Assembly: GCA_035528155.1 (NCBI GenBank)
Contig: DATKZA010000121.1
Coordinates: 26,554 to 90,553 of the forward strand
Direction of reading: 5' to 3'
Length of the DNA stretch: 64,000 nt
DNA from: Patescibacteria group bacterium
GTDB lineage: Bacteria > Acidobacteriota > Aminicenantia > UBA2199
The position numbers and the translations under genes are program-made. The notes under the pieces are model-generated. The model was not told the origin of the DNA. It saw only the letters and a list, made by a program, of their open reading frames with translations, and did not search any database. Positions 1 through 64,000 of this stretch are shown here, one piece after another. Every line of letters starts with the position of its first letter. Positions within the stretch are counted from its first letter, which is position 1.

Positions 1-20
1 AGCAGAACCGTTTTTTCCGG

Positions 21-671
21 GTGCGCCGGGCCCGCAGCCAGGCGCAACCCCGGCTCGAAGCCCTGTTCCGGAAAGCCGGCCTGGACTATCCGGCTAAAGA
101 GGTCTTGCTGCGCGTTTTCAAGCTGGAGGAGGAATTGGAGTTGTGGGCCAGGAACGATAAAAACAGCCCCTTCACACTGGTCCAACTCTACCCCGTCTGC
201 GCCGCCTCGGGCACGGTCGGCCCCAAGCGCCGCGAGGGCGACCTGCAGGTGCCGGAAGGGTTTTATTTCATCAGCGCCTTCAACCCCTGGAGCCATTTCC
301 ACCTGTCGCTGCGCGTCAACTACCCCAATGCTTCGGACCGCATCCTGAGCGACCGCCGCCGCCCCGGCGGCGATATCTTCATCCACGGCTCGTGCGTGAC
401 CATCGGCTGCGTCCCTTTGCGGGAAGGTCCGATCGAGGAGGTCTACCTGGCGGCCGTCGACGCCCGCGATGCCGGCCAGGCACGCATCCCGGTCCATATT
501 TTCCCCTGCCGCCTGCAAGGGAGCCTTTTGCAACTGGAACGACAGGCGTGGCGCCATCCCGGCCTGATGGATTTTTGGCTGAACCTGAAAGAGGGGTACG
601 ATCTCTTTGAAAAAAATCGCCGTCCGCCCAGAATCTCGGTGGATCGCAGGGGCAAGTATCTATTTCACTGA
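21..671 (+). CDS. L,D-transpeptidase (YkuD/ErfK family) catalytic-domain protein; the reading frame is open upstream to position 3, so it may be 5'-partial
   Basis: IFIHGSCVTIGCVPL matches the L,D-transpeptidase HG(S/T)x-GC active-site motif; no in-frame stop upstream of the ATG at 21. Confidence 0.6.
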   Translation: MRRARSQAQPRLEALFRKAGLDYPAKEVLLRVFKLEEELELWARNDKNSPFTLVQLYPVCAASGTVGPKRREGDLQVPEGFYFISAFNPWSHFHLSLRVNYPNASDRILSDRRRPGGDIFIHGSCVTIGCVPLREGPIEEVYLAAVDARDAGQARIPVHIFPCRLQGSLLQLERQAWRHPGLMDFWLNLKEGYDLFEKNRRPPRISVDRRGKYLFH

Positions 672-775
672 ACTCAGTGAATAGTGATTGGTGATTGGTT
701 AGGAAAAAAGAAAAACTGAGTTTCTCGGGAATGCGGCTGCCAATCACGAATCACTATTTACCAATCACTACTTTG
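672..775. repeat. Intergenic repeat element with tandem CAATCAC/GTGATTG units; same family as repeats at 18946-19186 and 54830-55300
   Basis: actcagtgaatagtgattggtgattgg ... ccaatcacgaatcactatttaccaatcac resembles ctttaccaatcactaatcaccaatcacgaataacgaatcac at 55245-55290. Confidence 0.4.
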
Positions 776-1983
776 TTGGCTCCAGAGTAACTCATGAAAT
801 CATTTATCAAGTTCACGTGATCACCGCGAATAAGCAAATGGTGGTTGGCCAGCGGTGCCTTCAGGAAATACTCGACCGGTTCCTGAAGACGCAGGCGTAC
901 CTGGGTGCGGCACAGGCCGGGTTCGGGGCGGCCGGGCAGAACGTCGGCAGCCGATACGAAGTAACTCCCCAAATCGGGATTTCCCACTTTAAACACCGTG
1001 GCCGGACCGGGGGGGAAGTCGCCGCTGAGGGCAACGCCCAATCCCGTTTCGAAATGGGTTTGCAGACGGTAAGTGCTGACGGCACGCCGCGGCACCGTGC
1101 AGTGGGCCAGGATCAGTTGGTTGTGCTTGCGGTCGATGGTGGCCGGGTTGGCCATGAAGGGGATCTCCCCGGTCAGGACGAACAGCAGGAGCATGGAAAA
1201 TACCGCCGGCACATCGCCTTCGCAGCCGCAAATCATCCCCTCGTCGTTGAGTCGGGACAACGCCAGGCAGCCGCTGGTTTGCAGCCGCTCGATCAGGCTG
1301 AAGCAGCGCAAGGTGGCGGCCCGCAAGTCGTGGCGGGCATATACCGCTTTTAAGGCCGGAACCAAGCAGGCGGCCGCCTGCAGCGCCGCTTCGTCCACCC
1401 CATCCAGTTTTTTCGCTTGCCCGATCCATTCACGGGCGAGGGTCGCGACTTCCGCCTCATCTGCCATGTGCCCGGACACTTCGTCAAGGGCGATGTCGAT
1501 GAATTCCGTTCCCCAGAGAGCTTTGACGGCGGCGCGGTCAACGATGGAAGCGATCAGCCAGTCCGACGGTTCGCCGATGATGCCGATGCGCCCGGCCAGG
1601 GCCCGGCGTGTCCTTTGAAAATCGGCGAGCCGCCGCAAGCGCCCGACCATTAGACTGCCGTCGCCGTGCACGATCTCGGCCGCCTCTCCCTGCTGGCGCA
1701 CCCAGCTGGAAATTTCCAGGGCGGCGGGCAGGGAATTGTGCTTGCCGTCGGCCAGCAGGATGACCGGTTTGGCCAGGGCAGGGTAGATCTGAACGAATTT
1801 CTGCTCGCTCCCCCCGGAAGCGACGAATACGACCTGCAGATCGGCTTCGGCCTGATCTCCGGGATGGGTCTCGAGAAGCGTGAATTCCTCACTCAGAAGA
1901 GCCAGGAATTCCCTACGGTCTTTTTCAAAGCGGACCTTGTCATGCCTTCCCGAATCCAGGCGGAGCAGGGCGATCTTGATCAT
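754..1983 (-). CDS. Hypothetical protein, possibly a sugar isomerase-like (L-fucose/L-arabinose isomerase family) fold
   Basis: 409-aa ORF with coding-like composition; weak resemblance (MICGCEGD region) to FucI/AraA-type isomerases; no firm motif. Confidence 0.3.
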   Translation of the reverse strand: MIKIALLRLDSGRHDKVRFEKDRREFLALLSEEFTLLETHPGDQAEADLQVVFVASGGSEQKFVQIYPALAKPVILLADGKHNSLPAALEISSWVRQQGEAAEIVHGDGSLMVGRLRRLADFQRTRRALAGRIGIIGEPSDWLIASIVDRAAVKALWGTEFIDIALDEVSGHMADEAEVATLAREWIGQAKKLDGVDEAALQAAACLVPALKAVYARHDLRAATLRCFSLIERLQTSGCLALSRLNDEGMICGCEGDVPAVFSMLLLFVLTGEIPFMANPATIDRKHNQLILAHCTVPRRAVSTYRLQTHFETGLGVALSGDFPPGPATVFKVGNPDLGSYFVSAADVLPGRPEPGLCRTQVRLRLQEPVEYFLKAPLANHHLLIRGDHVNLINDFMSYSGANKVVIGK

Positions 1984-2101
1984 GGTTTTCTCCCGGCCTT
2001 GCCTTGCAAGGCAGCCGGAGAGATTTTACCATATCCGCTCAGCGTCCTTCTTGAGCTGGCGCGATTTTTTTAATAAAAATCGCCAGGTTTTTATTCAGAA
2101 A

Positions 2102-2824
2102 TCATGATTTTCCTGATTGATCATCCTGGACGAGCTTGCGGCCGCGGGCAAACAGGGAGTGGATCTTGTCCATGACCAGGTTGAACAAGAAGCGCAGGCC
2201 GCGCCAGATGTGTTTGCTCGACCAGAGCATGAGCAGGCCCAGGGCGGCCAGCATCATGGCAATGATCAGGGTGAGCACGCCGGCCACCTGGGGATGGTTC
2301 TGGAAGGGGCCGAATTGAAAGATGGCTTCCCCGGCCCAGCGGTTGATCTCCAGGAAGAGGTCCGGGGAGATGATGGTGATCAGGCCGACCAGGGCACAGA
2401 GAAAACCGCTGATCACAAAAACCACGGCCGTGGCGAAATAGGCGATCAGCAGCCCGGCCAGGAAGGCCAGCAGGCCGGCGACCAATCCCAGGCCGCCCAT
2501 GCCCAGAGGCGCGGCGAAAAAGATGATCAGAAAACCGGCCAGGATATAGAGAAGCGATTTTTTTTGCTTGCCCAAACGGGTGATGCTTGCTCCCACCCGG
2601 CTGGAGACCACTTCGGCCGGGTCGCCCAGCTTTTTCAGCACGCGCAAGGAGCGGTCGATCTCGTCGCCCTCACTGTCGCTGCTGAAGGATTCGTAAATAT
2701 GCGAGCGGATCTCGGCCAGTATCTCCTGTTGGTCCTTTTCGTTCATGCCCTTCAATTGTGATTTTAGCTTTTCCAGGTAATCGGCGACGATCTTTTCCGC
2801 TGCCGGCGGGAAATGGTTATTCAT
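2102..2824 (-). CDS. DUF1700/HAAS-type membrane protein (putative sensor partner of PadR)
   Basis: N-terminal soluble helical region followed by 4-5 TM helices; overlaps the stop of the upstream PadR gene by 8 nt, the usual PadR-DUF1700 pairing. Confidence 0.55.
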   Translation of the reverse strand: MNNHFPPAAEKIVADYLEKLKSQLKGMNEKDQQEILAEIRSHIYESFSSDSEGDEIDRSLRVLKKLGDPAEVVSSRVGASITRLGKQKKSLLYILAGFLIIFFAAPLGMGGLGLVAGLLAFLAGLLIAYFATAVVFVISGFLCALVGLITIISPDLFLEINRWAGEAIFQFGPFQNHPQVAGVLTLIIAMMLAALGLLMLWSSKHIWRGLRFLFNLVMDKIHSLFARGRKLVQDDQSGKS

Positions 2825-3248
2825 TTTTCTTCCTCCTGATCACGATTTTTTTATTGCTTGGCGGGTCTGGCTGCGGTTGCGGCTCAGCGGCGGCGCTTTC
2901 CACCAGCAGCACCAGGCGCCGGAACTCAGTTTGCAGTGACTCGCATACGGCCCGGCCGGCCGTGGTCAATTCGTAGTATTTGCGCGGCGGCCCCTGGCTG
3001 GATTCCACCCAATCGGAACGCACCAGCCCTTCGCGGTTCAAGCGGGAGAGGATGGGGTAGACGGTGCCCTCCTTGATTTCGACCGCGTCCGGGTTTGCCA
3101 GGCTGCGGACCAGCGAGTAGCCGTAATGGGTTTGGCGGTACAGGACGGCCAGGACGGCCAGTTCCAGTATACCCTTGCGCAACTGGGTGACCTTGTTGTC
3201 TGTTTCTTCTGCCATGATCTTGTTCATGCCTAGTATACGATAAAACAT
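2817..3248 (-). CDS. PadR family transcriptional regulator (alternative starts at 3227 or 3215)
   Basis: LRKGILELAVLAVL...GYSL...EGTVYPILSRLNREGLV is the PadR winged-helix signature. Confidence 0.8.
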   Translation of the reverse strand: MFYRILGMNKIMAEETDNKVTQLRKGILELAVLAVLYRQTHYGYSLVRSLANPDAVEIKEGTVYPILSRLNREGLVRSDWVESSQGPPRKYYELTTAGRAVCESLQTEFRRLVLLVESAAAEPQPQPDPPSNKKIVIRRKKNE

Positions 3249-3372
3249 AGTAGTTGGTTCAAAAAAAATTAATTTTTATAGATCCCGGCCAGGCCGGTAC
3301 TTTTCATGAAATTAGCGATCCGTCCATCCCGGCCGCTGGGGATCCGCTTAAAGAAGGTTGGCGGAGCGACCG

Positions 3373-4254
3373 CTATGGATTGACAAAAACGCCCATGCGG
3401 CGGTATTTCTGGTAGCGTCGGTTGAGAAGGGTCTCCATGTCGCAATCGAGCAGCTCTTCCAGGGCGGCGGCCAGTACCGTCTTCATGGCTGCGGCGGTTG
3501 CTTCTGGATTTTCATGTGCTCCCGGCTCGGGTTCCTCGATGATGCCGTCGATGATGCCTTTCTGGAACAGGTCCGCGGCGGTCAGTTTCAGCGCCGTGGC
3601 CGCGGCCGGGGCCTTGGCGGCGTCCTTCCAGAGGATGGATGCGCAGCCTTCCGGGGAAATGACCGAATAAATGGTATTGGTCAGCATGAAAATCCTGTCG
3701 GCGACGCCGATGCCCAAAGCGCCGCCCGAGCCCCCCTCACCGGTGACCACGGCCAGGATGGGTACGCGCAGGCTGGACATGCGGTAAAGGTTGTAGGCGA
3801 TGGCCTCGGCTTGGCCCCTCTCCTCGGCTCCGATGCCGGGGTAGGCGCCGGGAGTATCGATCAGGATGAGCACCGGGCGGCCGAACCTCTCCGCCTGCTC
3901 CATTAAGCGCAGGGCCTTGCGGTAGCCTTCGGGGTGGGCCATGCCGAAATGGCGGCGAATGTTTTCCTTGACGTTGCGCCCCTTCTGATGGCCGATGACG
4001 GTCACCGCCAGGTTCGAAAAAAGAGCAATGCCGCCGACGATGGCCTTGTCGTCGGCAAAACGCCGGTCGCCATGGAACTCGATGAAATCGCGGCACAAGT
4101 ATTGGAAATAATCCAGGGTAGTGGGGCGCTTGGGGTGTCGGGCCAGTTTGACGATGTCGATGGCGGATGTCAACTGCCGGGCTTCGTGCAGGTCCTTATC
4201 TCGGCGGTTTTCAGACATGGGCTTCGCCTCCTTGGTCGTATGGCCTTTGTTCAT
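3373..4254 (-). CDS. accA: Acetyl-CoA carboxylase carboxyltransferase subunit alpha (alternative start at 4218)
   Basis: [13 protein letters not shown]...DDKAIVGG...[17 protein letters not shown]...[13 protein letters not shown] closely matches AccA. Confidence 0.9.
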
Positions 4255-5020
4255 GGATGCGCAAAATGGTAGTCAGTACCGGCTTGAGGTTTTTGCGCTG
4301 AACGACCAGGTCCAGCATGCCATGCTCCAGCAGGAATTCCGCGGTCTGGAACCCCGGGGGCAGGACCTGGCCGATGGTCTGCTGAATGACCCGGGGCCCG
4401 GCGAAACCAATCAGGGCTTTGGTCTCGCCGATGATGATGTCTCCCAGCATGGCAAAGGAAGCGGTAACCCCCCCCGTGGTCGGGTCGACCAAAACCGTGA
4501 CCAGCAGCAAGCGCCGCTCATGGAATCGCTTGATAGCCGCCGCCGTCTTGGCCATCTGCATCAGGGAATAGATCCCCTCCTGCATGCGCGCTCCGCCCGA
4601 GCAGATGATGAATACCGCCGGAAGGAAATGGTCGGTCGCGTATTCGATCAGGCGGGTGATCTTCTCGCCGACCACCGATCCCATTGAGGCCATCAGGAAA
4701 CGCGGTTCGAAGACGGCCAGAGCGGTCCGATGGTCGTTGATCTTGCCGACGCCGGTGAGCACGGCTTCGTTCAGCGAGGTGGCGGCCATGGCTGCGGCGA
4801 TTTTCTGACTGTACTGGGGAAAATCCAGCGGATCGGCGCTCTGCAAATCGGCGTCCAGTTCAAAAAAAGTTCCGCGATCGCATATTCTTTTAATCCGGTT
4901 CGGAGCTTCGATGCGAAAGTGCCAGCCGCACTTGGAACAGACATAGTGGGCGTGGCGTAGAAAGGAAATGAAATGGGTGGTATTGCAATTCAGGCATTTG
5001 ACAAATAATTTGGCAAGCAT
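4211..5020 (-). CDS. accD: Acetyl-CoA carboxylase carboxyltransferase subunit beta; the track ORF is over-extended and the true start is MLAKLF at 5020
   Basis: N-terminal C4 zinc ribbon CLNC...CSKCGWH followed by a carboxyltransferase domain; conserved AccD architecture. Confidence 0.9.
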
Positions 5021-5031
5021 GCATTCACCTT

Positions 5032-6371
<1,340 letters not shown>

Positions 6372-6375
<4 letters not shown>

Positions 6376-6881
6376 GAATCTCCCGCGTTTTCTTCGATCT
6401 TGAACATGGTTTGGCCGAACTCGACCAAAGCGCTGTTTTCAACGCAAATTTCGCGGATAATGCCGTCGATGTCGGTTTGGATTTCGTTCATGTTCTTCAT
6501 GGCTTCGATGATGCAGAGGATGTCGCCGGCCTTGACAGAGTCGCCGATCTCGACAAATGGTTCGGCGTCTGGGGCCGGAGCCCGGTAGAATGTCCCGACC
6601 AACGGCGCCTGGACCTGGAAATATTTTTCGCTCTCTGTTTTATCGGCGCTTTCCGGTTCCGGGGTGAGCAGCGCCGCCGGGGGCGGGTCCGCTTGCGCAG
6701 GTGGCAATCCTGTCCAGGCGGCTGTCTTGTCGCTGTCAACAGCAGCAGTCGCCTGGCGCGAGTGGGAATGGCCACGCTTGATTTCGACGCTGGTGAACCA
6801 GTTGCGGATGGAAAGCTCGACGAGCTGGTGCTTGTCCATCAATTCGATCAACTCAAGAACGATTTTTTTCCTAAATTTCAT
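6372..6881 (-). CDS. accB: Biotin carboxyl carrier protein
   Basis: C-terminal biotinyl domain with the IEAMKNMNEI (EAMK biotinylation) motif; 4-nt overlap with accC. Confidence 0.9.
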
Positions 6882-6997
6882 TCTGCCCTCCGCGCCAAGT
6901 ATTCTATTTCAGAGCTGATCCGGACTGGGTGATTTCCATAACATAACAGATAGTTTTAACAATTTCAAGGAGCAGCCGGTTTTTTTCGTTGCCGCCG

Positions 6998-8425
6998 CTA
7001 TTCGAGCTGTTTTTCGCGCAACACGGCAATGAAGGCCTTGGAAAAATAGTTATTGTCGACCAGTGGATGCATCAGGGGGAGATCATTGGCGTAGGTCTCG
7101 CCGGTGATGTAAATCTTCCCATCCGAGCCCCGGCTCAGGCCGTTGCTCCAGTCGGCGCCCGTGCCGCTCTCGCCAACGTATGGATCGCTGGTCGAGCCGC
7201 CATAGTAGGTCGACAGCAGGATCTTCTCACCGCCGGCGCTCAACTTGGTGACAAATGCGTCTTTGACCCCGCCCAGGTGATCCTGGAGGGCGCCGCGCAC
7301 CGGGAAGTCGGGGCTGGTGGTCCAGCCGGAGAGGTATGCCTCGCCGGCGGCATTCAACGCCATGGCCGTGGCCCTGTCTTCACCGCCGCCGCCCAGGTAG
7401 GTTGAATAGACCAGGGTGCTGTTGACCGGGTCGATCCTGGCGGCAAAAGCATCCGTTTTTTCACCATAAACGGTGTCGATGGCATTTTTCAATGGAAAAT
7501 CGGCGGAAGCGGTGGATCCGCAGGCATAGATCGAGCCGTCGGCGCCGAGGGCGACGCCTAAGGCGAAATCGTTCTCCGCCCCGCCCAGCCGGGTGGCGAA
7601 TTCGATGGCGTTGCCGGCGGGGTTTAATTTGAGGATGAAGGCATCGCATAAGCCGCCGCTCGCCGCCGGAATGGGATTGAGGGAAGGAAAGCCGAGGTCG
7701 GATGTCCAGCCGGCCACGATCAGGGCTCCTTCGCTGTCGACAGCCATATCCTCGATCGAGGTGTCGTCCATCTCGGCTAGGATTTTGCACTCATACAGCA
7801 AACGGCCGCCGTCGGCCGAGACCTTCAGGATGGTGTTGTCCATGGTGGCCAAATAGATGTCCTGTTCATCGTCAAGGGCCAGGGCGACGACGCGCTCCTG
7901 GAGGATGAACGTGGAGAAGTTCAGCGTCGAGCCCTGGGGGGCGATGCTGCTCAGGAATCCACATTGCCAGGGTTGGCTGAAGGTTCCGTAGAGCGGATTT
8001 TTCAGGGGGAATTCCTGGCCGCCGGCCAGTCCGCCGGCGATGGCGTTGCCCTGGTCATCGACGGCCATGGCCGTGCAGAAGTTGTAGCCCTGGGGGTCGC
8101 CGAGAAAGGTGGAATAGACCAGCGACTGCCCGTCCGGGGCGAACTTGCTGACGAAACCCGTGGTCGAAAAAGTCTTGTCGATGACCGGGTTTTTCAGGAT
8201 GAAGGAAGGGCTCTGGGTCTCGCCGGCCAGATAGATGTAGCCGTCCTTGTCCACGCTGATGGCGTTGCCTTTGTTGGCCTGGGGCGAACCTCCCCAGTAG
8301 GTGGCGTAAACCAGTTCAAATACCGTGGCAGGTAATTCCGGCTCGTTGCTGTCGTCGTTGTTCCGGCAGGCCGGCGAGGCACAAAGAAACAAATACAGTA
8401 AAATTCCCCCGAGAACCATTTTCAT
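6998..8425 (-). CDS. SBBP-repeat beta-propeller lipoprotein (start MKMV at 8425, GGAGGT RBS)
   Basis: Repeated YSTYLGG/DAF(V/I)xKL blades typical of SBBP repeats; signal peptide with LCASPAC lipobox. Confidence 0.6.
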   Translation of the reverse strand: MKMVLGGILLYLFLCASPACRNNDDSNEPELPATVFELVYATYWGGSPQANKGNAISVDKDGYIYLAGETQSPSFILKNPVIDKTFSTTGFVSKFAPDGQSLVYSTFLGDPQGYNFCTAMAVDDQGNAIAGGLAGGQEFPLKNPLYGTFSQPWQCGFLSSIAPQGSTLNFSTFILQERVVALALDDEQDIYLATMDNTILKVSADGGRLLYECKILAEMDDTSIEDMAVDSEGALIVAGWTSDLGFPSLNPIPAASGGLCDAFILKLNPAGNAIEFATRLGGAENDFALGVALGADGSIYACGSTASADFPLKNAIDTVYGEKTDAFAARIDPVNSTLVYSTYLGGGGEDRATAMALNAAGEAYLSGWTTSPDFPVRGALQDHLGGVKDAFVTKLSAGGEKILLSTYYGGSTSDPYVGESGTGADWSNGLSRGSDGKIYITGETYANDLPLMHPLVDNNYFSKAFIAVLREKQLE

Positions 8426-8496
8426 GGGCGGTACCTCCGCAATAAATGGCGACTGCACTCCATTTCTGATGATATTATATACCGGGAAATATTTTT

Positions 8497-11400
8497 ATGG
8501 TACTTCACGCACAAATTGCAAATTCCGCGCCCCTCCCTTATAATGCCTGCATGGGGTTTGGCAAAAGACTCGAAGCGGGCTATTTTTTCAGTGTGCCGGA
8601 CTTTGCCGATCCGGACAAGAACCTGGCGGCCCGGCAGATTTTTGTCATCGTAAGGGCATTCTTCGTGTTCGCGGTTTTGCTGCAGCTCCTGCAGGTCGCC
8701 CTGGACCCGAAAATAACCGTGCGCTGGTTTGTGTTGTTTTGTGCCACTTTCGCGGTCAGCGTCATGTTGCTGGAACTTGCCAGGCGCGGCCATGTCCGTC
8801 TGGCTTCCTTCCTGCTGGTGTTGAACTTGTGGCTGCTGGTCGGCGTATTCGCCTGGACGAGGATCGGCCTGGGGACGCGGGCCGCCTACGGCTATTTCAT
8901 CGTTGTTTTCATCGCCGGCATGGTGCTGGGCAGGTGGCCGGGGATCATCACGGCGGCGCTTTGCAGCGCTTCGACACTGGCCATCGCCCTGGCGGCTCCG
9001 GTGGCTTCGTCCGACCCCGTCCGCTTCTGGCTGGTCAACTCGTTTTACCTGCTGATCGTGCACCTGCTGCAGAACCTGTCCTGGCGCTCCATAAGGGAAT
9101 CCCTGGTCAGGGCCCGCAGCGAATTGCGGGAACGGCAGCTGGCTGAAACCGAGCTGCGCAGCAGCGATGAGCGATTCAAACAGCTGTCTTCGCTCACCTC
9201 GGAAGGAATTGTGATCCAGGCGGATGGCATCATCCTGGACGCGAACCAGGCATTCGCAGAACTTACAGGCTACGCAAACTCTGACCAGCTGATTGGGAAG
9301 AATGGCCTGGAGATCATTTCATTTACAGCGGAATCGCGAAAACGTGTGTTCGCCCATATGAGCAATCACTCCACCGAAACTTACGAAGTCGAAATTATCA
9401 AGCCGGACGGTTCATTGCTTTCAGCCGAGACCCATGGCAGGGAGATCAACTATCTTGGACGCCAAGCGCGCCTCGTCTCCATGCTTGACATCACCAAGCG
9501 CAAACAGTCGGAGGGTGAATTGCAGGCACGTGAGAATTTGCTCAGCAGTATTTTTCGCGCTGCTCCGACCGGGATTGGCGTGGTGAACAACCGGGTTTTA
9601 ACATTAGTCAATAGCCGGATTTGCGAAATGATCGGCTGGACTCAGGAAGAACTGATCGGCAAAAGCTCGCGGGTTCTCTACGTCAGTGATGCCGATTTTG
9701 AATATGTGGGAAAGAAAAAGTACCGGCAGATCGCTGAACGAGGCACGGGGACGGTGGAAACGCGCTGGCAGTGCAAGGATGGTCGCATCATCGATGTGCT
9801 GTTGAGCTCCACTCCGATCAATCCGTTGGATCAATCCGCCGGAGTGACGTTCACCGCTCTGGACATTACCGACCGCAAGCAGGGAGAGGAAAAACTGCTG
9901 GAGAGCGAGCGGCGTTACCGGACGCTTTTTGAATCGGCCGGTGATGCCATTTTCCTTCTGCATGGGGACCGGATCATTGACTGCAACTCCAAAACACTGG
10001 AGGTGTTCGGTTGTGGCCGTGAACAAATGATCGGTCTGCCCATATCGCGATTTCATCCAGCCCAGCAGCCCGACGGCAGAGATTCGCTGGTTATAGGCAA
10101 GGAGAAAAACACGGCGGCCCTGACCGGAGGCTCGCAATTTTTTGAATGGCGGCATGTCCGCTTCGATGGTGCTCAGTTCGATGCCGAGGTCAGACTGAAC
10201 CATATCCAACTGGTCGCCGGAGACTTTTTACTGGCCCTGGTACGCGACATTTCCGAACGCAAAAAACTGGAAGAGCAGTTGCGCCAGGCGCAGAAAATGG
10301 AAGCCATCGGCATCCTGGCCGGAGGCGTAGCCCATGATTTCAATAATATCCTTTCGACCATCGTCGGCTACACTTCCCTTTTGCAAATGAAGCTGAAAGC
10401 CGATGATCCGTTTAAAGAATACATCGAGCGCATCCTCTCCGCCACCGAGCGGGCGGTGAACCTGACCAGCAGCCTTCTGGCTTTCAGCCGCAAGCAGGAG
10501 ATCGAATTGCGTCCGCTTGACATCAATGACACCATTTACGGTTTCCACAAGATCCTGGCGCGGCTGATCGGGGAGGATATCGATTTCCACCTCGACCTGG
10601 CCAGCCAGACCCTGGTGGTGGACGCCGATGTCCGCCAGATCGAGCAGCTGCTGATGAACCTGGCCAACAATAGCCGCGACGCCATGCCCCGGGGAGGCAA
10701 GCTGACCATCCGCACCGATGCCGTCGTTTTAACGGAGACACGCGCCGAGATTCCCGCCGGATCCTATGCCGTCGTAACGGTTACCGACAGCGGCTCGGGC
10801 ATGACCATGGATGTCCAGGCGCACATCTTCGAGCCCTTCTTCACCACCAAGGAAGTGGGCAAGGGGACCGGGCTCGGAATGGCCATGGTTTACGGCATCG
10901 TCAAAAAGCACAACGGCTTCATCCACATGGCCAGTACAAGCGGAGCGGGGACCACTTTCAGCATCTATCTGCCCTTGAAGGCGCAAACCGTAAAAAAAAC
11001 AGCGCGCCGCAAGCAGGAAAAAATCCCGGCCGGGAGCGAAACCATTCTCCTGATCGAGGACGATGCTGCCGTCCGCCAGGTGACCCGTTCCATGCTCGAG
11101 GAATTCGGCTACACCGTGCTGGAAGCGGCAAACGGGATCGAAGCCCAGACCGTGTTCCAGCGGCAGCGGGACCAGGTCCAGCTGGTCTTATGCGACCTGA
11201 TCATGCCCAAGATGAACGGCCGCGAAACGTACGCCGCGCTCCAAAAAATCAAGGGCGATATCAAGGTGGTCTTCATGAGCGGCTATACCGCCGATATCAT
11301 CGCCGGCAAGGGCATCGCCGATCCCGGCGTCCAGCTGCTCCAGAAACCGCTGAACCCGTCGACTCTGCTCAAGAAAATCCGCAGTGTGCTGGACAAATAA
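8497..11400 (+). CDS. Hybrid sensor histidine kinase (membrane N-terminus, multiple PAS domains, HisKA, HATPase_c, C-terminal receiver)
   Basis: H-box [16 protein letters not shown] boxes ([25 protein letters not shown]), receiver D in [13 protein letters not shown]. Confidence 0.85.
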
Positions 11401-11487
11401 TAAAATATCGCCGGGCGATTGATTTAAAAATCAGGAAATATCCGCGACCCCGTTTCCTTGTTGCGGGAATGGAAACAATTTGATTTC

Positions 11488-11515
11488 TTGACATCGCCTG
11501 CCAATGACTTAAAAT
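11488..11515 (+). promoter_or_regulatory. Sigma-70-like promoter (TTGACA-16 nt-TAAAAT) upstream of the cysteine protease gene
   Basis: TTGACA at 11488-11493, TAAAAT at 11510-11515, then GGAGGA RBS at 11531 and ATG at 11542. Confidence 0.35.
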
Positions 11516-11541
11516 AACAGTTTACGATCAGGAGGACTGAA

Positions 11542-12741
11542 ATGATGAAAAGAAGGATATGGCTCGCTGGTCTGCTTGTTTTTTGTTTTCTGGGAATTCT
11601 TTTCGCCCTGACGGCGTCCGCAGTGAGCGAGAACCGGGAAGTCAAGGCGGTTCAGGATGCCATCGCCGCCGAGAAACTCTCCTGGCAGGCGGAGGTGACG
11701 CCGCTGTCGCTGCTCGACCGCGAACAAAAGCAGCAGCGTTTGGGCGGCCGCTTGAGCGAAGTGCCGGTCCAGATACCCGCTGAGAGTTTCCCCGAGCATG
11801 GGGCTTTGCCGGCATGGCTGGATTGGCGCAACAATGGCGGCAACTGGATCACTTCCGTCAAGGACCAGGGCAGCTGCGGCAGCTGCTGGGCCTTTGCCAC
11901 CACCGCCCTGCTGGAAGCCATGGTCAAAATCAGCAAGCACATGAGCCAGGATATCGATCTTTCTGAACAAATGCTGCTTTCCTGCAGCAATGCCGGCGAC
12001 TGCGTCCTCGGCGGTTATGAATACAAGGCGGCCAATTACATCAAGAGCACCGGTATCCCCAATGAGAGCTGCTATCCCTACTCGGACCGCAAAACTTCGT
12101 GCAGTCCCTGCGCCGGCTGGGCGGCACGGGTAGTGAGAATCACTTCCTGGAGTTGGGTTTCCACTTCGACCAGCGGCATCGAAACGGCGCTGCAAAGCGG
12201 TCCGGTCACCAGCTGGATGGCCGTGTATTCTGATTTCTACCATTACCGCAGCGGCGTGTACCAGCCCACGGCCGGTTCCTCTTACCAGGGCGGCCATTTC
12301 GTGGTCATCGTCGGCTACAACCATGTCGAGAGATACTGGATCTGCAAAAATTCCTGGGGGACGGCCTGGGGAGAAAGCGGGTTTTTCCGCATCAAAATGG
12401 GAACCTCCGGCATGGGCACCCAAGTGCTGCGCATGATCAAGCCGATCCTGAACAATGCGGCGCCTGTGCTGCAGAGCATTCCCGACTGCTCAGGCGAAGA
12501 AGGAAAGACCCTGGCTTTTACGCTGAGCGCCAGTGACAGTGACGGCGACCCGCTGGAATTTATGGCAGCCGGTCTGCCGGACGGGGCCGTTTTGGACGCT
12601 GCCAACGGCACTTTTTCCTGGACGCCCACCCACACCCAGTCCGGGATTTTCAACGTCCTCTTCAAAGTGTCGGACGGCATTGCCGAAGACGCGCAAGTGG
12701 TCAAGATTACTGTGCAGAATGTCAAGCGCAAGCAGTGGTAA
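11542..12741 (+). CDS. Secreted papain-like (C1 family) cysteine peptidase with a C-terminal Ig-like/cadherin-like domain
   Basis: Signal peptide; catalytic Cys motif QGSCGSCWAF, His in GGHFVVIVGYN, Asn-Ser-Trp in KNSWGTAWG. Confidence 0.8.
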   Translation: MMKRRIWLAGLLVFCFLGILFALTASAVSENREVKAVQDAIAAEKLSWQAEVTPLSLLDREQKQQRLGGRLSEVPVQIPAESFPEHGALPAWLDWRNNGGNWITSVKDQGSCGSCWAFATTALLEAMVKISKHMSQDIDLSEQMLLSCSNAGDCVLGGYEYKAANYIKSTGIPNESCYPYSDRKTSCSPCAGWAARVVRITSWSWVSTSTSGIETALQSGPVTSWMAVYSDFYHYRSGVYQPTAGSSYQGGHFVVIVGYNHVERYWICKNSWGTAWGESGFFRIKMGTSGMGTQVLRMIKPILNNAAPVLQSIPDCSGEEGKTLAFTLSASDSDGDPLEFMAAGLPDGAVLDAANGTFSWTPTHTQSGIFNVLFKVSDGIAEDAQVVKITVQNVKRKQW

Positions 12742-12766
12742 AGAGCAAAAATCAAGGAGAAAAACC

Positions 12767-13429
12767 ATGAAAAAAAATACTCCCATCATTTTCACGATAG
12801 TTTGCATGCTGCTGCTTGCCAATGCGCAACTCATGGCCTATCAGCAACCGGCCAAGAAAAGTTTCCTTAAGAAACAATTCTGCCTGCGCGGCGGCTTGAA
12901 TATGTTCGGAATCAATGGCGCGGATAGCGATTATGTGGCCGGAAGCAATGATTTTCCCACTACTCCTGCTTATCAGAGCCCGGTCGTTGGTTTCAGCTTC
13001 GCTGTTTTCACTTCCCGTTCTTTTGCCATAGGTCTGGATGTCCGTTACGGTCTTTCCGCTTCAATCGATTTGCGCGACCCTTCCGATGAAGAAACAATTC
13101 CGGTTGATGCGCCTAAAAATCTTACCGCTGTCTTCAATCTTTACAAGTATTTTGATTTTTCCAAACGATTGGGATTGTATGTTTCCCTTGGTGGCGGCAT
13201 GGAAAATCTTATGGCGGAGGAAAAGGAATATCTGTCCAATCTGGGCAGCAAAATCATCATCGCCCGTCCCCAAAAAACGCTTTCGCCCCTGGCTGCCGGC
13301 GGCATCGGCCTGCAGGCGATGCTGAACCGTTCACTGGGGATTGTTTTTGATTTTCAGGCTCTCTACATTTTTAGAAAAACAGCTCAAGTGCTCTTCTCCC
13401 CCTCCCTGGCCCTGGTGTTCAAGTTCTAA
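12767..13429 (+). CDS. Small outer-membrane beta-barrel protein (OmpA/OmpW-like); real start MKKNTP at 12767
   Basis: Signal peptide, alternating amphipathic strands, C-terminal ...LVFKF ending in Phe; AAGGAG RBS. Confidence 0.6.
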   Translation: MKKNTPIIFTIVCMLLLANAQLMAYQQPAKKSFLKKQFCLRGGLNMFGINGADSDYVAGSNDFPTTPAYQSPVVGFSFAVFTSRSFAIGLDVRYGLSASIDLRDPSDEETIPVDAPKNLTAVFNLYKYFDFSKRLGLYVSLGGGMENLMAEEKEYLSNLGSKIIIARPQKTLSPLAAGGIGLQAMLNRSLGIVFDFQALYIFRKTAQVLFSPSLALVFKF

Positions 13430-13456
13430 ATTGTAAGGACCGGGTTTTTCGGGTTT

Positions 13457-13594
13457 TCAGGAACAGCTGATCCGGTTCTTGCCGTTTTTCTTGCTTTTGT
13501 ACATCAGCAGGTCGATATTGCTCCCAGCTCCAGTCAAGTGAGGGCGACCGTGCTCTCTTCCTCCTTGGTCATGATGTTCAGGCGCATGGTTTTA
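13457..13594 (-). pseudogene. Out-of-frame C-terminal remnant of a GGDEF domain (NIDLLMYKSKKNGKNRISCS*)
   Basis: Translation of the -1-shifted frame gives (A)DxLMYKSKKNGKNRI, matching the GGDEF C-terminal consensus ADxALYxAKxxGRNR(V/I); no start codon in this frame. Confidence 0.3.
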
Positions 13595-13821
13595 TGGTTC
13601 ATATCGATATTGATGATATCGACTTCCAGGTTTTCATTTAATTCCAGTGATTTGAGCTTGGTGGTGATCTCCAACAGGGAATCGGTCGAGAGCTTTTCGT
13701 ATCTTAACTCAGCCCTGATCGTGGCGTAGTTGCCGCGGTCGAATTGATCGATGCGCAGGATGGCGAAACCGTAACGGTCAAAAACATCATAAATCAATTG
13801 CGGATCATAAGTGCTTTGCAT
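13534..13821 (-). CDS. Small hypothetical protein (95 aa) with a degenerate GGDEF-like N-terminal half; likely part of a decayed diguanylate cyclase
   Basis: FAILRIDQFDRGNYATIRAEL resembles the LxxDIDHFKxxND segment of GGDEF; lower GC than the surroundings; no GG(D/E)EF motif. Confidence 0.3.
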   Translation of the reverse strand: MQSTYDPQLIYDVFDRYGFAILRIDQFDRGNYATIRAELRYEKLSTDSLLEITTKLKSLELNENLEVDIINIDMNHKTMRLNIMTKEEESTVALT

Positions 13822-14005
13822 GATTGCCCCCGACCTTTGAGAAAATTTGTCATAAGCGGCTGCATTTTCTCTTTCATTAATATAGAATACTTTGCCTGCA
13901 AAATCAATACAATGCCCCTTTTTGCAAATTTCGGCATGGCCGGGTCGGTTCGGCCGGGGCTTGCAATCTGGCCTATCTTGATTTAAAATTTCCCCGGGTG
14001 TTGAC

Positions 14006-16033
14006 ATGATGGATAAAATCGGCAAATACACGATAAGCGGCGAAATCGGCAAGGGCGGCATGGGGGTGGTCTACCGCGGCCTGGATCCCGTGATCGGCCG
14101 TTCCGTGGCCGTCAAAACCGTCCGCCTCGATATCCTGAGGGGGGAGAGCGGCAGGGAAGACGCGCTCAAGCGCTTCCTGCGCGAAGCCCAGGCGGCCGGC
14201 AATCTCTCCCATGCCAATATCGTTACCATTTACGATGTCGGCGAACACGAGGGGCTGATCTATATTGCCATGGAGTTCATCGACGGCTGCAGCCTGGAGC
14301 AACTGCTGCAGCAGGAAAGGAAATTCACACTGCAAGAGATCACCCATTTGTTCAGCCAGATCGGCTCGGCCCTGGATTACGCCCATGGGAAGGGGATCGT
14401 CCACCGCGACATCAAGCCGGCTAACATCCTGGTCGGGCGGGACCTCAAGGTCTCCATCGTCGATTTCGGCATCGCCCGTACCGCCGCCTCGACCATGACC
14501 CAGACCGGCATGCTCATGGGGACACCGCGCTACATGTCCCCCGAGCAGATTGCCGGAAAAAAGGTGGACAACCGTTCTGACATTTTTTCCCTGGGAGCCA
14601 TCTTGTACGAGCTGTTGACCCAGCACAATCCCTTCGCAGGCGAGAGCATTACCACCGTCATTTACAAGATCATGCACGCCGAACTTCCCCCGCTCAGCGA
14701 TTTCAACAAGCAGCTGCCGGCCGGCCTGGAAGGCGTGGTCAAAAAGGCTCTGGCTCGCGACGCCGACGCCCGGTATCACAGCTGCGGCGAACTGCTTGCC
14801 GACTTGAAAAAATACGCTTTGGCCGTTCCGCAAGGCGCCACGGTCAGGGAAAGCAATTTTTACGACCATGATACGCAGCTTTTGGAAGTTGCCGGGAACA
14901 CGGTTTTTTCCGCGCCGCGCCGCCGCCGGAAACCGCTGTTGTTTTTGACGGCGTTGCTGGTCGGATTGCTGGCCGCCGCCCTTTTTGTCTTCTGGCCCGG
15001 GAGGCGAACGAATGTTCTTCCTTCCCCTGAAGGCGGTGAGATTTCCCGGCCGGCAGCCGCCCAGGAAAACAGCGGGACCGCGGGCCGCGATGTCGCTCCC
15101 GATCAAGCTGCGGTTGACACGTCCGGCCCGGACGGCCTTTTGCCTGGAGGCGAACCGGAGCCGGCCAAGAAGACCGACACCCTGCCGGCTGCCGCTGGGA
15201 CCGGTGTCCGGCCCGGGGCGCCCGTTGAAAAGCCGCTTGCTGAAATTGCCCAGGCGCAAAGCGTTGCCGGTGGGATTCAGGATGAAAGATCGCGCGCCGA
15301 GGCCGCAGCTGCCAATAAAAAAGGCTTCCTGGAGCGGGTTTTTTTCAACGGCACGGTTATGGTACAGGTCCGCCAGGGCAATTTTACCATCGGTTCTCCC
15401 AGGGGGGAAGGCGACGCCGACGAACATCCGGCCCACAAGATATTCATCAGCGATTTCTGGCTGGGAAAAACCGAAGTGACTTTTGAGCAGTTCGATTTAT
15501 TCTGTCGTGAAACCGGGCGCAGCCTGCCAAGCGATGAGGGTTGGGGCCGGGGCAGCCGGCCGGTGATCAATGTTTCCTGGGACGACGCGGACAGCTACTG
15601 CCGCTGGCTGGCGCAAAAAACCGGCCGCAACTTCCGCCTGCCGCGCGAGGCCGAATGGGAGAAAGCCGCCCGCGAAAAGTATCCCTGGGGCAGGAGCTCT
15701 CCAAGCGCAAACCAGGTCAACATGAAGGGCAAGGCGGACGGTTTTGCCTTCACCGCCCCGGTCGGCTCGTTTGCTTTAGGAGAATCGCCTTACGGCATCC
15801 TGGACATGGCCGGGAACGTCTGGGAATGGATGGCCGACTGGTACGACCCCGGCTATTACCAGGCAGCGGCCGGCCGCGACCCGCAAGGTCCGGCCGCGGG
15901 CAAAGACCGGGTGGTACGCGGCGGTTCCTGGAGAGACGGATTGGAGCTGATCCGTTCCGCCAACCGCAGCAGCGAGCGTCCGGAGCGGCGCCTGAACGTG
16001 CTGGGCTTCCGCGTGGCCATGGACTACCGCTGA
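14006..16033 (+). CDS. Hanks-type Ser/Thr protein kinase fused to a C-terminal formylglycine-generating-enzyme (FGE/SUMF1) domain
   Basis: Kinase motifs GxGxxG, VAVK, HRDIKPANIL, DFGIA, SPE; TM helix; C-terminal FGE-sulfatase region ending RGGSWRD...VLGFRVAMDYR. Confidence 0.85.
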   Translation: MMDKIGKYTISGEIGKGGMGVVYRGLDPVIGRSVAVKTVRLDILRGESGREDALKRFLREAQAAGNLSHANIVTIYDVGEHEGLIYIAMEFIDGCSLEQLLQQERKFTLQEITHLFSQIGSALDYAHGKGIVHRDIKPANILVGRDLKVSIVDFGIARTAASTMTQTGMLMGTPRYMSPEQIAGKKVDNRSDIFSLGAILYELLTQHNPFAGESITTVIYKIMHAELPPLSDFNKQLPAGLEGVVKKALARDADARYHSCGELLADLKKYALAVPQGATVRESNFYDHDTQLLEVAGNTVFSAPRRRRKPLLFLTALLVGLLAAALFVFWPGRRTNVLPSPEGGEISRPAAAQENSGTAGRDVAPDQAAVDTSGPDGLLPGGEPEPAKKTDTLPAAAGTGVRPGAPVEKPLAEIAQAQSVAGGIQDERSRAEAAAANKKGFLERVFFNGTVMVQVRQGNFTIGSPRGEGDADEHPAHKIFISDFWLGKTEVTFEQFDLFCRETGRSLPSDEGWGRGSRPVINVSWDDADSYCRWLAQKTGRNFRLPREAEWEKAAREKYPWGRSSPSANQVNMKGKADGFAFTAPVGSFALGESPYGILDMAGNVWEWMADWYDPGYYQAAAGRDPQGPAAGKDRVVRGGSWRDGLELIRSANRSSERPERRLNVLGFRVAMDYR

Positions 16034-16749
16034 TGGCCGCCCTCACCTCGCTGCATGCCCTGATCGAAGCCCTGAGGGACGGAGCGCCGATCAACAAGGT
16101 TCTGCTCAACCGCTCGCGCCAGGACGCGAAGATGCGCACCGTGATCGAGTTGTGCCGCCGGCGCGGCGTGATCTTTCAGCTCGTCCCGGCTGAAGCCGTC
16201 GACCGCAAGGCCGGCGTCAGGAACCAGGGCGTATGGGCCGAGATCGCGCCCGTCGGTTTTGTTTCCCTCGATTCGCTGCTGGCCGCGGTCAAAACCGGCC
16301 TGGTCGTGATCCTGGACGGCATCGAGGATACCGGCAACCTGGGGGCCATCGTGCGCAGCGCCGCCGCCGTGGAAGCCGACGGGATTCTGGTCTCCATCCG
16401 CGGCTCGGCCCCGGTCAACGACACCGTCTGGAAGACCTCGGCCGGGACCCTGGGGAAAGTGAGCCTGGTCCAGTCGCGCAACCTGGCCATGGATATCGAG
16501 AAATTGAAAAAAGCCGGTTTCTGGGTGGTGGCGGCCGACCAGCGCGCCGGCATAAATTTTTATGACTTTGATTTCAAGGGCAGAACCGCCGTGATATTGG
16601 GAAACGAAAGCAAGGGGGTCTCGGCCCTGCTGAAAAAAAATGCCGACCAGCTTCTGGCCATTCCCCATTCGCCGGCCGTGGAATCGCTCAACGTGTCGGC
16701 CGCGGCGGCCATCATGCTGTTCGAGGCCTATCGGCAGAAGAACAAGTAA
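16033..16749 (+). CDS. rlmB: SpoU/TrmH-family rRNA 2'-O-methyltransferase (RlmB-like); start overlaps the kinase stop (TGATG)
   Basis: SpoU methylase motifs LDGIEDTGNLGAIVRSAAA, AVILGNESKGVS, LNVSAAAAIMLFE. Confidence 0.8.
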   Translation: MAALTSLHALIEALRDGAPINKVLLNRSRQDAKMRTVIELCRRRGVIFQLVPAEAVDRKAGVRNQGVWAEIAPVGFVSLDSLLAAVKTGLVVILDGIEDTGNLGAIVRSAAAVEADGILVSIRGSAPVNDTVWKTSAGTLGKVSLVQSRNLAMDIEKLKKAGFWVVAADQRAGINFYDFDFKGRTAVILGNESKGVSALLKKNADQLLAIPHSPAVESLNVSAAAAIMLFEAYRQKNK

Positions 16750-16903
16750 CCTGGGTTCCGGGGAACAGCGAAAACCAAAAAGCAGGGCTCGAAGTTCGAC
16801 GTTGGAACGCCATAGACGAAATCCAAGCCTCGCAGCCAGCGGGCAGGCCTGCCCTGAGGGAACAAATATTTTTAATAAACAAAAATTCTGTTATAATCAA
16901 GAC

Positions 16904-17296
16904 ATGGCGAAAAAAGGCTTTACCCTGATCGAGCTGCTGATCGTGGTCACCCTGATCGGCATCTTGGTGGCGATCATGGTGCCGCAGTACAAGTATTCGG
17001 TTTTGCGGGCCAAGGAGGCGGTCCTGAAGGAGAACCTGTTCCAGTTGCGGGACGCCATCAACAAGTATTATTTCGACAAGAAAAAGTATCCGGCCAGTCT
17101 TGACGACCTGGTCACGGCGCGCTACCTGCGCGAGGTCCCCTTTGATCCCATCAGCAAAAGCAGTGAATGGGAGTTGATCCGGACCGAGCCCCTGGAGGAC
17201 GAGGAATTCGATCCCGAGGCCGACCAGGGCATTATCGACGTCAAATGCCTGTCCAAGGCCACCTCCATGGACGGCACGCCCTATGCCGATTGGTAG
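16904..17296 (+). CDS. Type II secretion/type IV pilus pseudopilin (GspG-like) with a prepilin N-terminal methylation motif
   Basis: MAKKGFTLIELLIVVTLIGILVAI is a classic prepilin peptidase site G|FTLIE; extended -10 TGTTATAAT immediately upstream. Confidence 0.75.
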   Translation: MAKKGFTLIELLIVVTLIGILVAIMVPQYKYSVLRAKEAVLKENLFQLRDAINKYYFDKKKYPASLDDLVTARYLREVPFDPISKSSEWELIRTEPLEDEEFDPEADQGIIDVKCLSKATSMDGTPYADW

Positions 17297-17305
17297 GGGG
17301 CGGCG

Positions 17306-17824
17306 GTGAAAAAACGGCCTTTTGCCGGCCGCGCCGGCTACGTCATGATCGTGCTGATGATCGCCGTGGCGGTGCTGAGCGTGTTCATGCTCATGGCCGT
17401 GCCGCTCTGGCAGACCATGATGCAGCGCGAGGCCGAGGAGGAGCTGATCTTCCGCGCCCGCCAGTACGTCAGCGCCATCGGCTTTTACGTCAAAAGCCAC
17501 AACAACCTCTACCCGCAGAATTTCGAAATCCTGCACCTGGAAAAATTCCTGCGCCGGCTCTATCCCGATCCGGTCAGCGCCGACGGTCGTTGGGACATGG
17601 TTTTCAAGGATACTACCGGCGGCGAGGCCAAATACCTCGTGGTCCCGGCCCACCTGGCCCAGGCCTATTTCAGCCGGGCCGTGCTTGTGGGCGTATGCTC
17701 CACTTCCCCGGAAACGGCTTTCCGCGAATATCGCGGCAAAAAGAAATACAATGAATGGGCTTTTTACCTGGGTGAAAAGGAAAACGAGAAAATGCCCGAG
17801 CTGCAGTACGAGGGCGGCCAGTGA
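17306..17824 (+). CDS. Prepilin-like protein lacking the conserved Glu+5 (minor pseudopilin-like); GTG start
   Basis: Leader MKKRPFAGRAG|YVMIVLMIAVAVLSV resembles a prepilin N-terminus but has V at +5. Confidence 0.45.
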   Translation: MKKRPFAGRAGYVMIVLMIAVAVLSVFMLMAVPLWQTMMQREAEEELIFRARQYVSAIGFYVKSHNNLYPQNFEILHLEKFLRRLYPDPVSADGRWDMVFKDTTGGEAKYLVVPAHLAQAYFSRAVLVGVCSTSPETAFREYRGKKKYNEWAFYLGEKENEKMPELQYEGGQ

Positions 17825-18945
17825 AGAACATCCTGCTGGTGGCGGCCGAAAATTCGGCCGAAACCTACGCCGTGCAGGTCCTGAAGGAATTTCAGGCCCG
17901 GGGCGACCACTTCCATTTCTGGGGAATTGGCGGCGACCGCCTGGCCGCCAACGGCTTTGAAAACCTGGTGCACAACCGCTCGCTGTCGGTGGTGGGCATC
18001 GTCGAGGTCGCGGCCCACCTCTTGCGCATCCGGCGGGTGCTGAACCTGGTCCTGCGCCGGGCGCGGGAACGCAAAGCCGACGCCGCCCTGCTGATCGACT
18101 ATCCCGACTTCAACCTGCGCTTGGCCCGCCGCCTGCGCCGGGCCGGTATCCCGGTTTATTACTACATCAGCCCCACGGTCTGGGCCTGGCGATACGGCCG
18201 GGTCGAGCAGATCCGCCGCTGGGTGAGCCGGCTGTTCATCATTTTTCCTTTTGAAGTGCCCATTTACGAAATGGAAAAGGTGACCTTCACCTATACCGGC
18301 CATCCGCTCCTGGCCGAGGTGCGGGTCAGCGAACCGCGAGAGGAATTCCGCCGCCGCCACGGCGTGGCCGCCGGCGACATCCTGCTGGCGCTGCTGCCGG
18401 GCAGCCGCGAGGCCGAGGTGCGCACGCTGCTGCCCGAGATCATGGGAGCCGTGCGCCGCCTGCAAAAGGAATTTCCCCTGAAAGTGTTTCTGCAGAAAGC
18501 GCAGAATATTCACCAGGAGCAACTGGCCGCGGTCGACCCGGATATCCGCGTCCTGGACCAGGAACAGGGCTTCGACCTGCTCAACGCCGCCGACGCGGTC
18601 ATCACCACTTGCGGCACTTCCAACCTGGAGGCGGCCTTGCTCGGGGTCCCTTTTGTCGCCGTGTACCGCGTCAACCGCCTGACCTACCTGCTGGGCAGGC
18701 GCTTTGTCAAGATCGGTCTATATTCCATTGTCAATATCCTGGCTGGGCGCCAGGTTGCGACCGAGCTGATACAAAAAGAGTGCCGGACCGGGCGCATTTA
18801 TGAGGAAACCAAAAAGATCCTGGACGATCCCCGGCTGCGGGAAGAAATGCGGCGAGAGTTCCGGCGCATCAAGGATAGCCTTAGCCAGGAAGAGAAACCC
18901 GCCGTCATCATCTGCCGCCAGATCGGCGCCGACCTGGAAGGGTGA
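17821..18945 (+). CDS. lpxB: Lipid-A-disaccharide synthase; GTG start overlapping the upstream stop (GTGA)
   Basis: Full-length similarity to LpxB (GT19): MKNILLVAAENSAE...LLIDYPDFNLRLA... Confidence 0.85.
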   Translation: MKNILLVAAENSAETYAVQVLKEFQARGDHFHFWGIGGDRLAANGFENLVHNRSLSVVGIVEVAAHLLRIRRVLNLVLRRARERKADAALLIDYPDFNLRLARRLRRAGIPVYYYISPTVWAWRYGRVEQIRRWVSRLFIIFPFEVPIYEMEKVTFTYTGHPLLAEVRVSEPREEFRRRHGVAAGDILLALLPGSREAEVRTLLPEIMGAVRRLQKEFPLKVFLQKAQNIHQEQLAAVDPDIRVLDQEQGFDLLNAADAVITTCGTSNLEAALLGVPFVAVYRVNRLTYLLGRRFVKIGLYSIVNILAGRQVATELIQKECRTGRIYEETKKILDDPRLREEMRREFRRIKDSLSQEEKPAVIICRQIGADLEG

Positions 18946-19185
18946 GAAAAACTGAGTGGCGCGAGACAAATTCATATTTCTGATCCTACTCAGTAAACTC
19001 ACCCCCGTTCCCCCTCTCTTTTTTTAAGAGAGGGGGTCAAGAAGACTTCCTATTCCCCTTCTCTTGCTAAGAGAAGGGGTAGGGGATGAGTTTCACGCAT
19101 TCAGATTTTCCTGCAAATATTTCATTTTCGAGATTCTATTGTTTTTCTTATTTCTGACCCAACCTGAGGGCCTGACTTTCCTTGC
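18946..19185. repeat. Intergenic cluster of short palindromic repeat units (CCCCTCTCTT-loop-AAGAGAGGGG; GGTAGGGGATGAGTT...GCATTCAGA); same family as 54830-55300
   Basis: ccccctctctttttttaagagaggggg and ccccttctcttgctaagagaaggggtaggggatgagtttcacgcattcaga nearly match units at 54918-54965. Confidence 0.5.
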
Positions 19186-21222
19186 TCAACTGAAACTGAG
19201 TTCCCCGATTTTTTTGGCCAGTGCCGACAAATAATTTTTAACATCGTCGTTCTGCAATTCCGGGTTATGCAAAAGCCGGCGGGCGTCGGTTTGCGCTTCC
19301 TGCAAAAGCCGGTAATCCTTCTTGACGTCCGCCAGCTTGAAATCCAGCTCCCCGGCCTGCTCCAGGCCGGCGATCACGCCGCCGCCGCGAAGTTCCAGGT
19401 CCATCTCAGCGATCTTGAAGCCGTCGTGGTGGGCGGCGACGGCTTGCAGGCGCAGCTTGCCGTTTTCGGTCGGTCGCGGCGACTCGATCAGGAAACAATG
19501 CGACTGCTCTGTCCCGCGTCCCACCCGGCCGCGCAGCTGGTGCAGCTGCGCCAGGCCGTAGCGGTCGGCATTTTCAATGACCATGATGGTGGCGTCGGGA
19601 AAATCGATGCCCACCTCGACCACGGTCGTGGCCAGCAGCAGGCGGACGCCACCTTTGGCAAATTGCTTTAATGCCCGTTCCTTTTGCTCCGCGGTGCTTT
19701 TTCCTGAAAGCACGGCCTGGGGGATGCCGGGCCAGCGGGTTTTGCCTGCCGCCGCTTCTTCCTGGAGTGAACGCAAGTCGGGATAATGCTCTGATTTTTC
19801 GATCAACGGCAGGATGACATAGCCCTTGCGCCCGCTTTCCAGTTCCCCTTTCAGCCGCCGGTAGAATTTGTCGCGGTTCGCGGCATGAACAATAGTAGTA
19901 CAGACCGGCAGCCGCCCGGATAGAGGTTTTTTTAAGGTGGATACGGCCAGGTCGTTGTACAGGGCCAGCAGCATGGTGCGGGGAATGGGGGTGGCGGTGG
20001 TGACCAGCAGGTCGGCGGCCCGGCTTTTGAAAAACAAGGCGGCCCGCTGGGCCACGCCGAAGCGGTGCTGTTCATCGATGACCACCAGGGCCAGGTTTTT
20101 GAAAACGATGCTTTCGCTGATCAGGGCGTGGGTGCCGAAAACCAGGGATATTTCGCCGCAGGCCAGGCGGGCGCGGATCTCCTTTCTGGCTCGGGGTTCG
20201 CAGCCGCCGGTCAGCAGGGCGATACCGTCGCTGCCGAAAAAGGAGCAGGCGTTCCGGTAATGCTGGCGGGCCAGGATCTCGGTCGGGGCCAGTAACGCTC
20301 CCTGGTGACCGTTCTCGCGGGCCAGCAGCAAAGCCAGGAAGGCCACGATGGTCTTGCCGCTGCCGACCTCGCCCTGCAGCAGGCGCTGCATGGTCCGGGG
20401 CGATCGCAGGTCGTTGACGATCTCGCTGAAAGCCGCGACCTGTTCTTCGCTGAGCGGGAACGGCAGGCGGCGGTCGATAGAGCGGCGCAGGTCGTTGTGG
20501 AAGAGGTAACGGTGCAGCCGCCGGCGGCCGTGGAAACATGCGCGGACGAATTGCAGTTCGAGTTGGAAAATGAGCAATTCGCCGTAAATGAAGCGCTCCT
20601 TCATTTTATCGATTTTATCCCGGTTCAGAGCCTGAGGCTGGTGGATGGCGCGCAGGGCCGTTGTTCGTCCGGGAAAGTCATGCCGCTGCAGGACCAGGTC
20701 GGGCAGTGTTTCCCCTTCATCCTGCCAGGAGGCGAGTATGCCGGCAATGATCTTGCGTATGGTTCCGGCTTTCAGCGCGGCCAGTGGCCGGTAACGGGGA
20801 AGAATACCGCCAACGCGGTTTTCCGGCGCCAGCAGCGGATTGACCATCTGCCACCTGTCCTGGCGTTCTTCGATACGGCCGAAAACGTAGGCCGGTTCTT
20901 GCCGGCGCAGGGTTTCCAGCAGGTAGGGTTGGTTGAAAAAGACCAGGGTTACCGGGCGTCCGCCGATCTGGCCCTGGGCCGTGAGCAAGGAGGATCTTTT
21001 CCTGAAATTGCGGCTCACCCGGACGCGGCCGACGGTGAAGGCGTAGAGCCCTTCCCGGCCGGGTAAGGGGGATGCCTCGATTTTAGATAAATCCAGGTAG
21101 GTTTCGGGAAAATACAGCAGCAGCTCTGCGGCCGTGGCCATGCCGCGGCGGCGCAGGATAGCGGCGTAACTGGGGCCGATCCCCTTGAGTTTTTCAACCG
21201 GGGTGTCTGGCGTGATGGTCAA
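19186..21222 (-). CDS. recG: ATP-dependent DNA helicase RecG
   Basis: Wedge domain followed by SF2 helicase motifs (GEVGSGKT, DEQHRFG, QLRGRVGRG) over 678 aa. Confidence 0.9.
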   Translation of the reverse strand: MTITPDTPVEKLKGIGPSYAAILRRRGMATAAELLLYFPETYLDLSKIEASPLPGREGLYAFTVGRVRVSRNFRKRSSLLTAQGQIGGRPVTLVFFNQPYLLETLRRQEPAYVFGRIEERQDRWQMVNPLLAPENRVGGILPRYRPLAALKAGTIRKIIAGILASWQDEGETLPDLVLQRHDFPGRTTALRAIHQPQALNRDKIDKMKERFIYGELLIFQLELQFVRACFHGRRRLHRYLFHNDLRRSIDRRLPFPLSEEQVAAFSEIVNDLRSPRTMQRLLQGEVGSGKTIVAFLALLLARENGHQGALLAPTEILARQHYRNACSFFGSDGIALLTGGCEPRARKEIRARLACGEISLVFGTHALISESIVFKNLALVVIDEQHRFGVAQRAALFFKSRAADLLVTTATPIPRTMLLALYNDLAVSTLKKPLSGRLPVCTTIVHAANRDKFYRRLKGELESGRKGYVILPLIEKSEHYPDLRSLQEEAAAGKTRWPGIPQAVLSGKSTAEQKERALKQFAKGGVRLLLATTVVEVGIDFPDATIMVIENADRYGLAQLHQLRGRVGRGTEQSHCFLIESPRPTENGKLRLQAVAAHHDGFKIAEMDLELRGGGVIAGLEQAGELDFKLADVKKDYRLLQEAQTDARRLLHNPELQNDDVKNYLSALAKKIGELSFS

Positions 21223-21773
21223 TAGTAGAAATAGATGGTTTTAGTGGAGCACTGCACGTTTTTCAAGCCCGGCAGCAGGGTAAACCAATCGAAGATCGAC
21301 TTCTTGGTCTTGGAGTTGAATTGGGCTGCATTGAACGCCTCATCGAGGACAGCGGGAGAAAAGCGGCTGCCGTTGATGACCATTTCCGAAAAAGCGAAGC
21401 GCATGTGATAATTACTGCATTCGAATTTGCCGCTGAAACTTACCTCCACGTCGCGCAGGAACTGGGGTACGGCAGCGTATTTTTCGCCGGCCAGCTTGAC
21501 CTTGAGAGTGCCGTTGACCAGGTTCTTGTCCTTCAGGTGCAGCTCGATGAAGGTCACTTCCTGAGCGTATTTTTTGACGTATATCAAGTTCAGGTATGAA
21601 TTCAATTCGCTTTCGCTGAAGGCAGTTTTTTTCAGGAAAAGGGCGGGCTGGCTGCGGGCGGCGATGCGCGACAGGAAACTGTCGATCCTCTTGGCTTTGT
21701 TCAGTGAAAAATCGGCTGCGGCGGCAAAAGCGGCCAGGGCCAGCAGCAGGCAAGCGGCGATTCTCGGTTTCAT
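21219..21773 (-). CDS. Hypothetical secreted protein
   Basis: N-terminal signal peptide MKPRIAACLLLALAAFAAAADF; no recognisable domain; 4-nt overlap with recG. Confidence 0.45.
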   Translation of the reverse strand: MKPRIAACLLLALAAFAAAADFSLNKAKRIDSFLSRIAARSQPALFLKKTAFSESELNSYLNLIYVKKYAQEVTFIELHLKDKNLVNGTLKVKLAGEKYAAVPQFLRDVEVSFSGKFECSNYHMRFAFSEMVINGSRFSPAVLDEAFNAAQFNSKTKKSIFDWFTLLPGLKNVQCSTKTIYFYY

Positions 21774-21774
21774 T

Positions 21775-22383
21775 TTATTTTATGATAACGGTTCGGCCCA
21801 GTATTTGCAAGCGGCCTGCGAAAAATTGGTGGACGGCCCAGGGATAAAGGCGGTGTTCCTGGCGCAGTATTCTCCGGCTGAGGGTTTCTTGCGTGTCGCC
21901 TTCGCGGACCGCGACCGCTTTCTGGACGATGACCGGACCGCTGTCGATCCCGGCATCGACGAAATGGACCGTGCAGCCGCTGACCTTGACGCCGTAGCGC
22001 AACGCCTGTTCCTGGGCGCACAGGCCGGGGAAGGATGGCAAAAGGGCGGGATGGATGTTCATGATGCGCCCGGGATATTTGTCGAGCAGCACGGGGCCGA
22101 TTAGGCGCATATAGCCGGCCAGGCAGATCAACTCTATGTTTTCGCGTTGCAAATATGCGCAGATCTCTTCTTCGTAAGCGGCCTTGTCGGGAAATTGCCT
22201 GGGATTGATATGATAGGCTGGGATGCCGAAATTGGTGGCTTTTTTCAGTCCCCGAGCGTTCTGGTGGTCACAAATGACCAAGCGCACTGAAAAGTTGGCT
22301 CTGATGTCCCGGGAAGCGCGTAGCATGGCCGTGAAATTGCTGCCCCGGCCCGATAAGAAAACCGCAATTCTTCCTTTGTTCAT
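21775..22383 (-). CDS. purN: Phosphoribosylglycinamide formyltransferase; the track ORF is over-extended across the tRNA and the real start is MNKGRIAVF at 22383
   Basis: RIAVFLSGRGSN...NIHPALLP...DAGIDSGPVI are PurN motifs. Confidence 0.85.
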   Translation of the reverse strand: MNKGRIAVFLSGRGSNFTAMLRASRDIRANFSVRLVICDHQNARGLKKATNFGIPAYHINPRQFPDKAAYEEEICAYLQRENIELICLAGYMRLIGPVLLDKYPGRIMNIHPALLPSFPGLCAQEQALRYGVKVSGCTVHFVDAGIDSGPVIVQKAVAVREGDTQETLSRRILRQEHRLYPWAVHQFFAGRLQILGRTVIIK

Positions 22384-22455
22384 GGTTGGTTTTTCTGACT
22401 TCTGGTTGTCATTTGCCGGATCCGATAAGTATCGCCGCGCGGAAATGAAAAGACA

Positions 22456-22540
22456 TGCCGAAGGGGGGACTCGAACCCCCGCAAGCGTAAAGCTCACCAG
22501 TACCTGAAACTGGCGTGTCTACCAATTCCACCACTTCGGC
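22456..22540 (-). tRNA. tRNA-Leu (anticodon CAG), type II long variable arm; CCA not encoded
   Basis: GCCGAAGTGGTGGAATTGGTAGACACGCCAGTTTCAGGTACTGGTGAGCTTTACGCTTGCGGGGGTTCGAGTCCCCCTTCGGCA folds as a cloverleaf; anticodon stem CCAGT/ACTGG with loop TTCAGGT. Confidence 0.85.
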
Positions 22541-22721
22541 ATGATACCTTACTTTATAAGTTAAAACCGACATTTTGTCAAGACCGCAAGGTCGGGATTC
22601 GTGCTTGAAAAGTTTCGCTTCACCGCCACTGCGGTCGGCGCCGTGATGATTTACTTCCGCCGGCGGCTGTAGTAGAATATCTTTTCAATCCGTTTCCCTA
22701 TTTCAATTTGGAGACAGACAC

Positions 22722-23603
22722 GTGAAACTGAGAAAAAGCGCAGCAGCTTTGCTGCTCGTATGTTTTTTTTCCGGCCAGGCAATTTTTTCCCAGGTGGGCG
22801 AAAGCGAAGAAGCTGAAAAAACCGTGGCCGAGAATACTGCAGCCAAAAAAAAAATCAGCACCTATGTCTCCGGTTTTTTCAAGGATGAAGCGGAAATGTG
22901 GTCGGCTCCCTTTCACCTGGACTGGGAGAACCTTGTGGTCTTTTCAACCGTGCTGGTCGGAGCCGGGTTGCTGGTGGCCAACGACGAAGGCATTTATGAA
23001 AATTTCAAACTGTACCAGAGCCGGAATCCCTGGGTGGACAAGGTGAGCCCCACGGTCACCATGCTGGGCGATTGGGGCGTGGACTGCGGCATCGCCGGCC
23101 TGTTCTTTCTTGGCGGTGTGCTGCTCAAGGACCAAAAAGCCCGGGATACCGGGTTGATGGCTTGGGAAACGCTGCTGCACACCGGCCTCCTGGTTCAGGT
23201 CGTCAAGCACCTGGCCGGGCGCCAGCGCCCCGAAGTCGAAAACGGCCTGGATTACTGGTACGGGCCCGCGGCTATTTTCAAACGCTACAGCCAGGGCTCT
23301 TTTTCGCATTATGACTCTTTTTTCTCCGGGCATACCGTTTCCGCCTGGGGGCTGGCTACGGTGATCGCCGAAAATTATAAAGATCACCGCTGGGTGCCGA
23401 TAACCTGCTACAGTCTGGCCACCCTGGCCGGTTTGTCGCGGGTGACCGAGGACGCCCACTGGCTGTCCGATGTCTTCCTGGGAGCGGTGATAGGTTACGC
23501 CGTGGGCAAGATGGTGGTGCGCAACCAAAACAAGCGCCTGCAGTGGTCTCCAGCCCTTTCCCCCGGCGGCATCGGCCTGGTCTTCAGCTACGAGATCAAA
23601 TAA
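22722..23603 (+). CDS. PAP2-family phosphatase with signal peptide and TM segments; GTG start
   Basis: PAP2 motifs KHLAGRQRP (KX6RP), FFSGHT (PSGH), SRVTEDAHWLSDV (SRX5HX3D). Confidence 0.8.
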   Translation: MKLRKSAAALLLVCFFSGQAIFSQVGESEEAEKTVAENTAAKKKISTYVSGFFKDEAEMWSAPFHLDWENLVVFSTVLVGAGLLVANDEGIYENFKLYQSRNPWVDKVSPTVTMLGDWGVDCGIAGLFFLGGVLLKDQKARDTGLMAWETLLHTGLLVQVVKHLAGRQRPEVENGLDYWYGPAAIFKRYSQGSFSHYDSFFSGHTVSAWGLATVIAENYKDHRWVPITCYSLATLAGLSRVTEDAHWLSDVFLGAVIGYAVGKMVVRNQNKRLQWSPALSPGGIGLVFSYEIK

Positions 23604-23806
23604 TTCATGGCAGTATCTGCCCGGGATCAATTCATCCTCCGGCCCCTTCTTTTGCGAAGAGATGGGAATCTAGGGGCACGGCGCGCCGTGCCCCTACGAT
23701 AGCCAAAGAGAAGGGTTGCGGGTGAGCTTGCTTTTAAGATTCCTATATGGGATTGGAATGAGTTTGCTTGGTTTACGAATCCCCGATTTAATGGTATATT
23801 TCACGA

Positions 23807-26197
23807 ATGACCGCCAAAACCCGGATTTTCATTTTATTTTTGTTCCTGATATGGATTGCCGCTTTGCCGGTCTTTGGTCAGGACACAGATGATGATAACG
23901 AGTTCATCATCTCAAGTTTCATGCTCGAGCGCTTGCCGGGCGGATATTTTTATCCGAATTTTTTTGAAAACTTGGCTCCGGACGCTACTTTCCTGATCGA
24001 GGAAAGCAATGGTTTCGCCCAACTTGATTTTCCCAAGGTTTATTTTGAAGGCGATTCTTATTCTCAGTTCAACTGGTTTTTTAACGGTTTTTCGATCAAC
24101 TCGGCCCTGGATGACGGTGCCCCGGCTTTCCAGCTGCCCTTTCTGACCATTGACTCTATGGCTTTGCAAAGCGAAACTCCCCAGCACCGCGACTATGGAT
24201 TTCATTTCCGTCTGCGCTCCCCGGTTGTAACCCGTTCACGGCTGATGGTTTCTTCTGTCTTTCCCAATATGGGCGGCTATACGGCACTGGGGAAAATGGC
24301 TATCGGCAACCATGCCAGTCTCAGAGCCGATAACCTGTACAGCGGCCGCCGGCAAATTTCCGGAAATCAAGCGTTTGATTACTCTTGGGAAACGAAATCG
24401 CCGCATTCTTCCTTTTTGCTGGGCCTGAGTTATTTCAATCAGGAACGCCGCTTCAACGATTTCAATTTCCGTGATGCCCAGTTTGCTGAAAAAGGCAACC
24501 TGCTGCAGCTTCTATCCCGCTGGCAAAGAGCATATGCCCGGGGAGTGCTTGATTTGTCCCTGGCGGTGAATGGCATCCGGCGCGACCGTTTATTTGCTGA
24601 GGAAGGGCGCTACCCCCAGGAAACCTATGATTTGGATAAAAAAACCTGGTTTGCCGGGGTTTCCTGGCAGGGCCGGCCGTTAAATTTTAGATTTTCCTGG
24701 CAGCTGGAATGGGAAAGACGGACACCAACGGTTCTGGACGCCGGCAAGGATTTGCAAGACATTGATGGGCAGGGATTTTATCCTTTTGAGAAGTGGGGTG
24801 ATTTTGGGGCAAATACCCTGGCTTTAGTTATCGATCAAAAGTATTCTTTTTCTTTACTGGGGGAAAAAGTCGAATTTGAACCTTTCCTGAACCTATCAGC
24901 CGTTCTTTTATCAGCGGCCGAACAAACCGGGTCAAGCAACGCCCTGTATTTCTCCAACCAGCCTTACCAGGTTATCGAATGGCAGAAAGGCGCTGAATAC
25001 CGCAATCAACGATTTCTGGGAACAGGTGGAGCTGAGTTGGCAATAACGATGGCTAGGAAAATCACCCTTAATGCCCGGCTATTTTTCCAATATCAGGAGC
25101 TTGTATTTGGGACGGCGCGCAATAATAGCCGTTTTTCCCAACCAGGTGGCGAACTTGGTATCACTTGGTTCGCTAATATCAAAACCAGGATTTCATTATC
25201 TTATGGCATTCTGCCTTATGAATTGCGAGCCAATGTCAGCGATTTCCTGGAAGACCAGCGTCCCGGAGCGTCCATTTTTTACTGGAATGATGACAACAGC
25301 GACGGCCGCTTCCAGAACCAGGAAAAAGGCGCTTTATTCGGTCAGGTCGGCGGTCCCAGCCATTTCCTTTCTCCGAATTTGCAACCGCCTCAACGGGAGC
25401 GCATCCTGCTGCAGCTGAACACTCGGCTCTCAGCCAATTTCAACCTTAACATCAAGGGACTCTACAAAAAAATCCGCCAACCCATATGGACATATTTCTC
25501 CGATAATTATGGCTATTACGAAGAGGTTGCCGGCCAGAATTACTATTTTTTCGACCGCCCGTTCAGCGCTTTTAAACTGGATAATGCCGCCTTTGACAAA
25601 GATCCGTTTTATGCCCAGTTGCTTATTCAATTGCAAGGACAAAAACTTCAGCGCTGGTTTTTTTCATTTTCTTTCCTGGCCCATATAGGCATGGGCTATA
25701 CTGCTTTTGGTAACGGTCCAACCGCCAATGATATCGGTATCATTTCCGAAAGCCAGGCTTTTCCGAATGCCTGGATCAATGGCTATGGGCGTGTCGACGG
25801 CGATCGGGCTTTCGTCAGCAAGATTTTTTTTGGTTACTATTTATCACGGCGTTTATTTCTGAGTGCCAGCATCAAATATCGTGACGGTAATCCGTTCGCT
25901 TTTATCAATGCTTTTAAGAAAAATGACCAATGGATCATCACCTACCAGACCATCAAGGCTGAGGATAAATATGGCAAAAAAGGCGGTCCAAGAGAGGATT
26001 GCCTTTGGGATTTCAATTTTAAATTCGGTTATGAGATTTCTTTGTTCGGTAAAAAAGGCCGTCTGGAACTTGAATTGTTCAATCTTCTGGATTTTGGCCT
26101 CGAATTGTCAGAAAATGTTTTTTCCGGCAGCAGCCGCCTGGCCAACGAACTGCAGCTGCCGCGCAGTTTGCGGCTGGGCCTGGTCCTGGAGTTATAA
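23807..26197 (+). CDS. Large hypothetical secreted/outer-membrane protein (796 aa); no recognisable domain
   Basis: Signal peptide; Gly/Tyr/Phe/Asn-rich with beta-strand-like alternation; GC visibly lower than neighbouring genes. Confidence 0.45.
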   Translation: MTAKTRIFILFLFLIWIAALPVFGQDTDDDNEFIISSFMLERLPGGYFYPNFFENLAPDATFLIEESNGFAQLDFPKVYFEGDSYSQFNWFFNGFSINSALDDGAPAFQLPFLTIDSMALQSETPQHRDYGFHFRLRSPVVTRSRLMVSSVFPNMGGYTALGKMAIGNHASLRADNLYSGRRQISGNQAFDYSWETKSPHSSFLLGLSYFNQERRFNDFNFRDAQFAEKGNLLQLLSRWQRAYARGVLDLSLAVNGIRRDRLFAEEGRYPQETYDLDKKTWFAGVSWQGRPLNFRFSWQLEWERRTPTVLDAGKDLQDIDGQGFYPFEKWGDFGANTLALVIDQKYSFSLLGEKVEFEPFLNLSAVLLSAAEQTGSSNALYFSNQPYQVIEWQKGAEYRNQRFLGTGGAELAITMARKITLNARLFFQYQELVFGTARNNSRFSQPGGELGITWFANIKTRISLSYGILPYELRANVSDFLEDQRPGASIFYWNDDNSDGRFQNQEKGALFGQVGGPSHFLSPNLQPPQRERILLQLNTRLSANFNLNIKGLYKKIRQPIWTYFSDNYGYYEEVAGQNYYFFDRPFSAFKLDNAAFDKDPFYAQLLIQLQGQKLQRWFFSFSFLAHIGMGYTAFGNGPTANDIGIISESQAFPNAWINGYGRVDGDRAFVSKIFFGYYLSRRLFLSASIKYRDGNPFAFINAFKKNDQWIITYQTIKAEDKYGKKGGPREDCLWDFNFKFGYEISLFGKKGRLELELFNLLDFGLELSENVFSGSSRLANELQLPRSLRLGLVLEL

Positions 26198-26202
26198 GGC
26201 TT

Positions 26203-26547
26203 TTACCGGCTTTTGCTCTCCAATTTTTCTTGGCAGGGGACGCAGAAGCGGGCAAAGGGCAGGACTTCCAGGCGCTTGGAGGATATTTCCTGGCCGCAGT
26301 GCAGGCATTTGCCGTAATGGTTTCTTTCGATGCGCTCCAGGGCTTCCTCCACTTCCTTCAGGTTGGCCCGCATGTTGTTGGACATGACAAAGCCCATTTC
26401 CTTTTCGATCAATTCGTTGGCCTGGTCGATCTCGTCCATGGCGCCACCGCCGCCGTTGGACGTATCCCGCCACTCGATCACTTTCAGAATTTCATCACGC
26501 AGGGCCTGGAGTCTTTTTCTTATTTTAGGGTTCTGTTCATTTTTCAT
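26203..26547 (-). CDS. DksA/TraR-family C4 zinc-finger protein
   Basis: Coiled-coil region followed by CLHCGQEI...CVPC zinc finger (CxxC-N17-CxxC). Confidence 0.8.
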   Translation of the reverse strand: MKNEQNPKIRKRLQALRDEILKVIEWRDTSNGGGGAMDEIDQANELIEKEMGFVMSNNMRANLKEVEEALERIERNHYGKCLHCGQEISSKRLEVLPFARFCVPCQEKLESKSR

Positions 26548-26556
26548 TTTTATCTC

Positions 26557-27021
26557 CTAGCGGTGATATTTGCCGCCATTTATTATGGTCACTGCCCGGT
26601 AGACCTGTTCCAAAAAAACGATGCGGAATATGTCGTGAGCGAAGGTCATATCGGAAAATGATATTTTTTGATTGAACTTCGCGGCCAGGGCCGGGGCAAA
26701 ACCGGCAAAGCCGCCGATCAGAAAGACCAGGCGGCCGGGGTGATAAGAGATTTTTTGCCCCAAAAACCGAGCAAACTGCAGCGAGTCCATTTTCTTGCCC
26801 TCCCTGTCCAGGGCAATGACAAAATCTTTTTCGCGAATTTCCTCAGCAAACATGATACCTTCCTTCTCCCTCACGAAAGCTTCCTCTTTGTTTTTTGTCT
26901 CCTTCAATTTTTTTATGCTGAATTTTACATAATAATTAATGTTTTGTAAATATTTTTTTTCAAGTTCTTGCAGGCCCTTGAATTTTAATTCGCCGCTGCA
27001 GATCAATTCAATGTTCTTCAT
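26557..27021 (-). CDS. rlmH: 23S rRNA (pseudouridine1915-N3)-methyltransferase RlmH (SPOUT)
   Basis: VIALDREGK...LVFLIGGFAGF...SFSDMTFAHDIFRIVFLEQVYRA matches the RlmH/YbeA family. Confidence 0.85.
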   Translation of the reverse strand: MKNIELICSGELKFKGLQELEKKYLQNINYYVKFSIKKLKETKNKEEAFVREKEGIMFAEEIREKDFVIALDREGKKMDSLQFARFLGQKISYHPGRLVFLIGGFAGFAPALAAKFNQKISFSDMTFAHDIFRIVFLEQVYRAVTIINGGKYHR

Positions 27022-27928
27022 GCTTTTTCAGCTTGTTGTACAATGATTTGCGCGAGATGTTAAGGATGCGCGCCACCCGGCTCTTGTTCTTGTATTTGCG
27101 CAACAGGTAGGCGGTATACTCGGCTTCCACCTCGGCCAGTGAACGCTCGCCCGACTGGATGAGGTCCAGAATGGGGCGCGGCCGGTCCAGAAGGGTCCAA
27201 ACGCCTTTTTCGTCCAGAATGCAGTCGCGCACGGCCAGGCCGTTCACGAAGTTTTCGAGTTCACGAATGTTGCCGGGCCAGGGGTATTGCAGCAGCTTTT
27301 GCCGGGCTTCCTCGCCGAGTTGAATTTTCACCCCTTTTTCAGTACAGAAATAGTTCAGCAGCGGCAGGATATCTTTTTTGCGTTCGCGCAGGGGCGGGAT
27401 GAAAATGCTGACCGTGGAGATCCGGTAATAGAGGTCGGCACGAAACTCGCCGCGGCGAACTTTTTCCTCGATGGTGCTGTCGGCCGAGAACAGGAAACGG
27501 GCCGCGATGTCGGCTTCCTGATTGCAGCCCAGGGGGAATATCTTTTTTCTTTCGATGACGCGCAAAAGCTTGGCTTGCATATGCAAACTCAAGAGATCGA
27601 TCTGGTTGAGGAAGATCGTGCCGTTCCCGGCCTGGCGCCATTTCCCCAAAAAGTCACGGTCGGCACCGGAAAAAGCCCCTTTCTGGTAACCGAACCATTC
27701 GCTTTCCAAGAGTGTTTCGGGCACATCGCCGCAGCCCAGATTGAGCAACGGTTGGAAGGGGCTGCTGCCGGCCAGGACGGCCGCCCAGAAATCCTTGCCG
27801 CTGCCGGTTTCGCCCCACAAGAGGACGGGCGTATCCAGCCCGGCGACTTTTTCGATCGCGGCCTTCACGGCCAGCGATTTTGGGTCCGGCAGGTTAGAAA
27901 TCAGGGGAAAAATCGTAACGTTTGGCAT
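27008..27928 (-). CDS. Sigma-54-dependent transcriptional activator (AAA+ sigma-54 interaction domain plus Fis-type HTH) with no N-terminal sensory/receiver domain (PspF-like)
   Basis: Walker A GETGSGKD, GAFTGA-type loop ESEWFGYQKGAFSGA, Walker B IFLNQID, C-terminal HTH VARILNISRKSLYNKLKKH; overlaps the rsfS 3' end. Confidence 0.75.
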   Translation of the reverse strand: MPNVTIFPLISNLPDPKSLAVKAAIEKVAGLDTPVLLWGETGSGKDFWAAVLAGSSPFQPLLNLGCGDVPETLLESEWFGYQKGAFSGADRDFLGKWRQAGNGTIFLNQIDLLSLHMQAKLLRVIERKKIFPLGCNQEADIAARFLFSADSTIEEKVRRGEFRADLYYRISTVSIFIPPLRERKKDILPLLNYFCTEKGVKIQLGEEARQKLLQYPWPGNIRELENFVNGLAVRDCILDEKGVWTLLDRPRPILDLIQSGERSLAEVEAEYTAYLLRKYKNKSRVARILNISRKSLYNKLKKHEEH

Positions 27929-28292
27929 CCATCCACAGCTTTTCCAGTGAAAACTTTTTCCGCCAGTCTGCCGAGAAAATGTTGATGATGAAATCGACGT
28001 AGTCGACCAGAATCCATTCGGACAGCCTTTCACCTTCGCTGCCCAGCGGTTGAAGCTGGAGATCTTTCTTGAGGTTCTCCTTGACGGCGTCGGCCAATGC
28101 CTTGTTCTGGCGAGCGGAGTTGCCGCTGCAAATAACCAGGTAATCGGTCATTTCGCTGATCCCCTTCAACTTTAGGACCGTGATCTTTTCCGCTTTCTTG
28201 TCCAGAAGGATCTGCACGGTTTTCTTGATCTCGCCCGGAATGCGGCGTTTGTGCAGATCTTCCAGGATCAGGCTGAATTCATCCTTCTTCAT
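27894..28292 (-). CDS. rsfS: Ribosome silencing factor RsfS (Iojap)
   Basis: DYLVICSGNSARQNKALADAV is the RsfS signature. Confidence 0.85.
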   Translation of the reverse strand: MKKDEFSLILEDLHKRRIPGEIKKTVQILLDKKAEKITVLKLKGISEMTDYLVICSGNSARQNKALADAVKENLKKDLQLQPLGSEGERLSEWILVDYVDFIINIFSADWRKKFSLEKLWMDAKRYDFSPDF

Positions 28293-28926
28293 ATAGTTTT
28301 ATTTCCTCCATGATCTTTTGCACGTTTTTTTCCACATAGGGAGAAATATCCTGGCCATGGGACATTTTTTTTCTGATGGCTGTGGCCGAGAGTTCCAGGT
28401 AGTCCGACACATAGGCGTGCAGGAATGCGGCTGGGGGTGGGGCCGAGTTTTCGCTTTCACGGCCCAAGGGGATATTTTCCTCGCGCAGCAGTTTCTCCAC
28501 TTTCTGTCGATGGCCGCCCCGGCGCAAAACGATGATGAAAAACACTTCCTGCAGGACCCGGCGGTATTCTTTCCAGGTGCGGATCTTTAAAAATCCCTCG
28601 CTGCCGGTGATAAAAAAGAAGTGTTCGTCCGGCTGCGCGGCTTTCAGTTCGCGGATGGTATCGATGGTCCAGGAATCTCCCTGGCGGTGCAGTTCCATGT
28701 CGCAGGGCAACAAACCGGGGTGGGGAAGCAGAGCGGCTTTGAGCATGGCCAGGCGCAGTTCCGCCGCCGGCAAGGCCTGCCGCTTTTTGTGCGGCGGTTG
28801 GGCGGAAAGAATATAAAGTATCCTGTCCAGGTTGAAGGCGGCTTTGATCTTCAGGCCCAGTTCGATATGCCCGCGGTGAACCGGATTGAAGGTTCCGCCC
28901 AGCAATCCTGTTTTAATCTGGCTCAT
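28279..28926 (-). CDS. nadD: Nicotinate-nucleotide adenylyltransferase
   Basis: GLLGGTFNPVHRGHIEL nucleotidyltransferase (H/T)xGH motif. Confidence 0.85.
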   Translation of the reverse strand: MSQIKTGLLGGTFNPVHRGHIELGLKIKAAFNLDRILYILSAQPPHKKRQALPAAELRLAMLKAALLPHPGLLPCDMELHRQGDSWTIDTIRELKAAQPDEHFFFITGSEGFLKIRTWKEYRRVLQEVFFIIVLRRGGHRQKVEKLLREENIPLGRESENSAPPPAAFLHAYVSDYLELSATAIRKKMSHGQDISPYVEKNVQKIMEEIKLYEEG

Positions 28927-29911
28927 GAAATGCGAAAATGGTTTTTTTCAATTTTTCCAGGTTGATCCCTCTAAGCGCCGATATTTCCACGTAGGGGATT
29001 TTACGCTTTCTGCAATAATTTCGCAAGACGTCGATCCGGGTCCTGTTTTCAGCAGTCAGATCAATCTTGTTGGCGGCCACAACCAGTTTTTTTTGCAGCA
29101 GCCGCGCATGGTGCATTTTCAGTTCGTTTTCCAGGACTTCATAACTTTTCATGGGGGGCAGGGAGCTGAAAGGCGACACATCGATGACGAAAAGCAGGAC
29201 CCTGGTCCGCTCGATGTGCCGTAAAAATTCCAGGCCCATGCCTTCGCCCTGGTGGGCGCCTTCCAGAATGCCTGGAATGTCGGCCACGATTAAACTCTTG
29301 TTCTTGAAATCCACCACGCCCAGGTTGGGGATGAGGGTGGTGAAGGGATAGTCGGCGATCTTGGGCCGGGCGGCGCTGATTTTTGAAATCAAGGTCGATT
29401 TGCCGGCATTGGGCAGTCCGACCAATCCGGCAAAAGCGATGAGTTTCAGTTCCAGGATTACCTTGATGACTTCGCCTTTTTCGCCCTTTTCGATCCGGCG
29501 CGGGGCCTGGTTGACCGAGGATTTGAAATGGATGTTGCCGCGGCCGCCTTTGCCGCCTTTGGCCAGGAGGAATTCCTGGCCGAGGCGCTCGAAGTCGAAT
29601 ATCAGTTTTTCGTCGGGAAAGGTCTTGACTACGGTCCCGGCCGGGACCTGGAGAATGATGTCAGCCCCTTTTTTGCCGGATTGCTTTTTGCTCCGGCCCT
29701 GGCCGCCGTTTTCAGCCTGGAACTGGCGTTTGTACTTAAAATCTGTCAGGGACTGGCAAACCTGGCTGCTGACCAGGATGATGTTGCCACCCTTGCCGCC
29801 GTCGCCGCCGTCCGGGCCGCCGTGCGGGATGAACTTTTCGCGGCGGAAGCTTAAACAGCCGTCGCCGCCGTTGCCGGCGCCGAATGAAATGATTGCTCTG
29901 TCAATAAACAT
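28913..29911 (-). CDS. obg: GTPase Obg/CgtA
   Basis: Gly-rich Obg fold N-terminus (GGDGGKGGN) followed by GTPase G1-G4 motifs (GLPNAGKST, DIPG, NKID). Confidence 0.9.
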   Translation of the reverse strand: MFIDRAIISFGAGNGGDGCLSFRREKFIPHGGPDGGDGGKGGNIILVSSQVCQSLTDFKYKRQFQAENGGQGRSKKQSGKKGADIILQVPAGTVVKTFPDEKLIFDFERLGQEFLLAKGGKGGRGNIHFKSSVNQAPRRIEKGEKGEVIKVILELKLIAFAGLVGLPNAGKSTLISKISAARPKIADYPFTTLIPNLGVVDFKNKSLIVADIPGILEGAHQGEGMGLEFLRHIERTRVLLFVIDVSPFSSLPPMKSYEVLENELKMHHARLLQKKLVVAANKIDLTAENRTRIDVLRNYCRKRKIPYVEISALRGINLEKLKKTIFAFHEPD

Positions 29912-29967
29912 GGGGTAGGGGATAAAAGGCTTGAAAAATTGGCGGGGTTTGAAAAACGCCGGCCAAA

Positions 29968-30219
29968 TTAATTGGGATCGACCTCGACGAATTTGTGCCC
30001 GGACCTGTCGACAAAGCGCACCTTGCCGGTAGCCAGGGCAAAAAGGGTGTCGTCCTTGCCGATGCCGACATTTTTACCGGGTCTGATGCGGGTGCCGCGC
30101 TGGCGGACTATGATGGAACCGGCATGGATCTGCTCGCCGCCGAATTTCTTGACGCCAAGACGCTTGGATGTGCTTTCCCGTCCATTTTTCGCGCTGCCGC
30201 CCGATTTTTTATGTGCCAT
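29968..30219 (-). CDS. rpmA: 50S ribosomal protein L27
   Basis: [16 protein letters not shown]...GKVRF is an unmistakable L27. Confidence 0.95.
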
Positions 30220-30566
30220 TATTCCGTCTCCTTGGTTTTGGCGCTGGCTTTGATCTCGATTTTTTCGATCTGGATCTTGTGGAGTTTCTGCCGGTGTCCC
30301 TGCGATTTGCGGTAGCCTTTTTTGGATTTCATCTTGTAGATGTGGATCTTTTCAGCCTTGATCTCATCGAGAACTTTCGCCTTGACTTTGGCGTTCTTGA
30401 CGTAGGGATCGCCGATCAGTACATCTTTATCGCCCTGAACCAATAAAACCGTGCTCAGGTTGGCCGTATTTTTTTTGACGAACTCTTCGGGAAGCAGTTC
30501 CACTTCCAAAATGTCGCCTTCGGCGATCTTATACTGCTTTCCGCCGGTTTCAAGTATGGCAAACAT
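30219..30566 (-). CDS. rplU: 50S ribosomal protein L21
   Basis: [18 protein letters not shown]... L21 N-terminus; start overlaps the rpmA stop. Confidence 0.95.
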
Positions 30567-30630
30567 GGTCGTATCTCCTTAAATGAATGTACCATTTTAT
30601 ATCACAATTTGCCGGTATAGTCAAACATTT

Positions 30631-32235
30631 TCAACGGGGTTTTCCCGATTTATTGATTGCTTCGGCAGATTTGCCCTCCGGGCTTGGCACGGGAAAGGTC
30701 AGGCGGGTCTTCCAGCGCGGCAGCTCCCGGGTCAGATTCAGGAGCTCGATCAGGCCTACCGCCAGTTTTACCGTTTGACGCAGGCTTTCCAGCTCCCAGG
30801 CGGGGTCGTATTCGTCTTTGACCGTGTGGTAGGTGCCGCCCTTGAAAAATTCGGCGATGCGCTTGCGCCCCGAAACGAAGTTTTCTCCGGACGAAAGCCA
30901 GATGGCCGGAATTCCGGCCTGGGCGAAGGGGAACTGGTCGGAACGGTAGAAAAACCCCTGATCGGTCAGGGAAAACCGGCTGTAGCCCAGCCCTTGAGCC
31001 GCGGCCACCTGGCGCACGGTCTCCTCCAGGGTCGAATAGCGGCCCCCTACGGCGAAAGCGTCCAAACTCTTTTCCCAGACCGGCGTGGATTCAAAATTGA
31101 TGTTGGCCGCGATTTCTTCGCGTTTGCTGTCGGCCACGAAATATTTCGATCCCAGCAACCCCGCTTCCTCGGCCTGGCAGGCCAGGAAGGTCAGCCCATA
31201 ATGGAGTTCCTTGCCGGCGTTGGCAAAAATCCTGGCGACCAGTGCCAAGGCCGCCACGGCCGAGCCGTTGTCGATGGCGCCGTTGAATATCTGGTCGCCT
31301 TCCAGTTGTTCGTCACGGCCCAAATGGTCTATATGGGCACTGAGTACAATGTTTTTTCCCGAGCTGCCGGGAATTTCAGCGATTACATTGCGGGTTTTAA
31401 GCTGACGTGAGGAGTTACGGCCGGAAATCCTGATCTTGAAACCCAGGTCGACGGGGCGGAATTTGCGGCTGAGCGACTTGCGATACAGGTTCTCCAGGTC
31501 AATTTTATTTTCGGCTAAAAGTGATTTCAGGCTTGGTTCGCGGATCCAGCCCCTGAATTTCAGGTCGTTTTCCAGGCTGGCCGGCAGGTACAGCTCTTCG
31601 CCCGACCAGGAGTTTTTCACCACCTGCCAGTCGTAGCCGGCCGTGGCCGTAGTGTGGATGAGCAAAATGGCTGCTGCTCCGGCCCTGGCGGCTTCCTCGA
31701 TCTTGTAGATCCAGCGGCCGAAATAAGTCAAGGTGCTGCCGTCGAAAATCTGCGGAATGAACAGGCCGGGATCATTGACCCGCACCAGCAGGATTTTCCC
31801 GCGCAGGTCTGTTTTCTTGTAATCGTCCCATTCCCACAGGTGAGTGCGAATGCCGAAGCCGGCAAAAACGGCGTCGCCCTCGAAGCTGAACTGGTTTTCG
31901 GAGCGGGTATAACTCCCGACCGCATCCTCAAGAAACAACAACTCGCGCCCGCAGGCGGATACGTTCAAGGCGCTGAGTTGAAAGCCATGGAGAGCGAACG
32001 GCTGGAAGCGACTGTTCAGCCCCAGCTGCTTGAACAGGCTGTGCATATATATTTCCGCAAGTTCGCCGCCGCGTGTTCCTGGTGCCCGGCCTTCCAGGAC
32101 GTCGGCGCTCAGGAATTCGATCACGCTCTGTAACTGGCCTTGAGAAAGTTTGTCGCAACGGTCCTGCAGGTCGCTGGCCCCTGAAATCCATGTCAAACAC
32201 AAAATAGCCAGGGTGGTGAAGGTGATTTTTCTCAT
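30631..32235 (-). CDS. Secreted M28-family metallopeptidase with a PA domain
   Basis: Signal peptide; zinc-ligand blocks HIDHLGRD, NGAIDNGSAVAALL, ACQAEEAGLLGSKY. Confidence 0.75.
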   Translation of the reverse strand: MRKITFTTLAILCLTWISGASDLQDRCDKLSQGQLQSVIEFLSADVLEGRAPGTRGGELAEIYMHSLFKQLGLNSRFQPFALHGFQLSALNVSACGRELLFLEDAVGSYTRSENQFSFEGDAVFAGFGIRTHLWEWDDYKKTDLRGKILLVRVNDPGLFIPQIFDGSTLTYFGRWIYKIEEAARAGAAAILLIHTTATAGYDWQVVKNSWSGEELYLPASLENDLKFRGWIREPSLKSLLAENKIDLENLYRKSLSRKFRPVDLGFKIRISGRNSSRQLKTRNVIAEIPGSSGKNIVLSAHIDHLGRDEQLEGDQIFNGAIDNGSAVAALALVARIFANAGKELHYGLTFLACQAEEAGLLGSKYFVADSKREEIAANINFESTPVWEKSLDAFAVGGRYSTLEETVRQVAAAQGLGYSRFSLTDQGFFYRSDQFPFAQAGIPAIWLSSGENFVSGRKRIAEFFKGGTYHTVKDEYDPAWELESLRQTVKLAVGLIELLNLTRELPRWKTRLTFPVPSPEGKSAEAINKSGKPR

Positions 32236-32362
32236 ACCGCACCTCTATCATCCGATTTTAGTTGACGCGGGTCGCCAAGTCAAAATATTTTTTTGCGGCT
32301 CGGGGGGATTGAAGCTTTTTTCATTTTGTTGGAAAATAGGTCCAGCGGAGGAGGCAACGAGT

Positions 32363-33052
32363 ATGCCCGGATTACTGACAAAAGCAAAAACCTATTTGTT
32401 GCTGGGAACGTTGTTCATCGCCCTGGCCGGGATTGGCATCTTCCTGGAATTGACCAATCGCCTGGATGGAGATCCCTGGCTGCATGCAGCCGCGATCGTC
32501 ATGCTCAACCTGCTCCTGCTGCTTGGCTGCGTCAGCGTCGTCCGCGGCGCCGTCAGCGAACGGCTCGAATATTATTCCAGCATCGACCCCCTGACCGGCA
32601 TTATGAACCGGGTCTCCTTCTGGCGTGTTTTGGAAAAGGAGATTCGCAGGGTGGAGCGTTATCGCCATCCCCTGGCCATGATCATGCTGGATATCGATCA
32701 TTTCAAAGCCATCAACGATTCACAGGGATCTGCGGTCGGCGACCAGGTGCTGAAAACCATGGCCGGTGAGATCAAGAAAAACATCCGGGAAATTGATTTT
32801 TTCGCCCGTATCGGCGGTGAAGAATTTTTGATTTTGGCCCCGGAAACCGACCGGGAAAGAGCCGTGAACCTGGCGGAAAAGATCAGGGAAACGGTGGCCG
32901 CCATCTCTTTTGTCAAAGCCGGGCCCATCACCATCAGCCTGGGAGTGACACAATTTTGCGCCGGCGACCGGGCCGACCTGCTGCTGACAAAGGTAGACCA
33001 GGCGCTGACCCGGGCCAAGGCCGGCGGCCGCAACCGCGTGGTCTGCTCTTGA
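32363..33052 (+). CDS. Membrane-anchored diguanylate cyclase (GGDEF)
   Basis: Two TM helices followed by DPLTGIMNR...LDIDHFKAINDSQG...RIGGEEFLIL...TRAKAGGRNRV; GGAGGAGG RBS. Confidence 0.85.
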   Translation: MPGLLTKAKTYLLLGTLFIALAGIGIFLELTNRLDGDPWLHAAAIVMLNLLLLLGCVSVVRGAVSERLEYYSSIDPLTGIMNRVSFWRVLEKEIRRVERYRHPLAMIMLDIDHFKAINDSQGSAVGDQVLKTMAGEIKKNIREIDFFARIGGEEFLILAPETDRERAVNLAEKIRETVAAISFVKAGPITISLGVTQFCAGDRADLLLTKVDQALTRAKAGGRNRVVCS

Positions 33053-33070
33053 AAGCCGCCCCCATGGCTG

Positions 33071-34405
33071 TCAACGGCCGCTTTTCTTTTTTTTGAAATA
33101 GCAGCAATAGGTGTCGCGCCCCTTGGCTTTTGCGGCATACATGGCCTGATCGGCTTTCTTTATCAGGGTTTCGGCGCTGCAACCGTCATGGGGATAAATG
33201 GCCATGCCGATGCTGGTGCTGATCTGCATGCTGCGGCCGGCGATCAGATAAGGGCGGCGGATTTCAGCAAGGATTTTTCCGGCGATATTGCTGCCGGCTC
33301 GGACCCGGCCTGCTTCAGGGAGCAGGATCAGGAATTCGTCGCCGCCCAGGCGGGCCACGGTGTCGCTGCTGCGCAGTTGGTTTTGCAATCGGTCGCTGAC
33401 AACCTTGAGGAGTTCGTCGCCGATGCCGTGGCCGAAAGCGTCATTGATGGCCTTGAAGCCGTCCAGATCGAGATAAAGCAGCGTCACTTTTTTCCGGTGT
33501 CTTTTGGCTTGTTTCAGGGCCTGAACGAGGCGGTCCTGGAGCAGCGAGCGGTTGGGCAGCCCGGTCAGGGAATCCTGGTAGGCCATGCGGTGGATGGCCG
33601 CTTCCATAAGCTTGCGGCTGGTGATGTCGCGGTTGATGCTCAGAATGGCCGGTTGCTTTTTATAGGTGATTAGCGCCGCGTTGATTTCCAGCAGCATTTC
33701 ACTGCCGTCCTTGCGGAAATGGACGGTTTCGAAATTATGGAATATTTTCTCTTGCAAAATATTTTTAATACGCAATTTGCCGCGCCTGACATTTTTGCTG
33801 ATCTTTTCCAGCGATATGCCGATCATTTCCTGGCGGCTGAAGCCGTACAATTCGCAGGCGCGGAAGTTCACGTCCAGGATGATTTCGTCCTGCATGGTGA
33901 AGATGACGATGGCGTCGTGGGCGTTTTCGAACAACTGGCGGTAGTCCTGCTCCGATTGCCGCAAAGCAGCCTCGAAAAGCATGCGCTCGCTGATGTCGAC
34001 CAGGAGGCCGTCATAGTAGAGCACCCGGCCGTCAGGGCCCTTCACGGCTCGGGGGTAATCCCTGACCCAGATGGTCCTGCCGTCCTTGCTGCGCAGTTCG
34101 AATTCGCTGAAAGCGGCCAGGGAGGCGGCCAAGCGCTGCAGGTGGTCCCGTCGTGCTTTTTTTTTGACATAGAAGTCGTTGACATTCACCTGCCACAGGT
34201 CGGCAATCTTCTTGCAGCCCAGGATGTCGGCCAGCGCCTGGTTGGCCTCGATGATGCGGCCTTCGCTGGTGGTGCGGTAGACGCCGACCGGCAGGTGCTG
34301 GAGCAGATCCTGGTAGCGGAATTCACTCTCCCGCGCATTTTTCCCGGAAGCCGGCTCCCTGGCGCTCACGTTTTTGCTTGCTTGCGGTTTTTTCCTCTCT
34401 GCCAT
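33071..34405 (-). CDS. PAS-PAS-GGDEF diguanylate cyclase
   Basis: Two PAS modules then LTGLPNR...LDLDGFKAINDAFGH...RLGGDEFLILLP...AKAKGRDTY. Confidence 0.85.
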   Translation of the reverse strand: MAERKKPQASKNVSAREPASGKNARESEFRYQDLLQHLPVGVYRTTSEGRIIEANQALADILGCKKIADLWQVNVNDFYVKKKARRDHLQRLAASLAAFSEFELRSKDGRTIWVRDYPRAVKGPDGRVLYYDGLLVDISERMLFEAALRQSEQDYRQLFENAHDAIVIFTMQDEIILDVNFRACELYGFSRQEMIGISLEKISKNVRRGKLRIKNILQEKIFHNFETVHFRKDGSEMLLEINAALITYKKQPAILSINRDITSRKLMEAAIHRMAYQDSLTGLPNRSLLQDRLVQALKQAKRHRKKVTLLYLDLDGFKAINDAFGHGIGDELLKVVSDRLQNQLRSSDTVARLGGDEFLILLPEAGRVRAGSNIAGKILAEIRRPYLIAGRSMQISTSIGMAIYPHDGCSAETLIKKADQAMYAAKAKGRDTYCCYFKKKKSGR

Positions 34406-34459
34406 TTGCCAGAAAATTATATCCGAATCGCTTTATTTTAACAATATTTAACTTATTTC

Positions 34460-35425
34460 CTAGACCGGGATGACGCTGATATTTTCGGCCAATTCCTGGT
34501 GCAGCATGTTCTCGATGAACTGCAGGGTGCCCTTGGTGCTGCTGATGCAGCCCCGGCAGGCGCCCAGGTAACGGATATAGATGTTGATCTTCCCATCGGC
34601 TTCGCGGATGTCAACGACCTCCAGGCTGCCGCCGTCGGCGGCCAGGGCCGTACGGATTTTATCGTCCAGCGCTTTCTCGATGGCCCGGTGTTTCTGGATC
34701 AGGTTCTTGGCCGCGAAATCACCGGCGTCGGCCTGGGCGAAAAGCTTTTCCTGTTCCATGGCCATGCGGGTATCGCGCAGGATGTCGACCAGGTAATATT
34801 TGCGTTTTTCATGTCCGCCCGGGCGCAGGCAGGATTTACAGAAGGCCCCGGCCTTGGTGTATTGGGTGATCTCTTCGACCGTTTTCAGATCGTTGATGCG
34901 GATGACGTCCTTTATGGTGCGCAAGCCGACGCGGGCGCACTCACAGACGATATCTTCCTCGGCCAGGCTGGCCATGTCCACACCCTTGTAGACCGAAGCC
35001 GCTTTCTTGATGACGTCGTAGGCCATAACGCTGCAGTGCATTTTTTGGGGCGGGATGGCCGGGGTTTCGGCATTGTCGCGAAGTGACCTCTCCACCTCGA
35101 TGTTGGTGATCTTCAGGGCTTCGTCCACGGTTTTGCCCATGGACAGCTCGGCCATCATGTCCGACGAGGCGATGGCCGTGCCGCAGCCGAAACTCTTGAA
35201 TTTCGCCTGTAGAATGCGGTCGGTTTTGGGGTCCACGGCCCAATACAGGCGTACGGCGTCGCCGCAGGCCTCGGCACCCCAGTCTGCCACTACCAGCCGT
35301 GCTCCCAGGGCTTTTGCTTCCGCTTCACTGATCTCGCCCCGGTGCATGGGGTTATTCATGCGCTCGCTGACTATGCTGGAATATTGCTCCCAGAGGGCGC
35401 CGCCGATTAAATCGTTCTTTGCCAT
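34460..35425 (-). CDS. nifU: NifU-type Fe-S cluster assembly protein (N-terminal IscU-like, central BFD-like [2Fe-2S], C-terminal Nfu domain)
   Basis: IscU-like GAEACGDAVRLY...KFKSFGCGTAIASS; central CECARV...C..C; C-terminal GACRGCISS CxxC. Confidence 0.8.
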   Translation of the reverse strand: MAKNDLIGGALWEQYSSIVSERMNNPMHRGEISEAEAKALGARLVVADWGAEACGDAVRLYWAVDPKTDRILQAKFKSFGCGTAIASSDMMAELSMGKTVDEALKITNIEVERSLRDNAETPAIPPQKMHCSVMAYDVIKKAASVYKGVDMASLAEEDIVCECARVGLRTIKDVIRINDLKTVEEITQYTKAGAFCKSCLRPGGHEKRKYYLVDILRDTRMAMEQEKLFAQADAGDFAAKNLIQKHRAIEKALDDKIRTALAADGGSLEVVDIREADGKINIYIRYLGACRGCISSTKGTLQFIENMLHQELAENISVIPV

Positions 35426-35450
35426 TTTTCCTCATTCATGCTTCACGCTT

Positions 35451-36653
<1,203 letters not shown>

Positions 36654-36737
36654 TTATTATAAGTTCAACGGTTGCGGATTTCAATAGCCGCGGCCAATAA
36701 AATCCTCATATCGGTAATCTTTAAGAATATTTACGCT

Positions 36738-37055
36738 TCACTTATTTTGCGAGCGGATCATGGTCAGCATCATTTTGAACGGGGTGAGGGCCTTGAGCGC
36801 ATGCGACTGCTGGGCAGGCATGACCAGCATCTCGCCTTCGTTTACCAGGTGGGGGACCCCGGCGATGCGGATTTCGGCCCGGCCGTCGATAACCTGGACC
36901 AGGGCATCAAAGGGGGCGGTGTGTTCACTCAGGGCCTGGTCCTTGTCAAACGCGAAGAGGGTGACCGTTCCGCTCTCTTTTTCGACCAGGGTTTTGCTGA
37001 CGATGGCCTGTTTTTGATAGGCCACCATTTCGTTGATTTTCATGATTTCCGGCAT
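36738..37055 (-). CDS. Cupin-domain protein (start MPEIMK at 37055 with GGAGGA RBS; alternative ATG at 37043)
   Basis: Small beta-barrel cupin-like sequence (GEMLVMPA..H); located 14 nt downstream of the hcp stop. Confidence 0.55.
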   Translation of the reverse strand: MPEIMKINEMVAYQKQAIVSKTLVEKESGTVTLFAFDKDQALSEHTAPFDALVQVIDGRAEIRIAGVPHLVNEGEMLVMPAQQSHALKALTPFKMMLTMIRSQNK

Positions 37056-37068
37056 GTGTTCCTCCAGA

Positions 37069-38733
37069 TTATTTTTCGCCCTGCAGGCAAATGCGAATAT
37101 CTTCATCGGCCGTACCGATGGGTCTGATGGCAAATTTTTCCACGAGAACTTTCAGGACGTTGGGCGTGATGAATGCCGGCAATGTCGGCCCTAGCCGGAT
37201 GTTGCGCAAGCCCAGTGCCAGCAGGGTGAGCAGCACCACGACCGCCTTCTGCTCATACCAGGAAAGGATGAGCGACAGCGGCAGATCATTGACTCCGACC
37301 CCAAAAGCTTCGGCAAGGGCTTGGGCGATGCGGATGGCAGAGTAGGAGTCGTTGCACTGGCCGATGTCCAGTAGCCGCGGCAGGCCCTCGATGGTCCCGA
37401 ATTCGAGCTTGTTGAAGCGAAACTTGCCGCAGGCCAGGGTAAGGATGAGACAGTCGGCCGGAACTTTTTCGGCGAACTCGGTGTAATAGTTCCGTCCCGA
37501 CTTGGCTCCGTCACAACCACCTACTAGGAAAAAATGCCTGATCTTTCCTGACTTGACCGCGGCAACCACCTGGGCGGCGGCGCCGAGTACCGCCTGGTGG
37601 CCGAACCCGACGGTGATCGTCTTTCCCGGTTCGTCGGCAGGGAAACCTCCCAGCTCAATGGCCTTGGCAATCAGGAGTGAGAAATCCCTGCGGTCGGAGA
37701 TGTGGGCCACTCCAGGCCAGGCCACCAGCCCGGTAGTGAATATCCTGTCCATATATGATGCTTTCGACTTCTGGATGCAGTTTGTGGTCATGAGTATGGC
37801 GCCGGGAAAGCGCTCGAACTCTTTCTGTTGATCCTGCCAGGCGCCGCCGTAGTTGCCGGCCAGGTGGCTGAATTTCTTCAGGTTTGGGTAGCCGTGAGCC
37901 GGGAGCATCTCGCCGTGGGTGTATATCTGCACGCCTCGTCCTTCGGTCTGGCGCAGCAATTCATCCAGGTCAAGGAGATCATGTCCCGAGATCAGGATGG
38001 CCGGTCCTTTTTTCACTCCCAGCGCTACCTGAGTAGGGACGGGGTGACCGAAATGTCCGGTGTTGCCCTTGTCCAGCATTTCCATGCAACGCAGGTTGAC
38101 CAGGCCCAGTTCCATGTTCAGCTCCACCAGGTCGGCTGTGCCCAAACCTTCATCAACCAGTGCCGCCAGGGCCTTGTAGAAAAAAGCGGAAACAACTTCA
38201 TCGGTTTCTCCAAGGATGCCGGCATGGTCGGCGTAGGCGGCCATGCCCTTCAGTCCGTAAACCAGCAGTTCGCGCAGGCTGCGAATATCGGGGTCCAATT
38301 GCGGGTTGGCCATGATGCCGGCCATGGCGCCCTGTTTGAGCAGCCCTGCCATGGTCCCGGCCGGAATGAATTCCACCGCTTCCGCAAGCTGCCCGGAAAA
38401 AGTCCGTCCGTTCTTTTTTAAATAGAGTTCATGAAATTTATCTTTCAGGGTTTTCTTGATCTTGTAAGAACTGTCGATCCAGTCCTTGAGGCGCTGGGGA
38501 TCGAAGTCGACGTTGGTCACGGTGGTGAACAGGGCTTCGATCACGAAAAGATCCGTGCGCCCGTCGGCGTAGCCTAGTTCGCGCAAGCGCTGGCCCAGAA
38601 CGCCAATGCCCTTCAGTTCATTCATCAGCAGGTCCTGCAGCAGAGCTACTTCAGGGCTCTTGCCGCAAACACCGACGCGGGTGCAAGCTTGGCTATTGCT
38701 GGTTTGTTCGCATTGGTAGCAAAACATGTTCAT
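37069..38733 (-). CDS. hcp: Hybrid cluster protein / hydroxylamine reductase
   Basis: N-terminal MNMFCYQCEQT...C...C Cys cluster and full-length Hcp similarity. Confidence 0.9.
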   Translation of the reverse strand: MNMFCYQCEQTSNSQACTRVGVCGKSPEVALLQDLLMNELKGIGVLGQRLRELGYADGRTDLFVIEALFTTVTNVDFDPQRLKDWIDSSYKIKKTLKDKFHELYLKKNGRTFSGQLAEAVEFIPAGTMAGLLKQGAMAGIMANPQLDPDIRSLRELLVYGLKGMAAYADHAGILGETDEVVSAFFYKALAALVDEGLGTADLVELNMELGLVNLRCMEMLDKGNTGHFGHPVPTQVALGVKKGPAILISGHDLLDLDELLRQTEGRGVQIYTHGEMLPAHGYPNLKKFSHLAGNYGGAWQDQQKEFERFPGAILMTTNCIQKSKASYMDRIFTTGLVAWPGVAHISDRRDFSLLIAKAIELGGFPADEPGKTITVGFGHQAVLGAAAQVVAAVKSGKIRHFFLVGGCDGAKSGRNYYTEFAEKVPADCLILTLACGKFRFNKLEFGTIEGLPRLLDIGQCNDSYSAIRIAQALAEAFGVGVNDLPLSLILSWYEQKAVVVLLTLLALGLRNIRLGPTLPAFITPNVLKVLVEKFAIRPIGTADEDIRICLQGEK

Positions 38734-38745
38734 GGTTTTCTCCTT

Positions 38746-39612
38746 TTAGTTTTTTTCAAGCAATTGTCCTTGCAGCGAGATCGTATATTCGTGGAGCGGT
38801 ATTTGTTTGCCCGACTGGGTCAGGGCCCGGCGCACCAGGGTCACCGTACCCGTACAGCAGGGAACTTCCATGTGCACGACATGCAATGAGCGGATCGGGT
38901 GCAGGGTGAAAATCGCGGTCAACTTGTCCAGGTACTGCTCGATGGTATGGTCCAGTTTGGGGCAGAAGACGACTGGAATTTTGTTTTTGACAAAGTCATC
39001 GTGAAAGGCGGCATAGGCGAAGGGAACGCAGTCGGCCGCGATCAGCAGGTCGGCGTTGTCGAAAAAAGAAGCCTGGGGATTGAGCAACTGCAATTGCACG
39101 GGCCAGGTTTTCAGTTCCGAGGGGGCGGCGGCCATCGGCGTGGCGGCGGCGGTCGGCGCTTCGTCGCTGCGGCGGTCGTGCTGGCGCGAACCCGGGCAGC
39201 CATGGGTCTCCATGGCGGCCGTTGCCGGCTCCGGCGCGCAACAAGGCGGGGCTTCGTGCGGAACAGGGAGGGGGATGTCATGGTCGCGCAGGTACTGCCG
39301 TGCCTGTTCAAGATACGTTTTTTCATTATGGGCGGCAAGATGATCCATATGGGCGCGGATGACGTTTTCGCCCTGGCTCACGATATTGGCCATGACCCGC
39401 ATCTCGTCATAGGGCTCGGCTTCCCGCTCCTCGACGTGGATGGCGCCCAGCGGGCAGGTGCCGATGCAGGCGCCCAGCCCGTCGCAGAACAGGTCGGAGA
39501 TCAGCCGGGCCTTGTTGTCGATGAGCTGCAACGCCCCTTCGGGACAATTGGGCAGGCATTGGCCGCAGCCGTTGCAGACCTCGGTGTCAATGCGGATTAT
39601 TTTCCTTTTCAT
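38746..39612 (-). CDS. 4Fe-4S dicluster ferredoxin-domain protein with a C-terminal extension (possible electron donor for Hcp)
   Basis: CNGCGQCLPNCP and CDGLGACIGTCP ferredoxin motifs; additional Cys-rich C-terminus (CCAPEP, CPKLD, PCCTG). Confidence 0.65.
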   Translation of the reverse strand: MKRKIIRIDTEVCNGCGQCLPNCPEGALQLIDNKARLISDLFCDGLGACIGTCPLGAIHVEEREAEPYDEMRVMANIVSQGENVIRAHMDHLAAHNEKTYLEQARQYLRDHDIPLPVPHEAPPCCAPEPATAAMETHGCPGSRQHDRRSDEAPTAAATPMAAAPSELKTWPVQLQLLNPQASFFDNADLLIAADCVPFAYAAFHDDFVKNKIPVVFCPKLDHTIEQYLDKLTAIFTLHPIRSLHVVHMEVPCCTGTVTLVRRALTQSGKQIPLHEYTISLQGQLLEKN

Positions 39613-39613
39613 G

Positions 39614-40207
39614 TCAACCTCCTATGGGTATGCTGATGAGTGTTTCCAGAGAGCGCCACAGCTTTTTTCCGGCCCGCATCAGGTCGAAGCCGTAGCCGCT
39701 GACCCGCCACTGCATGACCAGCAGGCGCAACGAGCCCATGACCATGGTGAACAAATGCTCGGCCGGAAGGTCGCGTATCTTTTTTTGCTGCTTGCCGTTG
39801 CGGATGGTCGTGAGCAGCAGGCGGCGGTGGCTGCCCAGCACCTGGTGTATCTTGGCTGCAAGTTGCGGATCGTTCTGGAACAGGTTCTCGGCGAACATGA
39901 CCGTGGCCAGAACGGGATCACCGGCAAAGGTGCGGCAACGGTCGAGGAAAAACAGTTTGACCTTGTCCAGGCTTTCACAGTCGCAGGCGTTGATCCGGGC
40001 GAGCAGCTGCGCCGAACTGCGGGCAAAAAGGTCGATGATGGTACTCAGGATCTGCGCCTTGTTCTGAAAATGGCGGTATACCGCCGCGCCGCTGAAGCCT
40101 ACCCGGGCGGCGATGTTCTCGATGGTCAGCGCCTCCAGTCCCTGGTCGCTGATGATGTCCAGGGCGGCGGCGATGATCTCTTTCTGTCTGGCCGTGATTC
40201 CGTTCAT
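39614..40207 (-). CDS. TetR/AcrR-family transcriptional regulator (ATG at 40207 with AGGAAG RBS; alternative GTG at 40213)
   Basis: N-terminal HTH TARQKEIIAAALDIISDQGLEALTIENIAARVGFSGAAVYRHFQNK. Confidence 0.8.
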   Translation of the reverse strand: MNGITARQKEIIAAALDIISDQGLEALTIENIAARVGFSGAAVYRHFQNKAQILSTIIDLFARSSAQLLARINACDCESLDKVKLFFLDRCRTFAGDPVLATVMFAENLFQNDPQLAAKIHQVLGSHRRLLLTTIRNGKQQKKIRDLPAEHLFTMVMGSLRLLVMQWRVSGYGFDLMRAGKKLWRSLETLISIPIGG

Positions 40208-40218
40208 GCTCACTTCCT

Positions 40219-40238
40219 GTTAGTTAACAATCACTAAC
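40219..40238. promoter_or_regulatory. Inverted repeat GTTAGT-N8-ACTAAC immediately upstream of the TetR gene (candidate operator)
   Basis: gttagttaacaatcactaac is a perfect 6-bp-arm palindrome placed over the TetR RBS/5' region. Confidence 0.3.
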
Positions 40239-40400
40239 ATAACCATTATAGTATCAATTAAATGTTTTGTCAACTTTCATCTCAATTTTTATCTCCCCGG
40301 GCGGTTGACAGGGAAAAGTCCCTGTGTTACTACTGGGCCTTGCAGCGGATTCCCGGAAGTTTTTCCGTTCCGGACCCCTTGGCAAAGCCGGATCAATGCC

Positions 40401-41126
40401 ATGAAGCAGATGAACGTGGAACCTTGTTTGCGCCCTGGGCATGAGCAATACCCTTGGAGATTTTTTTTCGGCTACCTGGCCGCGGCCATCCTGTTCCGCT
40501 ACCTTTGCCACAGTCTGATGCTGATCCCGGTCCTGCTCAACGAATTGCGTCCGGCCCCCACCGTTCCCGACCTGCTCCTGTCCCTGGTGCCGCGCCTGGA
40601 CTGGCTGGCCCACATCAATTATTACCTCTGGATCGCCTGTTATTTCCCGCCCGCCCTGTACCTGCTCTACCGCGACCGCAAGCTTTTCGCCCGTTTTATC
40701 ATCCTGGACGGGATCATTTCCCTGAGCCGCGGTTTGATGATCCCGCTGACAGGCCTGGGCCCGCCGCATGGCGTCGACCTTAACGCCCTGCGCCCCTTTT
40801 CCTTGTGGACGACCTGGTGGCAGCTGGTCAATCCTTTCCGCGCCCTGATCGGTGACACGGCCGGGGTCTACCTTACCAAGGACATGTTCTTTTCCGGACA
40901 CATCGCCACCACGTTCCTGCTGTATTTGTTCGCGCGCCGGCTGGGGAAAAAGGAATCCCGGGCATTCCTGGTTCTGCAGATCTTTTCGCTGCTGGTGGTT
41001 TTCTTTTCGCACCTGCATTACACCATCGATGTCATCGGCGCCTATGCCATTACCTTCACCGTCTTCACCCTGGGCAACCGCTGGCTATGCCGAAACTTCC
41101 CCCGCTTCAACTGCCAGGGCTTTTGA
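40401..41126 (+). CDS. PAP2_C-like polytopic membrane protein (phosphatase/phosphotransferase superfamily)
   Basis: Six predicted TM helices; FFSGHIATT (SGH) and SHLHYTIDVIGAY (H..D) motifs resemble the PAP2_C / sphingomyelin-synthase-like catalytic core. Confidence 0.5.
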   Translation: MKQMNVEPCLRPGHEQYPWRFFFGYLAAAILFRYLCHSLMLIPVLLNELRPAPTVPDLLLSLVPRLDWLAHINYYLWIACYFPPALYLLYRDRKLFARFIILDGIISLSRGLMIPLTGLGPPHGVDLNALRPFSLWTTWWQLVNPFRALIGDTAGVYLTKDMFFSGHIATTFLLYLFARRLGKKESRAFLVLQIFSLLVVFFSHLHYTIDVIGAYAITFTVFTLGNRWLCRNFPRFNCQGF

Positions 41127-41172
41127 CAAAAAAAACCGCTTTATTTACAATCAAATAATAAAGGAGGGTCAT

Positions 41173-42456
41173 ATGGGTGTTTATCTATCCAAACGTGCCG
41201 ATTACGTAAAACTGTACCTGGCTTTGTGGCTGGTCGCTTTCATTGGTTTGTGGGTGAATTTATTTCGTGAATTCAGCGAACCGTTCCGGGTCACTACCAT
41301 TTCCTATTTCCTGGTGTACCTGGGGGCCTTGACCGGCGCCTATTTTATTTTGGCGCCGCTTTTCAAAAATCGGGCCATCACATTTGAAAAAAGCAAATGG
41401 CTGCCGTTCATGCCGGCCTTGCTCCTGCTCCTGCATTGGCTGTTCCAGCAAATGGACCTGATGTTCGCCCCGGGCGGACGCTTGGACTATTTTTCCTTCA
41501 ACATCCTGGTAAGCCCGCTGTTCGTCCTCTTCCTGTTTTTGGGCCTGCTGCTTTACCTGCTGGCCGCTCAACCGCAGATCATGGACGCCGTGTTCGTCGG
41601 CATGAAAAACTCGCTTCGTCTTTTTGTATCCATTGCTTTCCTGGCCCTGGGGCTGATCAGCCTGGCCCAGATCATTCAGGCCTTCTCCGCCCTGGTCAAG
41701 ATCGGCACCAGCAGCAACGCCTGGGGTAATTATTCGCGCCTGGGCGTGTTTTCAAGCGGCGGGCTGCTTGTGGCCCTGTTGCTCAACCTGGTCTTGATGC
41801 TGGTCCCGCTCTGCGGCTGGGTGCTGCTGCAGAAGCTGCTTGGCAAAGCAACGCCCAAGTGGGACAAAGTACTCAAACTGCCCTCGCGCTGGTTGGGCGC
41901 CCTGCCCCTGATCCTTATCGGCCTGGCCGTTCTGGCTCAACCCGAGACATTTTATCAACCCTGGTTCATCATCACGGCCATTTTTTCATTTGTCGCCATT
42001 CTGGTCAATTTCCTGGCTGCCAGCCAGAATCCTGTTGCCGTCGGCATCGTCAAGCTGGCCGAATCGTTCTTTTTCTATCCCTACCGCTATTTCCGCAAGA
42101 TCGTCGCCTACGGCAAGAATGACCTGGAAGTGACCGAGAACGAAAACGCGGGAATCGATTATTTTTGCTACACCATCAAGGGTTTTATCTGCATTGCCAT
42201 CCTGGTTTTCTGGATCCTGTTGGCTGTTTATCCCATCCTCAAATACTATGGGCTGAATTTCCTCACTTTGCCGCTGCAGCTCGATTTTTTCCCGATTGAC
42301 AATTTTCACGGCCTGCTCATCTACCCGCTGGCTTTTTTCATCTTCGTGCCCATATACGCCCTGCTCATCACTATTTTCTATGAAGTACTGACTACGCTGC
42401 TGCAGATCCTGGTCAAGATCAACAAATTCTTCAGTAAGCTGCTGGACAAGAAATAA
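41173..42456 (+). CDS. Hypothetical polytopic integral membrane protein (427 aa, at least 10 TM helices)
   Basis: AAGGAGGG RBS 5 nt upstream; strongly hydrophobic throughout; lower GC than the flanks; no recognisable family. Confidence 0.5.
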   Translation: MGVYLSKRADYVKLYLALWLVAFIGLWVNLFREFSEPFRVTTISYFLVYLGALTGAYFILAPLFKNRAITFEKSKWLPFMPALLLLLHWLFQQMDLMFAPGGRLDYFSFNILVSPLFVLFLFLGLLLYLLAAQPQIMDAVFVGMKNSLRLFVSIAFLALGLISLAQIIQAFSALVKIGTSSNAWGNYSRLGVFSSGGLLVALLLNLVLMLVPLCGWVLLQKLLGKATPKWDKVLKLPSRWLGALPLILIGLAVLAQPETFYQPWFIITAIFSFVAILVNFLAASQNPVAVGIVKLAESFFFYPYRYFRKIVAYGKNDLEVTENENAGIDYFCYTIKGFICIAILVFWILLAVYPILKYYGLNFLTLPLQLDFFPIDNFHGLLIYPLAFFIFVPIYALLITIFYEVLTTLLQILVKINKFFSKLLDKK

Positions 42457-42520
42457 TTTAAATTGATTCGGGAATGTGTGTAGGGGTTCAATATGAGATC
42501 AAGCAGATTGGTTTGAGCCC

Positions 42521-43312
42521 CTACTTTTTTTGAGCCAGTTCGACCTTAAGCCAGATCTTGCGCTCGGTTTTGAAATTTTCGCGGGGTATGCCGCGGCCGG
42601 GGGCCGGGCGCGAACGGTCCAGATCCGTTTTAGCCAAACCGGGCAAGGGCTCGATTTTCCATAGCAGGCCGATGCCAAGGGCTTTGCCGGGATTGTGGTT
42701 CAGTCCCGGCCACTCAGCCAAAGCCTGGAAGGGAATGCGCCACTGGTAGGCGAAATCGCCCCAATCGGCGGCCAGGCGTACGGCCGGTCCCAAAGAACCG
42801 TCGGCGCTGATGAAGGTTTCTTTGCCGCTTTTGCGGTTCACTATTTTCAATAGCGTTGCCGCGCTGGCGAGCGGGCGGGGCGCTGGCGGTGCGGCCGCTG
42901 CCCCGGCAAGGTTTTTTTGTTCGGCAGGCCGCGCTTCCGGCCCCGGAATTTTTCGCCGCTCCTGATCACTGACATGGACCAAGCCGAGGTTTTGGGCTTT
43001 GCCGCCGTTTGCGTCCAGCCACAGGGTCAGACGGGCGCGGCTGGGAGGCCGCTGGCGGTGGCTGATATCGGGTGAGAAAAAAATATACAGGAAACGCTCG
43101 TCATTTCCCACTCCGACCATCATGCCGTTGTCGAACAGATGGCTGGTGATCCTGTTGCTGAAATCGGCCATCCGGCCGTCGGAACCGGTCGGAACGGCCA
43201 GCCACTGTCCAGGGATATTCTGCAGGCTGCGGCAGCCCTGCTGGGTGAAAACAAACGCCGATGCGGCGAGGATAAAAAGCGTCGAGCGCATAAGCGACTT
43301 GTACCATCTCAT
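42521..43312 (-). CDS. Hypothetical lipoprotein (start MRWYK at 43312 with AGGAGG RBS)
   Basis: Signal peptide ending ...FVFTQQGC; Pro/Ala-rich linker; no recognisable domain. Confidence 0.45.
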   Translation of the reverse strand: MRWYKSLMRSTLFILAASAFVFTQQGCRSLQNIPGQWLAVPTGSDGRMADFSNRITSHLFDNGMMVGVGNDERFLYIFFSPDISHRQRPPSRARLTLWLDANGGKAQNLGLVHVSDQERRKIPGPEARPAEQKNLAGAAAAPPAPRPLASAATLLKIVNRKSGKETFISADGSLGPAVRLAADWGDFAYQWRIPFQALAEWPGLNHNPGKALGIGLLWKIEPLPGLAKTDLDRSRPAPGRGIPRENFKTERKIWLKVELAQKK

Positions 43313-43465
43313 TTTGCCGGCCTCCTGAAAAAAACTGCTATCATAATAGGTAACAATCGCCGGCAACGATTCTTGCGGGACCGCAGAATTTATTTTCTTT
43401 TGCCTGCAGGGAAATGAAAAACCAGGCTGAAAAAGAAGCCTGGATGGCAGGGGAACCGTGGTGTC

Positions 43466-45172
43466 CTATTTTCCTCCAGTGTCCGCGGCCCCGGCTTGGG
43501 ATTTTTTTTTTGCCCATGACAGGGCGACCGTCAGAAAAAGGAGTTCCGCGACGACAAACGCCAGCAAGCCCCTGGCCGCCCCGGAAGTGAAACCGTAAGC
43601 GTGCAAGCCCACGCCGAGCAGGTTGACGCCGAACCAGGCCATGACCACAGTGATGATCGCCACGATGCTGCCGGCAGCCATGCCGAGTTGGCCGATCCAG
43701 CCGGCCAGGCGGGCGTGAAACAGGATGGCGCACCAGATGATGATCAGCAGGGCGCCGTTTTCCTTGGGATCCCAGCCCCAGAACCGGCCCCAGGACTGGT
43801 CGGCCCAGATGCCGCCCATCACCGTGCCGATACTCGTGAGCGTCAGGCCGAAAGCCAGGGCGGCGTACATGGAGCGGGCCGTGCCTGCCGCCGCCGGGGA
43901 GCGCGGGTCAAGCAGTTCCTGGACGAGGACCACGTGGCCGATGATGCCGGCGACCACGCAGCCGGCGTAGCCGAGTGAAATGGTCACCACGTGGGTGGCC
44001 AGCCAAAGATTGGAATCAAGCACGGCCGCCAGCATGCCCATGGTGTCGCCGTCCAGGCTGTAGCGGCCGGCAATGACCAGGAAAATCAGGCCGCTGATCG
44101 CCCCGGTCAGGATGCCCAGCGGCTGTTTTTGCCACCAGGCCATAAGCAAACCCATGGCCGCTCCGGCCCAGGCGACGAAAATAAAGGTTTCGTAGAGGTT
44201 GGTCACCGGCGGCCGGTTCATGATCAGCATGCGGGCCGCCAGGCCGAACGTATGGAACAGAAAGCCGAGAAGCAGGCACAGCCAACCCCAGCGATCGAGA
44301 TGGGTGCGGGAGAGCGCCAGGGAAAAAATGAGCAGCAGCAGTGCCAGCACATAGATCAGTTCCGCTTTGAAAAAAGGGTCCAGGCGGTTGTAAAAAACTT
44401 CCAGGGAGAGCTTGCCGGGGGTGATGGCGCCAGGCGGCAGCCTGTTGCGCACCGACCGGCTGAAGGAGTCCAGAGCGCATTTGAAATCACTTCCGTCAGC
44501 CTGCACATAGGCCTGGGCGGCCTGGGCCAGGAGGGAAATTTCCCGCTGCATGGCCGCCGGCAGGGAAGAGCCGCGGGCAAAGGCCTGGGCGGGACCGAGC
44601 CACTGTTCGTCAGGAGAACCGGCAAGCGGCAGCAGGGCCGGCAGCGGCGGGGCGCGACGCGGATCGCCGGACGCCGTTTCTCCGGGCCGGGCAAAGTGAA
44701 ACGCGTGCAACAGGCTGTTGAAAGCGGAAACATTGTAAAAAAGACGGATGATCTCGTTTTCGACCCGGCCGCCGCTAGCTTCATCCTGTTCCGTGTAGCG
44801 GAATGCCAGCTCGTGCAGCCTGGCCAGGCCGGGGCGCAGCTGCGCATAACTGAAGCGGCCGCGGCCGTCTCCTTCCATGCCCAGTGCGGCCAGCACGTCG
44901 GGCTGGTTGATAAGAAACAGCTTGTCTTCCAGTGTTTCATCGGGGACGAAGAGGACGCGCGCCAGCCAGGCGCAAGCGTCCATGCCGTTCAGGGTGGAAC
45001 GTCCGGAGAACTGCTTGAGCAGGTTGCGGGCGTACGTGTCCAGCGGCTTTTTTCGCCCCTGCTCCAGCACCGCCAGGCGCCGGAACGGTTCCAGCGGGAA
45101 AGGGGCGGCCGCCCGGGCTTCATGACCCGCGAGCCAGCAGGCCAGCATGGCAAGAACGATGATCTTCTTCAT
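43466..45172 (-). CDS. ccsA: Cytochrome c biogenesis protein CcsA/ResC (system II) with a ~300-aa N-terminal periplasmic extension
   Basis: WWD heme-handling domain WGRFWGWDPKENGALLIIIW and conserved His residues in flanking TM helices. Confidence 0.8.
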   Translation of the reverse strand: MKKIIVLAMLACWLAGHEARAAAPFPLEPFRRLAVLEQGRKKPLDTYARNLLKQFSGRSTLNGMDACAWLARVLFVPDETLEDKLFLINQPDVLAALGMEGDGRGRFSYAQLRPGLARLHELAFRYTEQDEASGGRVENEIIRLFYNVSAFNSLLHAFHFARPGETASGDPRRAPPLPALLPLAGSPDEQWLGPAQAFARGSSLPAAMQREISLLAQAAQAYVQADGSDFKCALDSFSRSVRNRLPPGAITPGKLSLEVFYNRLDPFFKAELIYVLALLLLIFSLALSRTHLDRWGWLCLLLGFLFHTFGLAARMLIMNRPPVTNLYETFIFVAWAGAAMGLLMAWWQKQPLGILTGAISGLIFLVIAGRYSLDGDTMGMLAAVLDSNLWLATHVVTISLGYAGCVVAGIIGHVVLVQELLDPRSPAAAGTARSMYAALAFGLTLTSIGTVMGGIWADQSWGRFWGWDPKENGALLIIIWCAILFHARLAGWIGQLGMAAGSIVAIITVVMAWFGVNLLGVGLHAYGFTSGAARGLLAFVVAELLFLTVALSWAKKKSQAGAADTGGK

Positions 45173-45972
45173 GGCCGCACCCGGCCGGGGCGAGTTTTTT
45201 TTAGCGCGGCGGCCATCATGGCCAGGAAATGACCGGCCAGCCCCAGGAAGAGCAGGGCGCTGGCGATATAGGGCAGCCAGCGTCCCGAGTTGCGCACCAC
45301 CGAGAATGTGGAACTCTCTCTCCCCATGCCGTCTTCCGCGTACGATGACTGGTAGAAAGTGTAATCGCGGTAGCGCAGCGGCCGGTTCATGGAAATAACC
45401 GCCCGGCGGCTGGTGTTTCCTGATACGATCTCGACCCGGCTGGAAAAACTCCTGGGGATGCCGCTGCCCGGATGCATGGTCTTTTCGAAATCGAGCAGCT
45501 TGATCTCGATCGGCAAAAAGACCTCTTCCGGGGGTGGGGCGGGCAGGGTCTCCTCCGCTCCGACGCGGACGGCGACATGGCTGCTTTCTCCTTCGCGCAA
45601 GGTGAGGAAATATTCCTGCGCCGTGACCGCGATGAAAAAACCTCCGCTTAAAAACAGCAGCAGGCCGTAGTGGACCAGAAGCAGGCCGGCCTGGCGCCAG
45701 CGGTATTGCAGGCGAAAAATGACGGCCGCCAGCAGGTTGATGAAAAGGAGGATGCTGATGAGCAGCAGGCCCGGCAAGGGGACGATCCCGAAAAGCCAGA
45801 TGATCCAGGCGCCGAAAATTTCACGCTGGGCGGCGTAGACGCCGTTTCCAGCCTGGTAGACGGTGCCGGCAATGACCAGCAGGCCCAGCAGAAGGAGGGA
45901 AACGACCGTCAGTTTCAGGGAGGCCAGGGAACGGCCGAGCGCATGCAAGCGCTGGACCCTTCTCTCATTCAT
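45169..45972 (-). CDS. ccsB: Cytochrome c biogenesis protein CcsB/ResB-like (short form)
   Basis: N-terminal TM region plus conserved RYRDYTFYQSSY block and C-terminal TM with His; overlaps the ccsA start. Confidence 0.65.
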   Translation of the reverse strand: MNERRVQRLHALGRSLASLKLTVVSLLLLGLLVIAGTVYQAGNGVYAAQREIFGAWIIWLFGIVPLPGLLLISILLFINLLAAVIFRLQYRWRQAGLLLVHYGLLLFLSGGFFIAVTAQEYFLTLREGESSHVAVRVGAEETLPAPPPEEVFLPIEIKLLDFEKTMHPGSGIPRSFSSRVEIVSGNTSRRAVISMNRPLRYRDYTFYQSSYAEDGMGRESSTFSVVRNSGRWLPYIASALLFLGLAGHFLAMMAAALKKTRPGRVRP

Positions 45973-46057
45973 GGGTGCATCTCGTCCGCAAGGATGGATT
46001 CATCCTTGCTTTATACCATAATTACAGCGGTAGTGGCAATCGGGCCGCCGGCGCCGG

Positions 46058-48157
46058 TCATTGCCGCGTCGTCTGCCCCCTTTTCTCCAGCTCGCGGACG
46101 ATGGCCAGGTTTCTCCTGGCGTTGGCGTCGGTGCCGTCCAGGGCCAGGGCGGCGAGGAATTCGCGCTTGGCACCCTCGCGGTCCCCCAGCTGCAGCAGGG
46201 CGATGCCCAGGTTGTTGTGGGCGCTGGGCAGGAACCGCCCGGCGGCGATGACCTGGCGCAGCGGTCCGACGGCCATGTCCGGGTAGCCGCAAGTGACATA
46301 GGCGGCCCCGAGATCGTTCAGCAGGGCGGGGTCGTCGGGAGCGGCGCGCAGCTGCTCCAGGATGCTGCCCAGCAGCGGATAACGGGCGGCGGCCGCCCGC
46401 TGGCGGAGAAGGCCGCGGGCGAAATTTTTGCCCCACAGGGCCGGCTCGTTTTCCGGCTCCACGCGCAGCACCTGCTCGAAGTGGCGGATGGCTTTTTCCA
46501 GTTCGCCCGTCCGGCCATACAGGTCCCCCAGGTGCAGGTGCGCCTTGACGTCGTCGGGATAGCGCTCCAGGATGCGCAGGAAGCAGCGGCTGGCTTCCTG
46601 CGGCCTCTGCTCCTGCTCATAGAGCACGCCCAGGTTGCCGTTGACCTCGGGGTTGAGCGGGTCGATCTCGGCCGCTTTCAGCAGCCATCCCTTGGCCGCC
46701 ACCGCATTTCCTTCGTTCAGCAGCTGGGTGCCCAGGTTGTAGTAGGAGTCGATGCTGAAATCGCGGCTCATCGGCCCGACCCGCCAGTTGCAGAACAGCA
46801 GCAGCGCCGAAAATCCGGCCAGTGGCAGGAGCGCCTGCCGCCAGTGCTGCTGCCGCAGAAGGCTCCACAGCGTCAGCGTCCCGTAGGCTGCAAAGGCGGC
46901 CAGAAAGGGCAGGATATTCAGGCGGTAGCGGCCGGTGACAAAGAAAGCCAGCAGCACGGCCACGTGGACCAGGATGAAAGCCAGCAGCAGTCCCGCCCCG
47001 GGGACGCGGCGTCGCAGCGCCAGGGCCATGCCCAGCAGCGCCAGCGGCAGGAGCAGTCCGAAGGGGAAGGCCAGCCATTTTTTCCAGACCAGCAGGGAGA
47101 GGAGCGGCGAGTATTGCCGGAAGGGGTAGATGTCCTGGTCGCGCATGATCTCGTTGCCGTTGGCGAACAGGCATAACTTTTTAAGCAGCAGGCGGGCATA
47201 GCCCGCCGGGTCGGCGGCGATGAGTCCCAGGGCCTTGTCCATGAAGTAGGCGGACTGCCCGCCGGCCTTGTGAATGCCGAGGCGGATCGGCTCGTTCAGC
47301 AGCCGGTCCCACTCGTATCCCGGCCGGATGGCGAGCTTGCGTTCGTAGTCACTGCCGGTGCTGAGATAGAAATTGATGCCGGCATTGGTGCTGACGGGGA
47401 CGAATTCGCCCCCGACCCGCCAGTTGCGCCAGGTGACGGGGGCGATGGCCAGCAGCAATCCGCCGCAGAAGGCGCAGCCGAGCAGCAGGCCGCGACGCAG
47501 CCCGGGCCGGCCGGGTTGGCCGCGCCAGCGTCTCCAGGCGTACAGCGGCAGGACGAGGGCCAGGGGCAGGATCACCGACATGGCCAGCGCCGACAGTCCG
47601 AGCAGGACGCCGCAGAGGCCGGCCCGCGCCAGGGTGGGCTTTTCCAGCACGGCGAGGAGGGCCCGGGCGAGGAGCAGGTTGAGGAACACGATCAGCACCG
47701 GGGCCAGGAGGTCCCCTTCATAAAAGATCATCGGACCGTACAGGGAGAAGATCATCGCCGCGGCGAACCCCACGCGGCGGTCGAACAGCCGACTGGCCAA
47801 TCCGTAAAGCAGCCAGGCGCTGGCTGTGCCCGCAGCCATCTGCAACAGGCGCACCAGCAGGAGGTCGCGGCCGAACAGGGCGTAGATCAACCCCAGAAAA
47901 TAGGGATACAGCGGCGGCTGGAAGAACGGTGCGGGGATGGGTACTTCGCCGGCGGCGATGCGCACGGCCATTTCGTCATAAGTCTGGGCGTCGACGACGG
48001 GGTGGTTGAAGAAGGGATTGGCGGCGATCTGCTGGAGATAGACGAGACGGACGGCCAGGGAGAGGGCCAGCAGGATCAAGATGGAACGGAGCGAGGCCCG
48101 GTCTTGGGGCGGCTTCCCCGGGGCGGGGCTTTCAGGCTTCGCTTTGCGTTTGTCCAT
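46058..48157 (-). CDS. GT39/ArnT-like membrane glycosyltransferase domain fused to C-terminal TPR repeats
   Basis: About 12 N-terminal TM helices with PMT/ArnT-like loops; C-terminus shows several 34-aa TPR units (AAKGWLLKAAEIDPLNPEVNGNLGVLYEQ...). Confidence 0.65.
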   Translation of the reverse strand: MDKRKAKPESPAPGKPPQDRASLRSILILLALSLAVRLVYLQQIAANPFFNHPVVDAQTYDEMAVRIAAGEVPIPAPFFQPPLYPYFLGLIYALFGRDLLLVRLLQMAAGTASAWLLYGLASRLFDRRVGFAAAMIFSLYGPMIFYEGDLLAPVLIVFLNLLLARALLAVLEKPTLARAGLCGVLLGLSALAMSVILPLALVLPLYAWRRWRGQPGRPGLRRGLLLGCAFCGGLLLAIAPVTWRNWRVGGEFVPVSTNAGINFYLSTGSDYERKLAIRPGYEWDRLLNEPIRLGIHKAGGQSAYFMDKALGLIAADPAGYARLLLKKLCLFANGNEIMRDQDIYPFRQYSPLLSLLVWKKWLAFPFGLLLPLALLGMALALRRRVPGAGLLLAFILVHVAVLLAFFVTGRYRLNILPFLAAFAAYGTLTLWSLLRQQHWRQALLPLAGFSALLLFCNWRVGPMSRDFSIDSYYNLGTQLLNEGNAVAAKGWLLKAAEIDPLNPEVNGNLGVLYEQEQRPQEASRCFLRILERYPDDVKAHLHLGDLYGRTGELEKAIRHFEQVLRVEPENEPALWGKNFARGLLRQRAAAARYPLLGSILEQLRAAPDDPALLNDLGAAYVTCGYPDMAVGPLRQVIAAGRFLPSAHNNLGIALLQLGDREGAKREFLAALALDGTDANARRNLAIVRELEKRGQTTRQ

Positions 48158-48210
48158 TTATTACCTGCGGCCGATGAACATGATACATCGATACGAACGA
48201 TATTGCCAAC

Positions 48211-48242
48211 AAAAAAAACCCGCCCCGGGGGACCGGGGCGGG
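48211..48242 (-). terminator. Rho-independent terminator downstream of receptor gene 1 (GC stem CCCGCCCCGG/CCGGGGCGGG followed by a U8 tract on the minus strand)
   Basis: aaaaaaaacccgccccgggggaccggggcggg; 10-bp GC stem, 4-nt loop, 8 A on plus equals 8 U on minus. Confidence 0.65.
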
Positions 48243-48292
48243 CGGGAAAACGTTCACGGACCGCGCGCGGCGCGCGGCCCGCTTGAAAATGT

Positions 48293-51200
48293 CTAGAAAG
48301 CGAACTTGATGCCCAGCGTGGCTTCCAGGGGGGGCAGGAAGCGGTAGCCCATGCCGAAGCGCGGGTCGAGCTGCTCCACTCTGGACTTGACGTCGACGCC
48401 ATCCAGGAGGTCCTGGTCGCTGATAAAGACGTCATCTCTGTTGTAAAAGCTGAGCAGGCGCTGCGCCGTCTTGGCGTCGGTCACGTTGCGGACGTTGAGT
48501 GAGAATTCCAGGTTGTTCTTGCCCAGTTTCAGCGCGTACTCGGCGTAGAAGTCGGCGGTGACGGTGAAGGGGGAGCGCAGGCCGGTGTCGAAGCGGTTGT
48601 AGGGGTAGTAGCCCTGCTGGCCGTTCACCTGGATCTCGGTCGACAGCGGCTGGCCGGAGTAGGCATTCACCACGCCGCCCAGGGTCACGCCAAAGGGGAA
48701 AACGTAGGAGGCATAGGCCTTGAGGTAGTGGGGGCGGTCGGTGTTCATCTTGCCGGCGATCGGCTTCATGTACTGGTCGTAGGAAGTCATCCACAGGTCG
48801 AAGTAGCGGTTGACGTTGGGATCGTTGCGCTCAGCCTCGTCGGAGCTGTTCAGGCCGGCGTAGTTGCCGGTCAGCTGGCTCCAGGTGTAGGAGAGGCCGC
48901 CGAGCCAGTTGTCGCTGAAGCGCTTTTCCAGGGAGAGGTTGACGGCATAGTAGTCGCGGGTGGCCTTCTGCGGAGCAGGGATCCCGGCGGGCAGAATGCC
49001 GTTCGAAATGGCGATATCGTACTGGTTCTTCACGTAGTCGCTGCCGGGATTGGCGATGAAATAGGTCTCGCCCTCGGGCATCAGGATGCCGATGTCATCG
49101 ATCGCCCACAGCAGCTTCTTGTTGACCAGGCGCACAGAAAGGGACAGGTCGTCGTTGATCTTCTTTTCCAGGCCGAAGGAAATTTCGCGCTGGGACATGG
49201 GCTTCATGTCGGGGTCGGTCTCGTTGATCGAGGGGATGCGCCAGTTCTTGTTGCCCAGGTACAGGCCGGGGAAATTGCCGTTGACGCCGATCTGGTCCCA
49301 GTTGGGGGTATCCAGCTCATAATATTCGCTGATCCAGACAAAGCCGCCGTAGGAGCCTTCGGGCAGGGCGAGCTTCATGCAGTCCTGGAAAATGCCGAAG
49401 GCGCCGAACACCTTCAGGCTGGAGTCGCCGAAGACGTCGTAGATGAAGCCCAGGCGGGGGGCCAGCTTGTCGCCCCAGCCGAAGTCCAGGGGAACGATGT
49501 CCTTGAATTCAGGCAGGGAGCTGAACGCCGGCACCTGTTCCTTTTCGGCGCGCAGCCCGAAGTTGAGGGTCAGCTTGTTGGCGATGGTCCAGGAATCCTG
49601 GAGGTAGAATGCCCAGCGGTTGGACCTGGCCTTGTCGATCATCTGGCCGAAGGGGGTGCGGTTCTCATAGTAGCCGTACTTGCCGAGCCAGCCGGCATCC
49701 ACCGGGCTGCCCGGGATCTGGTTGGGGAAGGCACGGCCGACATAGAGCCTGATAACCGGGACCGGGGAAGTGCCGTTGTAGTCGTCCATGATCTGGTTGT
49801 AGGCAAAGCCGGCCTTCCAGGAGTGCTCGCCGGCCAGGTTCATGAAGTAGTTGACGTCGATGTTGGCGCTGGTGCGCGTGTAGTTGGCCTTCGACAACTT
49901 GTAGAAAAGGCCCCAGGTGTAATTGGACCAGCCGTAATTGCGGACCTTGTCCTCCGGCCAGCCGTAGGCGGCTTCACCGCCCGCATTGTACGTGAAATGC
50001 TGATAGTAGATCCCCGGGGGGTCCATGACCGAGGCGTCGTTCTGGTTGTAGTAGCCGAAGCGGCCGGACACCTGCAGATTGTTGCCGATGGTATAATCCA
50101 GGTTGGCGGAGGTGGACCAGGTCGGGGAGTTCTCGCCCATCTGGTCATAGGTGAAGGTGGAGCTTCCGATCGTCTGCCAGTCGGGGAAGTTGGTATTGGG
50201 GTCATCGCCCGGCAGGCCGCCGCGCCATTGGTTGTTGTTGGCGATGAAGGAGGCCGACAGGCGCATATTCTTGATCGGCTCGGCCGACAGCTTGATCGAG
50301 CCGTTCATCCATGTGTCCTTGCGCTCGTACGAGGTCAGCGGGGCGCCGGCCACTTCGTCGAAGTTGACGTCGCGGTTGGTCTGGCGATACACAGGCAGGA
50401 AGGAGCCGAAGAACCACAGCTTGTCCTTGAGGATGTAGCCGCCCAGGCTGAGGCCGCCCTCCAGGCGTGAGAAATCCTGATTGCTGAAGTTTTCGTAATT
50501 GAAATACTGGGCTACGGTCGGATCGTCCGGCTTCAGGCGCAGCACGTCGCGCATCTTGCCGCGCAGGGCGCTGCCCTGGAAGTAGCCCATGACCTCGCCG
50601 TGGAACTGGTTGCCGCCCGAGCGCGTGACCACGTTGACCACGCCACCCATGGAGCCGCCGAACTCGGCCTGGTAGCCCGAGGCCTTGACCTGCACTTCGT
50701 CGATGAAGTCGAAGGCGGCCTGCATGCGCTGCTGGGCGCCGCGCACTTCGCCGGTCTCCATGCCGTCGACGTAGAAGACGTTCTCGGCGCCGCTGGCGCC
50801 GTCGACCGACAGGCCGCCGGTCATGGGCTCGTTGTAGACGCCGGGGACGGCCGTGACCAGGGTGCTGAAGTCGCGCCCCTTGGGCAGGTTGTTGAAGAGC
50901 TCCTTGGTCAGGGTCATGCCCTTGGCCGTGCTCTTGACGTCGATCAGCGGCATCTCCCCGGTGATGGTGATGACCTCGTTCAGGTTGCCGAGCTTCATCT
51001 CGATCTTCAGGCTGGCGGTCTGCTCGGCGACCAGCGGGATGTTTTCCCGCACCACGGTCTGGAACCCCTCCAGGGTGAACACCAGCTTGTAGGTGCCGGG
51101 CGTTAAATTCAGAAGCCTGAAGGTGCCGTTCTCGTCGGTGACCGCCGTCGCGTTGCCGACCAGCTTGGGGCTGGTGGCTTCGATGCTGACGCCGGGCACC

Positions 51201-51322
51201 AATGAACCGTCTTCAAGTTGTACCGTGCCGAAGATCTTGGCAGTGGTCTGCTGGGCGCTCAGCATTCCCGCGAGCAGGAGCACGCTGAATGCCAGCAGGG
51301 TGAACCTTTTGACAATACTCAT
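48293..51322 (-). CDS. TonB-dependent-like outer-membrane receptor with an N-terminal carboxypeptidase-regulatory-like domain (1009 aa; real start MSIVKRF at 51322)
   Basis: Signal peptide; TAKIFGTVQLEDGSLVPGVSIEATSPKLVGNATAVTDENGTFRL CarboxypepD_reg fold; plug-like region; 22-strand-scale barrel; C-terminal LGIKFAF; AAGGAGGA RBS. Confidence 0.8.
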   Translation of the reverse strand: MSIVKRFTLLAFSVLLLAGMLSAQQTTAKIFGTVQLEDGSLVPGVSIEATSPKLVGNATAVTDENGTFRLLNLTPGTYKLVFTLEGFQTVVRENIPLVAEQTASLKIEMKLGNLNEVITITGEMPLIDVKSTAKGMTLTKELFNNLPKGRDFSTLVTAVPGVYNEPMTGGLSVDGASGAENVFYVDGMETGEVRGAQQRMQAAFDFIDEVQVKASGYQAEFGGSMGGVVNVVTRSGGNQFHGEVMGYFQGSALRGKMRDVLRLKPDDPTVAQYFNYENFSNQDFSRLEGGLSLGGYILKDKLWFFGSFLPVYRQTNRDVNFDEVAGAPLTSYERKDTWMNGSIKLSAEPIKNMRLSASFIANNNQWRGGLPGDDPNTNFPDWQTIGSSTFTYDQMGENSPTWSTSANLDYTIGNNLQVSGRFGYYNQNDASVMDPPGIYYQHFTYNAGGEAAYGWPEDKVRNYGWSNYTWGLFYKLSKANYTRTSANIDVNYFMNLAGEHSWKAGFAYNQIMDDYNGTSPVPVIRLYVGRAFPNQIPGSPVDAGWLGKYGYYENRTPFGQMIDKARSNRWAFYLQDSWTIANKLTLNFGLRAEKEQVPAFSSLPEFKDIVPLDFGWGDKLAPRLGFIYDVFGDSSLKVFGAFGIFQDCMKLALPEGSYGGFVWISEYYELDTPNWDQIGVNGNFPGLYLGNKNWRIPSINETDPDMKPMSQREISFGLEKKINDDLSLSVRLVNKKLLWAIDDIGILMPEGETYFIANPGSDYVKNQYDIAISNGILPAGIPAPQKATRDYYAVNLSLEKRFSDNWLGGLSYTWSQLTGNYAGLNSSDEAERNDPNVNRYFDLWMTSYDQYMKPIAGKMNTDRPHYLKAYASYVFPFGVTLGGVVNAYSGQPLSTEIQVNGQQGYYPYNRFDTGLRSPFTVTADFYAEYALKLGKNNLEFSLNVRNVTDAKTAQRLLSFYNRDDVFISDQDLLDGVDVKSRVEQLDPRFGMGYRFLPPLEATLGIKFAF

Positions 51323-51366
51323 TTTGTTTGTCCTCCTTTTTTTATTTGACAAAACATCCAAGGTGT

Positions 51367-51382
51367 TGCAAGTTCCATGCCA
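51367..51382 (-). promoter_or_regulatory. Sigma-54 (-24/-12) promoter TGGCAT-GGAAC-TTGCA upstream of receptor gene 1
   Basis: Coding strand CTTGGCATGGAACTTGCAACACC; GG-N10-GC spacing exact; about 45 nt upstream of the ATG. Confidence 0.55.
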
Positions 51383-51689
51383 AGGGAAGCGGATGGTTTG
51401 AAAACAGCCTGGGGAATTTTTAGTGAACCTGAAAAACTTGAATGGAAGAGGGTTTGCCAGCCAGGACAGGTCGCGGAGAACATTCACCGCAAAGAGTCTT
51501 TTCTTTTTTATTGCCCCTAAAAAATACAAATTATTAATTTTTATTTCAAAAAACAATTAAAAACTCAATTTATTGAACTGCGGATAAGGACTGGCCGGAA
51601 AAATATTGCGCTGATTGAAAAAAAAACTCCTCAAAAAGCATTGGCCGGGCCTGGTTCAAGAAAAAGCGGGTTTGCCTTTTGCTGCTTTC

Positions 51690-51718
51690 TTGTCAAGCGG
51701 AACGGGTAGTGTTATAAT
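51690..51718 (+). promoter_or_regulatory. Sigma-70-like promoter TTGTCA-17 nt-TATAAT upstream of GWxTD gene 1
   Basis: TTGTCA 51690-51695, TATAAT 51713-51718; the ATG at 51725 lies 6 nt downstream (possible leaderless start). Confidence 0.4.
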
Positions 51719-51724
51719 AAATTA

Positions 51725-53815
51725 ATGATGATCAATTCAGTAAGTGCAGTGAGGCCGATGATGAAAAAATTGCTTGTGGTTTGCAGCGTTCTGATTTTTT
51801 GCTTTTCACTTCATGGCGAATCCGAGAAAGAACTCATAAAAAAACTTCCACCGCCACACCGCGTCTGGCTCACGGAAGAGGTGGTATACATTATTTCCTC
51901 TGTTGAAAAGGAAGTTTTCTTGCAGCTTGAATCCGACCGGGAACGCGACACCTTCATCAGCGCCTTCTGGAAACAGCGCAATCCCACTCCCAACCTGCCG
52001 GAAAACGAATTTAAAAAAGAGCATTACCGCCGCCTGGCCTATGTCAACAACTGGTTCGGCAAGGATTCCCCGGCCCCGGGCTGGCGCACCGACCAGGGCC
52101 GTATCTACATCACCCTGGGTGAAGCGCATTCGATCGAACGTTACGAAAGCGACAACGACCTGGTTCCTACCGTGGTCTGGTTCTACCAGGGCATGGCCGC
52201 CAAGGGACTTCCCGATTCCTTCAACGTGGTTTTTTTCAAGAAGGACGGCATGGGAGAATATGAGCTCTATTCTCCCGTCAAGTACGGTCCCCAAGCCTTG
52301 ATGCGAAACTTCGAGGGCGATGCCACTTCTTATGAGGCGGCCTATTATGCCCTGCTGGATATACAGCCCCAGCTGGCTACCGTCTCTCTCTCACTGATCA
52401 CCGGTGAACCGCTGGGCGTGAATCCCTCCATAGCCTCGGAGCTGCTGATCCGGCAGAAGATCCCTGAAACCCCGCAGCGGAATATCAAGAATATTTACGC
52501 CAGCAATTTCCTCAAGTTCAAAGGGCAGGTCGAGATCGACTACGCCGACAATTTCATGGAGAGCAGTTCCCAACTCAATGTTGTCCGCCACCCATCCGGG
52601 CACTATTTCATCCATTACCTCATCGAACCCAAGCGCCTCTCCTTTGAACAATACAAGGAGAAGTATTACACCACCCTGGAAATTTCCGGCAATATCTCCG
52701 ACCCTTCCGGAAAGATGCTCACCCAGATCTCACGCCGCATTCCCCTTGAATTGAGTGAAAATCAGATGCGCATGGTCAAGGACAAGCTTTTCAGTTTTCA
52801 GGACATGATCCCGGTCATCCCTGGAAGTTATCGCCTCACCATTTTCCTTAAAAACCTTACCACCAAGGAATTCACATCCCTGGAAAAGGATTTTGTCATC
52901 CCCGACCGGGAAAAATTGGCGATCTCGACGCTGCTGCTGGCCAACCGCAAGGCCGCCGCCGCGAGCAGTGTTGTCATCAAACCTTTTATTTTCGACGGCA
53001 GCCACCTTCTACCTTCGCCGCGCAACGATTTTCTCGCGGCCGACAATCTGGAACTCTTTTTTCAACTCCACGGCCTGAGCGGGGACTTGATACGGGCCGG
53101 CTCCCTGGAAATATCCCTTTTCCGCCGCGGCGAAAAAGTTTTCACCAAGGAACGGCTGCTCCGCGATCTTGGCTCTCTGCCCGACGTGCTGGAAACCCTG
53201 CCACTGAAGGGTCAATCCCCTGCTTACTACAATCTCAAGGTGTCCCTGCTTGACCAGAAAAAAAGCGAGATCGCGACCAAAAACGCCGATTTCTACATAA
53301 CGCCGCAACCCTCCCTGCCCCGACCCTGGGTCGTTTCCGTGCCCACAGCTGTCGGCGATTTCAGCGTCTTTCTTAACGAACTTGGACGCCAGTACGTTCA
53401 GAGCGGTGATCTTGATAAGGCCCGGCCCCTTCTGGAATCGGCTTTCCGGCAAAACCCCGACAGCGTCCGCTTCGGCGGCGATTATTGCCAACTGCTGCTG
53501 CAGAAAAAGGAATTCGCCAAGGTCAAGGCCCTGGCCCTGCCCCAGGTCAAGGAAAAATCCCGTTTTGAATTCGCCCTGCCCCTGGGCCATGCCTGCCAGG
53601 GCTTGAACGAATTCAACGACGCCATCGCTTTCTACGCGGACTTCATCACCCATTTCGGGGCCAACATCAATGTCTTCAACCAGATCGGCGAGTGTTATTT
53701 TCAGCTGGGCAATGCGGCGGAAGCCCTGAAGGCCTGGGAAAAATCATTGGAACTCAATCCCAAGCAGCCGCTCATCAGGGAAAAAGTCGCTGGTTTGCAG
53801 AAAACCGCCAAATGA
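51725..53815 (+). CDS. GWxTD-domain protein with C-terminal TPR-like repeats (alternative start MMKKLL at 51758)
   Basis: Signal peptide; FWKQRNPTP...EFKKEHYRRLAYVNNWF...GWRTDQGRIYITLGEA matches the GWxTD domain signature. Confidence 0.75.
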   Translation: MMINSVSAVRPMMKKLLVVCSVLIFCFSLHGESEKELIKKLPPPHRVWLTEEVVYIISSVEKEVFLQLESDRERDTFISAFWKQRNPTPNLPENEFKKEHYRRLAYVNNWFGKDSPAPGWRTDQGRIYITLGEAHSIERYESDNDLVPTVVWFYQGMAAKGLPDSFNVVFFKKDGMGEYELYSPVKYGPQALMRNFEGDATSYEAAYYALLDIQPQLATVSLSLITGEPLGVNPSIASELLIRQKIPETPQRNIKNIYASNFLKFKGQVEIDYADNFMESSSQLNVVRHPSGHYFIHYLIEPKRLSFEQYKEKYYTTLEISGNISDPSGKMLTQISRRIPLELSENQMRMVKDKLFSFQDMIPVIPGSYRLTIFLKNLTTKEFTSLEKDFVIPDREKLAISTLLLANRKAAAASSVVIKPFIFDGSHLLPSPRNDFLAADNLELFFQLHGLSGDLIRAGSLEISLFRRGEKVFTKERLLRDLGSLPDVLETLPLKGQSPAYYNLKVSLLDQKKSEIATKNADFYITPQPSLPRPWVVSVPTAVGDFSVFLNELGRQYVQSGDLDKARPLLESAFRQNPDSVRFGGDYCQLLLQKKEFAKVKALALPQVKEKSRFEFALPLGHACQGLNEFNDAIAFYADFITHFGANINVFNQIGECYFQLGNAAEALKAWEKSLELNPKQPLIREKVAGLQKTAK

Positions 53816-53867
53816 GACCGTCTAATATAATGCCGGAGACCGGCAATTCAATATGGAGGTTAGCAAG

Positions 53868-54827
53868 ATGAATAGAGATTACAAAAAGCCTTGGTGCGTC
53901 CTGGCCTGTGTCCTGGTCGTTTCTTCACTCACTTTTGCCCAGGCCGGCCGCGGCAAGGGGCGCCTGAGCGGCAACGTGGTCGACGAGAAGGGCGAACCCA
54001 TCGTTACTGCGGAAGTGAAGATCGAGTTCGAGAAAGGCGGCCTGGTGGACAAGACCACGGTCAACAAGAAGGGCGAATGGAGCTTCATCAGTCTGGGAAC
54101 GGGCCAGGCCATCGTCACCGCTTCGGCGGAAGAATTCCTGGACAGCAGCCTGAACATTCACGTGCAGCAGCTGGAACGCAACAAGTTCGTCACCCTGGTC
54201 CTGAAGGAGGACAAGGAAAAAAAGATCCGCCTCAAAGATGCGGGCGCGCTGGAGGAATTGGAAAAAGGCAACCAACTTTTCCAGGAACGCAAGTTCGACG
54301 AAGCCTTGCAGATCTATCAAACCTTCGCTAGCGAAAACCCCAAGGTTTACCAGATCTATTTCAATATCGGTGATGTCTACCGCGAGAAAGGTGAATTCGA
54401 CAAAGCCAACGAGCAGTACGCCATGGCCCAGGTCAAGGCCAAGGAAAAGGCTGATGTCGTCCTGCAGGCCAGGGCCCTGGCCTCGTTCGGCGAGATCTGC
54501 CTGAGGCAGGAAAAATTCAAGGAAGCCCAGGAATTCTTCACCCAGTCGATCGCTCTCAACCCCAAGGACGAGATCCTGGCCTACAATGTGGCCGAGATAT
54601 TTTTCGGACGCAACCAGACCGACAAAGCCATCGAGTATTACCTGCTGGCCATTCAGATAAAACCCGAGTGGAGCGAGCCCTACCTGAAATTGGGCTATGC
54701 CTATCTGAACAAAGGCGACATGGCCAAGGCGGTCGAATATTTGAACGGCTTCCTCACCCACGACCCCGAATCGCCCCAGGCGCCGGTGGTCCAAAGCCTG
54801 ATCGAATCCCTGACCAAGGCCAAATAA
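53868..54827 (+). CDS. Secreted TPR-repeat protein with an N-terminal carboxypeptidase-regulatory-like domain (alternative start 53853)
   Basis: Signal peptide; GRLSGNVVDEKGEPIVTAEVKIEFEKGG CarboxypepD_reg-like; then at least 5 TPR units; GGAGG RBS before 53868. Confidence 0.7.
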   Translation: MNRDYKKPWCVLACVLVVSSLTFAQAGRGKGRLSGNVVDEKGEPIVTAEVKIEFEKGGLVDKTTVNKKGEWSFISLGTGQAIVTASAEEFLDSSLNIHVQQLERNKFVTLVLKEDKEKKIRLKDAGALEELEKGNQLFQERKFDEALQIYQTFASENPKVYQIYFNIGDVYREKGEFDKANEQYAMAQVKAKEKADVVLQARALASFGEICLRQEKFKEAQEFFTQSIALNPKDEILAYNVAEIFFGRNQTDKAIEYYLLAIQIKPEWSEPYLKLGYAYLNKGDMAKAVEYLNGFLTHDPESPQAPVVQSLIESLTKAK

Positions 54828-54829
54828 CC

Positions 54830-55500
54830 AGTAGGGGTTTGATGAATCAAACCCCTACCTATTCACCCATCCCCTCTCTTTCAAAATGAGAGGGGAGTGC
54901 TGTTTTCCCCTTCTCTTCCCAAGAGAAGGGGGTAGGGGATGAGTTGGGAGCATTCAGAAAATTTGTTTGTTTTAGATATCTCTCAGAGATTGAGTTAGGA
55001 AGGAAAAACTCACCCCCATCCCCTCTCTTTTAAAATGAGAGGGGTTTTTTTTTCTCTCCCGGGTTCGGCATGGAGGGAGAACGGCTATTAATACTGATAT
55101 TATATATATGGAAACCCCTTTCGGAGCGAATTGAGTATTCTGGTGGTTTATCCAGGGACGTATACGGAATACTGAACTCACCCCCTGACCCCCTCTCTTC
55201 CCAAAGAGAGGGGGAAGTGCAATTATGGCTGATGAAGCCCTTTCTCTTTACCAATCACTAATCACCAATCACGAATAACGAATCACGAATTGCGGGGGGA
55301 TGAGTTAAGAGCACGATTATCCTGACATTAGAACAAGCCAGCACAAGTTGGATCATTCGTAACGCGTAACACGTAACGCGTGACGAGAAAGAGAAGATGT
55401 CGAGGTTTGAGGTTCGAAGTAGAAGAAAAGATCACAAGGAAATTCCAGATGTAGGGGTTTGATTCATCAAACCCTTGCAGTCAGGTAATATTCTTCTGAG
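54830..55500. repeat. Non-coding island packed with short palindromic repeat units and hairpins (REP/MITE-like family shared with 672-775 and 18946-19185)
   Basis: Units cccctctctttcaaaatgagagggg, ccccttctcttcccaagagaagggggtaggggatgagtt, cccctctcttttaaaatgagagggg, ccccctctcttcccaaagagaggggg; CAATCAC tandem repeats at 55245-55295; palindrome GTAGGGGTTTGATGAATCAAACCCCTAC at 54833 with an imperfect copy at 55446. Confidence 0.55.
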
Positions 55501-55740
55501 TCTGGATTGATATCTGCCTGGGGCAGGGAACGCAGATCGATCTGCGTTCCTTCAGAAGAAAACCTATCATGCTTTTGTTTAGAATATTAGAACTTGGAAT
55601 TTATTTGGAATTTTCTTAAGTACGGGAGGGTTTCACCCCCTGAAGGGGGCACGAACCCTCCCCTACATTCCTCTCCCCCCATACCCCTCTACCTCTCGAA
55701 CTATTCCCTCGTCCCTTACTGCCGGGGGGCGATCTACGGG

Positions 55741-55786
55741 CAAAAAAAAACCCCGCCCCCCGAAGGGGGCAGGGTCTTTTAAGTCC
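55741..55786 (-). terminator. Strong rho-independent terminator downstream of receptor gene 2 (bidirectional hairpin; U9 on minus, UCUUUU on plus)
   Basis: caaaaaaaaaccccgccccccgaagggggcagggtctttt; 25 nt past the gene 2 stop at 55812. Confidence 0.65.
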
Positions 55787-55811
55787 GCTAATTTAAACGA
55801 TTAGCCGACGT

Positions 55812-58800
55812 TTAGAAACTGAACTTGAAGCCCAGGCGGACAGCCAGCGGAGTTCCGCGGACGCCGTCGCCGTAGAACCACGTTTCCTTCTTGAACAGGG
55901 GATCCAGCTCGATGTCGGCGATCTCCCAGGTGGAGCTGTTGGCGATCTCTTCGTAGCTGGGGGCGGTGCCGCCGTTGTTGTAGATCTGGTAGATCCTCTG
56001 CGCGGTGCGGCTGTTGGTGACGTTGTCGACGTTGACGCTGATGTTGAGGTTGTTCTTGCCCAGTTTGAGGTTGTATTCGGCGTAGAGATTGGCGAACCAG
56101 AAGAAGGGGGTGCGGCCCAGGTCGCCGCGTCCGAAGGGCAGGTAGCCCTGGACGTCCATGGAGTACTCGGTCGAGACCGGGATGCCGCTCATGGCGTTGA
56201 TGACCGTACCGAAGGTCAGGCCCATGGGCAGGGAGTAGGAGCCGTACAGTTTGACGTAGTGGGTGCGGTCGCCGGGCATGACGCCGTCGATCTTGTTCAT
56301 CTCCCTGTCAAACGCCAGGTACCAGAGGTCGAAGTAGCGTTCGACGTTGGGGTTGCTGCGGCCCAATTCGTCGCCCGAGGCCAGGCCGGAGTAGTTGCCG
56401 GTCAGGCGGCTCCAGGTGTAGGAGATGCCGCCCATCCAGTTGTTGGAGAAACGCTTGTCGAGGGAGAGGTTGAGGGCGTAATACAGGCGCTTGGCTTTGG
56501 GGATGTCCGGGGCGTTCTGGGGGATCGATCCGGTCGCTTTTTGTTCAGCCCATCTCGCCTTGATGTAGTCGCTGCCGGGGTTGGTGGTGTAGTACATTTC
56601 GCCGTCGGGGGTCAAGATGCCGATGTCCTCGATGGCCCAGAGCAGGTTCTTGTTGACCAGGCGGGCGGTAAAGGCCAGGTCTTCCCTGAGTTTCTTTTCG
56701 ACACCGAGGGAGATTTCCATCTGGCTCATGGATTTCATGTCGGGGTCGGTGGTATCGAAGGAGGGCATGCGGAAGTCGAAGACGGCCAGAGGAGTGCCGT
56801 AGTCCCAGCCTTCCATGCCGATCTCGTCCCATTTGTAGGTGTTGAGCGGGTAGATGGCGCTCGACCATAAGAATCCACCGTAGGAGCCGGCGGCCATTTC
56901 GAGCTTCATGACGTCATAAAAGAGGCCGGCCGAACCGAAGACTTTGAGACTGGAGTCGCCATTGACGTCCCAGATGAAGCCTAAGCGCGGAGCCAGCTTG
57001 TCGCCAAAGCCCCACTCGATGGCCTTGACGTCTTTGTAGTCGGGGTTCGAGCTGTAGGAGGGGATGTATTCGGCTTCGGTGCGCACGCCAAAGTTGATGG
57101 TGACGCGGTTGGCGATGGTCCAGGAATCCTGGAGGTAGAGGGCCCAGCGGTTGGAATACGCTTTGTAATAAGCCCCGTATGGACCGGAATCTACGTTGCC
57201 GCGCGCGGAGTAGTAGCCGTAGGTACCGCGGCCATAGTTTGTACCGTATGCTTCATAATCCCTGTTCCAGCCAAACAAAATATAGGGAAAGGCCGCGGAG
57301 TTGTCATAATTCTGCCCCTGGCGCACGAACTGCACGCCGGCCTTCCAGGAGTGTTCGCCGCCCAGGTTGAGGAAGTAGGTCATGTCGGCGTTGACGCTCA
57401 TTTTTTCGTTCAGGGCCTTTTTGAGCGCATAGGGTACGGCCGATGCGCTTCTAAAACCAGCACTACGCTGGTACTCATCGGGCACGCCCGGCAATCCTCT
57501 GTTGGTGGTGCTGAAATAACCGCCGGGGGCTTCCGTCAAGAATCGCCAGTACGGTTCGGTCGGATCAACAAGAATACCACCTTGGTCGCGCTTGAAGTAG
57601 CCGGCGCGGGCGCTGACCATGAAGTTGTTGCCCGCGGTGAAGTCGGCCGAAAAGCTGCCGGAGAAGTTAGGATAGGAGTAACCATACTCGTCGTAGGAGA
57701 CCTTCGGGGCAGGGTTGCCGCCGAAGGCGTTGTTCAGATCGCCCTTGTAATTGTAGAAACTGTTGACCAAGGAAGCGGTCACGCGCAGGTTCTTGGCGGG
57801 CTGGGCGGTGAGCTTGCCTGAGAAGTTCCAATAGTTTTCGGTCCGTTTCCAGTCTTTGACCGTGCCGCCGCCGTAGTCGACTGTGCGGGTGTTGCTGTAG
57901 TAGACGGGCAGGAAGGAGCCGAAGAACCACAGCTTGTCCTTGATGAGGTAGCCGCCCAGGTTGAAGCCGCCTTCGAGGCGGCTGTCATTGTTGTCGCCGA
58001 TATAATCGACGTAATCGTAATACTTGGCTTTGCTGACGTCCACCTTGTCGTAGTCGAGGCGTTGACTGTAGGGCGCGCGCAGGGCGGCGCCGCTGTAGAA
58101 ACCCAGGATCTCGCCATGAAATTCGTTGCCGCCCGAGCGGGTGACGACGTTGATGACGCCGCCCAGCGAGCCGCCGAATTCGGCACTGTAACCGGAAGCC
58201 TTGACCTGGACCTCGTCGACGAAGTCGAAGGAGGCCGACTGGCCGTTGGCGCCGTTAACGATGTTGGTGACGTCGGTGCCGTCGATGTAGTACATGTTCT
58301 CCAGGCCCGAGGCGCCGTCGATCGAGGTGCCGCCGAGCATGGGCTCGTTGGAAACGCCGGGGATGGCGGTGATCAGCGAGTCGAAGTTGCGGCCCTTGGG
58401 CAGGGTCTGGAAGACCTCTTTGGTCAACGTCATGCCCTTGACCGTGCTCTTGACGTCGATCTGGGCGACCTGACCGGTGATGGTCACCATTTCCTCGATG
58501 TTGCCGAGTTTCATGGAAACCTTGATGCTGAGGGTCTGTTCCAAGCCTACCTGGACGCCGTCCCGAATGACGGTCTGGAATCCCTGCAGGGTAAACACCA
58601 GTTTGTACATACCCGGAGCCAGGTTAAAAAGCCTGAAGGTGCCGTTTTCGTCGCTGACCGCGGTGGTCTTGCCGACTAATTTCGGGCTGGTGGCCTCGAC
58701 GTTAACGCCGGGGACCAGCGAGCCGTCTTCAAGCTGCACTACGCCAAAGATCTTGGCCGTAGATGTCTGGGCTGTCAGCAGTCCTGCGCACAGGAGCAGG

Positions 58801-58838
58801 CTGATCGCCAGCACAGCGAACCTTTTGGCAAAATTCAT
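55812..58838 (-). CDS. TonB-dependent-like outer-membrane receptor with an N-terminal carboxypeptidase-regulatory-like domain; paralog of 48293-51322
   Basis: MNFAKRFAVLAISLLLCAGLLTAQTSTAKIFGVVQLEDGSLVPGVNVEATSPKLVGKTTAVSDENGTFRL is collinear with receptor 1 along the full length; ends GFKFSF. Confidence 0.8.
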   Translation of the reverse strand: MNFAKRFAVLAISLLLCAGLLTAQTSTAKIFGVVQLEDGSLVPGVNVEATSPKLVGKTTAVSDENGTFRLFNLAPGMYKLVFTLQGFQTVIRDGVQVGLEQTLSIKVSMKLGNIEEMVTITGQVAQIDVKSTVKGMTLTKEVFQTLPKGRNFDSLITAIPGVSNEPMLGGTSIDGASGLENMYYIDGTDVTNIVNGANGQSASFDFVDEVQVKASGYSAEFGGSLGGVINVVTRSGGNEFHGEILGFYSGAALRAPYSQRLDYDKVDVSKAKYYDYVDYIGDNNDSRLEGGFNLGGYLIKDKLWFFGSFLPVYYSNTRTVDYGGGTVKDWKRTENYWNFSGKLTAQPAKNLRVTASLVNSFYNYKGDLNNAFGGNPAPKVSYDEYGYSYPNFSGSFSADFTAGNNFMVSARAGYFKRDQGGILVDPTEPYWRFLTEAPGGYFSTTNRGLPGVPDEYQRSAGFRSASAVPYALKKALNEKMSVNADMTYFLNLGGEHSWKAGVQFVRQGQNYDNSAAFPYILFGWNRDYEAYGTNYGRGTYGYYSARGNVDSGPYGAYYKAYSNRWALYLQDSWTIANRVTINFGVRTEAEYIPSYSSNPDYKDVKAIEWGFGDKLAPRLGFIWDVNGDSSLKVFGSAGLFYDVMKLEMAAGSYGGFLWSSAIYPLNTYKWDEIGMEGWDYGTPLAVFDFRMPSFDTTDPDMKSMSQMEISLGVEKKLREDLAFTARLVNKNLLWAIEDIGILTPDGEMYYTTNPGSDYIKARWAEQKATGSIPQNAPDIPKAKRLYYALNLSLDKRFSNNWMGGISYTWSRLTGNYSGLASGDELGRSNPNVERYFDLWYLAFDREMNKIDGVMPGDRTHYVKLYGSYSLPMGLTFGTVINAMSGIPVSTEYSMDVQGYLPFGRGDLGRTPFFWFANLYAEYNLKLGKNNLNISVNVDNVTNSRTAQRIYQIYNNGGTAPSYEEIANSSTWEIADIELDPLFKKETWFYGDGVRGTPLAVRLGFKFSF

Positions 58839-58885
58839 TTGTTTGTCCTCCTTTTTAGATTTTTAGACAAATCACTAATAATATA

Positions 58886-58900
58886 GCAAGAACCATGCCA
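58886..58900 (-). promoter_or_regulatory. Sigma-54 (-24/-12) promoter TGGCAT-GGTTC-TTGCT upstream of receptor gene 2
   Basis: Coding strand CTTGGCATGGTTCTTGCTATAT; same spacing to the ATG as at gene 1; identical 22-nt AAAAAGGAGGACAAACAAAATG RBS region. Confidence 0.55.
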
Positions 58901-59187
58901 AGTTGACAAAGGGGGCGGCTATTGTCAATCGGAACGGAAACAATTTATAGAAGTGCGCTTATCAATGGTTTCGCCCGGGGGAGGAATGAAACCGTATCGC
59001 TGATAGCGAGAGTAGTTTCTCTGAAACCCGGAAAAATTCAAATAATTGAATAATTATTCAAAAAACAGAATTATGGTTGTTGGAAAACTGGGGGATTCCA
59101 CTTTTGGGTCATTGAAAAGCGGCTGGGTGAGTAGCAAAAAAGTGCCGACCGCCGCTTGGGGACGATCGGCACGATAAAAAACTGATT

Positions 59188-60225
59188 CTATAATACGATC
59201 TTGAAGGTGAATTCCTGCAAACCCTTGGTTTTGGAAACATTGTCCAGGATTTCGATCTCCAGGACATAAGCGCCGGGCTCGAGCAGCTTCTCTTTGCGTT
59301 CCGTTTCGACGCCTTTGTCGTTCTTGGTCACCTCGGTGTAGGCAAAGGCGATAGGCTGGCTGATGATGGGGCTGTTGACGGTCTGCGGGGCCATTTTGTT
59401 GACCTCCTTGCCGTCTTTCTTGAATTTGTAGGTGACCTGCAGATTCAGTGCCTTGGTAGCGCTGTCGGGTTTGCCGCCGAGGATAAAATAAAAAAGGTCC
59501 AGGTTCTCGTTGGTTTTGAATTCGTTTTTCAGGTCTGGCGCCAGCAGCAGGGTGTTGTAAACAAAGGAATTTTTATGGATGATCAATTTCGTTTCGGCAG
59601 CCTGCATCATTTGCAGGTCGCGCACCGAAAAAACCGGGGTAGTGACGAGCTTGTCATTGATGCTGGCGAAATCAGGGATGGAAAATTCAGTATAGCAGGC
59701 AGCGATCTTGGTGAAATCCGACGTGCTGACAGCCAGGGCCAGCAGATAGGCGCCGGCCGGGTAAATATCGCCGGCGATGGAGTAATAGTTCAGGGCATCG
59801 GGCTGGAACCCCTGCTGGTTTTCCTCCAGGTCGAAGCGAATGTTGCGTTCCTTGACGATCTCCCCGGGCACGCCGTTCTCCATGCGGTAGACGCGGATGA
59901 AAGCCATGTGATTGGCTTTGAGCACTCCGGGAGCTTCCGCTTGCGATGAAAAATCCAGGTCGGAGTTCTTCATCTGGAACAAGAAGACCGGGTAGGCATG
60001 GTTCTGCTGGGCGGGCAGGTACAAGGTCTTCAGGTAGGTCATGGGGATGTCGCTGCGGTTCAGCCGGGTTGAGACGCCGGCTGCAAACACGGCGGCAACC
60101 TCGGGGGAGATGAAGAACTGGCCCTGGTTCTTTTCAGTGGCGGGTTTGCTTTTTGCGGCCGCCAATTGCAGCGAGATCAACAGCAGTACGGTCAGCGTCG
60201 TAACAATAGAGTTCCTTGCTTTCAT
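59188..60225 (-). CDS. Hypothetical secreted protein (345 aa)
   Basis: Signal peptide MKARNSIVTTLTVLLLISLQLAAA; no recognisable domain; 17 nt downstream of GWxTD gene 2 (operon). Confidence 0.45.
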   Translation of the reverse strand: MKARNSIVTTLTVLLLISLQLAAAKSKPATEKNQGQFFISPEVAAVFAAGVSTRLNRSDIPMTYLKTLYLPAQQNHAYPVFLFQMKNSDLDFSSQAEAPGVLKANHMAFIRVYRMENGVPGEIVKERNIRFDLEENQQGFQPDALNYYSIAGDIYPAGAYLLALAVSTSDFTKIAACYTEFSIPDFASINDKLVTTPVFSVRDLQMMQAAETKLIIHKNSFVYNTLLLAPDLKNEFKTNENLDLFYFILGGKPDSATKALNLQVTYKFKKDGKEVNKMAPQTVNSPIISQPIAFAYTEVTKNDKGVETERKEKLLEPGAYVLEIEILDNVSKTKGLQEFTFKIVL

Positions 60226-60242
60226 TATATTTCTCCTATAAA

Positions 60243-61241
60243 TTACATCTTGATCTTGAGCTCTTTCTGGACCTGGCTTCCGTCGGCGGTATTTACCAGT
60301 GTTGTTTTGGCGGTGTACTGGCCGGGAGGGAGCTTGAGGGCGAATTCGATGATGAAAGTCTTGCCCAGCTGTTCCAACTTGTTCCTGTCAACGGAAACGG
60401 GATGCAGTTCTTCTTTTTCCAGGACTGTTTCGCCCGCTGCGTTGGCAACGAGCACCTTCAGTTTGATGCGGGTCTCCAGGGCTCCACTCTGCTCGTTCTG
60501 TACCAGGTTGGTTACGCGGTAGGGGACCTCAAACAGCAGCTTGGCCTGGCCGGGGGCGTCGGCTTGCAGGGTCAAAACGAAATCGAATTGGCGGATGTTG
60601 CGGGTGATGCCCGGCGGCTTGAGTCGCATCTGGGTGATGTTGATCATGCTCATTCTGCGGGCACTGCTTGGTTCAAGCTTGTATAAGCCTTCGCGCTCAT
60701 AATCGACGAAGATGATCGGGAAAAATCCGTAATACCATATCTCGACCGGCGGGTCGTAGAAACTGTAGCCGCTGGGGAAGACGTCGCGCCGCTCCGGCTC
60801 GCCCAGCAGGATGTAAATGCGGCCGCGGTCGCTCAGCCAGCCCGAATCGCCGCCGCGAAAAAGGTGGTTGGCGAAGTCGATGCGCCGGTAGTATTCTGTG
60901 CGGAATTCGTTTTCCGGTGTGGTGGGGTCGGGGTCCCTCTGCTTCCAGAATTCTTCGATGAACTGTTTCCTTTCATCGGTCTGGGTTCTCATGAAGATCT
61001 TTTTTTCCTTTTTGCTGATCAAATAGCGGACTTCTGAAAGGAATTGCCTGTCTTGGGGAGGCAGGGTGCGCACTGCCCGGCTGCTGCCGGAACAGGAAGC
61101 CAGCAGTTGGATAAGCAAAAAGATTCCCAAGCCGGGCCTGAGCGCCTTCCGTGCCCTTCCCTTCTGCGGCTGCGGCTGGAAATGGACAGGGGACAATCCG
61201 CCAGTAAATCCCAGCCATGAAAAAACATTTTCTTTTTTCAT
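60243..61241 (-). CDS. GWxTD-domain lipoprotein
   Basis: FWKQRDPDPTTPENEFRTEYYRRIDFANHLF...GWLSDRGRIYILLGEP matches the GWxTD signature; LLASC lipobox after an unusually long N-region. Confidence 0.7.
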   Translation of the reverse strand: MKKENVFSWLGFTGGLSPVHFQPQPQKGRARKALRPGLGIFLLIQLLASCSGSSRAVRTLPPQDRQFLSEVRYLISKKEKKIFMRTQTDERKQFIEEFWKQRDPDPTTPENEFRTEYYRRIDFANHLFRGGDSGWLSDRGRIYILLGEPERRDVFPSGYSFYDPPVEIWYYGFFPIIFVDYEREGLYKLEPSSARRMSMINITQMRLKPPGITRNIRQFDFVLTLQADAPGQAKLLFEVPYRVTNLVQNEQSGALETRIKLKVLVANAAGETVLEKEELHPVSVDRNKLEQLGKTFIIEFALKLPPGQYTAKTTLVNTADGSQVQKELKIKM

Positions 61242-61315
61242 TTGATTTTGCGATTGGATCGATTTTCAATTATATCATAATTTACATTTCTTCGCAAAGC
61301 GCTATAATGGCAATC

Positions 61316-63709
61316 ATGAAAAAGCATCTTTTGATCCTGTTTTTATTTGTAGCGGAAGCACTACTGGGTTCAACAGCGGAAAAACTGGAAACCGTGATCC
61401 AGAACAAGGACTGGCCGGCGCTGGCCGCTCGGTTTGGCGATGGCAGCCATCAACAGGCAGCCGTCTATTTTCAGGAATGCCAGAGGGTTGCCTTCAGTTC
61501 GCTGCGCCAGAACAACCTGATGTTTTTTGCCCGCTTTCGGGACTACGCCGAGATCGGCGAGATCACTTTCGCTTTCGAAAACGGCTTGTACCGGCAGTTG
61601 ACCCTGACGCGCAACATCAAGCCCCTGCATTTCATCCAGGCCTTTTCCCGTTATGACATATCCAACCGCACTCTGCGCATGGGCGACGCCGAGATCTTTT
61701 TTAAAAAGGGAGTCATCTACCAGGGGCTGCCCATGGACAACCTGTTCATTTTTTACGGGGAATGGACTTTCAGTGTCCGGCCTGAAGACAAAGAGGAGCG
61801 CTTGACCCTGCGCAGCCTGGAACGCAACGAGCAATTCAAAAAGGATGCCCAGGCCGGGGTATTCATTTCAAGCCGGCCCGAAATGGTCTCCGGCCTGCCC
61901 GATCCGCAAGCGGCGGGCGAACCGCAGGAGCAGGAAGCCAAGCTTCTTTATGAAATTTTTCAGAAAAAGTGGGGGATGCGCATCCCTTTTTTCGATGAAC
62001 TGTGGTATTTGCCTTTTGCCGCCGATTTCAACACCGCCATCTTCTTCCGCAAACCGGGAAAATCGTATTTCCGCTATATTTTCAATTCCGCTATTTCTCC
62101 CGACACCAGCCTGGTGCTATTACCGGAAAACAAGTTTTATTTGAATTACAATGCCGTACAAGGCCTTAAATTCACCACCCAGGCGGTCGATGAGCTGGAA
62201 AAACTTCAGTTGAACCTGTTCTACAACCCCAAGGTCCATTTTCTCTCCGGGACAGCCGTTCTGAATTTCAAGGAGCCTGCGAATATCAAGACGGTCAACC
62301 TTGCTCCCGGGCTGGTTGTCAAGGGCTACGGCAAGTCACAGCAGAATGAACTGCAGTTGTTCCAGCGCCAAGACACCTACTTCCTCCTGGGACCGGAACT
62401 GAATAAATTCGGTTTTTACTATGCCGGGAGCATCCAACCCAGCGATGATGACGAAGAACCGCCCCCTATCGGCATGAAGAACCGCGGGCGCGGCAACCGC
62501 GGTCGTGTTTACATTCTGAAACGCGACCAGGACTTCTATCCCAACCCGGGCCAGCATTTCTTCCCAAGCCGCGTCAAGGTTTCACTGCCGTTTCCCATGC
62601 ATTGCCTGGCCTCGGGGAGCCTGAGCTCGCAGCGGAAACTGGGAGACCACAACGAATTTGTATATGAAAGCCCAGGCACCAAGGGAGTCTCCCTGGTTTG
62701 TGGAGACTTCGAAAAATTGCTGACCGTCCCCAGTAAATTGCCAATCCAACTATACGGCCCGGCCAAGTTGAGGCTGAGGGATTTTTTCCCCGATAATGCG
62801 CTCCAGGGCTATTTTGATTTCCTGCTGGAAAAATTCGGCATGCTGGAGGTCCCTGAAGTGAACCTGTTGTTGCGCCGCTACCATGATTACGGCGGCTGGA
62901 GCAACCAGGGTTTTGTGATCTTCAATCTCCTTGATACCCGGGTCCTTGATGACGACCTGAGCGTTGTCCGGCGCATCCGCAGCGATAGTCCCGTGGTCTT
63001 CTCCGATGTCAACCGCGACAGCATGGTCCATGAATTGGCCCACCAGTGGTGGGGTGGCGTCATCTCCTGGAAATCCTATCAAGACATATGGTTGACCGAG
63101 GGGCTGGCCCAGTTCTCCACTCTGCTCTACCTGCAGGATTTCCTGGGTGAAAAACAGTTCCGCAGGGCGGTGGCCAGCACCAAAAGGTGGGTTTTTCGCA
63201 AAAATGACGCCGGACCGATCATCTACGGCCAGCGCATCGCCAATCTCAGTGAGGACCTGTATACCTACCAGAGCATCATCTACAACAAGGCGGCCCTGGT
63301 CTTTCTGATGCTCAGGGATATTCTGGGCGAGGATGAGCTGCTGGACCGCTTGCGCCAGGTCCTGGCCGATTTCAAGTACCAGAGTCTGAGCACAGCACGC
63401 TTCATTCGGCATATCAGCCAGGACAGCCAACGCCTGCGCAAGTTTTTCAAAGGCTGGATCTATACACGCCAGCTGCCGGAAGTCAGTTATCAGGTCAACT
63501 GTAGCGGAGCGAACGCCGAGATCACCTTCAGCCAAAAAAACAGCGATTTCGTTTTTCCGGTCAGCGTAAGCATTGCCACGGCCGACGGCAAGTACGTCCG
63601 CACCCTGATCGTCGAGGAAAAGGTCCAGAAATTCAAAATAGTTGAAAACACCCCCATCCAATCGATTGAAATCGATGCCGGGGTTGCACCTATTAAATTG
63701 CTGGATTAA
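61316..63709 (+). CDS. M1-family zinc metallopeptidase (aminopeptidase N-like); possibly leaderless (alternative start 61307)
   Basis: Signal peptide; HELAHQWWG then E at +19 (HEXXH-X18-E gluzincin motif); TTTACA-16-TATAAT promoter with the -10 ending 7 nt before the ATG at 61316. Confidence 0.8.
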   Translation: MKKHLLILFLFVAEALLGSTAEKLETVIQNKDWPALAARFGDGSHQQAAVYFQECQRVAFSSLRQNNLMFFARFRDYAEIGEITFAFENGLYRQLTLTRNIKPLHFIQAFSRYDISNRTLRMGDAEIFFKKGVIYQGLPMDNLFIFYGEWTFSVRPEDKEERLTLRSLERNEQFKKDAQAGVFISSRPEMVSGLPDPQAAGEPQEQEAKLLYEIFQKKWGMRIPFFDELWYLPFAADFNTAIFFRKPGKSYFRYIFNSAISPDTSLVLLPENKFYLNYNAVQGLKFTTQAVDELEKLQLNLFYNPKVHFLSGTAVLNFKEPANIKTVNLAPGLVVKGYGKSQQNELQLFQRQDTYFLLGPELNKFGFYYAGSIQPSDDDEEPPPIGMKNRGRGNRGRVYILKRDQDFYPNPGQHFFPSRVKVSLPFPMHCLASGSLSSQRKLGDHNEFVYESPGTKGVSLVCGDFEKLLTVPSKLPIQLYGPAKLRLRDFFPDNALQGYFDFLLEKFGMLEVPEVNLLLRRYHDYGGWSNQGFVIFNLLDTRVLDDDLSVVRRIRSDSPVVFSDVNRDSMVHELAHQWWGGVISWKSYQDIWLTEGLAQFSTLLYLQDFLGEKQFRRAVASTKRWVFRKNDAGPIIYGQRIANLSEDLYTYQSIIYNKAALVFLMLRDILGEDELLDRLRQVLADFKYQSLSTARFIRHISQDSQRLRKFFKGWIYTRQLPEVSYQVNCSGANAEITFSQKNSDFVFPVSVSIATADGKYVRTLIVEEKVQKFKIVENTPIQSIEIDAGVAPIKLLD

Positions 63710-64000
63710 TGAAAAAGAAGCGTCTGATTACGATTGTTTTGGCTGTTTTTTCATTCTTGGCTTTCATGGCGTGCGGCAGCCGAAAAACCGATCATTTCAA
63801 CCTGCTGGTCATAACCCTGGACACCACGCGAGCCGACGGCATCGGCGCCTATGGCAACCGGGATGCCGCCACCCCCCATATCGATCGCCTGGCTGAAAAA
63901 GGGATCATGTTCCGCAATTGCTATACACCGGTCCCCTTGACCCTGCCTGCCCATTGTTCGCTTTTCACCGGCCGCTATCCCCTGGCCCACCAGGTCAGGA
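63709..64000 (+). CDS. Sulfatase-like hydrolase/transferase (alkaline-phosphatase superfamily), 3'-partial; start overlaps the M1 peptidase stop (TAATG)
   Basis: Signal peptide/lipobox FMACGS; LVITLDTTRADGIGAYG metal-binding block; sulfatase-signature position reads T-L-P-A-H instead of C/S-x-P-x-R. Confidence 0.6.
   Translation, partial: MKKKRLITIVLAVFSFLAFMACGSRKTDHFNLLVITLDTTRADGIGAYGNRDAATPHIDRLAEKGIMFRNCYTPVPLTLPAHCSLFTGRYPLAHQVR

Follow-up and report, generated by a model that had tools for sequence, protein, structure and literature searches.

A PAP2_C-family enzyme gene, a conserved orphan membrane protein gene and a lipoprotein-like gene beside system II cytochrome c biogenesis genes in an Aminicenantes-type genome

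The window analysed here, a stretch of 64,000 nucleotides, originates from an Aminicenantes-type (Acidobacteriota) genome. An earlier note on it had described three consecutive genes, encoding a PAP2_C-like enzyme, a polytopic protein of 427 aa (P427) and a Pro/Ala-rich lipoprotein. All three were present as ORFs where the note had placed them, and the gap between the co-directional genes 1 and 2 was exactly 46 nt, as it had said. No gene begins at position 40219, taken there as the start of the interval; this base opens a TetR-type operator palindrome. The neighbours mentioned in the note were recovered with Pfam as CcsA, a ResB-like gene and a PMT_2 + TPR protein. The locus has the following features:

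39614-40213, minus strand: TetR-family regulator, 199 aa, with a YsiA/FadR-like C-terminal domain (Pfam TetR_N, E=6e-14; TetR_C_4, E=3e-7)
40219-40238, no strand assigned: TetR-type operator palindrome GTTAGTTA-N4-TCACTAAC, within the tetR leader
40245-40273, minus strand: sigma-70 promoter TTGACA-17-TATAAT from the promoter scan, serving tetR and the downstream Fer4-Hcp block
40305-40333, plus strand: putative promoter-like element for PAP2_C, TTGACA-17-TACTAC, proposed from its conservation in related loci
40401-41126, plus strand: PAP2_C gene (gene 1), ORF of 241 aa
41123-41151, plus strand: near-consensus sigma-70 promoter of P427, TTGACA-17-TACAAT, from the promoter scan
41162-41167, plus strand: consensus Shine-Dalgarno site AGGAGG of P427, read off the sequence
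41173-42456, plus strand: P427 gene (gene 2), ORF of 427 aa
42521-43312, minus strand: lipoprotein gene (gene 3), ORF of 263 aa
43422-43443, minus strand: terminator-like hairpin with T-run, after the CcsA stop codon and ahead of the lipoprotein gene, from the terminator scan
43466-45972, minus strand: system II cytochrome c biogenesis genes CcsA (568 aa) and ResB-like (267 aa), by Pfam
46058-48157, minus strand: PMT_2 (GT-C type) membrane domain fused to TPR repeats (GT39-TPR gene), by Pfam

CcsA is long (Cytochrom_C_asm, E=1e-22) and the ResB-like gene is short (ResB, E=5e-20). TIGR03144 matched this region with 126.7 bits, under its cutoff. The GT39-TPR gene, 2.7 kb from the trio, matched PMT_2 (E=3e-10) plus TPR families. 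In a relative of 70% identity, the entire block was preserved, running from NifU, NifS, cupin, Hcp, Fer4 and TetR through PAP2_C and P427 to the lipoprotein, CcsA and ResB. Adjacency is therefore not specific to PAP2_C and P427.

The tetR gene is transcribed divergently from PAP2_C. Its family membership was borne out by an N-terminal TetR helix-turn-helix domain and by a palindromic operator near its own promoter; the NCBIfam model for Bacillus-type FadR gave 53 bits, under cutoff. The palindrome matched only once in the window, against a chance expectation of 0.01. Its form GTTAGT-N8-ACTAAC was kept in 10 of the 14 loci containing TetR, with near variants in the remaining four. It lies just downstream of the tetR promoter, which matches the sigma-70 consensus at 12/12 positions and is conserved across loci, and ~67 nt upstream of the PAP2_C -35 box. 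Control of PAP2_C by TetR was not supported, the single operator copy being placed in the tetR leader.

The assignment of gene 1 to the PAP2_C family held. Its product matched Pfam PF14360 (E=5.2e-11, 43.4 bits, gathering cutoff 27), carries the SGH and HYTID motifs, and aligned over residues 19-223 to human SMSr (PDB 8ijq, E=5e-10). Motif D1 was taken as P-L-P-D in the first outward loop and D2 as R-R-x8-Y-x2-R-x6-T in TM3. Motifs D3 (S-G-H-T) and D4 (H-Y-T-x-D-V), which bear the His-His-Asp triad, were reportedly defined by Huitema et al. in 2004. All four motifs and the triad His167/His206/Asp210 are present. P-T-V-P-D57 aligned to the SMSr P-L-P-D; R98, R110 and T117 aligned to the D2 Arg, Arg and Thr, with Leu108 at the aromatic position; and D161-MFF-S165-G166-H167-IA-T170 and H206-Y207-T-I-D210-V aligned to D3 and D4 of human SMSr. 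Among 26 homologues, D57, R98, R110, D161, S165, G166, H167, T170, H206, Y207 and D210 were invariant. By these motifs, gene 1 is an ordinary full-length SMS/PAP2_C-family lipid phosphotransferase with six predicted TM helices. Database annotation already says so, a 100% identical NCBI protein being named 'phosphatase PAP2-related protein'.

The positive-inside rule, together with homology to SMS, predicts a periplasm-facing active site. Following the established SMS mechanism, a donor glycerophospholipid would be attacked at its phosphodiester by a histidine, with loss of diacylglycerol. An acceptor lipid, ceramide-like or a diacylglycerol, would then receive the phospho-head-group on its hydroxyl; with water as acceptor instead, the reaction would resemble that of phospholipase C. 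No sphingolipid- or ceramide-synthesis genes were seen within the 64-kb window.

Strong ribosome-binding sites had been attributed to both co-directional genes. This was right for P427, where AGGAGG stands 5 nt ahead of the ATG and GGAGG was kept in every locus examined; no Shine-Dalgarno motif was seen in the leader of ~65 nt ahead of the PAP2_C start. In the promoter-like element of PAP2_C, the -35 box and TG-TACTA(C/A) were conserved in related loci, and the element fell under the -10 threshold of the promoter scan. RNAalifold on 10 PAP2_C leaders gave -2.4 kcal/mol and six pairs, no sign of structured RNA, and there was no Rfam match there.

The P427 promoter agrees with the consensus at 11/12 positions. 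It sits in the 46-nt gap, its -35 box containing the PAP2_C stop codon. It was exact in 18 of 20 genome loci, with TTGAAA/TTGAAT-17-TAGAAT in the other two, and was retained in L025, a locus without PAP2_C. P427 is probably well expressed, with this predicted promoter of its own. Related loci have gaps of 46-85 nt, except for L047 and L065 with 213-220 nt. The terminator scan found no terminator-like site within 41126-41173. As a putative operon, PAP2_C and P427 share strand, a short gap and lack of a terminator, and not a single promoter. An internal promoter is compatible with co-transcription of the two genes.

P427 has ~10 hydrophobic helices by hydropathy and AF2, in agreement with its earlier description as polytopic. 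In the predicted topology, 10 TM helices leave both termini inside, and a helical hairpin of ~50 residues (286-336) lies in the cytoplasm. This hairpin is highly conserved, with the motifs YPYRYFRK and VTENENAGIDYFC, and there is almost no extramembrane mass. Conserved polar residues (H88, Q93, Q166, Q169, N279, E404) lie inside or at the ends of TM helices.

The earlier note had recognised no family for P427, and it had named membership in a known transporter family as one result that would tell against its proposal. No such family was matched by HMM, profile or fold. Pfam, NCBIfam and PADLOC gave no match, nor did a sequence search of the PDB, and an exhaustive profile search of 1.84 billion representatives returned its own family alone. 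The 93 homologues, all at least 58% identical, came from Aminicenantes/Acidobacteriota MAGs. A fold search likewise gave no match, which is weak evidence given the moderate quality of the AF2 model (pLDDT 69.8, pTM 0.68, shallow alignment). An internal repeat was rejected: the one similarity that hhalign gave, with the N-half set against the C-half and the protein against itself, spanned 19 residues of TM3 and TM7 (E=0.056). Kinship to CcsA, ResB, the GT39 protein, PAP2_C or the second PAP2 protein was rejected as well, with hhalign probabilities below 1%. On sequence grounds, P427 is a true orphan family restricted to Aminicenantes-type bacteria, with no detectable relatives elsewhere.

The AT shift reported for the P427 gene was real in bulk (GC 0.519 vs 0.58-0.67 in the neighbours), yet it is no sign of foreign DNA. 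The deficit lies at codon positions 1 and 2 (GC2 0.318), whereas GC3 (0.715) falls within the neighbours' range of 0.70-0.87. The protein consists of 20% Leu, 10% Phe and 8% Ile, and the low GC is an effect of amino-acid composition. Foreign origin was rejected on the normal GC3 and on an identity across loci of 60-97% that runs parallel to that of the neighbours. The best explanation is that P427 has been vertically inherited under strong constraint. From its general features, the most likely role of P427 would be to translocate or handle a small solute or lipid across the inner membrane; no transporter fold was recovered. We give a probability of roughly one in three to its substrate being part of the PAP2_C reaction.

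Gene 3 is lipoprotein-like and Pro/Ala-rich, as had been described. Cys27 is invariant and follows a hydrophobic N-terminus; residues -3 to -1 read Q-Q-G (S-S, P-G or Q-G in relatives) against the canonical L-[AS]-[GA]. The protein has long Pro/Ala/Gly-rich inserts, including a Pro/Ala-rich one at residues 121-151. It had no match in Pfam, and its fold is a beta-sandwich superposable on DOMON/CBM9 domains. NxrC and the gamma subunit of ethylbenzene dehydrogenase, both haem-b subunits, were the best fold matches; among 32 homologues, no haem-ligating Met, His or Lys occurred in invariant or ≥90%-conserved columns. Gene 3 probably encodes a DOMON/CBM9-like lipoprotein. It was absent between P427 and CcsA in four loci (L019, L020, L026, L029), and L027 gave no lipoprotein match. 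It is best explained as a variable, dispensable periplasmic lipoprotein of a sugar-binding, ligand-binding type. Its position ties it, if to anything, to the CcsA side of the locus.

PAP2_C was the immediate upstream neighbour of P427 in ~46 of 52 related loci (~88%), so the synteny on which the earlier proposal depended does exist. Around the two genes, TetR, Hcp, the lipoprotein, CcsA/ResB and GT39 are present in some loci and absent from others. The trio itself is not a conserved unit: the lipoprotein gene is on the opposite strand and missing from several loci, and PAP2_C is missing from six. P427 occurred without adjacent PAP2_C in at least six contexts (L025, L043, L052, L055, L057, L066), with different neighbours in each; L057 holds the most divergent, deepest-branching member. 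Conversely, outside the clade (Holophagae and other Acidobacteriota), six loci carried a PAP2_C orthologue amid varied neighbours and without a P427 homologue, and L030 keeps the TetR-Fer4 context of PAP2_C yet lacks P427. The enzyme looks autonomous, since standing alone in other Acidobacteriota suggests that it needs no dedicated partner. Candidate partners in other lineages were rejected: a 407-aa protein of L031 does not match P427, and the 232-aa (L031) and 246-aa (L006) proteins downstream of PAP2_C are unrelated to one another.

We lean, at a little under an even chance, towards reading the interval as three separate transcription units, vertically inherited in one Aminicenantes-type Acidobacteriota subclade, and not as one module. 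P427 would then owe its place beside PAP2_C chiefly to descent, as part of a block whose synteny is general. The earlier suggestion that the enzyme works with a polytopic partner survives in part: a functional pairing is possible and the link plausible, but it is not obligate, and nothing showed head-group transfer onto a glycan. Rather unlikely, though to be taken seriously, is a clade-specific two-component lipid system. Here the SMS-like enzyme would transfer the phospho-head-group at the periplasmic leaflet, while P427 would supply or flip the acceptor lipid, or else remove or flip either the product or the diacylglycerol set free; the internal promoter would just raise P427 dosage. The same-strand adjacency despite frequent indels on either side and the terminator-free gap are consistent with such a system. 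Both proteins are integral to the inner membrane and similarly conserved, and a cluster of polar and aromatic residues invariant in P427 (H88, W89, Q93, Q166, Q169, S172, W184, N186, Y187, Q256, T259) lies at predicted periplasmic helix ends, on the side expected for an SMS-type active site. Against such a system stand the contexts in which P427 lacks PAP2_C, including that of its deepest-branching member, the PAP2_C orthologues without P427, P427's own strong conserved promoter, and the synteny of the entire block regardless. A more far-reaching form, in which P427 is a new family and possibly a new fold that arose in the Aminicenantes-type lineage as partner of the SMS-like enzyme for a clade-specific membrane lipid (e.g. 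flipping the acceptor or product), appears quite improbable to us. Frequent co-directional adjacency without a terminator, also expected of a functional pair, counts against separate units.

We consider it very unlikely that P427 or the lipoprotein, singly or together, serves system II cytochrome c maturation, e.g. by handling haem or thiols; P427 would then use the invariant H88 and the pair C332-x7-C340, and the DOMON-like lipoprotein would bind haem. P427 does converge directly on CcsA in the four loci that lack the lipoprotein between them, the lipoprotein gene lies just downstream of CcsA in the same direction and has haem-b subunits as its top fold matches, and the ResB-like gene is unusually short. 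But P427 and CcsA are on opposite strands, four loci (L011, L012, L022, L023) have no CcsA/ResB within 6 kb, and between CcsA and the lipoprotein gene stands the terminator-like hairpin. The lipoprotein, moreover, has no invariant Met, His or Lys for haem, and P427 has neither a WWD nor a CcdA-type motif and no hhalign similarity to CcsA or ResB. Scarcely credible is the single envelope-glycoconjugate module in which the trio and GT39-TPR place a phospho-head-group on a lipid-linked glycan. The nearby PMT_2-type GT-C/TPR protein speaks for it. Its gene, however, belongs to a minority of loci (matched in only 5/21 genome loci, missing from L002/L024, replaced by a sulfatase-TPR gene in L001). 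Most loci lack GT39-TPR and several lack the lipoprotein; the genes are spread over both strands, with promoters of their own and a terminator-like hairpin dividing units, and no further glycan-synthesis gene was seen in the window. The module as first proposed is weaker than stated, because the trio is not conserved, P427 has its own promoter, and PAP2_C and P427 each occur without the other.

The two assignable parts of the locus, the SMS-family enzyme and the DOMON/CBM9-like lipoprotein, belong to known kinds. P427 is noteworthy for its 60-97% identity across a whole uncultured clade, its near-consensus promoter and ribosome-binding site, and its lack of any detectable relative among 1.84 billion protein representatives. 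Conserved, apparently well-expressed orphans of this type are good targets for structural genomics and useful for the envelope biology of Aminicenantes, of which we know no cultured representative. If P427 cooperates with the SMS-like enzyme, this would point to an undescribed bacterial lipid pathway, and as true partners the two would form a head-group-exchange system of two components that is new for bacteria; otherwise the locus is ordinary conserved synteny. A literature search returned no paper on bacterial PAP2_C/SMS-like enzymes, characterised bacterial members or Aminicenantes lipids.

Among known systems, P427 resembles MFS, DMT, AEC/PIN, SEDS, Wzy/O-antigen ligase, GT-C, MBOAT and acyltransferase-3 proteins in gross features alone (~10 TM helices, short loops, 427 residues). 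The lipoprotein shares 6-9% identity with its DOMON/CBM9 relatives (NxrC, ethylbenzene dehydrogenase gamma, Thermotoga CBM9) and differs from them by its probable lipid anchor and long Pro/Ala/Gly-rich inserts. The Met plus Lys/His haem ligands of NxrC, EBDH-gamma and CDH cytochrome domains are not conserved in it.

For gene 1, yeast AUR1 is a member of the same lipid phosphatase/phosphotransferase superfamily. Its homologue BT_1522 of Bacteroides thetaiotaomicron is a phosphoinositol-dihydroceramide synthase whose deletion abolishes PI-DHC (PMC9246714). Attachment of a phospho-head-group to a lipid alcohol thus exists in bacteria with experimental support. BT_1522 belongs to the AUR1-like subfamily, not SMS/PAP2_C, and lies in a dedicated inositol-lipid gene cluster in which no P427-like gene is described; gene 1 has no such cluster around it. 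Plant PDCT/ROD1 (Pfam AtPDCT1_2), a phosphatidylcholine:diacylglycerol cholinephosphotransferase, is PAP2_C-type and uses diacylglycerol, not ceramide, as acceptor. Gene 1 matched AtPDCT1_2 weakly (E=2.4e-4, 21.4 bits, under the Pfam cutoff of 27), and several of its bacterial homologues carry a precomputed PF24788 match. PDCT/ROD1 is a functional analogy only, phosphatidylcholine not being expected as a major lipid in the host. Gene 1 is tied to the eukaryotic family of SMS1, SMS2 and SMSr/SAMD8 by its alignment to the six-TM core of SMSr and by motifs D1-D4, whereas it is bacterial, 241 aa long and without a SAM domain. In the absence of ceramide, SMSr converts glycerophospholipids to diacylglycerol by hydrolysis (PMC7988496), and a ceramide-independent reaction therefore has a precedent there.

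The genes around PAP2_C, of the SMS (sphingomyelin-synthase) family, and P427, which encodes a 427-aa polytopic membrane protein, were arranged as follows:

39614-40213, minus strand: TetR regulator (ORF listing, DNA reading; Pfam TetR_N)
40401-41126, plus strand: PAP2_C, 241 aa (Pfam PAP2_C, E=5e-11, exceeding the cutoff)
41173-42456, plus strand: P427, 427 aa (ORF listing, DNA reading)
42521-43312, minus strand: lipoprotein gene, 263 aa (ORF listing, DNA reading)
43466-45172, minus strand: CcsA (Pfam Cytochrom_C_asm)
45169-45972, minus strand: short ResB-like gene (Pfam ResB)
46058-48157, minus strand: PMT_2+TPR protein, here GT39-TPR (Pfam PMT_2 and TPR)

ORF listing and DNA reading showed that the earlier note had described its three genes (PAP2_C, P427 and the lipoprotein gene) largely correctly, and the 46 nt between the first two are exact. 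P427 and the 263-aa protein had no Pfam match, and NCBIfam and PADLOC yielded nothing further for the three. Strong ribosome-binding sites had been reported for both plus-strand genes; P427 has one (AGGAGG, 41162-41167), but no Shine-Dalgarno motif precedes the PAP2_C start. The reported AT shift of P427 is real (GC 0.519 overall), but it is no sign of foreign DNA, which was ruled out as its source by a GC3 of 0.715, within the 0.70-0.87 of the neighbours. The shift is confined to codon positions 1 and 2 (GC2 0.318) and is an effect of amino-acid composition (20% Leu, 10% Phe, 8% Ile).

P427 is an autonomous gene unit and an orphan family; conserved and apparently well expressed, it is the sole noteworthy item of the locus. 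A word-indexed search retrieved 93 relatives, each at least 58% identical, only from Aminicenantes/Acidobacteriota MAGs or metagenomes, and all named ones were labelled "hypothetical". When a profile of 31 members (A1) was run exhaustively with HMMER against 1.84 billion representatives, it gave seven matches, namely a full-length representative of P427's own family and fragments. Against PDB sequences the profile had no match with the E threshold relaxed to 10. The protein is thus, as first described, without recognisable family in Pfam, NCBIfam or PDB sequences, and none of the membrane proteins encoded nearby resembles it.

Hydropathy, the helices of a moderate AlphaFold2 model (pLDDT 69.8, pTM 0.68) and charge distribution all fit a predicted topology in which 10 TM helices keep the N- and C-terminus on the inner side. 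Residues 286-336 form the largest loop, which is predicted to be cytoplasmic and is the most conserved part of the protein, with the motifs ...FFYPYRYFRKI...VTENENAGIDYFC... The polar residues H88, Q93, Q166, Q169, N279 and E404 are invariant and lie inside TM helices or at their ends. The simplest reading of ten TM helices joined by minimal loops, with conserved polar residues inside the membrane, is a protein that would handle or translocate a solute or lipid. An internal repeat was sought and none was detected. TM3 (residues 74-92, window 41392-41448, SKWLPFMPALLLLLHWLFQ) and TM7 (residues 238-256, 41884-41940, SRWLGALPLILIGLAVLAQ) share a weak, non-significant similarity over 19 residues (42% identity, hhalign E=0.056), which could be the trace of an ancient 4-TM duplication.

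Promoters were predicted by scanning the window and by comparison with relatives. The tetR promoter is a perfect sigma-70 TTGACA-17-TATAAT (12/12 positions, 40273-40245, minus strand). It is directly followed, in the tetR leader, by the palindrome GTTAGTTAACAATCACTAAC (40219-40238), a predicted TetR operator whose 20-bp arrangement GTTAGTTA-N4-TCACTAAC occurs once in the window and is conserved across Aminicenantes loci. The tetR-Fer4(AF_0155)-Hcp-cupin-NifS-NifU block thus looks like an autoregulated, TetR-controlled hybrid-cluster-protein and Fe-S assembly unit. PAP2_C has a conserved TTGACA-17-TACTAC promoter (40305-40333) and, in the window's lineage, a GC-rich leader of ~65 nt (40334-40400) without a Shine-Dalgarno motif; for a nested hairpin in the longer leaders, RNAalifold support was weak (-2.4 kcal/mol). 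In L018, L019, L020, L023 and L024 the PAP2_C ATG lies at most ~10 nt past the -10 box, which suggests a leaderless mRNA. P427 has its own promoter, TTGACA-17-TACAAT (41123-41151), with the PAP2_C stop codon inside the -35 hexamer. Of 20 genome loci, 18 have exactly this sequence and two a near variant, and L025 has kept the promoter although PAP2_C and TetR are deleted. A terminator-like hairpin (43443-43422) lies 3' of CcsA, before the lipoprotein gene. Together these signals argue for PAP2_C, P427 and the lipoprotein gene being three transcription units, with possible read-through from PAP2_C into P427.

Synteny was assessed in 21 species-representative genomes (20 assessable loci) and 37 metagenome loci (32 assessable). 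PAP2_C lay immediately 5' of P427 in 19/20 and 27/32 of these, respectively, as would be expected if P427 were functionally tied to it, a reading that we regard as possible but rather unlikely. In a relative at 70% identity (L002/L024) the NifU-to-ResB block was wholly intact; conserved adjacency is thus not peculiar to PAP2_C and P427. Where PAP2_C was missing, the upstream gene was Fer4 (L025), RhuM/Fic (L052), FecR-like (L055), DUF6599/DUF362 (L057, with the most divergent P427, 60% identity) or a GDSL/SGNH hydrolase (L066); L043 likewise had P427 without PAP2_C. Beside PAP2_C orthologues outside the clade (L006, L007, L030, L031, L032 and one JGI locus) no P427 was found, though L030 retains the TetR-Fer4-cupin context. 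In L030 (3021-5726; PAP2_C 61% identical), PAP2_C begins 4 nt past a 658-aa multihaem cytochrome c/Ni_hydr_CYTB-like gene. TetR was absent from L011, L012, L020 and L025. Identities across loci were 60-97% for P427, 64-96% for PAP2_C, 57-89% for TetR, 54-82% for CcsA and 39-81% for the lipoprotein; P427 is vertically inherited under strong constraint.

A role of P427 in cytochrome c maturation, to which its position near CcsA and the ResB-like gene might point, is improbable; neither gene lay within 6 kb in L011, L012, L022 and L023. The earlier note's interpretation is supported only in part, and we give least credence to its four-gene model, in which the trio acts with GT39-TPR. Its SMS-type enzyme and orphan P427 were borne out, but neither the trio nor the GT39 association is conserved: the lipoprotein gene was absent from the P427-CcsA interval in L019, L020, L026 and L029, no lipoprotein match was found in L027, and GT39-TPR had a match in only 5 of 21 genome loci (L002 lacks it, and L001 has a sulfatase-TPR gene in its place). 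We lean, at slightly under an even chance, towards P427 as an independent neighbour of PAP2_C; the remaining probability belongs to none of these four readings. In L066, the GDSL/SGNH hydrolase gene lies 75 nt 5' of P427 (103-1104 and 1179-1730). In OafA/OatA-type O-acyltransferases, SGNH domains are paired with acyltransferase-3 domains of 10 TM helices, and this single case hints that P427 might serve as the membrane component of an acyl transfer.

Lipoprotein homologues occurred only in the same clade and were variable (38-81% identity), with an invariant Cys27. The AF2 model was a beta-sandwich (pLDDT 72.6; strands mostly 77-93, one block 65). Haem binding seems unlikely because the alignment has no conserved Met, His or Lys; the conserved Asp, Asn, Trp, Tyr and Arg would fit a CBM9-like ligand site. 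The protein is a new member of a known family type.

The adjoining system II pair (43466-45972, minus strand) was unusual. The ResB-like protein has only 267 aa and matches positions 148-269 of the 486 in the Pfam ResB profile, and CcsA (568 aa) has an N-terminal extension of ~300 residues and a TIGR03144 score of 126.7, below the cutoff of 187.6; ResB functions may be redistributed between the two genes. Further downstream, two large CarboxypepD_reg-type TonB-dependent-receptor-like outer-membrane proteins alternate with two GWxTD-domain proteins, one also carrying TPR repeats (48293-51556, 51725-53815, 55812-58838, 60243-61241); in L002 the first receptor-like protein and a GWxTD-TPR protein again lie downstream of ResB. 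The window also encodes a 675-aa fusion of a Ser/Thr protein kinase domain and an FGE-sulfatase (formylglycine-generating-enzyme-like) domain (14006-16033). It encodes LpxB as well (17821-18945), which means that lipid A is made by the organism. Public labels on the L009, L020, L024 and L029 MAGs and on the window's NCBI proteins read Chrysiogenales, 'uncultured Clostridia' or 'Patescibacteria group'. These are probably binning or taxonomy errors, since Aminicenantes contigs match every gene of the locus.

The window has a second PAP2-type gene, which encodes a classical phosphatase (22722-23603, 293 aa, PF01569 E=3e-19); a tRNA gene (22456-22540, minus strand) lies ~200 nt away. PAP2_C itself is an SMS-family enzyme that stands alone in other lineages, with homologues of 50-60% identity in Holophaga, Mesoterricola and other Acidobacteriota. 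Its residues 19-223 align to the six-TM core of PDB 8ijq, the human sphingomyelin-synthase-related protein (E=5e-10), and none of the four SMS motifs is missing. Across 26 aligned homologues (lowest identity 47%), D57, R98, R110, D161, S165, G166, H167, T170, H206, Y207 and D210 were invariant. Active sites of PAP2-type enzymes generally face the periplasm. Arg/Lys-rich segments lie in the TM2/3 and TM4/5 loops and at both termini, which by the positive-inside rule would place the His-His-Asp site on that side. PAP2_C is a new member of its family and already publicly annotated as such: NCBI holds a 100% identical protein named "phosphatase PAP2-related protein", and near relatives are called "sphingomyelin synthase family protein". 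By analogy, we infer a periplasm-facing transfer of a phospho-head-group or a phospholipase-C-like hydrolysis. A precedent is the ceramide-independent activity of SMSr (PMC7988496), and a bacterial precedent for such chemistry is the AUR1-like PI-DHC synthase BT_1522 (PMC9246714).

Follow-up and report, generated by a model that had tools for sequence, protein, structure and literature searches.

Toward its right end, the 64-kb window (the whole stretch of DNA that was analyzed) carries a real gene cluster, conserved across Aminicenantes, in which TonB-powered transporters are encoded together with GWxTD proteins. We propose, with a probability of roughly one half, that this cluster encodes a transport module dependent on TonB and served by an accessory complex of GWxTD and TPR proteins in the periplasm. 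The models TIGR04514 and PF20094 describe a domain of unknown function, the databases recording the domain alone. A full-text literature search returned no paper naming GWxTD, and its operon, its CarboxypepD_reg partners and its M56/TonB_C fusions were not found in the papers searched. The cluster is a first testable lead on the roles of the GWxTD domain and of the receptors' N-terminal extension.

Gene content of the locus

The sequence-only reading of this locus had listed eight genes with their domains and export signals, a repeat-rich spacer and a TAATG overlap. This inventory held, coordinates included, and every domain call was borne out above the curated cut-offs in HMM searches (Pfam and NCBIfam). 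The features are as follows:

48218..48243, minus strand: terminator-like hairpin downstream of R1, 11-bp stem with 10 GC pairs and a T-run
48293-51556, minus strand: R1 open reading frame; gene 48293..51322, 1009 aa
51690-51718: promoter-like site ahead of GWlong, 11/12 positions matching
51725-53815, plus strand: GWlong (GWxTD-TPR) open reading frame; gene 51758..53815, 685 aa from MMKKLL
53853..54827, plus strand: CPD-TPR (CarboxypepD_reg-TPR), 324 aa
54828..55811, no strand: convergent intergenic spacer, 984 nt
55812..58838, minus strand: R2, 1008 aa
58909-58880: promoter-like site of R2's own
59142..59172, minus strand: terminator-like hairpin after the GWshort-UNK345 unit, 12-bp stem then TTTTTT
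59188..60225, minus strand: UNK345 (345-aa secreted protein)
60243..61241, minus strand: GWshort (short GWxTD lipoprotein), 332 aa
61217-63709, plus strand: M1-family zinc metallopeptidase open reading frame; gene 61307..63709, 800 aa from MAIMKKHLL
63709..64000, plus strand: 5' end of the gene for a sulfatase-like TPR lipoprotein, cut by the window end

Gene content, domains and export signals were observed directly, and a signal peptide or lipobox was readable in 8/8 N-termini (FMAC|G in the sulfatase-like protein). The locus ends on the left at the R1 hairpin, beyond which lie genes for a PMT_2-TPR glycosyltransferase and for ResB/CcsA. The most likely true start of R1 is 51322 (MSIVKRF), in agreement with the gene call in L230. 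GWlong and CPD-TPR are separated by 37 nt, and TAATG is formed by the M1 stop codon and the next ATG. The spacer contains terminator-like hairpins for both flanking units together with dense palindromic and direct repeats, including several short-palindrome families and tandem 7-mers; these repeats have no further copies elsewhere within the window, and the spacer gave no Rfam match.

Conservation of the cluster in Aminicenantes

Synteny was counted in 37 Aminicenantes species-level loci with adequate flank around the GWshort gene. Its neighbors included GWlong in 34/37, CPD-TPR in 31/37 and an Oar-type receptor in 34/37 loci, and in 31 of the 37 the adjacent receptor belonged to R2's own orthologous group (R2-like orthologues score 800-1900 bits). 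GWlong lay directly 5' of GWshort in 27/37 loci, and CPD-TPR was usually the last gene of the GWlong-GWshort operon. Three relatives with 63%, 53% and 44% identity retain the gene set, and in L002 the four small genes run in one direction as a single string, in which one overlap measures 4 nt and the gaps 14 and 21 nt. This linkage, observed directly, is strongly positive for the co-functioning gene set that had been proposed, and it argues that the cluster genes work together and did not meet by chance. Chance juxtaposition of abundant envelope gene families might draw on the large number of CarboxypepD_reg receptors in Acidobacteriota in general, but the synteny counts refute it: one orthologous receptor group is adjacent in 31/37 species loci, the linkage persists down to a GWshort identity of ~35%, and no other receptor of the R1/R2 kind occurs in the 64-kb window, its remaining 48 kb included.

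The same counts revise how the genes are partnered. Where two GWxTD genes, each with a receptor paralog, had been described, both GWxTD genes ancestrally shared one operon with CPD-TPR and stood together with one receptor. The ancestral order is GWlong, GWshort, (345-aa protein) and CPD-TPR with a convergent receptor, and the window's "two pairs" are a lineage-specific rearrangement in which the operon was split. R2 is the conserved cluster receptor and R1 a lineage-specific paralog (50.6% identity between the two). The peptidase, the sulfatase-like gene and the 345-aa gene are accessory, with the M1 peptidase in 8, the sulfatase-like gene in 19 and UNK345 in 13 of the 37 loci.

The receptors

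By domain architecture, R1 and R2 are predicted Oar-subclass TonB-dependent transporters. R1 has a signal peptide and a CarboxypepD_reg N-terminal extension, followed by the TonB-box-like NEVITITGEMPLIDVKS, a predicted plug and a beta-barrel with the C-terminus ...KFAF; R2 has the TonB-box-like EEMVTITGQVAQIDVKS and ends in ...KFSF. The N-terminal extension and a large barrel ending in an aromatic residue were recognized in both (PF13620, PF25183 and PF00593), with Pfam scores of 117.6 (PF25183), 59.9 (PF13620) and 38.1 bits (PF00593) for R1 and 108, 51.6 and 29.0 bits for R2, against cut-offs of 30, 32.3 and 27 bits. Pfam Plug scored 20.6 and 19.9 bits, under its 23.9-bit cut-off; a receptor-family profile of 14 sequences matched CirA, FepA, PfeA and PqqU in the PDB over their plug regions (E 3e-7 to 1e-4). 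The TonB-box-like EE[IV]TV[IT]GQSPLIDVKS is conserved among the receptors, and all orthologues carry, between extension and plug, the stretch E-[EV]-[IV]-T-[VI]-[TI]-G, a putative TonB box.

On the full contig, a 253-aa tonB gene follows the sulfatase-like gene, outside the window (seen in L230 and L231, with matches to TIGR01352 tonB_Cterm). It closes the M1-phosphoesterase operon in the source organism and its six closest relatives, and its linkage is confined to the window's sublineage. A tonB gene ending the neighboring operon is circumstantial evidence that receptor function would depend on TonB/ExbBD and the proton motive force.

A CarboxypepD_reg extension is what sets the Oar subclass apart among TBDTs (PMC6434023), and in SusC-type transporters it is essential and unexplained (PMC7782687). 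R1 and R2 resemble Oar of Myxococcus xanthus, which PopC secretion requires, in their signal peptide, PF13620 extension, putative TonB box, predicted plug and ~1000-aa barrel, as well as in having a dedicated Ton component encoded nearby (PMC6434023). This likeness is judged by domain order, and unlike Oar, for which no such partners are reported, the receptors here are accompanied by GWxTD and CPD-TPR proteins.

The GWxTD proteins and their exported partners

GWlong and GWshort score 107.2 and 116.2 bits against TIGR04514 (cut-off 28), and the two proteins score 40.3 and 55.5 bits against PF20094 (cut-off 26.9); their motifs read GWRTDQG and GWLSDRG. In GWlong, the GWxTD domain (ORF residues ~48-160) lies behind a signal peptide and is followed by a beta-sandwich (~aa 337-527) and, at the C-terminus, by TPRs (~aa 545-690) with matches to TPR families. 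GWshort combines a GWxTD domain (~aa 62-180) with a C-terminal Ig/FN3-like sandwich (aa 220-332) behind the lipobox LLASC|S, whose Cys50 is shared by at least 90% of the 44 homologues aligned. The 44-sequence alignment also shows an invariant W135/D138/R139/G140/R141 motif. The AF2 model of the GWshort GWxTD domain was moderate; in fold searches with GWshort, the sandwich alone matched, and the matches listed included none for the GWxTD domain.

CPD-TPR has a signal peptide, a CarboxypepD_reg domain at aa 38-106 (PF13620, 40 bits) and TPR repeats at aa 133-320 that match many TPR families. Its CarboxypepD_reg domain shows no BLAST-level similarity to the receptor extension, and it resembles part of PorE at the domain level only. 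UNK345 had been described as lacking any recognizable domain. This stood with respect to families, as no Pfam or NCBIfam match was found, but not with respect to fold: GWlong aligns to the UNK345 profile with an hhalign probability of 92%, and UNK345 is a secreted tandem beta-sandwich homologous to the middle of the GWxTD proteins, without the GWxTD domain. GWlong, CPD-TPR and UNK345 carry ordinary signal peptides and no lipid anchor.

The GWxTD domain outside Aminicenantes

The GWxTD family has 9275 representatives at 50% identity, and a random, motif-based metagenomic sample provided 120 GWxTD genes. Next to the commonest type (~580 aa), at least 27 of 45 cases had, directly downstream, a gene of ~580 aa whose product combines an N-terminal CarboxypepD_reg domain with the C-terminal outer-membrane beta-signal ...RGGVSFQF. 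These partners are mutually 19-64% identical, from which we infer that the pairing is old; no plug was detectable in them by hhalign. The pairing of GWxTD with CarboxypepD_reg-fronted outer-membrane proteins, as first noticed in this window, thus reaches distant lineages. Many other GWxTD genes stand solitary among housekeeping genes (purN, mreB, lipid A acyltransferase, pyk), so receptor linkage is not universal.

Domain fusions were likewise observed directly. Of the top 150 GWxTD representatives, 13 are M56 membrane sensors of the BlaR1 type that carry one or two GWxTD domains past the last membrane helix, and 2/13 end in TonB_C. Their genes overlap a BlaI repressor gene in 5/5 contexts with upstream DNA, and one context has two multi-CarboxypepD_reg genes directly upstream. 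These fusions place GWxTD in the periplasm, as the extracytoplasmic part of inner-membrane sensors.

Such sensors raise the question of trans-envelope signaling, in which free GWxTD proteins would inform a regulator of the receptor's state, a role like that presumably played by the M56-GWxTD sensors. The constant BlaI pairing would fit this, as would L229, where a PDZ histidine kinase and a sigma-54 regulator follow a GWxTD/CarboxypepD_reg-barrel pair. We consider it very unlikely for the present cluster, since M56, BlaI, ECF sigma and anti-sigma genes were found neither in the window nor in the Aminicenantes loci, and the free GWxTD proteins lack membrane-spanning and output domains alike. 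The BlaR1/BlaI-type pair itself (an M56 gene after a Penicillinase_R repressor gene) occurs neither in the window nor in any of the 85 Aminicenantes loci.

The fusions also bear on the surface-capture role suggested by the sequence-only reading. In such a role, GWxTD surface binders, comparable to the SusD/RagB lids and surface lipoproteins of Bacteroidota, would pass a peptide or glycoconjugate on to the receptors while the enzymes trim outside. GWshort is a lipoprotein, the Ig/MG-like sandwiches of the GWxTD proteins and UNK345 are common in surface proteins, hydrolases are co-encoded, and TPR-like lids cap SusC/RagA barrels (PMC11817032). This role is nevertheless quite unlikely: the natural fusions put GWxTD between an inner-membrane M56 sensor and TonB_C; no SusD/RagB-like family appeared among the Pfam/NCBIfam matches of any locus gene; GWlong, CPD-TPR and UNK345, having no lipid anchor, would have no known surface route; and the hydrolases lie outside the conserved core.

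A constitutive outer-membrane structural or biogenesis complex, serving tethering, quality control or receptor assembly and having no specific substrate, is unlikely as well. It would account for a cluster in nearly every Aminicenantes species locus sampled, for GWxTD genes among mreB, purN and lipid A acyltransferase elsewhere, for the barrel partner of the commonest type, in which hhalign detects no plug, and for the domain-level likeness of CPD-TPR to part of PorE. The conserved partner in this clade is, against this, by prediction a full TonB-dependent transporter with plug and putative TonB box, and some genomes (L059 and L083) have two diverged clusters whose receptors differ, a pattern known from substrate-specific systems.

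The co-encoded hydrolases

The M1 protein, which has a signal peptide, matches PF01433 with 85 bits over aa 533-747 only, and NCBIfam M1 equivalog models gave at most 60 bits against cut-offs of at least 591. Its length of 800 aa is that of the gene call. The zinc site HELAH-x18-E (HELAHQWWGGVISWKSYQDIWLTEG) and the YNKAA tyrosine align with ERAP2 and are kept in 10 orthologues. The glutamate of the GxMEN exopeptidase motif binds the substrate's free amino terminus. The ERAP2 GAMEN region corresponds to GGWSN/GWSNQ in the window's protein, and all 10 orthologues have GG[WLMV]S[NHQY] there, none with Glu. The earlier call of an M1 aminopeptidase was right in family, the zinc site and catalytic Tyr being present, but needs correcting in the exopeptidase function: the glutamate expected of the aminopeptidase N type is missing, and the protein looks like an M1-family endopeptidase-like metalloprotease.

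The sulfatase-like protein has 816 aa in the full contig, of which the window holds a 97-aa fragment scoring 50.3 bits against PF00884 and 37.2 bits against PF01663. The superfamily match supports the name it had been given, but the formylglycine signature C/S-x-P-x-R is replaced by T-[LTC]-P-[SA]-H, which does not fit a type I formylglycine-dependent sulfatase. The motif PLT[LTC]P[SA]H is invariant, occurring in the window and in 27/31 orthologues, these 27 being the ones where the region was retrieved. Arylsulfatase and choline-sulfatase models scored far under their cut-offs. The Pfam matches place the protein in the alkaline-phosphatase superfamily, whose Sulfatase/Phosphodiest fold has an N-terminal metal-binding Asp and, eight to nine turns later, a nucleophile; a full orthologue matches solved S1 sulfatases and a phosphonate monoester hydrolase. 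T-x-P-x-H-x-S-I-x-TG resembles the NPP motif TFPNHYSIVTG. With Thr/His in place of Cys/Arg, the protein is probably a Thr-nucleophile phosphoesterase-TPR lipoprotein, phosphodiesterase-like in character.

Proposed function and comparison with known systems

The core of the proposed module would be an Oar-subclass transporter with CarboxypepD_reg extension, TonB box, plug and large barrel. Its constant partners are three exported, non-enzymatic proteins whose genes normally share an operon, namely GWlong with its GWxTD-sandwich-TPR architecture, the lipoprotein GWshort and CPD-TPR. To these, the window's lineage has added a second receptor paralog, the tandem beta-sandwich protein, an M1-family metalloprotease, a phosphoesterase-TPR lipoprotein and its own TonB. 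We infer that the free GWxTD proteins reside in the periplasm, where they and the TPR proteins would form the accessory complex. Beside TonB, this complex would make physical contact with the CarboxypepD_reg extension of the receptor in the periplasm and with free CPD-TPR, and its task would be the assembly, gating or coupling of transport driven by TonB. The most likely direction seems to be import, with peptide or phosphoester material from polymers as the substrate, then processed by the co-encoded periplasmic hydrolases. The hydrolase-based substrate inference is weak because one hydrolase occurs in a minority of the loci and the other in about half (8/37 and 19/37).

In the sole characterized case, a transporter of the Oar subclass is required for export rather than import (PMC6434023). 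By analogy, the receptor might use TonB energy to export a periplasmic protein, with the GWxTD proteins, UNK345 or the metallopeptidase as cargo and the TPR proteins as chaperones. The receptors share the architecture of Oar, which is required for protease secretion (PMC6434023); TPR proteins commonly chaperone secretion substrates, and the window's lineage co-encodes a secreted metalloprotease. Export is distinctly unlikely all the same, as there is a single experimental precedent, most loci lack the cargo candidates M1 and UNK345 yet retain the GWxTD and TPR genes, and GWxTD in M56 sensors suits a resident periplasmic module rather than a cargo.

The transport module with a periplasmic accessory complex has partial counterparts in other systems. 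Like the SusCD/RagAB "pedal-bin" uptake complexes of Bacteroidota (PMC7782687; PMC11817032), it combines a TBDT bearing a CarboxypepD_reg-like extension with lipoprotein/TPR-like partners and degradative enzymes; RagAB imports peptides (PMC7782687; PMC11817032). Unlike SusCD/RagAB, it has no SusD/RagB lid gene, and its partners are GWxTD and TPR proteins, mostly without a lipid anchor and probably periplasmic. Receptors of the FecA/FoxA type, which are TonB-dependent transducers, bind a periplasmic anti-sigma domain through their STN domain (PMC7782687). The receptors here similarly have an extra periplasmic N-terminal domain that a dedicated periplasmic partner would read, and the BlaR1-type sensors of the inner membrane, which carry GWxTD and are paired with a repressor, are formally parallel to this layout. 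The differences are that the extension is CarboxypepD_reg rather than STN, that GWxTD/M56/BlaI take the place of FecR/ECF sigma, that the window has no regulator and that the interaction is hypothetical.

In Bacteroides thetaiotaomicron, TonB1/10 carry M56 and TonB7/11 carry CarboxypepD_reg-like domains (PMC10350073). The window's proteins are, in contrast, free-standing rather than fused to TonB, and GWxTD is unmentioned in the retrieved passages on these TonB homologues (PMC10350073). The M56-...-TonB_C architecture and the CarboxypepD_reg domains on Ton-side proteins are shared features (PMC10350073), which supports, by analogy, the view that M56, CarboxypepD_reg and TonB_C modules would belong to the periplasmic Ton/receptor interface.

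Gene content of the locus

We searched the ORFs of the locus (48293-64000) against Pfam and NCBIfam. The order and orientation of the eight long ORFs match those described in the sequence-only reading, and HMM matches above curated thresholds upheld its domain calls. A signal peptide or lipobox was readable at all eight N-termini, in line with the envelope targeting it had proposed, and the TAATG overlap and 984-nt repeat-rich spacer it had claimed were both found. The 345-aa protein said to have no recognizable domain matched no Pfam or NCBIfam family. The features are as follows.

48293-51322 (−), R1, and 55812-58838 (−), R2: two paralogous receptors, ~1000 aa each, with CarboxypepD_reg (PF13620), weak Plug, TonB_dep_Rec and OMP_b-brl_4 (PF25183) matches
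(+), GWlong: 696-aa ORF, GWxTD protein with C-terminal TPRs
(+), CPD-TPR: 324-aa CarboxypepD_reg-TPR protein
60243-61241 (−), GWshort: second GWxTD protein, 332 aa
(−), UNK345: secreted protein, 345 aa
(+), M1: 830-aa ORF with a Peptidase_M1 catalytic domain
(+), esterase-TPR: Sulfatase/Phosphodiest-fold protein, first 97 residues inside the window

Gene calls on an identical public contig place the likely true starts at 51322 (R1), 51758 (GWlong) and 61307 (peptidase). On this longer contig, the sulfatase-like gene encodes 816 aa and is followed by a co-directional gene for a 253-aa TonB and then by an unrelated hydrogenase cluster. Promoter- and terminator-like sites, identified as consensus matches only, suggest five transcription units: R1; GWlong-CPD-TPR; R2; GWshort-UNK345; and M1-esterase-TonB. 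No other receptor of the R1/R2 kind lies elsewhere in the 64-kb window.

Conservation across Aminicenantes

A genome scan using one genome per GTDB species retained 80 loci, all from Aminicenantes or mislabelled relatives, and their ORFs were searched with the window proteins. Neighbors were counted at the 37 loci whose flanks reached at least 5 kb left and at least 8 kb right of GWshort.

Table. Genes found near GWshort (loci out of 37)
GWlong: 34
Receptor, any: 34
Receptor scoring at least 700 bits: 31
CPD-TPR: 31
Esterase-TPR: 19
UNK345: 13
M1 peptidase: 8

The GWxTD-receptor neighborhood proposed from the sequence is thus kept across Aminicenantes, and these synteny counts rule out chance co-location of envelope genes. 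The gene set is retained in relatives at GWshort identities of 63%, 53% and 44%. GWlong lies immediately upstream of GWshort, and in the same direction, in 27 of the 37 loci; typically the genes run GWlong→GWshort→(UNK345)→CPD-TPR, after which comes a convergent receptor with or without esterase-TPR. In one relative (L002), the four small genes are joined by a 4-nt overlap and then by 14- and 21-nt gaps. The receptor adjoining the operon nearly always belongs to the R2 orthologous group, and R1 is a paralog restricted to the sublineage of the window. The split, divergent arrangement with M1 and TonB is likewise confined to the closest relatives of the window.

Two diverged systems coexist in some genomes. 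A second cluster was found in some MAGs (L059 and L083, which are the same MAG; also L072-L074, L080 and L082); it consists of GWlong-GWshort-esterase-TPR, two distant receptors (~170 bits to R1/R2) and another GWlong-like gene.

GWshort has the same sequence as HUU06145.1, a public protein labelled "Patescibacteria group bacterium"; since its relatives all come from Aminicenantes MAGs, the label probably reflects a binning error. Many of the scanned loci carry the label "uncultured Eubacteriales/Clostridia", probably through mis-assigned MAG taxonomy.

Receptors and GWshort

By the published definition (PMC6434023), the receptors share the Oar-subclass architecture. A profile of 14 receptor sequences matches the plug domains of CirA, FepA, PfeA and PqqU in solved structures; a single receptor sequence found no match among solved structures, and plug domains were hit by the family profile alone. 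Orthologues keep a TonB-box-like stretch between extension and plug, and the C-termini end in ...KF[AS]F. BLASTP found no match between the CarboxypepD_reg domain of CPD-TPR and the receptor extension, ruling out that the former is a close copy of the latter.

GWshort is a lipoprotein: its GWxTD domain starts ~12 residues past the lipidated Cys and precedes an Ig/FN3-like sandwich. Its AF2 model (pLDDT 71) predicts, at moderate confidence, a GWxTD domain of four helices and a small sheet. The GWshort profile matched no solved structure by sequence, and neither fold search listed a solved structure for the GWxTD domain among its matches.

Accessory enzymes

Two tempting annotations in Aminicenantes genomes are corrected here. 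The "M1 aminopeptidase" does have an M1 catalytic domain, the only part matched by Pfam, and retains HExxH-x18-E and the catalytic Tyr. The GAMEN motif is replaced by GG[WLMV]S[NHQY] in all 10 orthologues, and judging from these motifs the enzyme should not be called an aminopeptidase. Similarly, the "sulfatase-like" protein has the fold but not the sulfatase motif: T-x-P-x-H stands in place of C/S-x-P-x-R in every orthologue whose region was retrieved, a substitution predicting that it cannot form formylglycine. It presumably resembles the Thr-nucleophile phosphodiesterases of its superfamily, and it also bears a long TPR tail.

GWxTD genes beyond the clade

The GWxTD family numbers 9275 representatives at 50% identity. 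To sample GWxTD genes without selection, we searched metagenome contigs with the back-translated motif GW-x-TDRG-xx-Y-xxx-G and obtained 120 loci, almost all of them genuine GWxTD genes. Among these, a protein of ~580 aa is the commonest type. Where at least 500 nt of downstream DNA was present (45 cases), its gene was directly followed by a co-directional gene for a second ~580-aa protein, CPDX, in at least 27; on a 965-kb contig the two are 7 nt apart. CPDX carries CarboxypepD_reg at its N-terminus and an outer-membrane beta-signal at its C-terminus, and has no NCBIfam name. Among themselves, CPDX barrels share only 19-64% identity, and hhalign found no homology between the CPDX barrel and the window receptor barrel, the N-terminal domains alone aligning.

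Other GWxTD types, ~450 aa in length, lie among housekeeping genes. A constitutive envelope complex, in which the conserved operon would serve the envelope generally, would be at home with such settings but is doubtful as an account of the module.

In a soil-type lineage (L229:11714-17936), a GWxTD/CarboxypepD_reg-barrel pair is followed by co-directional genes for a PDZ-PAS histidine kinase and a sigma-54 response regulator, which may represent a regulatory link. Elsewhere (L192:1522-9866), a 487-aa GWxTD gene adjoins one for a 1048-aa Peptidase_MA_2 and PD40 beta-propeller protein, with a TPR-GWxTD protein nearby. It is the second case, independent of the first, of GWxTD lying near an MA-clan metallopeptidase.

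Fusions to BlaR1-type proteins

Thirteen of the best 150 of the 9275 GWxTD representatives are BlaR1-type Peptidase_M56 membrane proteins with one or two GWxTD domains past the last membrane helix, where BlaR1 has its extracellular sensor; four such fusions occur among ~120 random GWxTD ORFs. Two of the 13 end in a TonB C-terminal domain. In all five contexts with upstream DNA, a BlaI-family repressor gene overlaps by 4 nt, and in one context two multi-CarboxypepD_reg genes lie directly upstream. By this layout the GWxTD domain lies in the periplasm in these fusions, sharing a polypeptide with a TonB-box-binding domain. Independently, a study on Bacteroides describes M56 domains in some TonB homologues and CarboxypepD_reg-like domains in others, and suggests that the second kind may help form the receptor-TonB-ExbBD complex (PMC10350073).

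Signalling as the function of the locus itself would draw on these fusions, none of which was found in the scanned Aminicenantes loci, and we consider it very improbable.

Proposed role of the GWxTD domain

Common to every association is a GWxTD domain on one side and a CarboxypepD_reg-first protein on the other, whether a TPR protein, an Oar-type transporter or a plug-less barrel. The two are joined in three ways: by the conserved operon-plus-receptor cluster, by the independent GWxTD/CPDX pair, and by the BlaR1-type and TonB_C fusions. Given this recurrent linkage, we propose a periplasmic accessory complex, in which free-standing GWxTD and TPR proteins would sit at the N-terminal extension of the receptor, beside TonB, in a module carrying out TonB-dependent transport. 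Taken together, we give a chance of roughly one in five to the joint claim that GWxTD is the periplasmic partner dedicated to binding the CarboxypepD_reg extension on Oar/SusC-type receptors and related barrels, assembling or gating the receptor-TonB complex when free-standing with TPR scaffolds, and forming a new trans-envelope signalling route when fused to M56. This route, a parallel to the STN/anti-sigma pathway, would run from receptor extension to GWxTD, M56 protease and BlaI repressor. The proposal thereby raises the possibility of a new kind of receptor-coupled regulation.

The cargo might be polymer-derived peptide or phosphoester material taken up by the cell. Import accounts most economically for the accessory hydrolases, but these are not core genes, and the sole Oar-type transporter studied is required for export (PMC6434023). 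Export of that kind would suit the receptor architecture; we judge it quite improbable. The surface capture and trimming first suggested for the locus has the lipoprotein nature of GWshort and the hydrolases in its favor, with M1 near GWshort in few loci, and seems unlikely.

The component families and the kind of transporter are already known. The CarboxypepD_reg extension occurs on ~28% of catalogued TonB-dependent transporters (PMC6434023) and is essential in a model SusC transporter, its function and partner being unexplained (PMC7782687). The full-text literature searched has no mention of GWxTD, PF20094, TIGR04514 or IPR030959, and nothing relevant on Aminicenantes with TonB-dependent and peptidase; nor did the literature searched describe the GWxTD/CPD-TPR operon as a conserved accessory unit, a general tendency of GWxTD genes to pair with CarboxypepD_reg-first genes, or M56-GWxTD(-TonB_C) sensors. 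The proposal merges two "unknowns" into one hypothesis open to binding assays, making the unexplained extension (PMC7782687) experimentally approachable; if true, it would give a function to both the GWxTD family and this essential extension.

Flanks and repeat spacer

The left end of the locus is marked by a strong terminator after R1, beyond which lie glycosyltransferase and cytochrome c biogenesis genes. Directly left, at 46058-48157(−) and 43466-45972(−), are the gene for a TPR-bearing PMT_2 (ArnT-like) glycosyltransferase and the ResB/CcsA genes of cytochrome c biogenesis; farther left are genes for a hybrid-cluster protein and NifU/NifS-like proteins, with no evident tie to the locus. 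A sub-threshold Rfam match to the Burkholderia sRNA ncS54 at 48212-48263(−) (28.6 bits; gathering score 43) coincides with the R1 terminator hairpin and is almost certainly a chance match to it. GC content is 60-67% in 44000-51000, R1 included, versus 48-58% in 51000-64000; a relative only 63% identical has the same gene order, which argues against an assembly chimera at this step.

The 984-nt convergent intergenic spacer (54828-55811) is dense in short palindromes and tandem 7-mers (AATCACG, CGTAACG). It contains GTAGGGGTTTGAT..ATCAAACCCCTAC at 54831 and 55451, bracketing ~620 nt, and four hairpins of the type CCCCTCTCTT..AGAGAGGGG. These repeats do not recur elsewhere in the window, and an Rfam scan of the spacer gave no match. 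Since the counterpart spacers in two relatives (L001 and L004) span only 400-500 nt, part of the spacer may be a small inserted element.

Follow-up and report, generated by a model that had tools for sequence, protein, structure and literature searches.

What switches on the two paralogous receptor genes that lie on the minus strand of a contig from an uncultured Aminicenantes bacterium? The stretch of DNA analysed here (the window; 64,000 nucleotides) had been read in an initial annotation as carrying two paralogous receptor genes of about 1000 codons, and the encoded proteins, of 1009 and 1008 amino acids and 51% identity, agree with that description. Both genes are predicted to be monocistronic, with intrinsic terminators bracketing each.

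48293-51322, minus strand: receptor gene 1, 1009 aa, Oar-type TonB-dependent receptor-like, with CarboxypepD_reg and OMP_b-brl_4/TonB_dep_Rec domains
48208-48243, minus strand: intrinsic terminator directly 3' of gene 1, an 11-bp GC stem followed by a T run
55812-58838, minus strand: receptor gene 2, 1008 aa, paralog of gene 1
55743-55768, minus strand: intrinsic terminator 3' of gene 2
59142-59172, minus strand: terminator of the hypothetical gene upstream of gene 2, insulating the gene 2 unit

Pfam domains PF13620, PF25183 and PF00593 are present in both proteins, which share the architecture of the Oar subclass of TonB-dependent transporters, in which a TonB-dependent-type (TonB_dep_Rec) barrel comes after an N-terminal CarboxypepD_reg extension (PF13620), as described for Myxococcus xanthus Oar (PMC6434023), and at roughly 1000 amino acids they also resemble it in length. 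Unlike Oar, the Plug domain falls below the Pfam cut-off in receptor 1 (20.8 versus 23.9 bits) and has no match in receptor 2. PF07715 is carried by some receptor homologs, and sequence searches found no relative of solved structure. We know of no report of sigma-54 control of Oar.

Upstream of both genes lie putative sigma-54 promoters of the -24/-12 type, located as follows.

51384-51367, minus strand: gene 1 sigma-54 promoter CTTGGCATGGAACTTGCA (= TTGGCATGGAACTTGCA), -24 GG at 51380-51381 and -12 GC at 51368-51369, position weight matrix (PWM) score 24.7 bits
58902-58885, minus strand: gene 2 sigma-54 promoter CTTGGCATGGTTCTTGCT (= TTGGCATGGTTCTTGCT), PWM score 26.7 bits

The motif TGGCAY-N5-TTGC, proposed earlier with exact GG-N10-GC spacing, is matched exactly at both sites, and the C of the -12 GC stands 46 nt (gene 1) and 48 nt (gene 2) from the ATG, within the proposed distance of about 45-50 nt; the promoters had been placed correctly, but with coordinates that spanned only 15-16 of the 18 nt. 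Exact matches to this motif number three in the window (both strands) versus 0.42 expected, and a PWM scan recovers only the two receptor sites (26.7 and 24.7 bits). The third exact core (37206-37220) was considered as a promoter and rejected as a chance match, because it lies inside the hcp coding sequence, has flanks that depart from the consensus and scores <12 bits.

Comparison with 71 related receptor loci, nearly all from Aminicenantes and each scored over the 500 nt 5' of the receptor ATG, lends these promoters strong support. An exact core is present in 37/71 loci and a one-mismatch core, mostly an ATGC variant of the -12 element, in 8 more, where 0.017 would be expected per 500 nt; about a third of the family (26/71) has no core within this distance. 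In the upstream regions core density reaches 150.7 per 100 kb, ~200-fold the 0.73 per 100 kb of the remaining sequence of these loci, and 8 of the 10 matches in that remainder precede further receptor paralogs. Positions outside the search pattern also fit the sigma-54 consensus, with T before TGG in 24/32, G after TGGCAY in 25/32 and W after TTGC in 32/32 sites. The flanking DNA, meanwhile, has a pairwise identity of 0.26-0.28, which is the random level, and the N4 spacer varies. Orthologs of gene 1 keep the promoter at -54 to -63 from the ATG, and the layout is common to dozens of related genomes. The suggestion that the regulatory module was duplicated together with the gene therefore captures only part of the pattern, which is more than a local duplication: it is conserved ahead of this receptor family in many Aminicenantes genomes, amid flanks at random identity. 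Because both promoter and enhancer layout are kept in relatives, these receptors seem to depend on sigma-54 for their activation.

A competing account would have sigma-70-type promoters drive the receptor genes and would treat the TGGCA...TTGC similarity as a residue of duplication. Gene 2 does have a sigma-70-like sequence overlapping its sigma-54 site (TTGTCA-18-TGcTATATT, 58909-58880; 10/12 matches plus an extended -10), and canonical sigma-70 promoters are clearly in use in this organism, TTGTCA-17-TATAAT at 51690-51718, ahead of a divergent gene, being one. However, L016, the closest ortholog, already lacks the gene 2 -10 element (it has TTCACT), nothing comparable is found close to the start of gene 1 (whose best candidate, at 9/12, lies inside the enhancer), and it is the -24/-12 core that is kept in 45/71 loci amid random flanks. 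We regard sigma-70 control as most improbable. Directly against the -24 element of gene 2 lies a further conspicuous sequence.

58903-58928, minus strand: palindrome TTGACAA-N12-TTGTCAA, abutting the gene 2 -24 element, lineage-specific

This inverted repeat, reported before as TTGACA-N14-TGTCAA upstream of the gene 2 promoter, is indeed at that location, and its right arm doubles as the sigma-70-like -35 of gene 2. It had been proposed as a possible regulator site. The repeat is perfect over 7 bp, the window and L016 have the same arms but three differences in the 12-nt loop, and sequences with up to two mismatches occur three times in the window versus 0.19 expected. Among 84 loci searched, however, exact copies are confined to this contig and L016, and on that ground a general regulatory role is rejected for the palindrome. 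The gene 2-like promoters L011, L013-15, L019, L021, L045 and L056 lack it, and a position abutting -24 fits a repressor or a sigma-70 -35 better than it fits an enhancer. That it serves gene 2 as the site of an enhancer-binding protein (EBP) is thus very unlikely.

A better candidate for the enhancer is a set of 16-bp dyads of the form RTTCAA-N4-TTGAAT, 135-200 bp upstream of -24, accompanied in both promoters by an element about midway to the core.

51563-51578, minus strand: gene 1 enhancer dyad GTTCAATAAATTGAGT, RTTCAA-N4-TTGAAT type, 181-196 bp upstream of the T of TGGCA
51544-51559, minus strand: gene 1 second enhancer unit AATTGTTTTTTGAAAT, half-site TTGAA at 51545-51549, centre ~19 bp from that of the first dyad
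59036-59071, minus strand: gene 2 enhancer, ATTCTGTTTTTTGAAT (59056-59071), AATT and ATTCAATTATTTGAAT (59036-59051), two 16-bp dyads with centres 20 bp apart
51430-51456, minus strand: gene 1 mid element CAAACC...TTTTTC (AAAnC-N~15-TTTC), -74 to -48 from the -24 T
58948-58974, minus strand: gene 2 mid element GCGAAACC...CTTC, -74 to -48 from the -24 T

The dyads likely constitute the enhancer, judging from their distribution and geometry. Within the window, dyads with at most one mismatch occur in two places only, both of them receptor upstream regions, and the sole exact one belongs to gene 2. The gene 1 dyad is kept at -194 to -197 in 11 gene 1-like loci, and the TTGAA of its second unit at -166 to -169 is conserved in gene 1 of the window and in L005, L009, L010, L012 and L018. 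Half-sites of the gene 2 type are found at -161, -150 and -141 (±1) in nine gene 2-like loci; L011 has them displaced by 11 bp. Dyads are ~100-fold enriched upstream of the promoters, an enrichment for part of which AT-rich intergenic composition may account. When metagenomes were scanned with the enhancer pattern alone, 39 loci were recovered, and a sigma-54 core followed in 27/39 (exact in 24, one mismatch in 3) at distances of 97-100, 117, 150, 161-163 or 214 nt. All 27 core-bearing loci precede receptors, or a GntR-like gene and then a receptor; the remaining loci are AT-rich contigs or contig ends. Enhancer-start distances of 99, 162 and 214 nt differ by ~6 and ~5 helical turns, with 117 off phase, and the motif is kept across lineages of 41-60% GC. 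The columns of the mid element are likewise position-conserved in both promoter groups, and it might be where a bending protein or a second regulator binds. Read as an E. coli-type IHF site (WATCAA-N4-TTR), the mid element gave no convincing match on inspection of the sequences.

Between promoter and start codon, each gene has a short predicted leader.

51323-51357, minus strand: gene 1 predicted 5' leader, putative transcription start ~51355-51357, TGTTTTGTC at 51348-51356, Shine-Dalgarno (SD) GGAGG at 51332-51336, GACAAAC at 51326-51332
58839-58875, minus strand: gene 2 predicted leader, putative transcription start ~58873-58875, TGATTTGTC at 58866-58874, SD GGAGG at 58847-58851, GACAAAC at 58841-58847

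The last 22 nt before the two ATGs, described earlier as identical, in fact share a 16-nt block that is followed by a 1-nt indel, the leaders ending in AAAAAGGAGGACAAACAAAATG (gene 1) and AAAAAGGAGGACAAAC-AAATG (gene 2). Leader blocks are conserved in ~20 loci. It is conceivable, though we hold it to be somewhat unlikely, that the leader (TGTTTTGTC ... GGAGGACAAAC) folds into a hairpin at the 5' end of the RNA, which would expose the SD in its loop and stabilize or tune the mRNA. RNAalifold, run on an alignment from which L008 (identical to L006) was left out, returned an 8-bp consensus stem with one compensatory pair, U-A to G-C, in two sequences (L006 and L007), and a loop length ranging between 12 and 21 nt speaks against a rigid protein operator. 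Yet the fold energies are weak (-3.8 to -7.5 kcal/mol; non-significant z-scores of -0.3 to -1.9), the stem pairs are uninformative because almost all are invariant, and neither leaders nor upstream regions matched Rfam in gathering-threshold or permissive searches.

Sigma-54 promoters depend on an activator, and one candidate regulator is encoded in the window.

27008-27928, minus strand: EBP-family gene, 306 aa, no sensor domain, GAFSGA loop, Walker B NQ

Its start at 27928 agrees with orthologs, and a motif scan together with tblastn bore out the claim that this sensor-less protein is the only EBP in the window. The domains are those of the family (PF00158, Sigma54_activat, 1.2e-43; HTH_8, 7e-8; loop GAFSGA), but the catalytic residues are not, with FLNQID for the canonical FLDEIG in Walker B and SAD for ATN in sensor I. 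At least 113 of 120 homologs have the variant Walker B (N-Q/N/G for DE) and the sensor I Asn to Asp change, so that impaired ATP hydrolysis is predicted. The protein resembles PspF in that an AAA+ sigma-54 interaction domain is joined to a C-terminal HTH, while neither a receiver nor a sensor domain is present at the N-terminus; it differs from PspF in its Walker B NQ (not DE), sensor I SAD (not ATN) and GAFSGA loop, and in a gene position inside a ribosomal-protein/obg operon (rplU-rpmA-obg-nadD-rsfS-EBP-rlmH-dksA) rather than beside a psp-like target. Given the NQ variant and this operon setting, we treat it as a candidate activator only.

Were this EBP the cognate activator, its operon position would couple receptor expression to growth or ribosome status. 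Consistent with such a role, its orthologs are present in genomes with the same enhancer (some on the same contigs as L011 and L045), its HTH recognition helix, ISRKSLYNKLK, hardly changes even where identity falls to 55%, in parallel with the conservation of the enhancer motif, and no EBP gene adjoins any of the 39 enhancer loci, which implies a trans-acting factor. Against it stand the Walker B and sensor I changes in essentially all 120 homologs, the lack of an enhancer dyad near its own operon and the other EBPs that Aminicenantes encode; its association with these promoters is circumstantial, nothing linking the two directly, and we consider the assignment unlikely. Adjacency offered no general answer, as the flanks of 76 receptor loci contained no EBP gene except at L024, a locus in another Aminicenantes genome where a canonical FHA-GAF EBP directly adjoins a receptor paralog. 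Regex and tblastn searches that covered the window, a further 10 kb of the contig and ~1.5 Mb from related loci found neither an RpoN box nor a tblastn match to rpoN, so the presence of sigma-54 itself is deduced only from EBP genes. EBP-family genes do occur in the clade.

Very probably, each receptor gene forms its own monocistronic, enhancer-dependent sigma-54 transcription unit. From 5' to 3', such a unit would open, in the case of gene 2, with the terminator that ends the gene before it; next would come the enhancer, 135-200 bp upstream of -24 and made up of two or three 16-bp dyads, the mid element at -74 to -48, possibly bound by a DNA-bending protein, and the -24/-12 promoter TTGGCAYG-N4-TTGCW, followed by a leader of ~35-40 nt that would start near TGTTTTGTC and end in AAGGAGGACAAAC(A)n-ATG, the receptor ORF and an intrinsic terminator. 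Elements, spacing and their joint occurrence recur in the loci compared; use of sigma-54, the transcription start and looping are inferred from these sequences. Sigma-54 holoenzyme would wait in a closed complex on -24/-12 until an AAA+ EBP on the dyads loops over and opens the promoter with ATP, and this mechanism would make expression of the Oar-type receptors all-or-none and activator-dependent.

Classical enhancer-dependent sigma-54 promoters include glnAp2 with NtrC, nifH with NifA and pspA with PspF and IHF. The units described here resemble them in a GG-N10-GC core matching YTGGCACG-N4-TTGCW, in tandem dyads as putative activator sites ~100-200 bp upstream and about two helical turns apart, and in a conserved element between enhancer and promoter, the usual place of IHF. 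They differ in that their target is an outer-membrane receptor family, in that the AT-rich RTTCAA-N4-TTGAAT motif was matched to no described EBP site, and in a mid element that departs from the E. coli IHF consensus. The proposed mechanism is a standard sigma-54 one, and the target family is unreported. Literature searches turned up nothing that treats sigma-54 together with TonB-dependent receptors of Aminicenantes or Acidobacteria, nor any description of an EBP encoded in an rsfS/rlmH operon. A cell-envelope and transport target fits the theme of the 2011 proposal 'Sigma-54 controls the bacterial exterior' (PMC3162934) and of a 2025 cross-phylum survey of sigma-54 regulons, in which predicted promoters were enriched for TonB (COG0810) in Flavobacteriia (PMC12316311). 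Neither, however, mentions Acidobacteriota or Aminicenantes; the former makes no mention of TonB, and the latter names TonB itself, not TonB-dependent receptors.

A broader reading, which we think quite unlikely as a whole, is that the Oar-type receptors of Aminicenantes, with several paralogs per genome, would form one sigma-54 regulon defined by RTTCAA-N4-TTGAAT and run by the clade-wide NQ EBP of the rplU-rpmA-obg-nadD-rsfS-rlmH-dksA operon. If this were true, the main gates of these bacteria for nutrient uptake or secretion would be linked to ribosome and growth status through an atypical EBP. The analysis also draws attention to an EBP subfamily that is widespread and whose ATPase site is non-canonical. 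Sigma-54 regulons are poorly charted beyond Proteobacteria and Aminicenantes are uncultured; the PWM and enhancer pattern are now usable for genome-wide scans. For the most expanded outer-membrane protein family of Aminicenantes, these loci provide a concrete, testable unit of putative promoter, enhancer motif, geometry and leader, and would extend the idea that sigma-54 governs the bacterial exterior to TonB-dependent-type receptors.

The two Oar-type TonB-dependent receptor-like genes (gene 1 and gene 2) are listed here with their flanking elements; dyad denotes RTTCAA-N4-TTGAAT, the candidate enhancer, and negative positions count from the T of TGGCA.

Features of the two receptor loci
48293-51322, minus strand: receptor gene 1, 1009 aa
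48243-48218: strong intrinsic terminator 3' of gene 1
51544-51578: candidate gene 1 enhancer; in gene1-like loci, RTTCAAWWWWWTTG at -194..-197 and TTTTTTGAA at -166..-169
55812-58838, minus strand: receptor gene 2, 1008 aa
55768-55751: strong intrinsic terminator 3' of gene 2
59036-59071: candidate gene 2 enhancer, ATTCTGTTTTTTGAAT-AATT-ATTCAATTATTTGAAT, two 16-bp dyads with a centre-to-centre distance of 20 bp
59172-59142: intrinsic terminator between the gene 2 enhancer and the gene upstream

Both proteins have an N-terminal CarboxypepD_reg domain followed by OMP_b-brl_4/TonB_dep_Rec barrel matches, the same layout as in the Oar subclass of TonB-dependent transporters; in the domain search, the Plug domain fell below threshold in gene 1 and was absent from gene 2. 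The proteins are only 51% identical, so neutral DNA between the two genes should be randomised. Terminators after both receptors and one ahead of the gene 2 enhancer indicate that each receptor is transcribed as a monocistronic unit. The ~1 kb 3' of gene 2 (54830-55810) lacks a long open reading frame and is full of short GC-rich, REP- or MITE-like hairpin repeats (CCCCTCTCTTTYAAAATGAGAGGGG twice, CCCCCTCTCTTCCCAAAGAGAGGGGG once and GTAGGGGTTTGATKMATCAAACCC twice).

Sigma-54-type -24/-12 motifs precede both receptors, as the initial annotation had proposed: CTTGGCATGGAACTTGCA at 51384..51367 and CTTGGCATGGTTCTTGCT at 58902..58885, both with GG-N10-GC spacing, the C of the -12 element lying 46 nt (gene 1) or 48 nt (gene 2) from the ATG. 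The exact core TGGCAY-N5-TTGC occurs three times in the window (0.42 expected), and a position weight matrix scan of all 64 kb returned the two receptor sites and nothing else. The third exact core (37206-37220) lies within the hcp coding region, has flanks off consensus and was rejected.

The best named homologs assign the organism to Candidatus Aminicenantes (phylum Acidobacteriota). Public genomes yielded 76 related receptor loci, 71 of them usable; in 37 of the 71 the exact core occurs no more than 500 nt upstream of the receptor ATG, and eight others have a one-mismatch core, mainly an ATGC variant of the -12 element, against a one-mismatch background of 0.017 per 500 nt. Matches number 150.7 per 100 kb in these upstream windows versus 0.73 per 100 kb over the other 1.36 Mb, where 8/10 matches precede further receptor paralogs. 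In 24 loci, both window genes among them, 54-63 nt separate the site from the ATG, with free variation in the N4 spacer and in the 40 nt ahead of the site. Positions unselected by the search agree with the sigma-54 consensus as well (T before TGG, 24/32; G after TGGCAY, 25/32; A/T after TTGC, 32/32), with pairwise identity among loci of 0.26-0.28 in flanks and 0.33-0.38 in spacers. As a phylogenetic footprint, this pattern clearly points to a sigma-54 promoter. Some receptor paralogs (L034, L038, L042, L046, L066, L096, L087, L120 and L122) have 200-750 nt between the core and the ATG, implying long 5' leaders. Another subfamily (L040, L047, L051, L059, L067, L071, L072 and L076) lacks any sigma-54 core that could be detected within 500 nt and shares a G+C-rich, possibly hairpin-forming leader, GGTYCGGTCCGGGAYAAGGAGAAAYC, directly before the ATG.

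Gene 2 also carries a sigma-70-like site, TTGTCA-18-TGcTATATT, that overlaps the sigma-54 promoter and is partly made of the palindrome TTGACA-N14-TGTCAA; its -10 is not kept even in the closest ortholog of gene 2 (L016). The palindrome is present at 58903-58928 as described, and its suggested role as a regulator site does not generalize: exact copies occur only in this contig and L016, making it lineage-specific. A near-consensus sigma-70 promoter, TTGTCA-17-TGnTATAAT (51690-51727, + strand), precedes the divergent GWxTD/TPR gene (51725-53815) and is kept in L005, L009, L010, L012, L026 and L041; it stops only ~6 nt short of the ATG, implying a leaderless mRNA.

Upstream of the sigma-54 promoters, reading revealed AT-rich blocks at fixed positions. 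Half-sites TTGAA/TTCAA/TTGAA lie at -161/-150/-141 (+/-1) in nine gene2-like loci and at -150/-139/-130 in L011, an 11-bp shift corresponding to one helical turn. With up to one mismatch, the dyad occurs in the window at the gene 1 and gene 2 enhancers and nowhere else. As an independent test, public metagenome contigs were scanned with an enhancer-only pattern, TTTGAATNNNNATTCAATNNTTTGAAT. An exact sigma-54 core followed within 260 nt in 24 of the 39 matches, at pattern-start-to-core distances of 161-163 (11 loci), 97-100 (10 loci), 117 (2 loci) and 214 (1 locus), and in a further three an ATGC-variant core lies at 150 or 161. Among the rest are seven contigs with 15-37% GC, three contig ends and two unexplained contigs. 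The genes downstream encode Oar-type receptors, preceded in a 41-45% GC lineage, which has the cleanest enhancer (GTTCAA-N4-TTGAAT-N4-ATTCAA-N4-TTGAAT), by a GntR-like regulator. That the enhancer alone recovers sigma-54 cores argues that the two are coupled in lineages whose base composition differs widely. Five metagenome loci of GC 0.35-0.44 (L086, L088, L098, L100 and L111) place enhancer and promoter ahead of a GntR-like gene of ~234-263 aa, with an Oar-type receptor ~0.8 kb further downstream in the two with sufficient sequence (L086 and L098), which suggests an extra regulatory layer in the lower-GC lineage. A third, weaker element, AAAnC...TTTC, is position-conserved at -74..-48 in both promoter groups and may serve a bending protein; reading of the sequences gave no convincing match to the IHF consensus.

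The leaders are less alike than the identical last 22 nt first reported: the two genes have a 16-nt block, AAAAAGGAGGACAAAC, in common, after which gene 1 continues AAAATG and gene 2 AAATG. Two stretches recur in about 20 loci: TGTTTTGTCWAA, located 11-13 nt past the -12 element and approximately where sigma-54 transcripts start, and AAGGAGGACAAAC before the ATG. TTTGTC can pair with GACAAA in the leader, placing the Shine-Dalgarno sequence in the loop of a hypothetical hairpin; RNAalifold recovers this stem with weak energies and one covarying pair only, and an Rfam search matched no family.

The window does encode a single enhancer-binding protein (EBP; 27008-27928, 306 aa, without a sensor domain), as noted initially. 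It lies in a minus-strand operon (26203-30566; rplU-rpmA-obg-nadD-rsfS-EBP-rlmH-dksA-like), an unusual setting for a sigma-54 activator; its stop and start codons overlap those of its neighbours, and orthologs with as little as 59% identity have the same gene order (L081-L084). The recognition helix of its HTH varies hardly at all among homologs. Walker B reads FLNQID versus canonical FLDEIG and sensor I SAD versus ATN (residues ~103-112 and 147-150), changes of a kind that usually eliminate ATP hydrolysis, and it is therefore doubtful whether the protein acts as an activator. The 120 closest homologs are 302-315 aa long at 55-97% identity and include proteins annotated from Desulfobacteraceae, Binatia and Acidobacteria. 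Essentially all of them have N-[Q/N/G] for D-E and Asp for Asn and keep the GAF(T/S)GA loop; these EBPs look like a distinct subfamily in which ATP hydrolysis is probably impaired. Another Aminicenantes genome encodes a canonical FHA-GAF-AAA+-HTH EBP with GAFTGA (L024, 1866-4003), pointing to several EBPs in the clade. Immediately downstream of this EBP gene is a receptor paralog with TGGCACGTTTGCCGCA ~65 nt before its ATG; the GG-N10-GC spacing of this sequence is correct and its -12 weak. No EBP gene was found adjoining enhancer-bearing loci, nor was rpoN found in the window, 10 kb of extra contig or ~1.5 Mb of related loci; we infer the presence of sigma-54 from the EBP genes.

We found no literature report of sigma-54 control of Oar-type TonB-dependent receptors, and none on sigma-54 as a regulator in Aminicenantes or Acidobacteria; a cross-phylum survey mentions enrichment only for TonB itself, in Flavobacteriia (PMC12316311). 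The receptor promoters share the architecture of classical enhancer-dependent sigma-54 promoters, and on sequence grounds promoter and enhancer together constitute a well-supported candidate for a real sigma-54 regulatory module. The mechanism would be a known one; what is new is its target family, the receptors, and the enhancer motif.

Follow-up and report, generated by a model that had tools for sequence, protein, structure and literature searches.

A hypervariable intergenic island with orphan copies of a palindromic repeat family associated with DUF559 nuclease genes

Within the window, that is the whole 64-kb stretch of DNA that was analysed, a gene for a TPR protein and a gene for a receptor face each other across a gap of 984 bp (54828–55811), which is non-coding and dense in significant hairpins. 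Homologues of the TPR protein carry the name Candidatus Aminicenantes, and an identical copy of this protein is present on other contigs. The features of the gap, here called the island, and of its two flanking genes are as follows.

53853–54827, + strand: left flanking gene, CarboxypepD_reg and TPR protein of 324 aa (Pfam)
54831–54858, no strand: perfect 28-nt palindrome GTAGGGGTTTGAT-GA-ATCAAACCCCTAC of the GTAG...CTAC type (DNA fold −12.3 kcal/mol, z −6.7)
54860–54945, + strand: copy B of the main unit (covariance model R1, 61.5 bits, E 4e-14; fold)
55007–55053, + strand: copy C, half element followed by T9 (terminator scan; intrinsic-terminator-like on the + strand)
55175–55306, + strand: copy D, variant main unit (R1, 17.3 bits over the full length, 22.3 bits for 55175–55224)
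55253–55290, + strand: heptamer tandem array, AATCACG x5.4 (TRF)
55358–55385, + strand: heptamer tandem array, CGTAACG x4 (TRF)
55451–55478, no strand: second GTAG-type palindrome, degenerate and inverted relative to 54831–54858 (fold, z −4.3)
55527–55550, no strand: perfect 24-nt palindrome GGAACGCAGATC/GATCTGCGTTCC (fold)
55620–55666, no strand: nested hairpin GTACGGGAGGGTT..CCCCCTGAAGGGGG..AACCCTCCCCTAC (fold)
55741–55786, − strand: intrinsic terminator of the receptor gene, GC stem and T9 on the − strand with a weaker T-run on the + strand (terminator scan, fold)
55812–58838, − strand: right flanking gene, CarboxypepD_reg/TonB-dependent-receptor-like outer-membrane barrel of 1008 aa, convergent with the TPR gene (Pfam)

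The four ORFs of 62–74 aa within the island gave no Pfam match even at E ≤ 1, in agreement with the first-pass annotation, which had seen no credible ORF here, and no DUF559 gene or remnant was detected with the DUF559 HMM anywhere in the 64 kb. A search of the whole window against Rfam 15 at gathering scores returned a single match, a tRNA at 22456–22540; for the island alone at E ≤ 10, the best matches were far under threshold. No promoter-like site was found in a scan of the island. Terminator-like sites numbered 8 against 1.9 expected, the island hairpin pattern had zero expected matches in shuffled sequence, which excludes chance, and the repeats of the window folded with z-scores of −2.3 to −6.8. 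The island is not an assembly artefact, as assemblies made independently from other samples contain it without a single base of difference (L203). The strain occurs in the samples ERZ27256828, JGI 3300031566, 3300031578 and 3300028298, and SRR8554503/11/12. Several contigs terminate within its repeats (L002, L003, L203), and such breaks are accounted for by the island being repeat DNA.

The main unit of this repeat DNA is a nested palindrome of 85–130 nt composed of two unlike halves inverted to each other. It consists, in order, of a head (AACTCAYCCC), hairpin A (CCCTCTCTT/AAGAGAGGG), a spacer, hairpin B (CCCCTTCTCTT/AAGAGAAGGGG) and an inverted head (GGGGATGAGTT), with half alpha being the head AACTCACCC plus hairpin A, and half beta being hairpin B plus its adjoining head. 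The inverted heads (AACTCAYCCC ... GGGRTGAGTT) give the element sharp ends; the edge of conservation is exact, with A(−1) in 107 and T(+1) in 104 of 119 family copies, and no direct repeat of 2–5 nt that could represent a target-site duplication occurred above expectation in these 119 copies. The inverted alpha and beta halves fell into the C/A or T/G class in 50 of 77 elements. Double changes were seen at 1 of 25 stem pairs and the stem sequence is almost invariant, so that covariation neither supports nor excludes a role as RNA.

Membership of the window copies in this family was assessed with the covariance model R1, which was built from 20 elements, all of other organisms. Copies in the window scored 66.3, 61.5, 26.9 and 22.3 bits (E 2e-15 to 2e-3), which lies in the range of bona fide members. 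Two further copies were located outside the island.

18996–19092, + strand: copy A, the best-preserved element of the window, between the convergent genes lpxB and recG (R1, 66.3 bits, E 2e-15)
23629–23728, − strand: degenerate main-unit copy (R1, 26.9 bits, E 1e-4)

Copy A folds as a three-way junction (z −6.8), and the copy at 23629–23728 has a GTAG-type palindrome (23669–23696) nested in its spacer. The island itself holds one complete copy (B), one half (C) and one variant (D). Copy B comprises a degenerate 5' head, hairpin A (54871–54896), hairpin B (54907–54931) and a perfect 3' head GGGGATGAGTT (54935–54945). Copy C has a 5' head only, AACTCACCCCC, followed by hairpin A (55020–55044), and was marginal by R1 (13.3 bits, called at 55007–55089). 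In copy D the head is followed by hairpin A (55189–55214), the left arm of hairpin B, a heptamer array replacing the right arm and the 3' head GGGGATGAGTT (55296–55306), and the fold closes head to head (z −5.4). Both hairpins are found in copies A and B, with hairpin A alone in copies C and D. The first-pass annotation had counted at least four hairpin units in the island, and four hairpins of the form CCCYTCTCTT-loop-AAGAGARGGG account for them (54871–54896, 54907–54931, 55020–55044 and 55189–55214), two being perfect and two having one internal mismatch. The units are not confined to this locus, given the copies at 18996 and 23629 and those in hundreds of other genomes. It should also be noted that the hairpin units being parts of one composite element with inverted heads, tied to DUF559, had been missed at that stage.

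To describe the spread of the family, the exact 20-base pattern AACTCACCCC-N2-8-CCCCTCTCTT was used, and it was found in at least 118 stretches, which come from MAGs belonging to more than 20 phyla. Single genomes carried several dispersed copies, an example being OY762937.1 with copies at 0.81, 1.46, 1.70 and 3.19 Mb. Clustering of the ORFs of the 118 pattern-selected loci listed gave DUF559 as the only protein family recurring beside the pattern. Eight DUF559 genes (Pfam E 1e-24 to 1e-32) were present among these loci, with an element head within 400 nt of seven of them and a variant hairpin at the eighth (L092); several of the loci had the layout head-hairpin, gene, hairpin-head. The other 110 of the 118 loci had no DUF559 gene in their stretch of at most 8 kb. 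Four proteins scanned from the cluster of flanked genes matched PF04480 alone in Pfam.

The association was also examined from gene to repeat, using 80 metagenome loci picked by DUF559 protein similarity alone with a 3-sequence alignment as query. The hairpin motif lay within 200 nt of the DUF559 gene in 63 of the 73 assessable loci and on both sides of it in 35, with approximately 14% of loci lacking the motif as defined, several of which had variant stems. In control windows the motif was rare: 1 of 86 at 700–915 nt from the gene, 2 of 348 at more than 450 nt, 2 of 23 among mostly intergenic windows and 0 of 3060 shuffles. Three gene layouts were observed, namely inside one element, between two complete elements, and with one element upstream, and the position of DUF559 beside a kinase gene was conserved across loci approximately 75% identical in DNA. 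Almost all of the evidence on the family comes from MAGs and metagenome contigs. In the cultured cyanobacteria Picosynechococcus PCC 7002 (plasmid pAQ6, gene SYNPCC7002_RS14775, DUF559 protein WP_041444102.1) and Pseudanabaena ABRG5-3, the repeats on either side of DUF559 genes share this design but not its sequence. Among the DUF559 relatives searched for an Aminicenantes label none was found, the labels seen being Zixibacteria and Bacteroidota. The main unit is a repeat family across more than 20 bacterial phyla which brackets or adjoins DUF559 genes, and the copies in the 64-kb window are orphans with no such gene beside them.

The DUF559 protein is a single-domain, Vsr-like PD-(D/E)XK nuclease of the EDxHD type of approximately 120 aa. 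Profile matches were obtained to PDB 3HRL (E 2e-27) and to the homing endonuclease I-Bth0305I (3R3P, E 0.003), and Vsr, DUF559 and 3R3P have been placed in one clade (PMC3424549). Of the E-D-x-H-D residues, D, H and D do not vary in an alignment of eight sequences (A3) and E hardly does, with D74, G75, H78 and D85 as invariant positions. The association of DUF559 with repeats was not found described in the literature: literature searches with the stem and head sequences gave chance matches only (e.g. primers and aptamers), no title or abstract among those listed for DUF559 dealt with repeats or mobility, and searches on Vsr-like proteins with REP, MITE or homing, and on small dispersed repeats, yielded nothing pertinent.

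Orthologous loci were then compared with the island. The intergenic region between the two genes ranged from 180 to 989 nt with differing content, and relatives carried other repeat sets at the same spot. The segment at 55741–55786, which had been annotated as a bidirectional terminator and which both terminator scan and fold uphold as such, is the only part of the island kept in all orthologous loci (L207, L209, L210, L212 and L213), with 86–94% identity in the last four. Past a relative of 95% identity, nothing else of the island is conserved. An alignment with L207 contains 95 gap columns, located at repeat units: the hairpin of copy C is partly deleted there, the AATCACG array has two units fewer, the 24-nt palindrome is four nt shorter and imperfect, and the inner 16-nt GC hairpin of 55620–55666 is missing, which indicates an indel. 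The 28-nt palindrome is present in L207 and absent in strain L003, where an intact element head is found instead. A canonical terminator directly follows the TPR gene in L209, L212 and L213; the window and L207 do not have it. Among the loci compared, neither a clean empty site nor a recent insertion of the main unit came to light. Locus L084 (approximately 77% DNA identity) has a main-unit copy of 90% identity at another place, its intergenic DNA not being alignable and thus offering no clean empty site.

Short repeats of no fewer than four kinds occupy the island, a hypervariable intergenic spot, and those other than the main unit also deserve description. The perfect palindrome which starts 4 nt past the TPR stop codon had been noticed previously, though it occupies 54831–54858 and does not begin at 54833; likewise, its degenerate copy does exist, in inverted orientation, at 55451–55478 and not at 55446, and the limits of the nested GC hairpin are 55620–55666 in place of 55623–55661. 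Approximately five GTAG-type palindromes were found in the 64 kb, with inner stems that are unlike one another. The tandem CAATCAC repeats reported earlier correspond to the AATCACG array at 55253–55290. Two features, the CGTAACG array (55358–55385) and the 24-nt palindrome (55527–55550), were absent from the first-pass annotation. A further pair of heptamer arrays lies near the start of the window.

684–770, no strand: heptamer arrays GTGATTG x2 and CAATCAC x3 in inverted orientation (TRF; one long hairpin, z −4.3)

Among the tandem repeats of the related loci, a period of seven is the most frequent. Heptamer arrays were considered as a possible part of the element and this was rejected, as their enrichment near heads was weak and inside the random range, with 15 arrays within 60 nt of a DUF559-type element against 8.3 expected and a random maximum of 23.

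Taken together, the likely reading of the island is that it consists of orphan REPIN-like selfish repeats of a DUF559-linked family, whose multiplication is probably due to a DUF559 nuclease acting in trans from another place in the genome. The repeats would be non-autonomous and presumably mobile elements depending on DUF559 much as REPINs depend on the RAYT transposase. DUF559 would bind or nick the element, and this in turn would lead to its copying. Insertions downstream of convergent genes are proposed to be harmless, which would explain why the repeats persist at such places. Their hairpins could double as terminators, and copy C with its T9 may replace the terminator that relatives carry directly after the TPR gene. 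Points against this reading are that the 64 kb contain no DUF559 gene, that no clean empty site was found, that a part of the DUF559 loci lack the motif, and that the sequence is near-identical across phyla; the last is not seen with ordinary REPs and may reflect a host-level function or frequent horizontal transfer. The earlier suggestion of a decayed mobile-element landing pad comes close as far as the landing pad is concerned, with repeat sets varying among relatives, but simple decay does not fit, as copy B scores as a full member of the family (61.5 bits). A wider proposal, that DUF559 proteins are the trans-acting enzymes of an unrecognised class of REPIN-like mobile repeats across bacteria, is offered tentatively. 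In one form of this proposal, the systematic difference between the heads (AACTCA-C versus AACTCA-T) gives the extruded outer stem a T:G mismatch on one strand. Such a mismatch is of the type that serves as substrate for Vsr, and could be the place where DUF559 nicks to begin copying.

An unlikely alternative, yet the one which best survives, is that DUF559 is a free-standing homing endonuclease gene with the palindromic unit as its recognition site. On this view the island would be a collection of unoccupied targets, and the repeats would be multi-copy landing sites that some other process has spread, not something the nuclease has produced. The sequence similarity of DUF559 to I-Bth0305I is consistent with this, as is the inclusion of free-standing genes in the EDxHD family (PMC3239194; PMC3384342). 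The gene of a type I locus occupies precisely the spacer that separates the two hairpins of a single element (L004, L123, L142, L178 and L201). Long duplications of host DNA in direct orientation enclose the whole cassette in 6–7 of the 49 loci that could be assessed (91 nt, 100% identical, in L173 and 44 nt in L177), which shows that the gene cassette itself has moved. However, the gene stands between two complete elements at many loci (type II) or has an element upstream only (L220), with no split target in either case, and the gene position is conserved across diverged genomes. Homing would also leave the origin of hundreds of sharp-ended orphan copies unexplained.

Somewhat less probable again is selection of the hairpins by the host, as terminators, stabilisers of mRNA 3' ends, protein-binding sites or small RNA(s). 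The position of the island between convergent genes is typical of REP-like sites (PMC3733652), copy C with its T9 and the stem at 55741–55786 score as terminators, the post-TPR terminator of L209, L212 and L213 is missing from the window and L207, and Vsr-like RAP/FASTK domains are described as acting on RNA (PMC11879112). Against this, the island content is not conserved among orthologous loci, and the copies are truncated, nested and interrupted. The stems are conserved in sequence and not through compensatory change, which decides neither for nor against RNA. The one or more structured sRNAs proposed in the first-pass annotation are not supported, given the lack of an Rfam family and of a promoter-like site and the conservation of the terminator alone beyond the 95%-identical relative.

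The main unit could also be a conventional MITE that arose by internal deletion from an IS with a DDE transposase and shares its terminal inverted repeats of 10–11 nt. The inverted heads, the small size, the number of copies and their intergenic location would suit this, but it is considered very improbable, with no target-site duplication in 119 copies and with DUF559, never a DDE transposase, as the only gene found between the ends among the 118 loci listed. The sole transposase seen, of the IS110 family in L094, is inserted into an element and is not its parent. Finally, a decayed or frameshifted protein-coding gene, suggested by the length of the gap for a compact genome and by its 62–74 aa ORFs, is scarcely credible, as these gave no Pfam match, no DUF559 remnant is present, some relatives have only 180–224 nt at the spot, and the repeats and hairpins account for the sequence in full.

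With the island read as DUF559-linked repeats, the odd 1-kb gap is explained as repeat DNA and not as a missed gene or sRNA locus. Few non-coding repeats are as common in MAGs of sediments, groundwater and soils as the main hairpin unit, which generates spurious ORFs and fragmented assemblies there. Its link to DUF559 offers a concrete role, open to testing, for a very large domain family of unknown function, and the plasmid pAQ6 of Picosynechococcus PCC 7002 offers the same design in a cultured, genetically tractable organism. A second partnership of repeat and nuclease would be added beside REPIN-RAYT, spanning more than 20 phyla. If true, this would represent a second, independent invention of a domesticated nuclease plus a palindromic repeat population, with a Vsr-type nicking nuclease replacing the HUH transposase.

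Among the known systems with which the island can be compared, bacterial MITEs (Correia/NEMIS, Nezha, Chunjie) are elements of approximately 100 nt with terminal inverted repeats, internal structure and occasional terminator activity. The main unit resembles them in its size of approximately 100 nt, its terminal inverted repeats, its secondary structure and its many intergenic copies, but differs in having no target-site duplication, no DDE parent and, as cargo, a nuclease of another superfamily. The STRR heptanucleotide tandem repeats of cyanobacteria, reportedly described by Mazel et al. in 1990, are matched by the island arrays in being tandem 7-nt units, intergenic and variable in copy number; the unit sequences differ, however, and the organism is not a cyanobacterium.

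The palindromes at 54831 and 55451 resemble GTAG-tagged REPs (PMC3733652) in their 5' GTAG, GC-rich composition and length of 20–40 nt, as well as in being oppositely oriented and just downstream of a gene. They differ in that GTAG is paired with CTAC in both and the two copies are 592 nt apart. DUF559 belongs to the same nuclease clade as the EDxHD homing endonucleases, e.g. I-Bth0305I (PMC3239194; PMC3384342), and shares with them a selfish-DNA context. These endonucleases have an extra DNA-binding region and occur in phage introns or inteins targeting protein genes, whereas DUF559 lies inside or next to a palindromic repeat that occurs in many copies on bacterial chromosomes, where homing is only conjectural.

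The closest comparison is with REP and REPIN sequences and their RAYT transposase (Nunvar 2010; Bertels and Rainey 2011, PMC3116915; Di Nocera 2013, PMC3733652). As in those systems, short imperfect palindromes, each with a conserved head, form inverted pairs which make a larger hairpin, many orphan copies are intergenic, especially after convergent genes, and other small repeats and IS110-type elements insert into copies. Likewise, a small nuclease gene is flanked by copies at a conserved position and there is no target duplication. In contrast to REPIN-RAYT, three gene layouts occur around the main unit, and its head is AACTCAYCCC and not an unpaired GTAG or CGTC tag. REP families are usually restricted to one lineage, unlike the single sequence family that the main unit forms over more than 20 phyla, and the partner of the main unit is a Vsr-like PD-(D/E)XK nuclease, DUF559, in place of an HUH (Y1) tyrosine transposase.

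The gap at 54828–55811 had been described in the first-pass annotation as a hairpin-rich, non-coding island of about 1 kb. All of the features named there were found at slightly shifted positions, along with two that had been overlooked. The island and its neighbours comprise:

53853–54827, + strand: CarboxypepD_reg/TPR gene, left neighbour, converging with the receptor gene
54831–54858: perfect 28-nt palindrome
54871–54896, 54907–54931, 55020–55044 and 55189–55214: four CCCYTCTCTT-loop-AAGAGARGGG hairpins
55253–55290: heptamer array, AATCACG ×5.4
55358–55385: heptamer array, CGTAACG ×4 (overlooked at first)
55451–55478: degenerate copy of the 28-nt palindrome, inverted
55527–55550: perfect 24-nt palindrome (overlooked at first)
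55620–55666: nested GC hairpin
55741–55786: bidirectional terminator
55812–58838, − strand: CarboxypepD_reg/TonB-receptor-like barrel gene, right neighbour, converging with the TPR gene

Shuffled sequence gave no match to the hairpin pattern, all hairpins folded far better than shuffled sequence (fold z −2.3 to −6.8) and eight terminator-like sites were observed against 1.9 expected; chance is therefore excluded as the source of these features. The small ORFs of the island matched no Pfam family at E ≤ 1. The window sits within a 104-kb metagenome contig (ENA ERZ27256828), and homologues of the TPR protein carry the label Candidatus Aminicenantes. Independent assemblies of other samples reproduced the island exactly and three independent assemblies (L002, L203 and L003) have contigs that stop within its repeats, at 54839, 54890 and ~55048, which shows that the sequence is real and repetitive in its genome. 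Two paralogous modules lie side by side at 48293–63709, each with a CarboxypepD_reg/TonB-like receptor (48293–51556 and 55812–58838, ~72–76% identical in DNA over parts), a GWxTD-domain protein (51725–53815 and 60243–61241) and a TPR protein.

Aligning the island units with a second locus at 18996–19092 revealed a single design, namely a head (AACTCAYCCC), hairpin A (CCCTCTCTT/AAGAGAGGG), a spacer, hairpin B (CCCCTTCTCTT/AAGAGAAGGGG) and an inverted head (GGGGATGAGTT), with the best copy predicted to form a three-way junction closed by both heads. A covariance model, R1, was trained exclusively on 20 elements from other organisms and the whole window was searched with it unfiltered, giving the following members:

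18996–19092: copy A, 66.3 bits, best preserved
54860–54945: copy B, 61.5 bits, complete
23629–23728: degenerate copy, 26.9 bits; its spacer holds a nested foreign GTAG-type palindrome (CTAGGGGCACGGCGCGCCGTGCCCCTAC, 23669–23696)
55175–55306: copy D, 17.3 bits (22.3 for 55175–55224); half of hairpin B replaced by a heptamer array
55007–55089: copy C, 13.3 bits, marginal; half an element, then T9

The palindrome nested in the degenerate copy indicates that small palindromes insert into these elements, and element loops hold other nested small palindromes. In hairpin A of both copies B and C (54885–54890 and 55034–55039) the window has AAAATGAGAGGGG where strain L003 has AAAAAGAGAGGGG, a parallel difference which suggests gene conversion between the two copies. 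Palindromes ending in GTAG/CTAC number about five in the 64 kb (23669, 42480, 54831, 55451 and 55620), with differing inner stems; that at 42480–42524 (45 nt, GTAGGGG...CCCCTAC) lies between the convergent ORFs 40852–42456(+) and 42521–43366(−). Inverted heptamer arrays, GTGATTG ×2 and CAATCAC ×3, also fold as one long hairpin at 684–770, and seven was the commonest tandem-repeat period in ~1 Mb of related loci (156 of 700 TRF rows).

Orthologous loci, located via TPR homologues of 74–95% identity, have intergenic regions of 180–989 nt in which the receptor terminator (86–94% identity) is the only segment common to all. L213 holds a tandem pair of two-hairpin elements in the opposite orientation; L212 has heptamer arrays and other hairpins; L209 is short, with other hairpins and no R1 match; and L210, at 224 nt, has almost nothing. 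A canonical terminator (GCCGGCTGC...GCAGCCGGC and a T-run) directly follows the TPR gene in L209, L212 and L213 but is absent from the window and from L207, and the first hairpin with a T-run after the TPR gene of the window is that of copy C (55022–55053). L207 (95% protein identity) shares this island, 90.1% identical but interrupted by 95 gap columns, and the indels match repeat units: two heptamers, the 16-nt hairpin nested at 55633, an additional head of 23 nt, 8 nt of copy C and the central 4 nt of the 24-nt palindrome. In strain L003, with an identical TPR protein, the 28-nt palindrome is absent and an intact element head stands in its place. This variation fits neutral, indel-prone repeat DNA and not a conserved RNA gene; the structured sRNAs proposed earlier find no support.

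When one genome per species was scanned for exact matches to AACTCACCCC-N2-8-CCCCTCTCTT, the pattern occurred, among the matches listed, in more than 118 stretches. The MAGs they come from belong to more than 20 phyla, among them Bacteroidota, Ignavibacteria, Calditrichota, Zixibacteria, Latescibacterota and Aminicenantes, as well as many Patescibacteria, Margulisiibacteriota, Sericytochromatia, Leptospirales, Bacillota, Gammaproteobacteria and others. The architecture was constant across these listed matches with varying loops and spacers, and single genomes held several dispersed copies. When all ORFs of the pattern-selected loci were clustered, one small family recurred directly at the element, namely DUF559 (PF04480, E 1e-24 to 1e-32), frequently as [head-hairpin]-gene-[hairpin-head]. 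At 110 of the 118 pattern-selected loci among the matches listed, the fetched stretch (≤8 kb) held no DUF559 gene.

In a reciprocal test, 80 metagenome loci were picked by DUF559 protein similarity only. In 63 of the 73 assessable loci the hairpin motif was no more than 200 nt from the gene, and in 35 it stood on both sides, compared with 1/86 windows at a distance of 700–915 nt, 2/348 windows more than 450 nt away, 2/23 mostly intergenic windows and 0/3060 shuffles. Several of the motif-negative loci bear variant stems outside the search pattern (e.g., CCTCACC/CCTCTCC and CCCTCCCT). Three layouts were found: the gene may lie within one element, be flanked on either side by complete elements in direct orientation, or have a single element upstream, as on the 3.6-Mb contig L220, where the element (R1 81.4 bits) ends 13 nt before the DUF559 start codon. 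This DUF559 gene also has a short Y1_Tnp (IS200/RAYT-type) gene 2.4 kb away (L220 7303–7617), which may be coincidence. DUF559 relatives were mostly on contigs of 0.5–5 kb; repeats of the island and DUF559 type break up metagenome assemblies. In cultured cyanobacteria, the same design in another sequence (GCCCCTAAATCCCC..GGGGA ... CCCCC..GGGGGCTAGGGGGC) flanks DUF559 genes, with head-hairpin-spacer-hairpin-head repeats in Picosynechococcus PCC 7002 (pAQ6 21037–21402, L214) and on a Pseudanabaena ABRG5-3 plasmid (L216), and these strains offer a tractable experimental system. C-tract/G-tract or perfect 17-nt hairpins directly adjoin DUF559 genes at single loci of E. coli (L217), N. gonorrhoeae (L218) and Deinococcus (L219). 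No description of the repeat–DUF559 association was found in the titles and abstracts of the literature searched, a coverage outside which many subscription papers lie.

The DUF559 profile matched PDB 3HRL (E 2e-27) and 3R3P, the catalytic domain of the homing endonuclease I-Bth0305I (E 0.003). Vsr, DUF559 and 3R3P form one clade in a PD-(D/E)XK survey (PMC3424549), for which the catalytic residues E-D-x-H-D have been described (PMC3384342); in the DUF559 alignment D, H and D are invariant and E nearly so. From these matches, the clade placement and the conserved residues, it is reasonable to infer that DUF559 is an active DNA-nicking or DNA-cutting enzyme.

The element ends are sharp, conservation stopping at A(−1) in 107 and T(+1) in 104 of 119 copies, and no target duplication of 2–5 nt was seen in these 119. 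A C-type head with hairpin A was paired with a T-type head with hairpin B in 50 of 77 elements of the DUF559-selected set; the element thus consists of two unlike half-sites in inverted orientation, as in REPINs, and the differing heads place a T:G mismatch in the outer stem on one strand. Compensatory double changes occurred in only one of 25 stem pairs, the stems being conserved in sequence, and this scant covariation points to a protein that recognises them rather than to selection on structure only. IS110 elements target REPs. In L094 (933–2012), hairpin B of a two-hairpin element is interrupted by an IS110-family element with its transposase gene, whereas the homologous Bacteroidales locus L072 (5378–5541) has the two-hairpin element intact, so IS110 elements also use the DUF559-type repeat as a target.

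The DUF559 nuclease may multiply the repeats. Alternatively, its gene may home into them. The gene keeps its place beside a Ser/Thr kinase gene across loci only ~75% identical in DNA. In 6–7 of 49 assessable loci, whole [element-DUF559-element] cassettes lie between long direct duplications of host DNA, 400 control pairings scoring far lower, and this shows that the cassette can also move. These duplications (19–91 nt) include L173 1303–1393/1916–2006 (91 nt, 100%) and L177 1317–1360/1961–2004 (44 nt), with further cases in L130, L131, L132 and L151; in L173 the upstream gene's 3' end is duplicated, with a different C-terminal tail on each copy. They look like circle integration by homology, or att-like sites.

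The island is best read as a harmless spot, downstream of two convergent genes, where small selfish repeats have built up. Its main unit belongs, as an orphan, to a repeat family partnering with DUF559 nucleases. Its 28-nt palindromes resemble GTAG-tagged REPs (PMC3733652), although the tag is paired. The heptamer arrays, a separate and co-occurring repeat class, resemble cyanobacterial STRRs. The lack of a target duplication and of a parent IS speaks against a DDE-type MITE, and the lack of the defining tag and Y1 transposase against REP/RAYT membership; the DUF559-associated element is therefore REPIN-like in working principle and outside the REPIN-RAYT family. REPIN-RAYT is the closest analogy, sharing half-sites that are palindromic and carry a conserved head, pairing in inverted orientation, numerous orphans, copies flanking a nuclease gene, the absence of target duplication and a gene that stays in place, whereas the element described here has an enzyme of the Vsr/EDxHD nuclease clade and forms one sequence family across many phyla.
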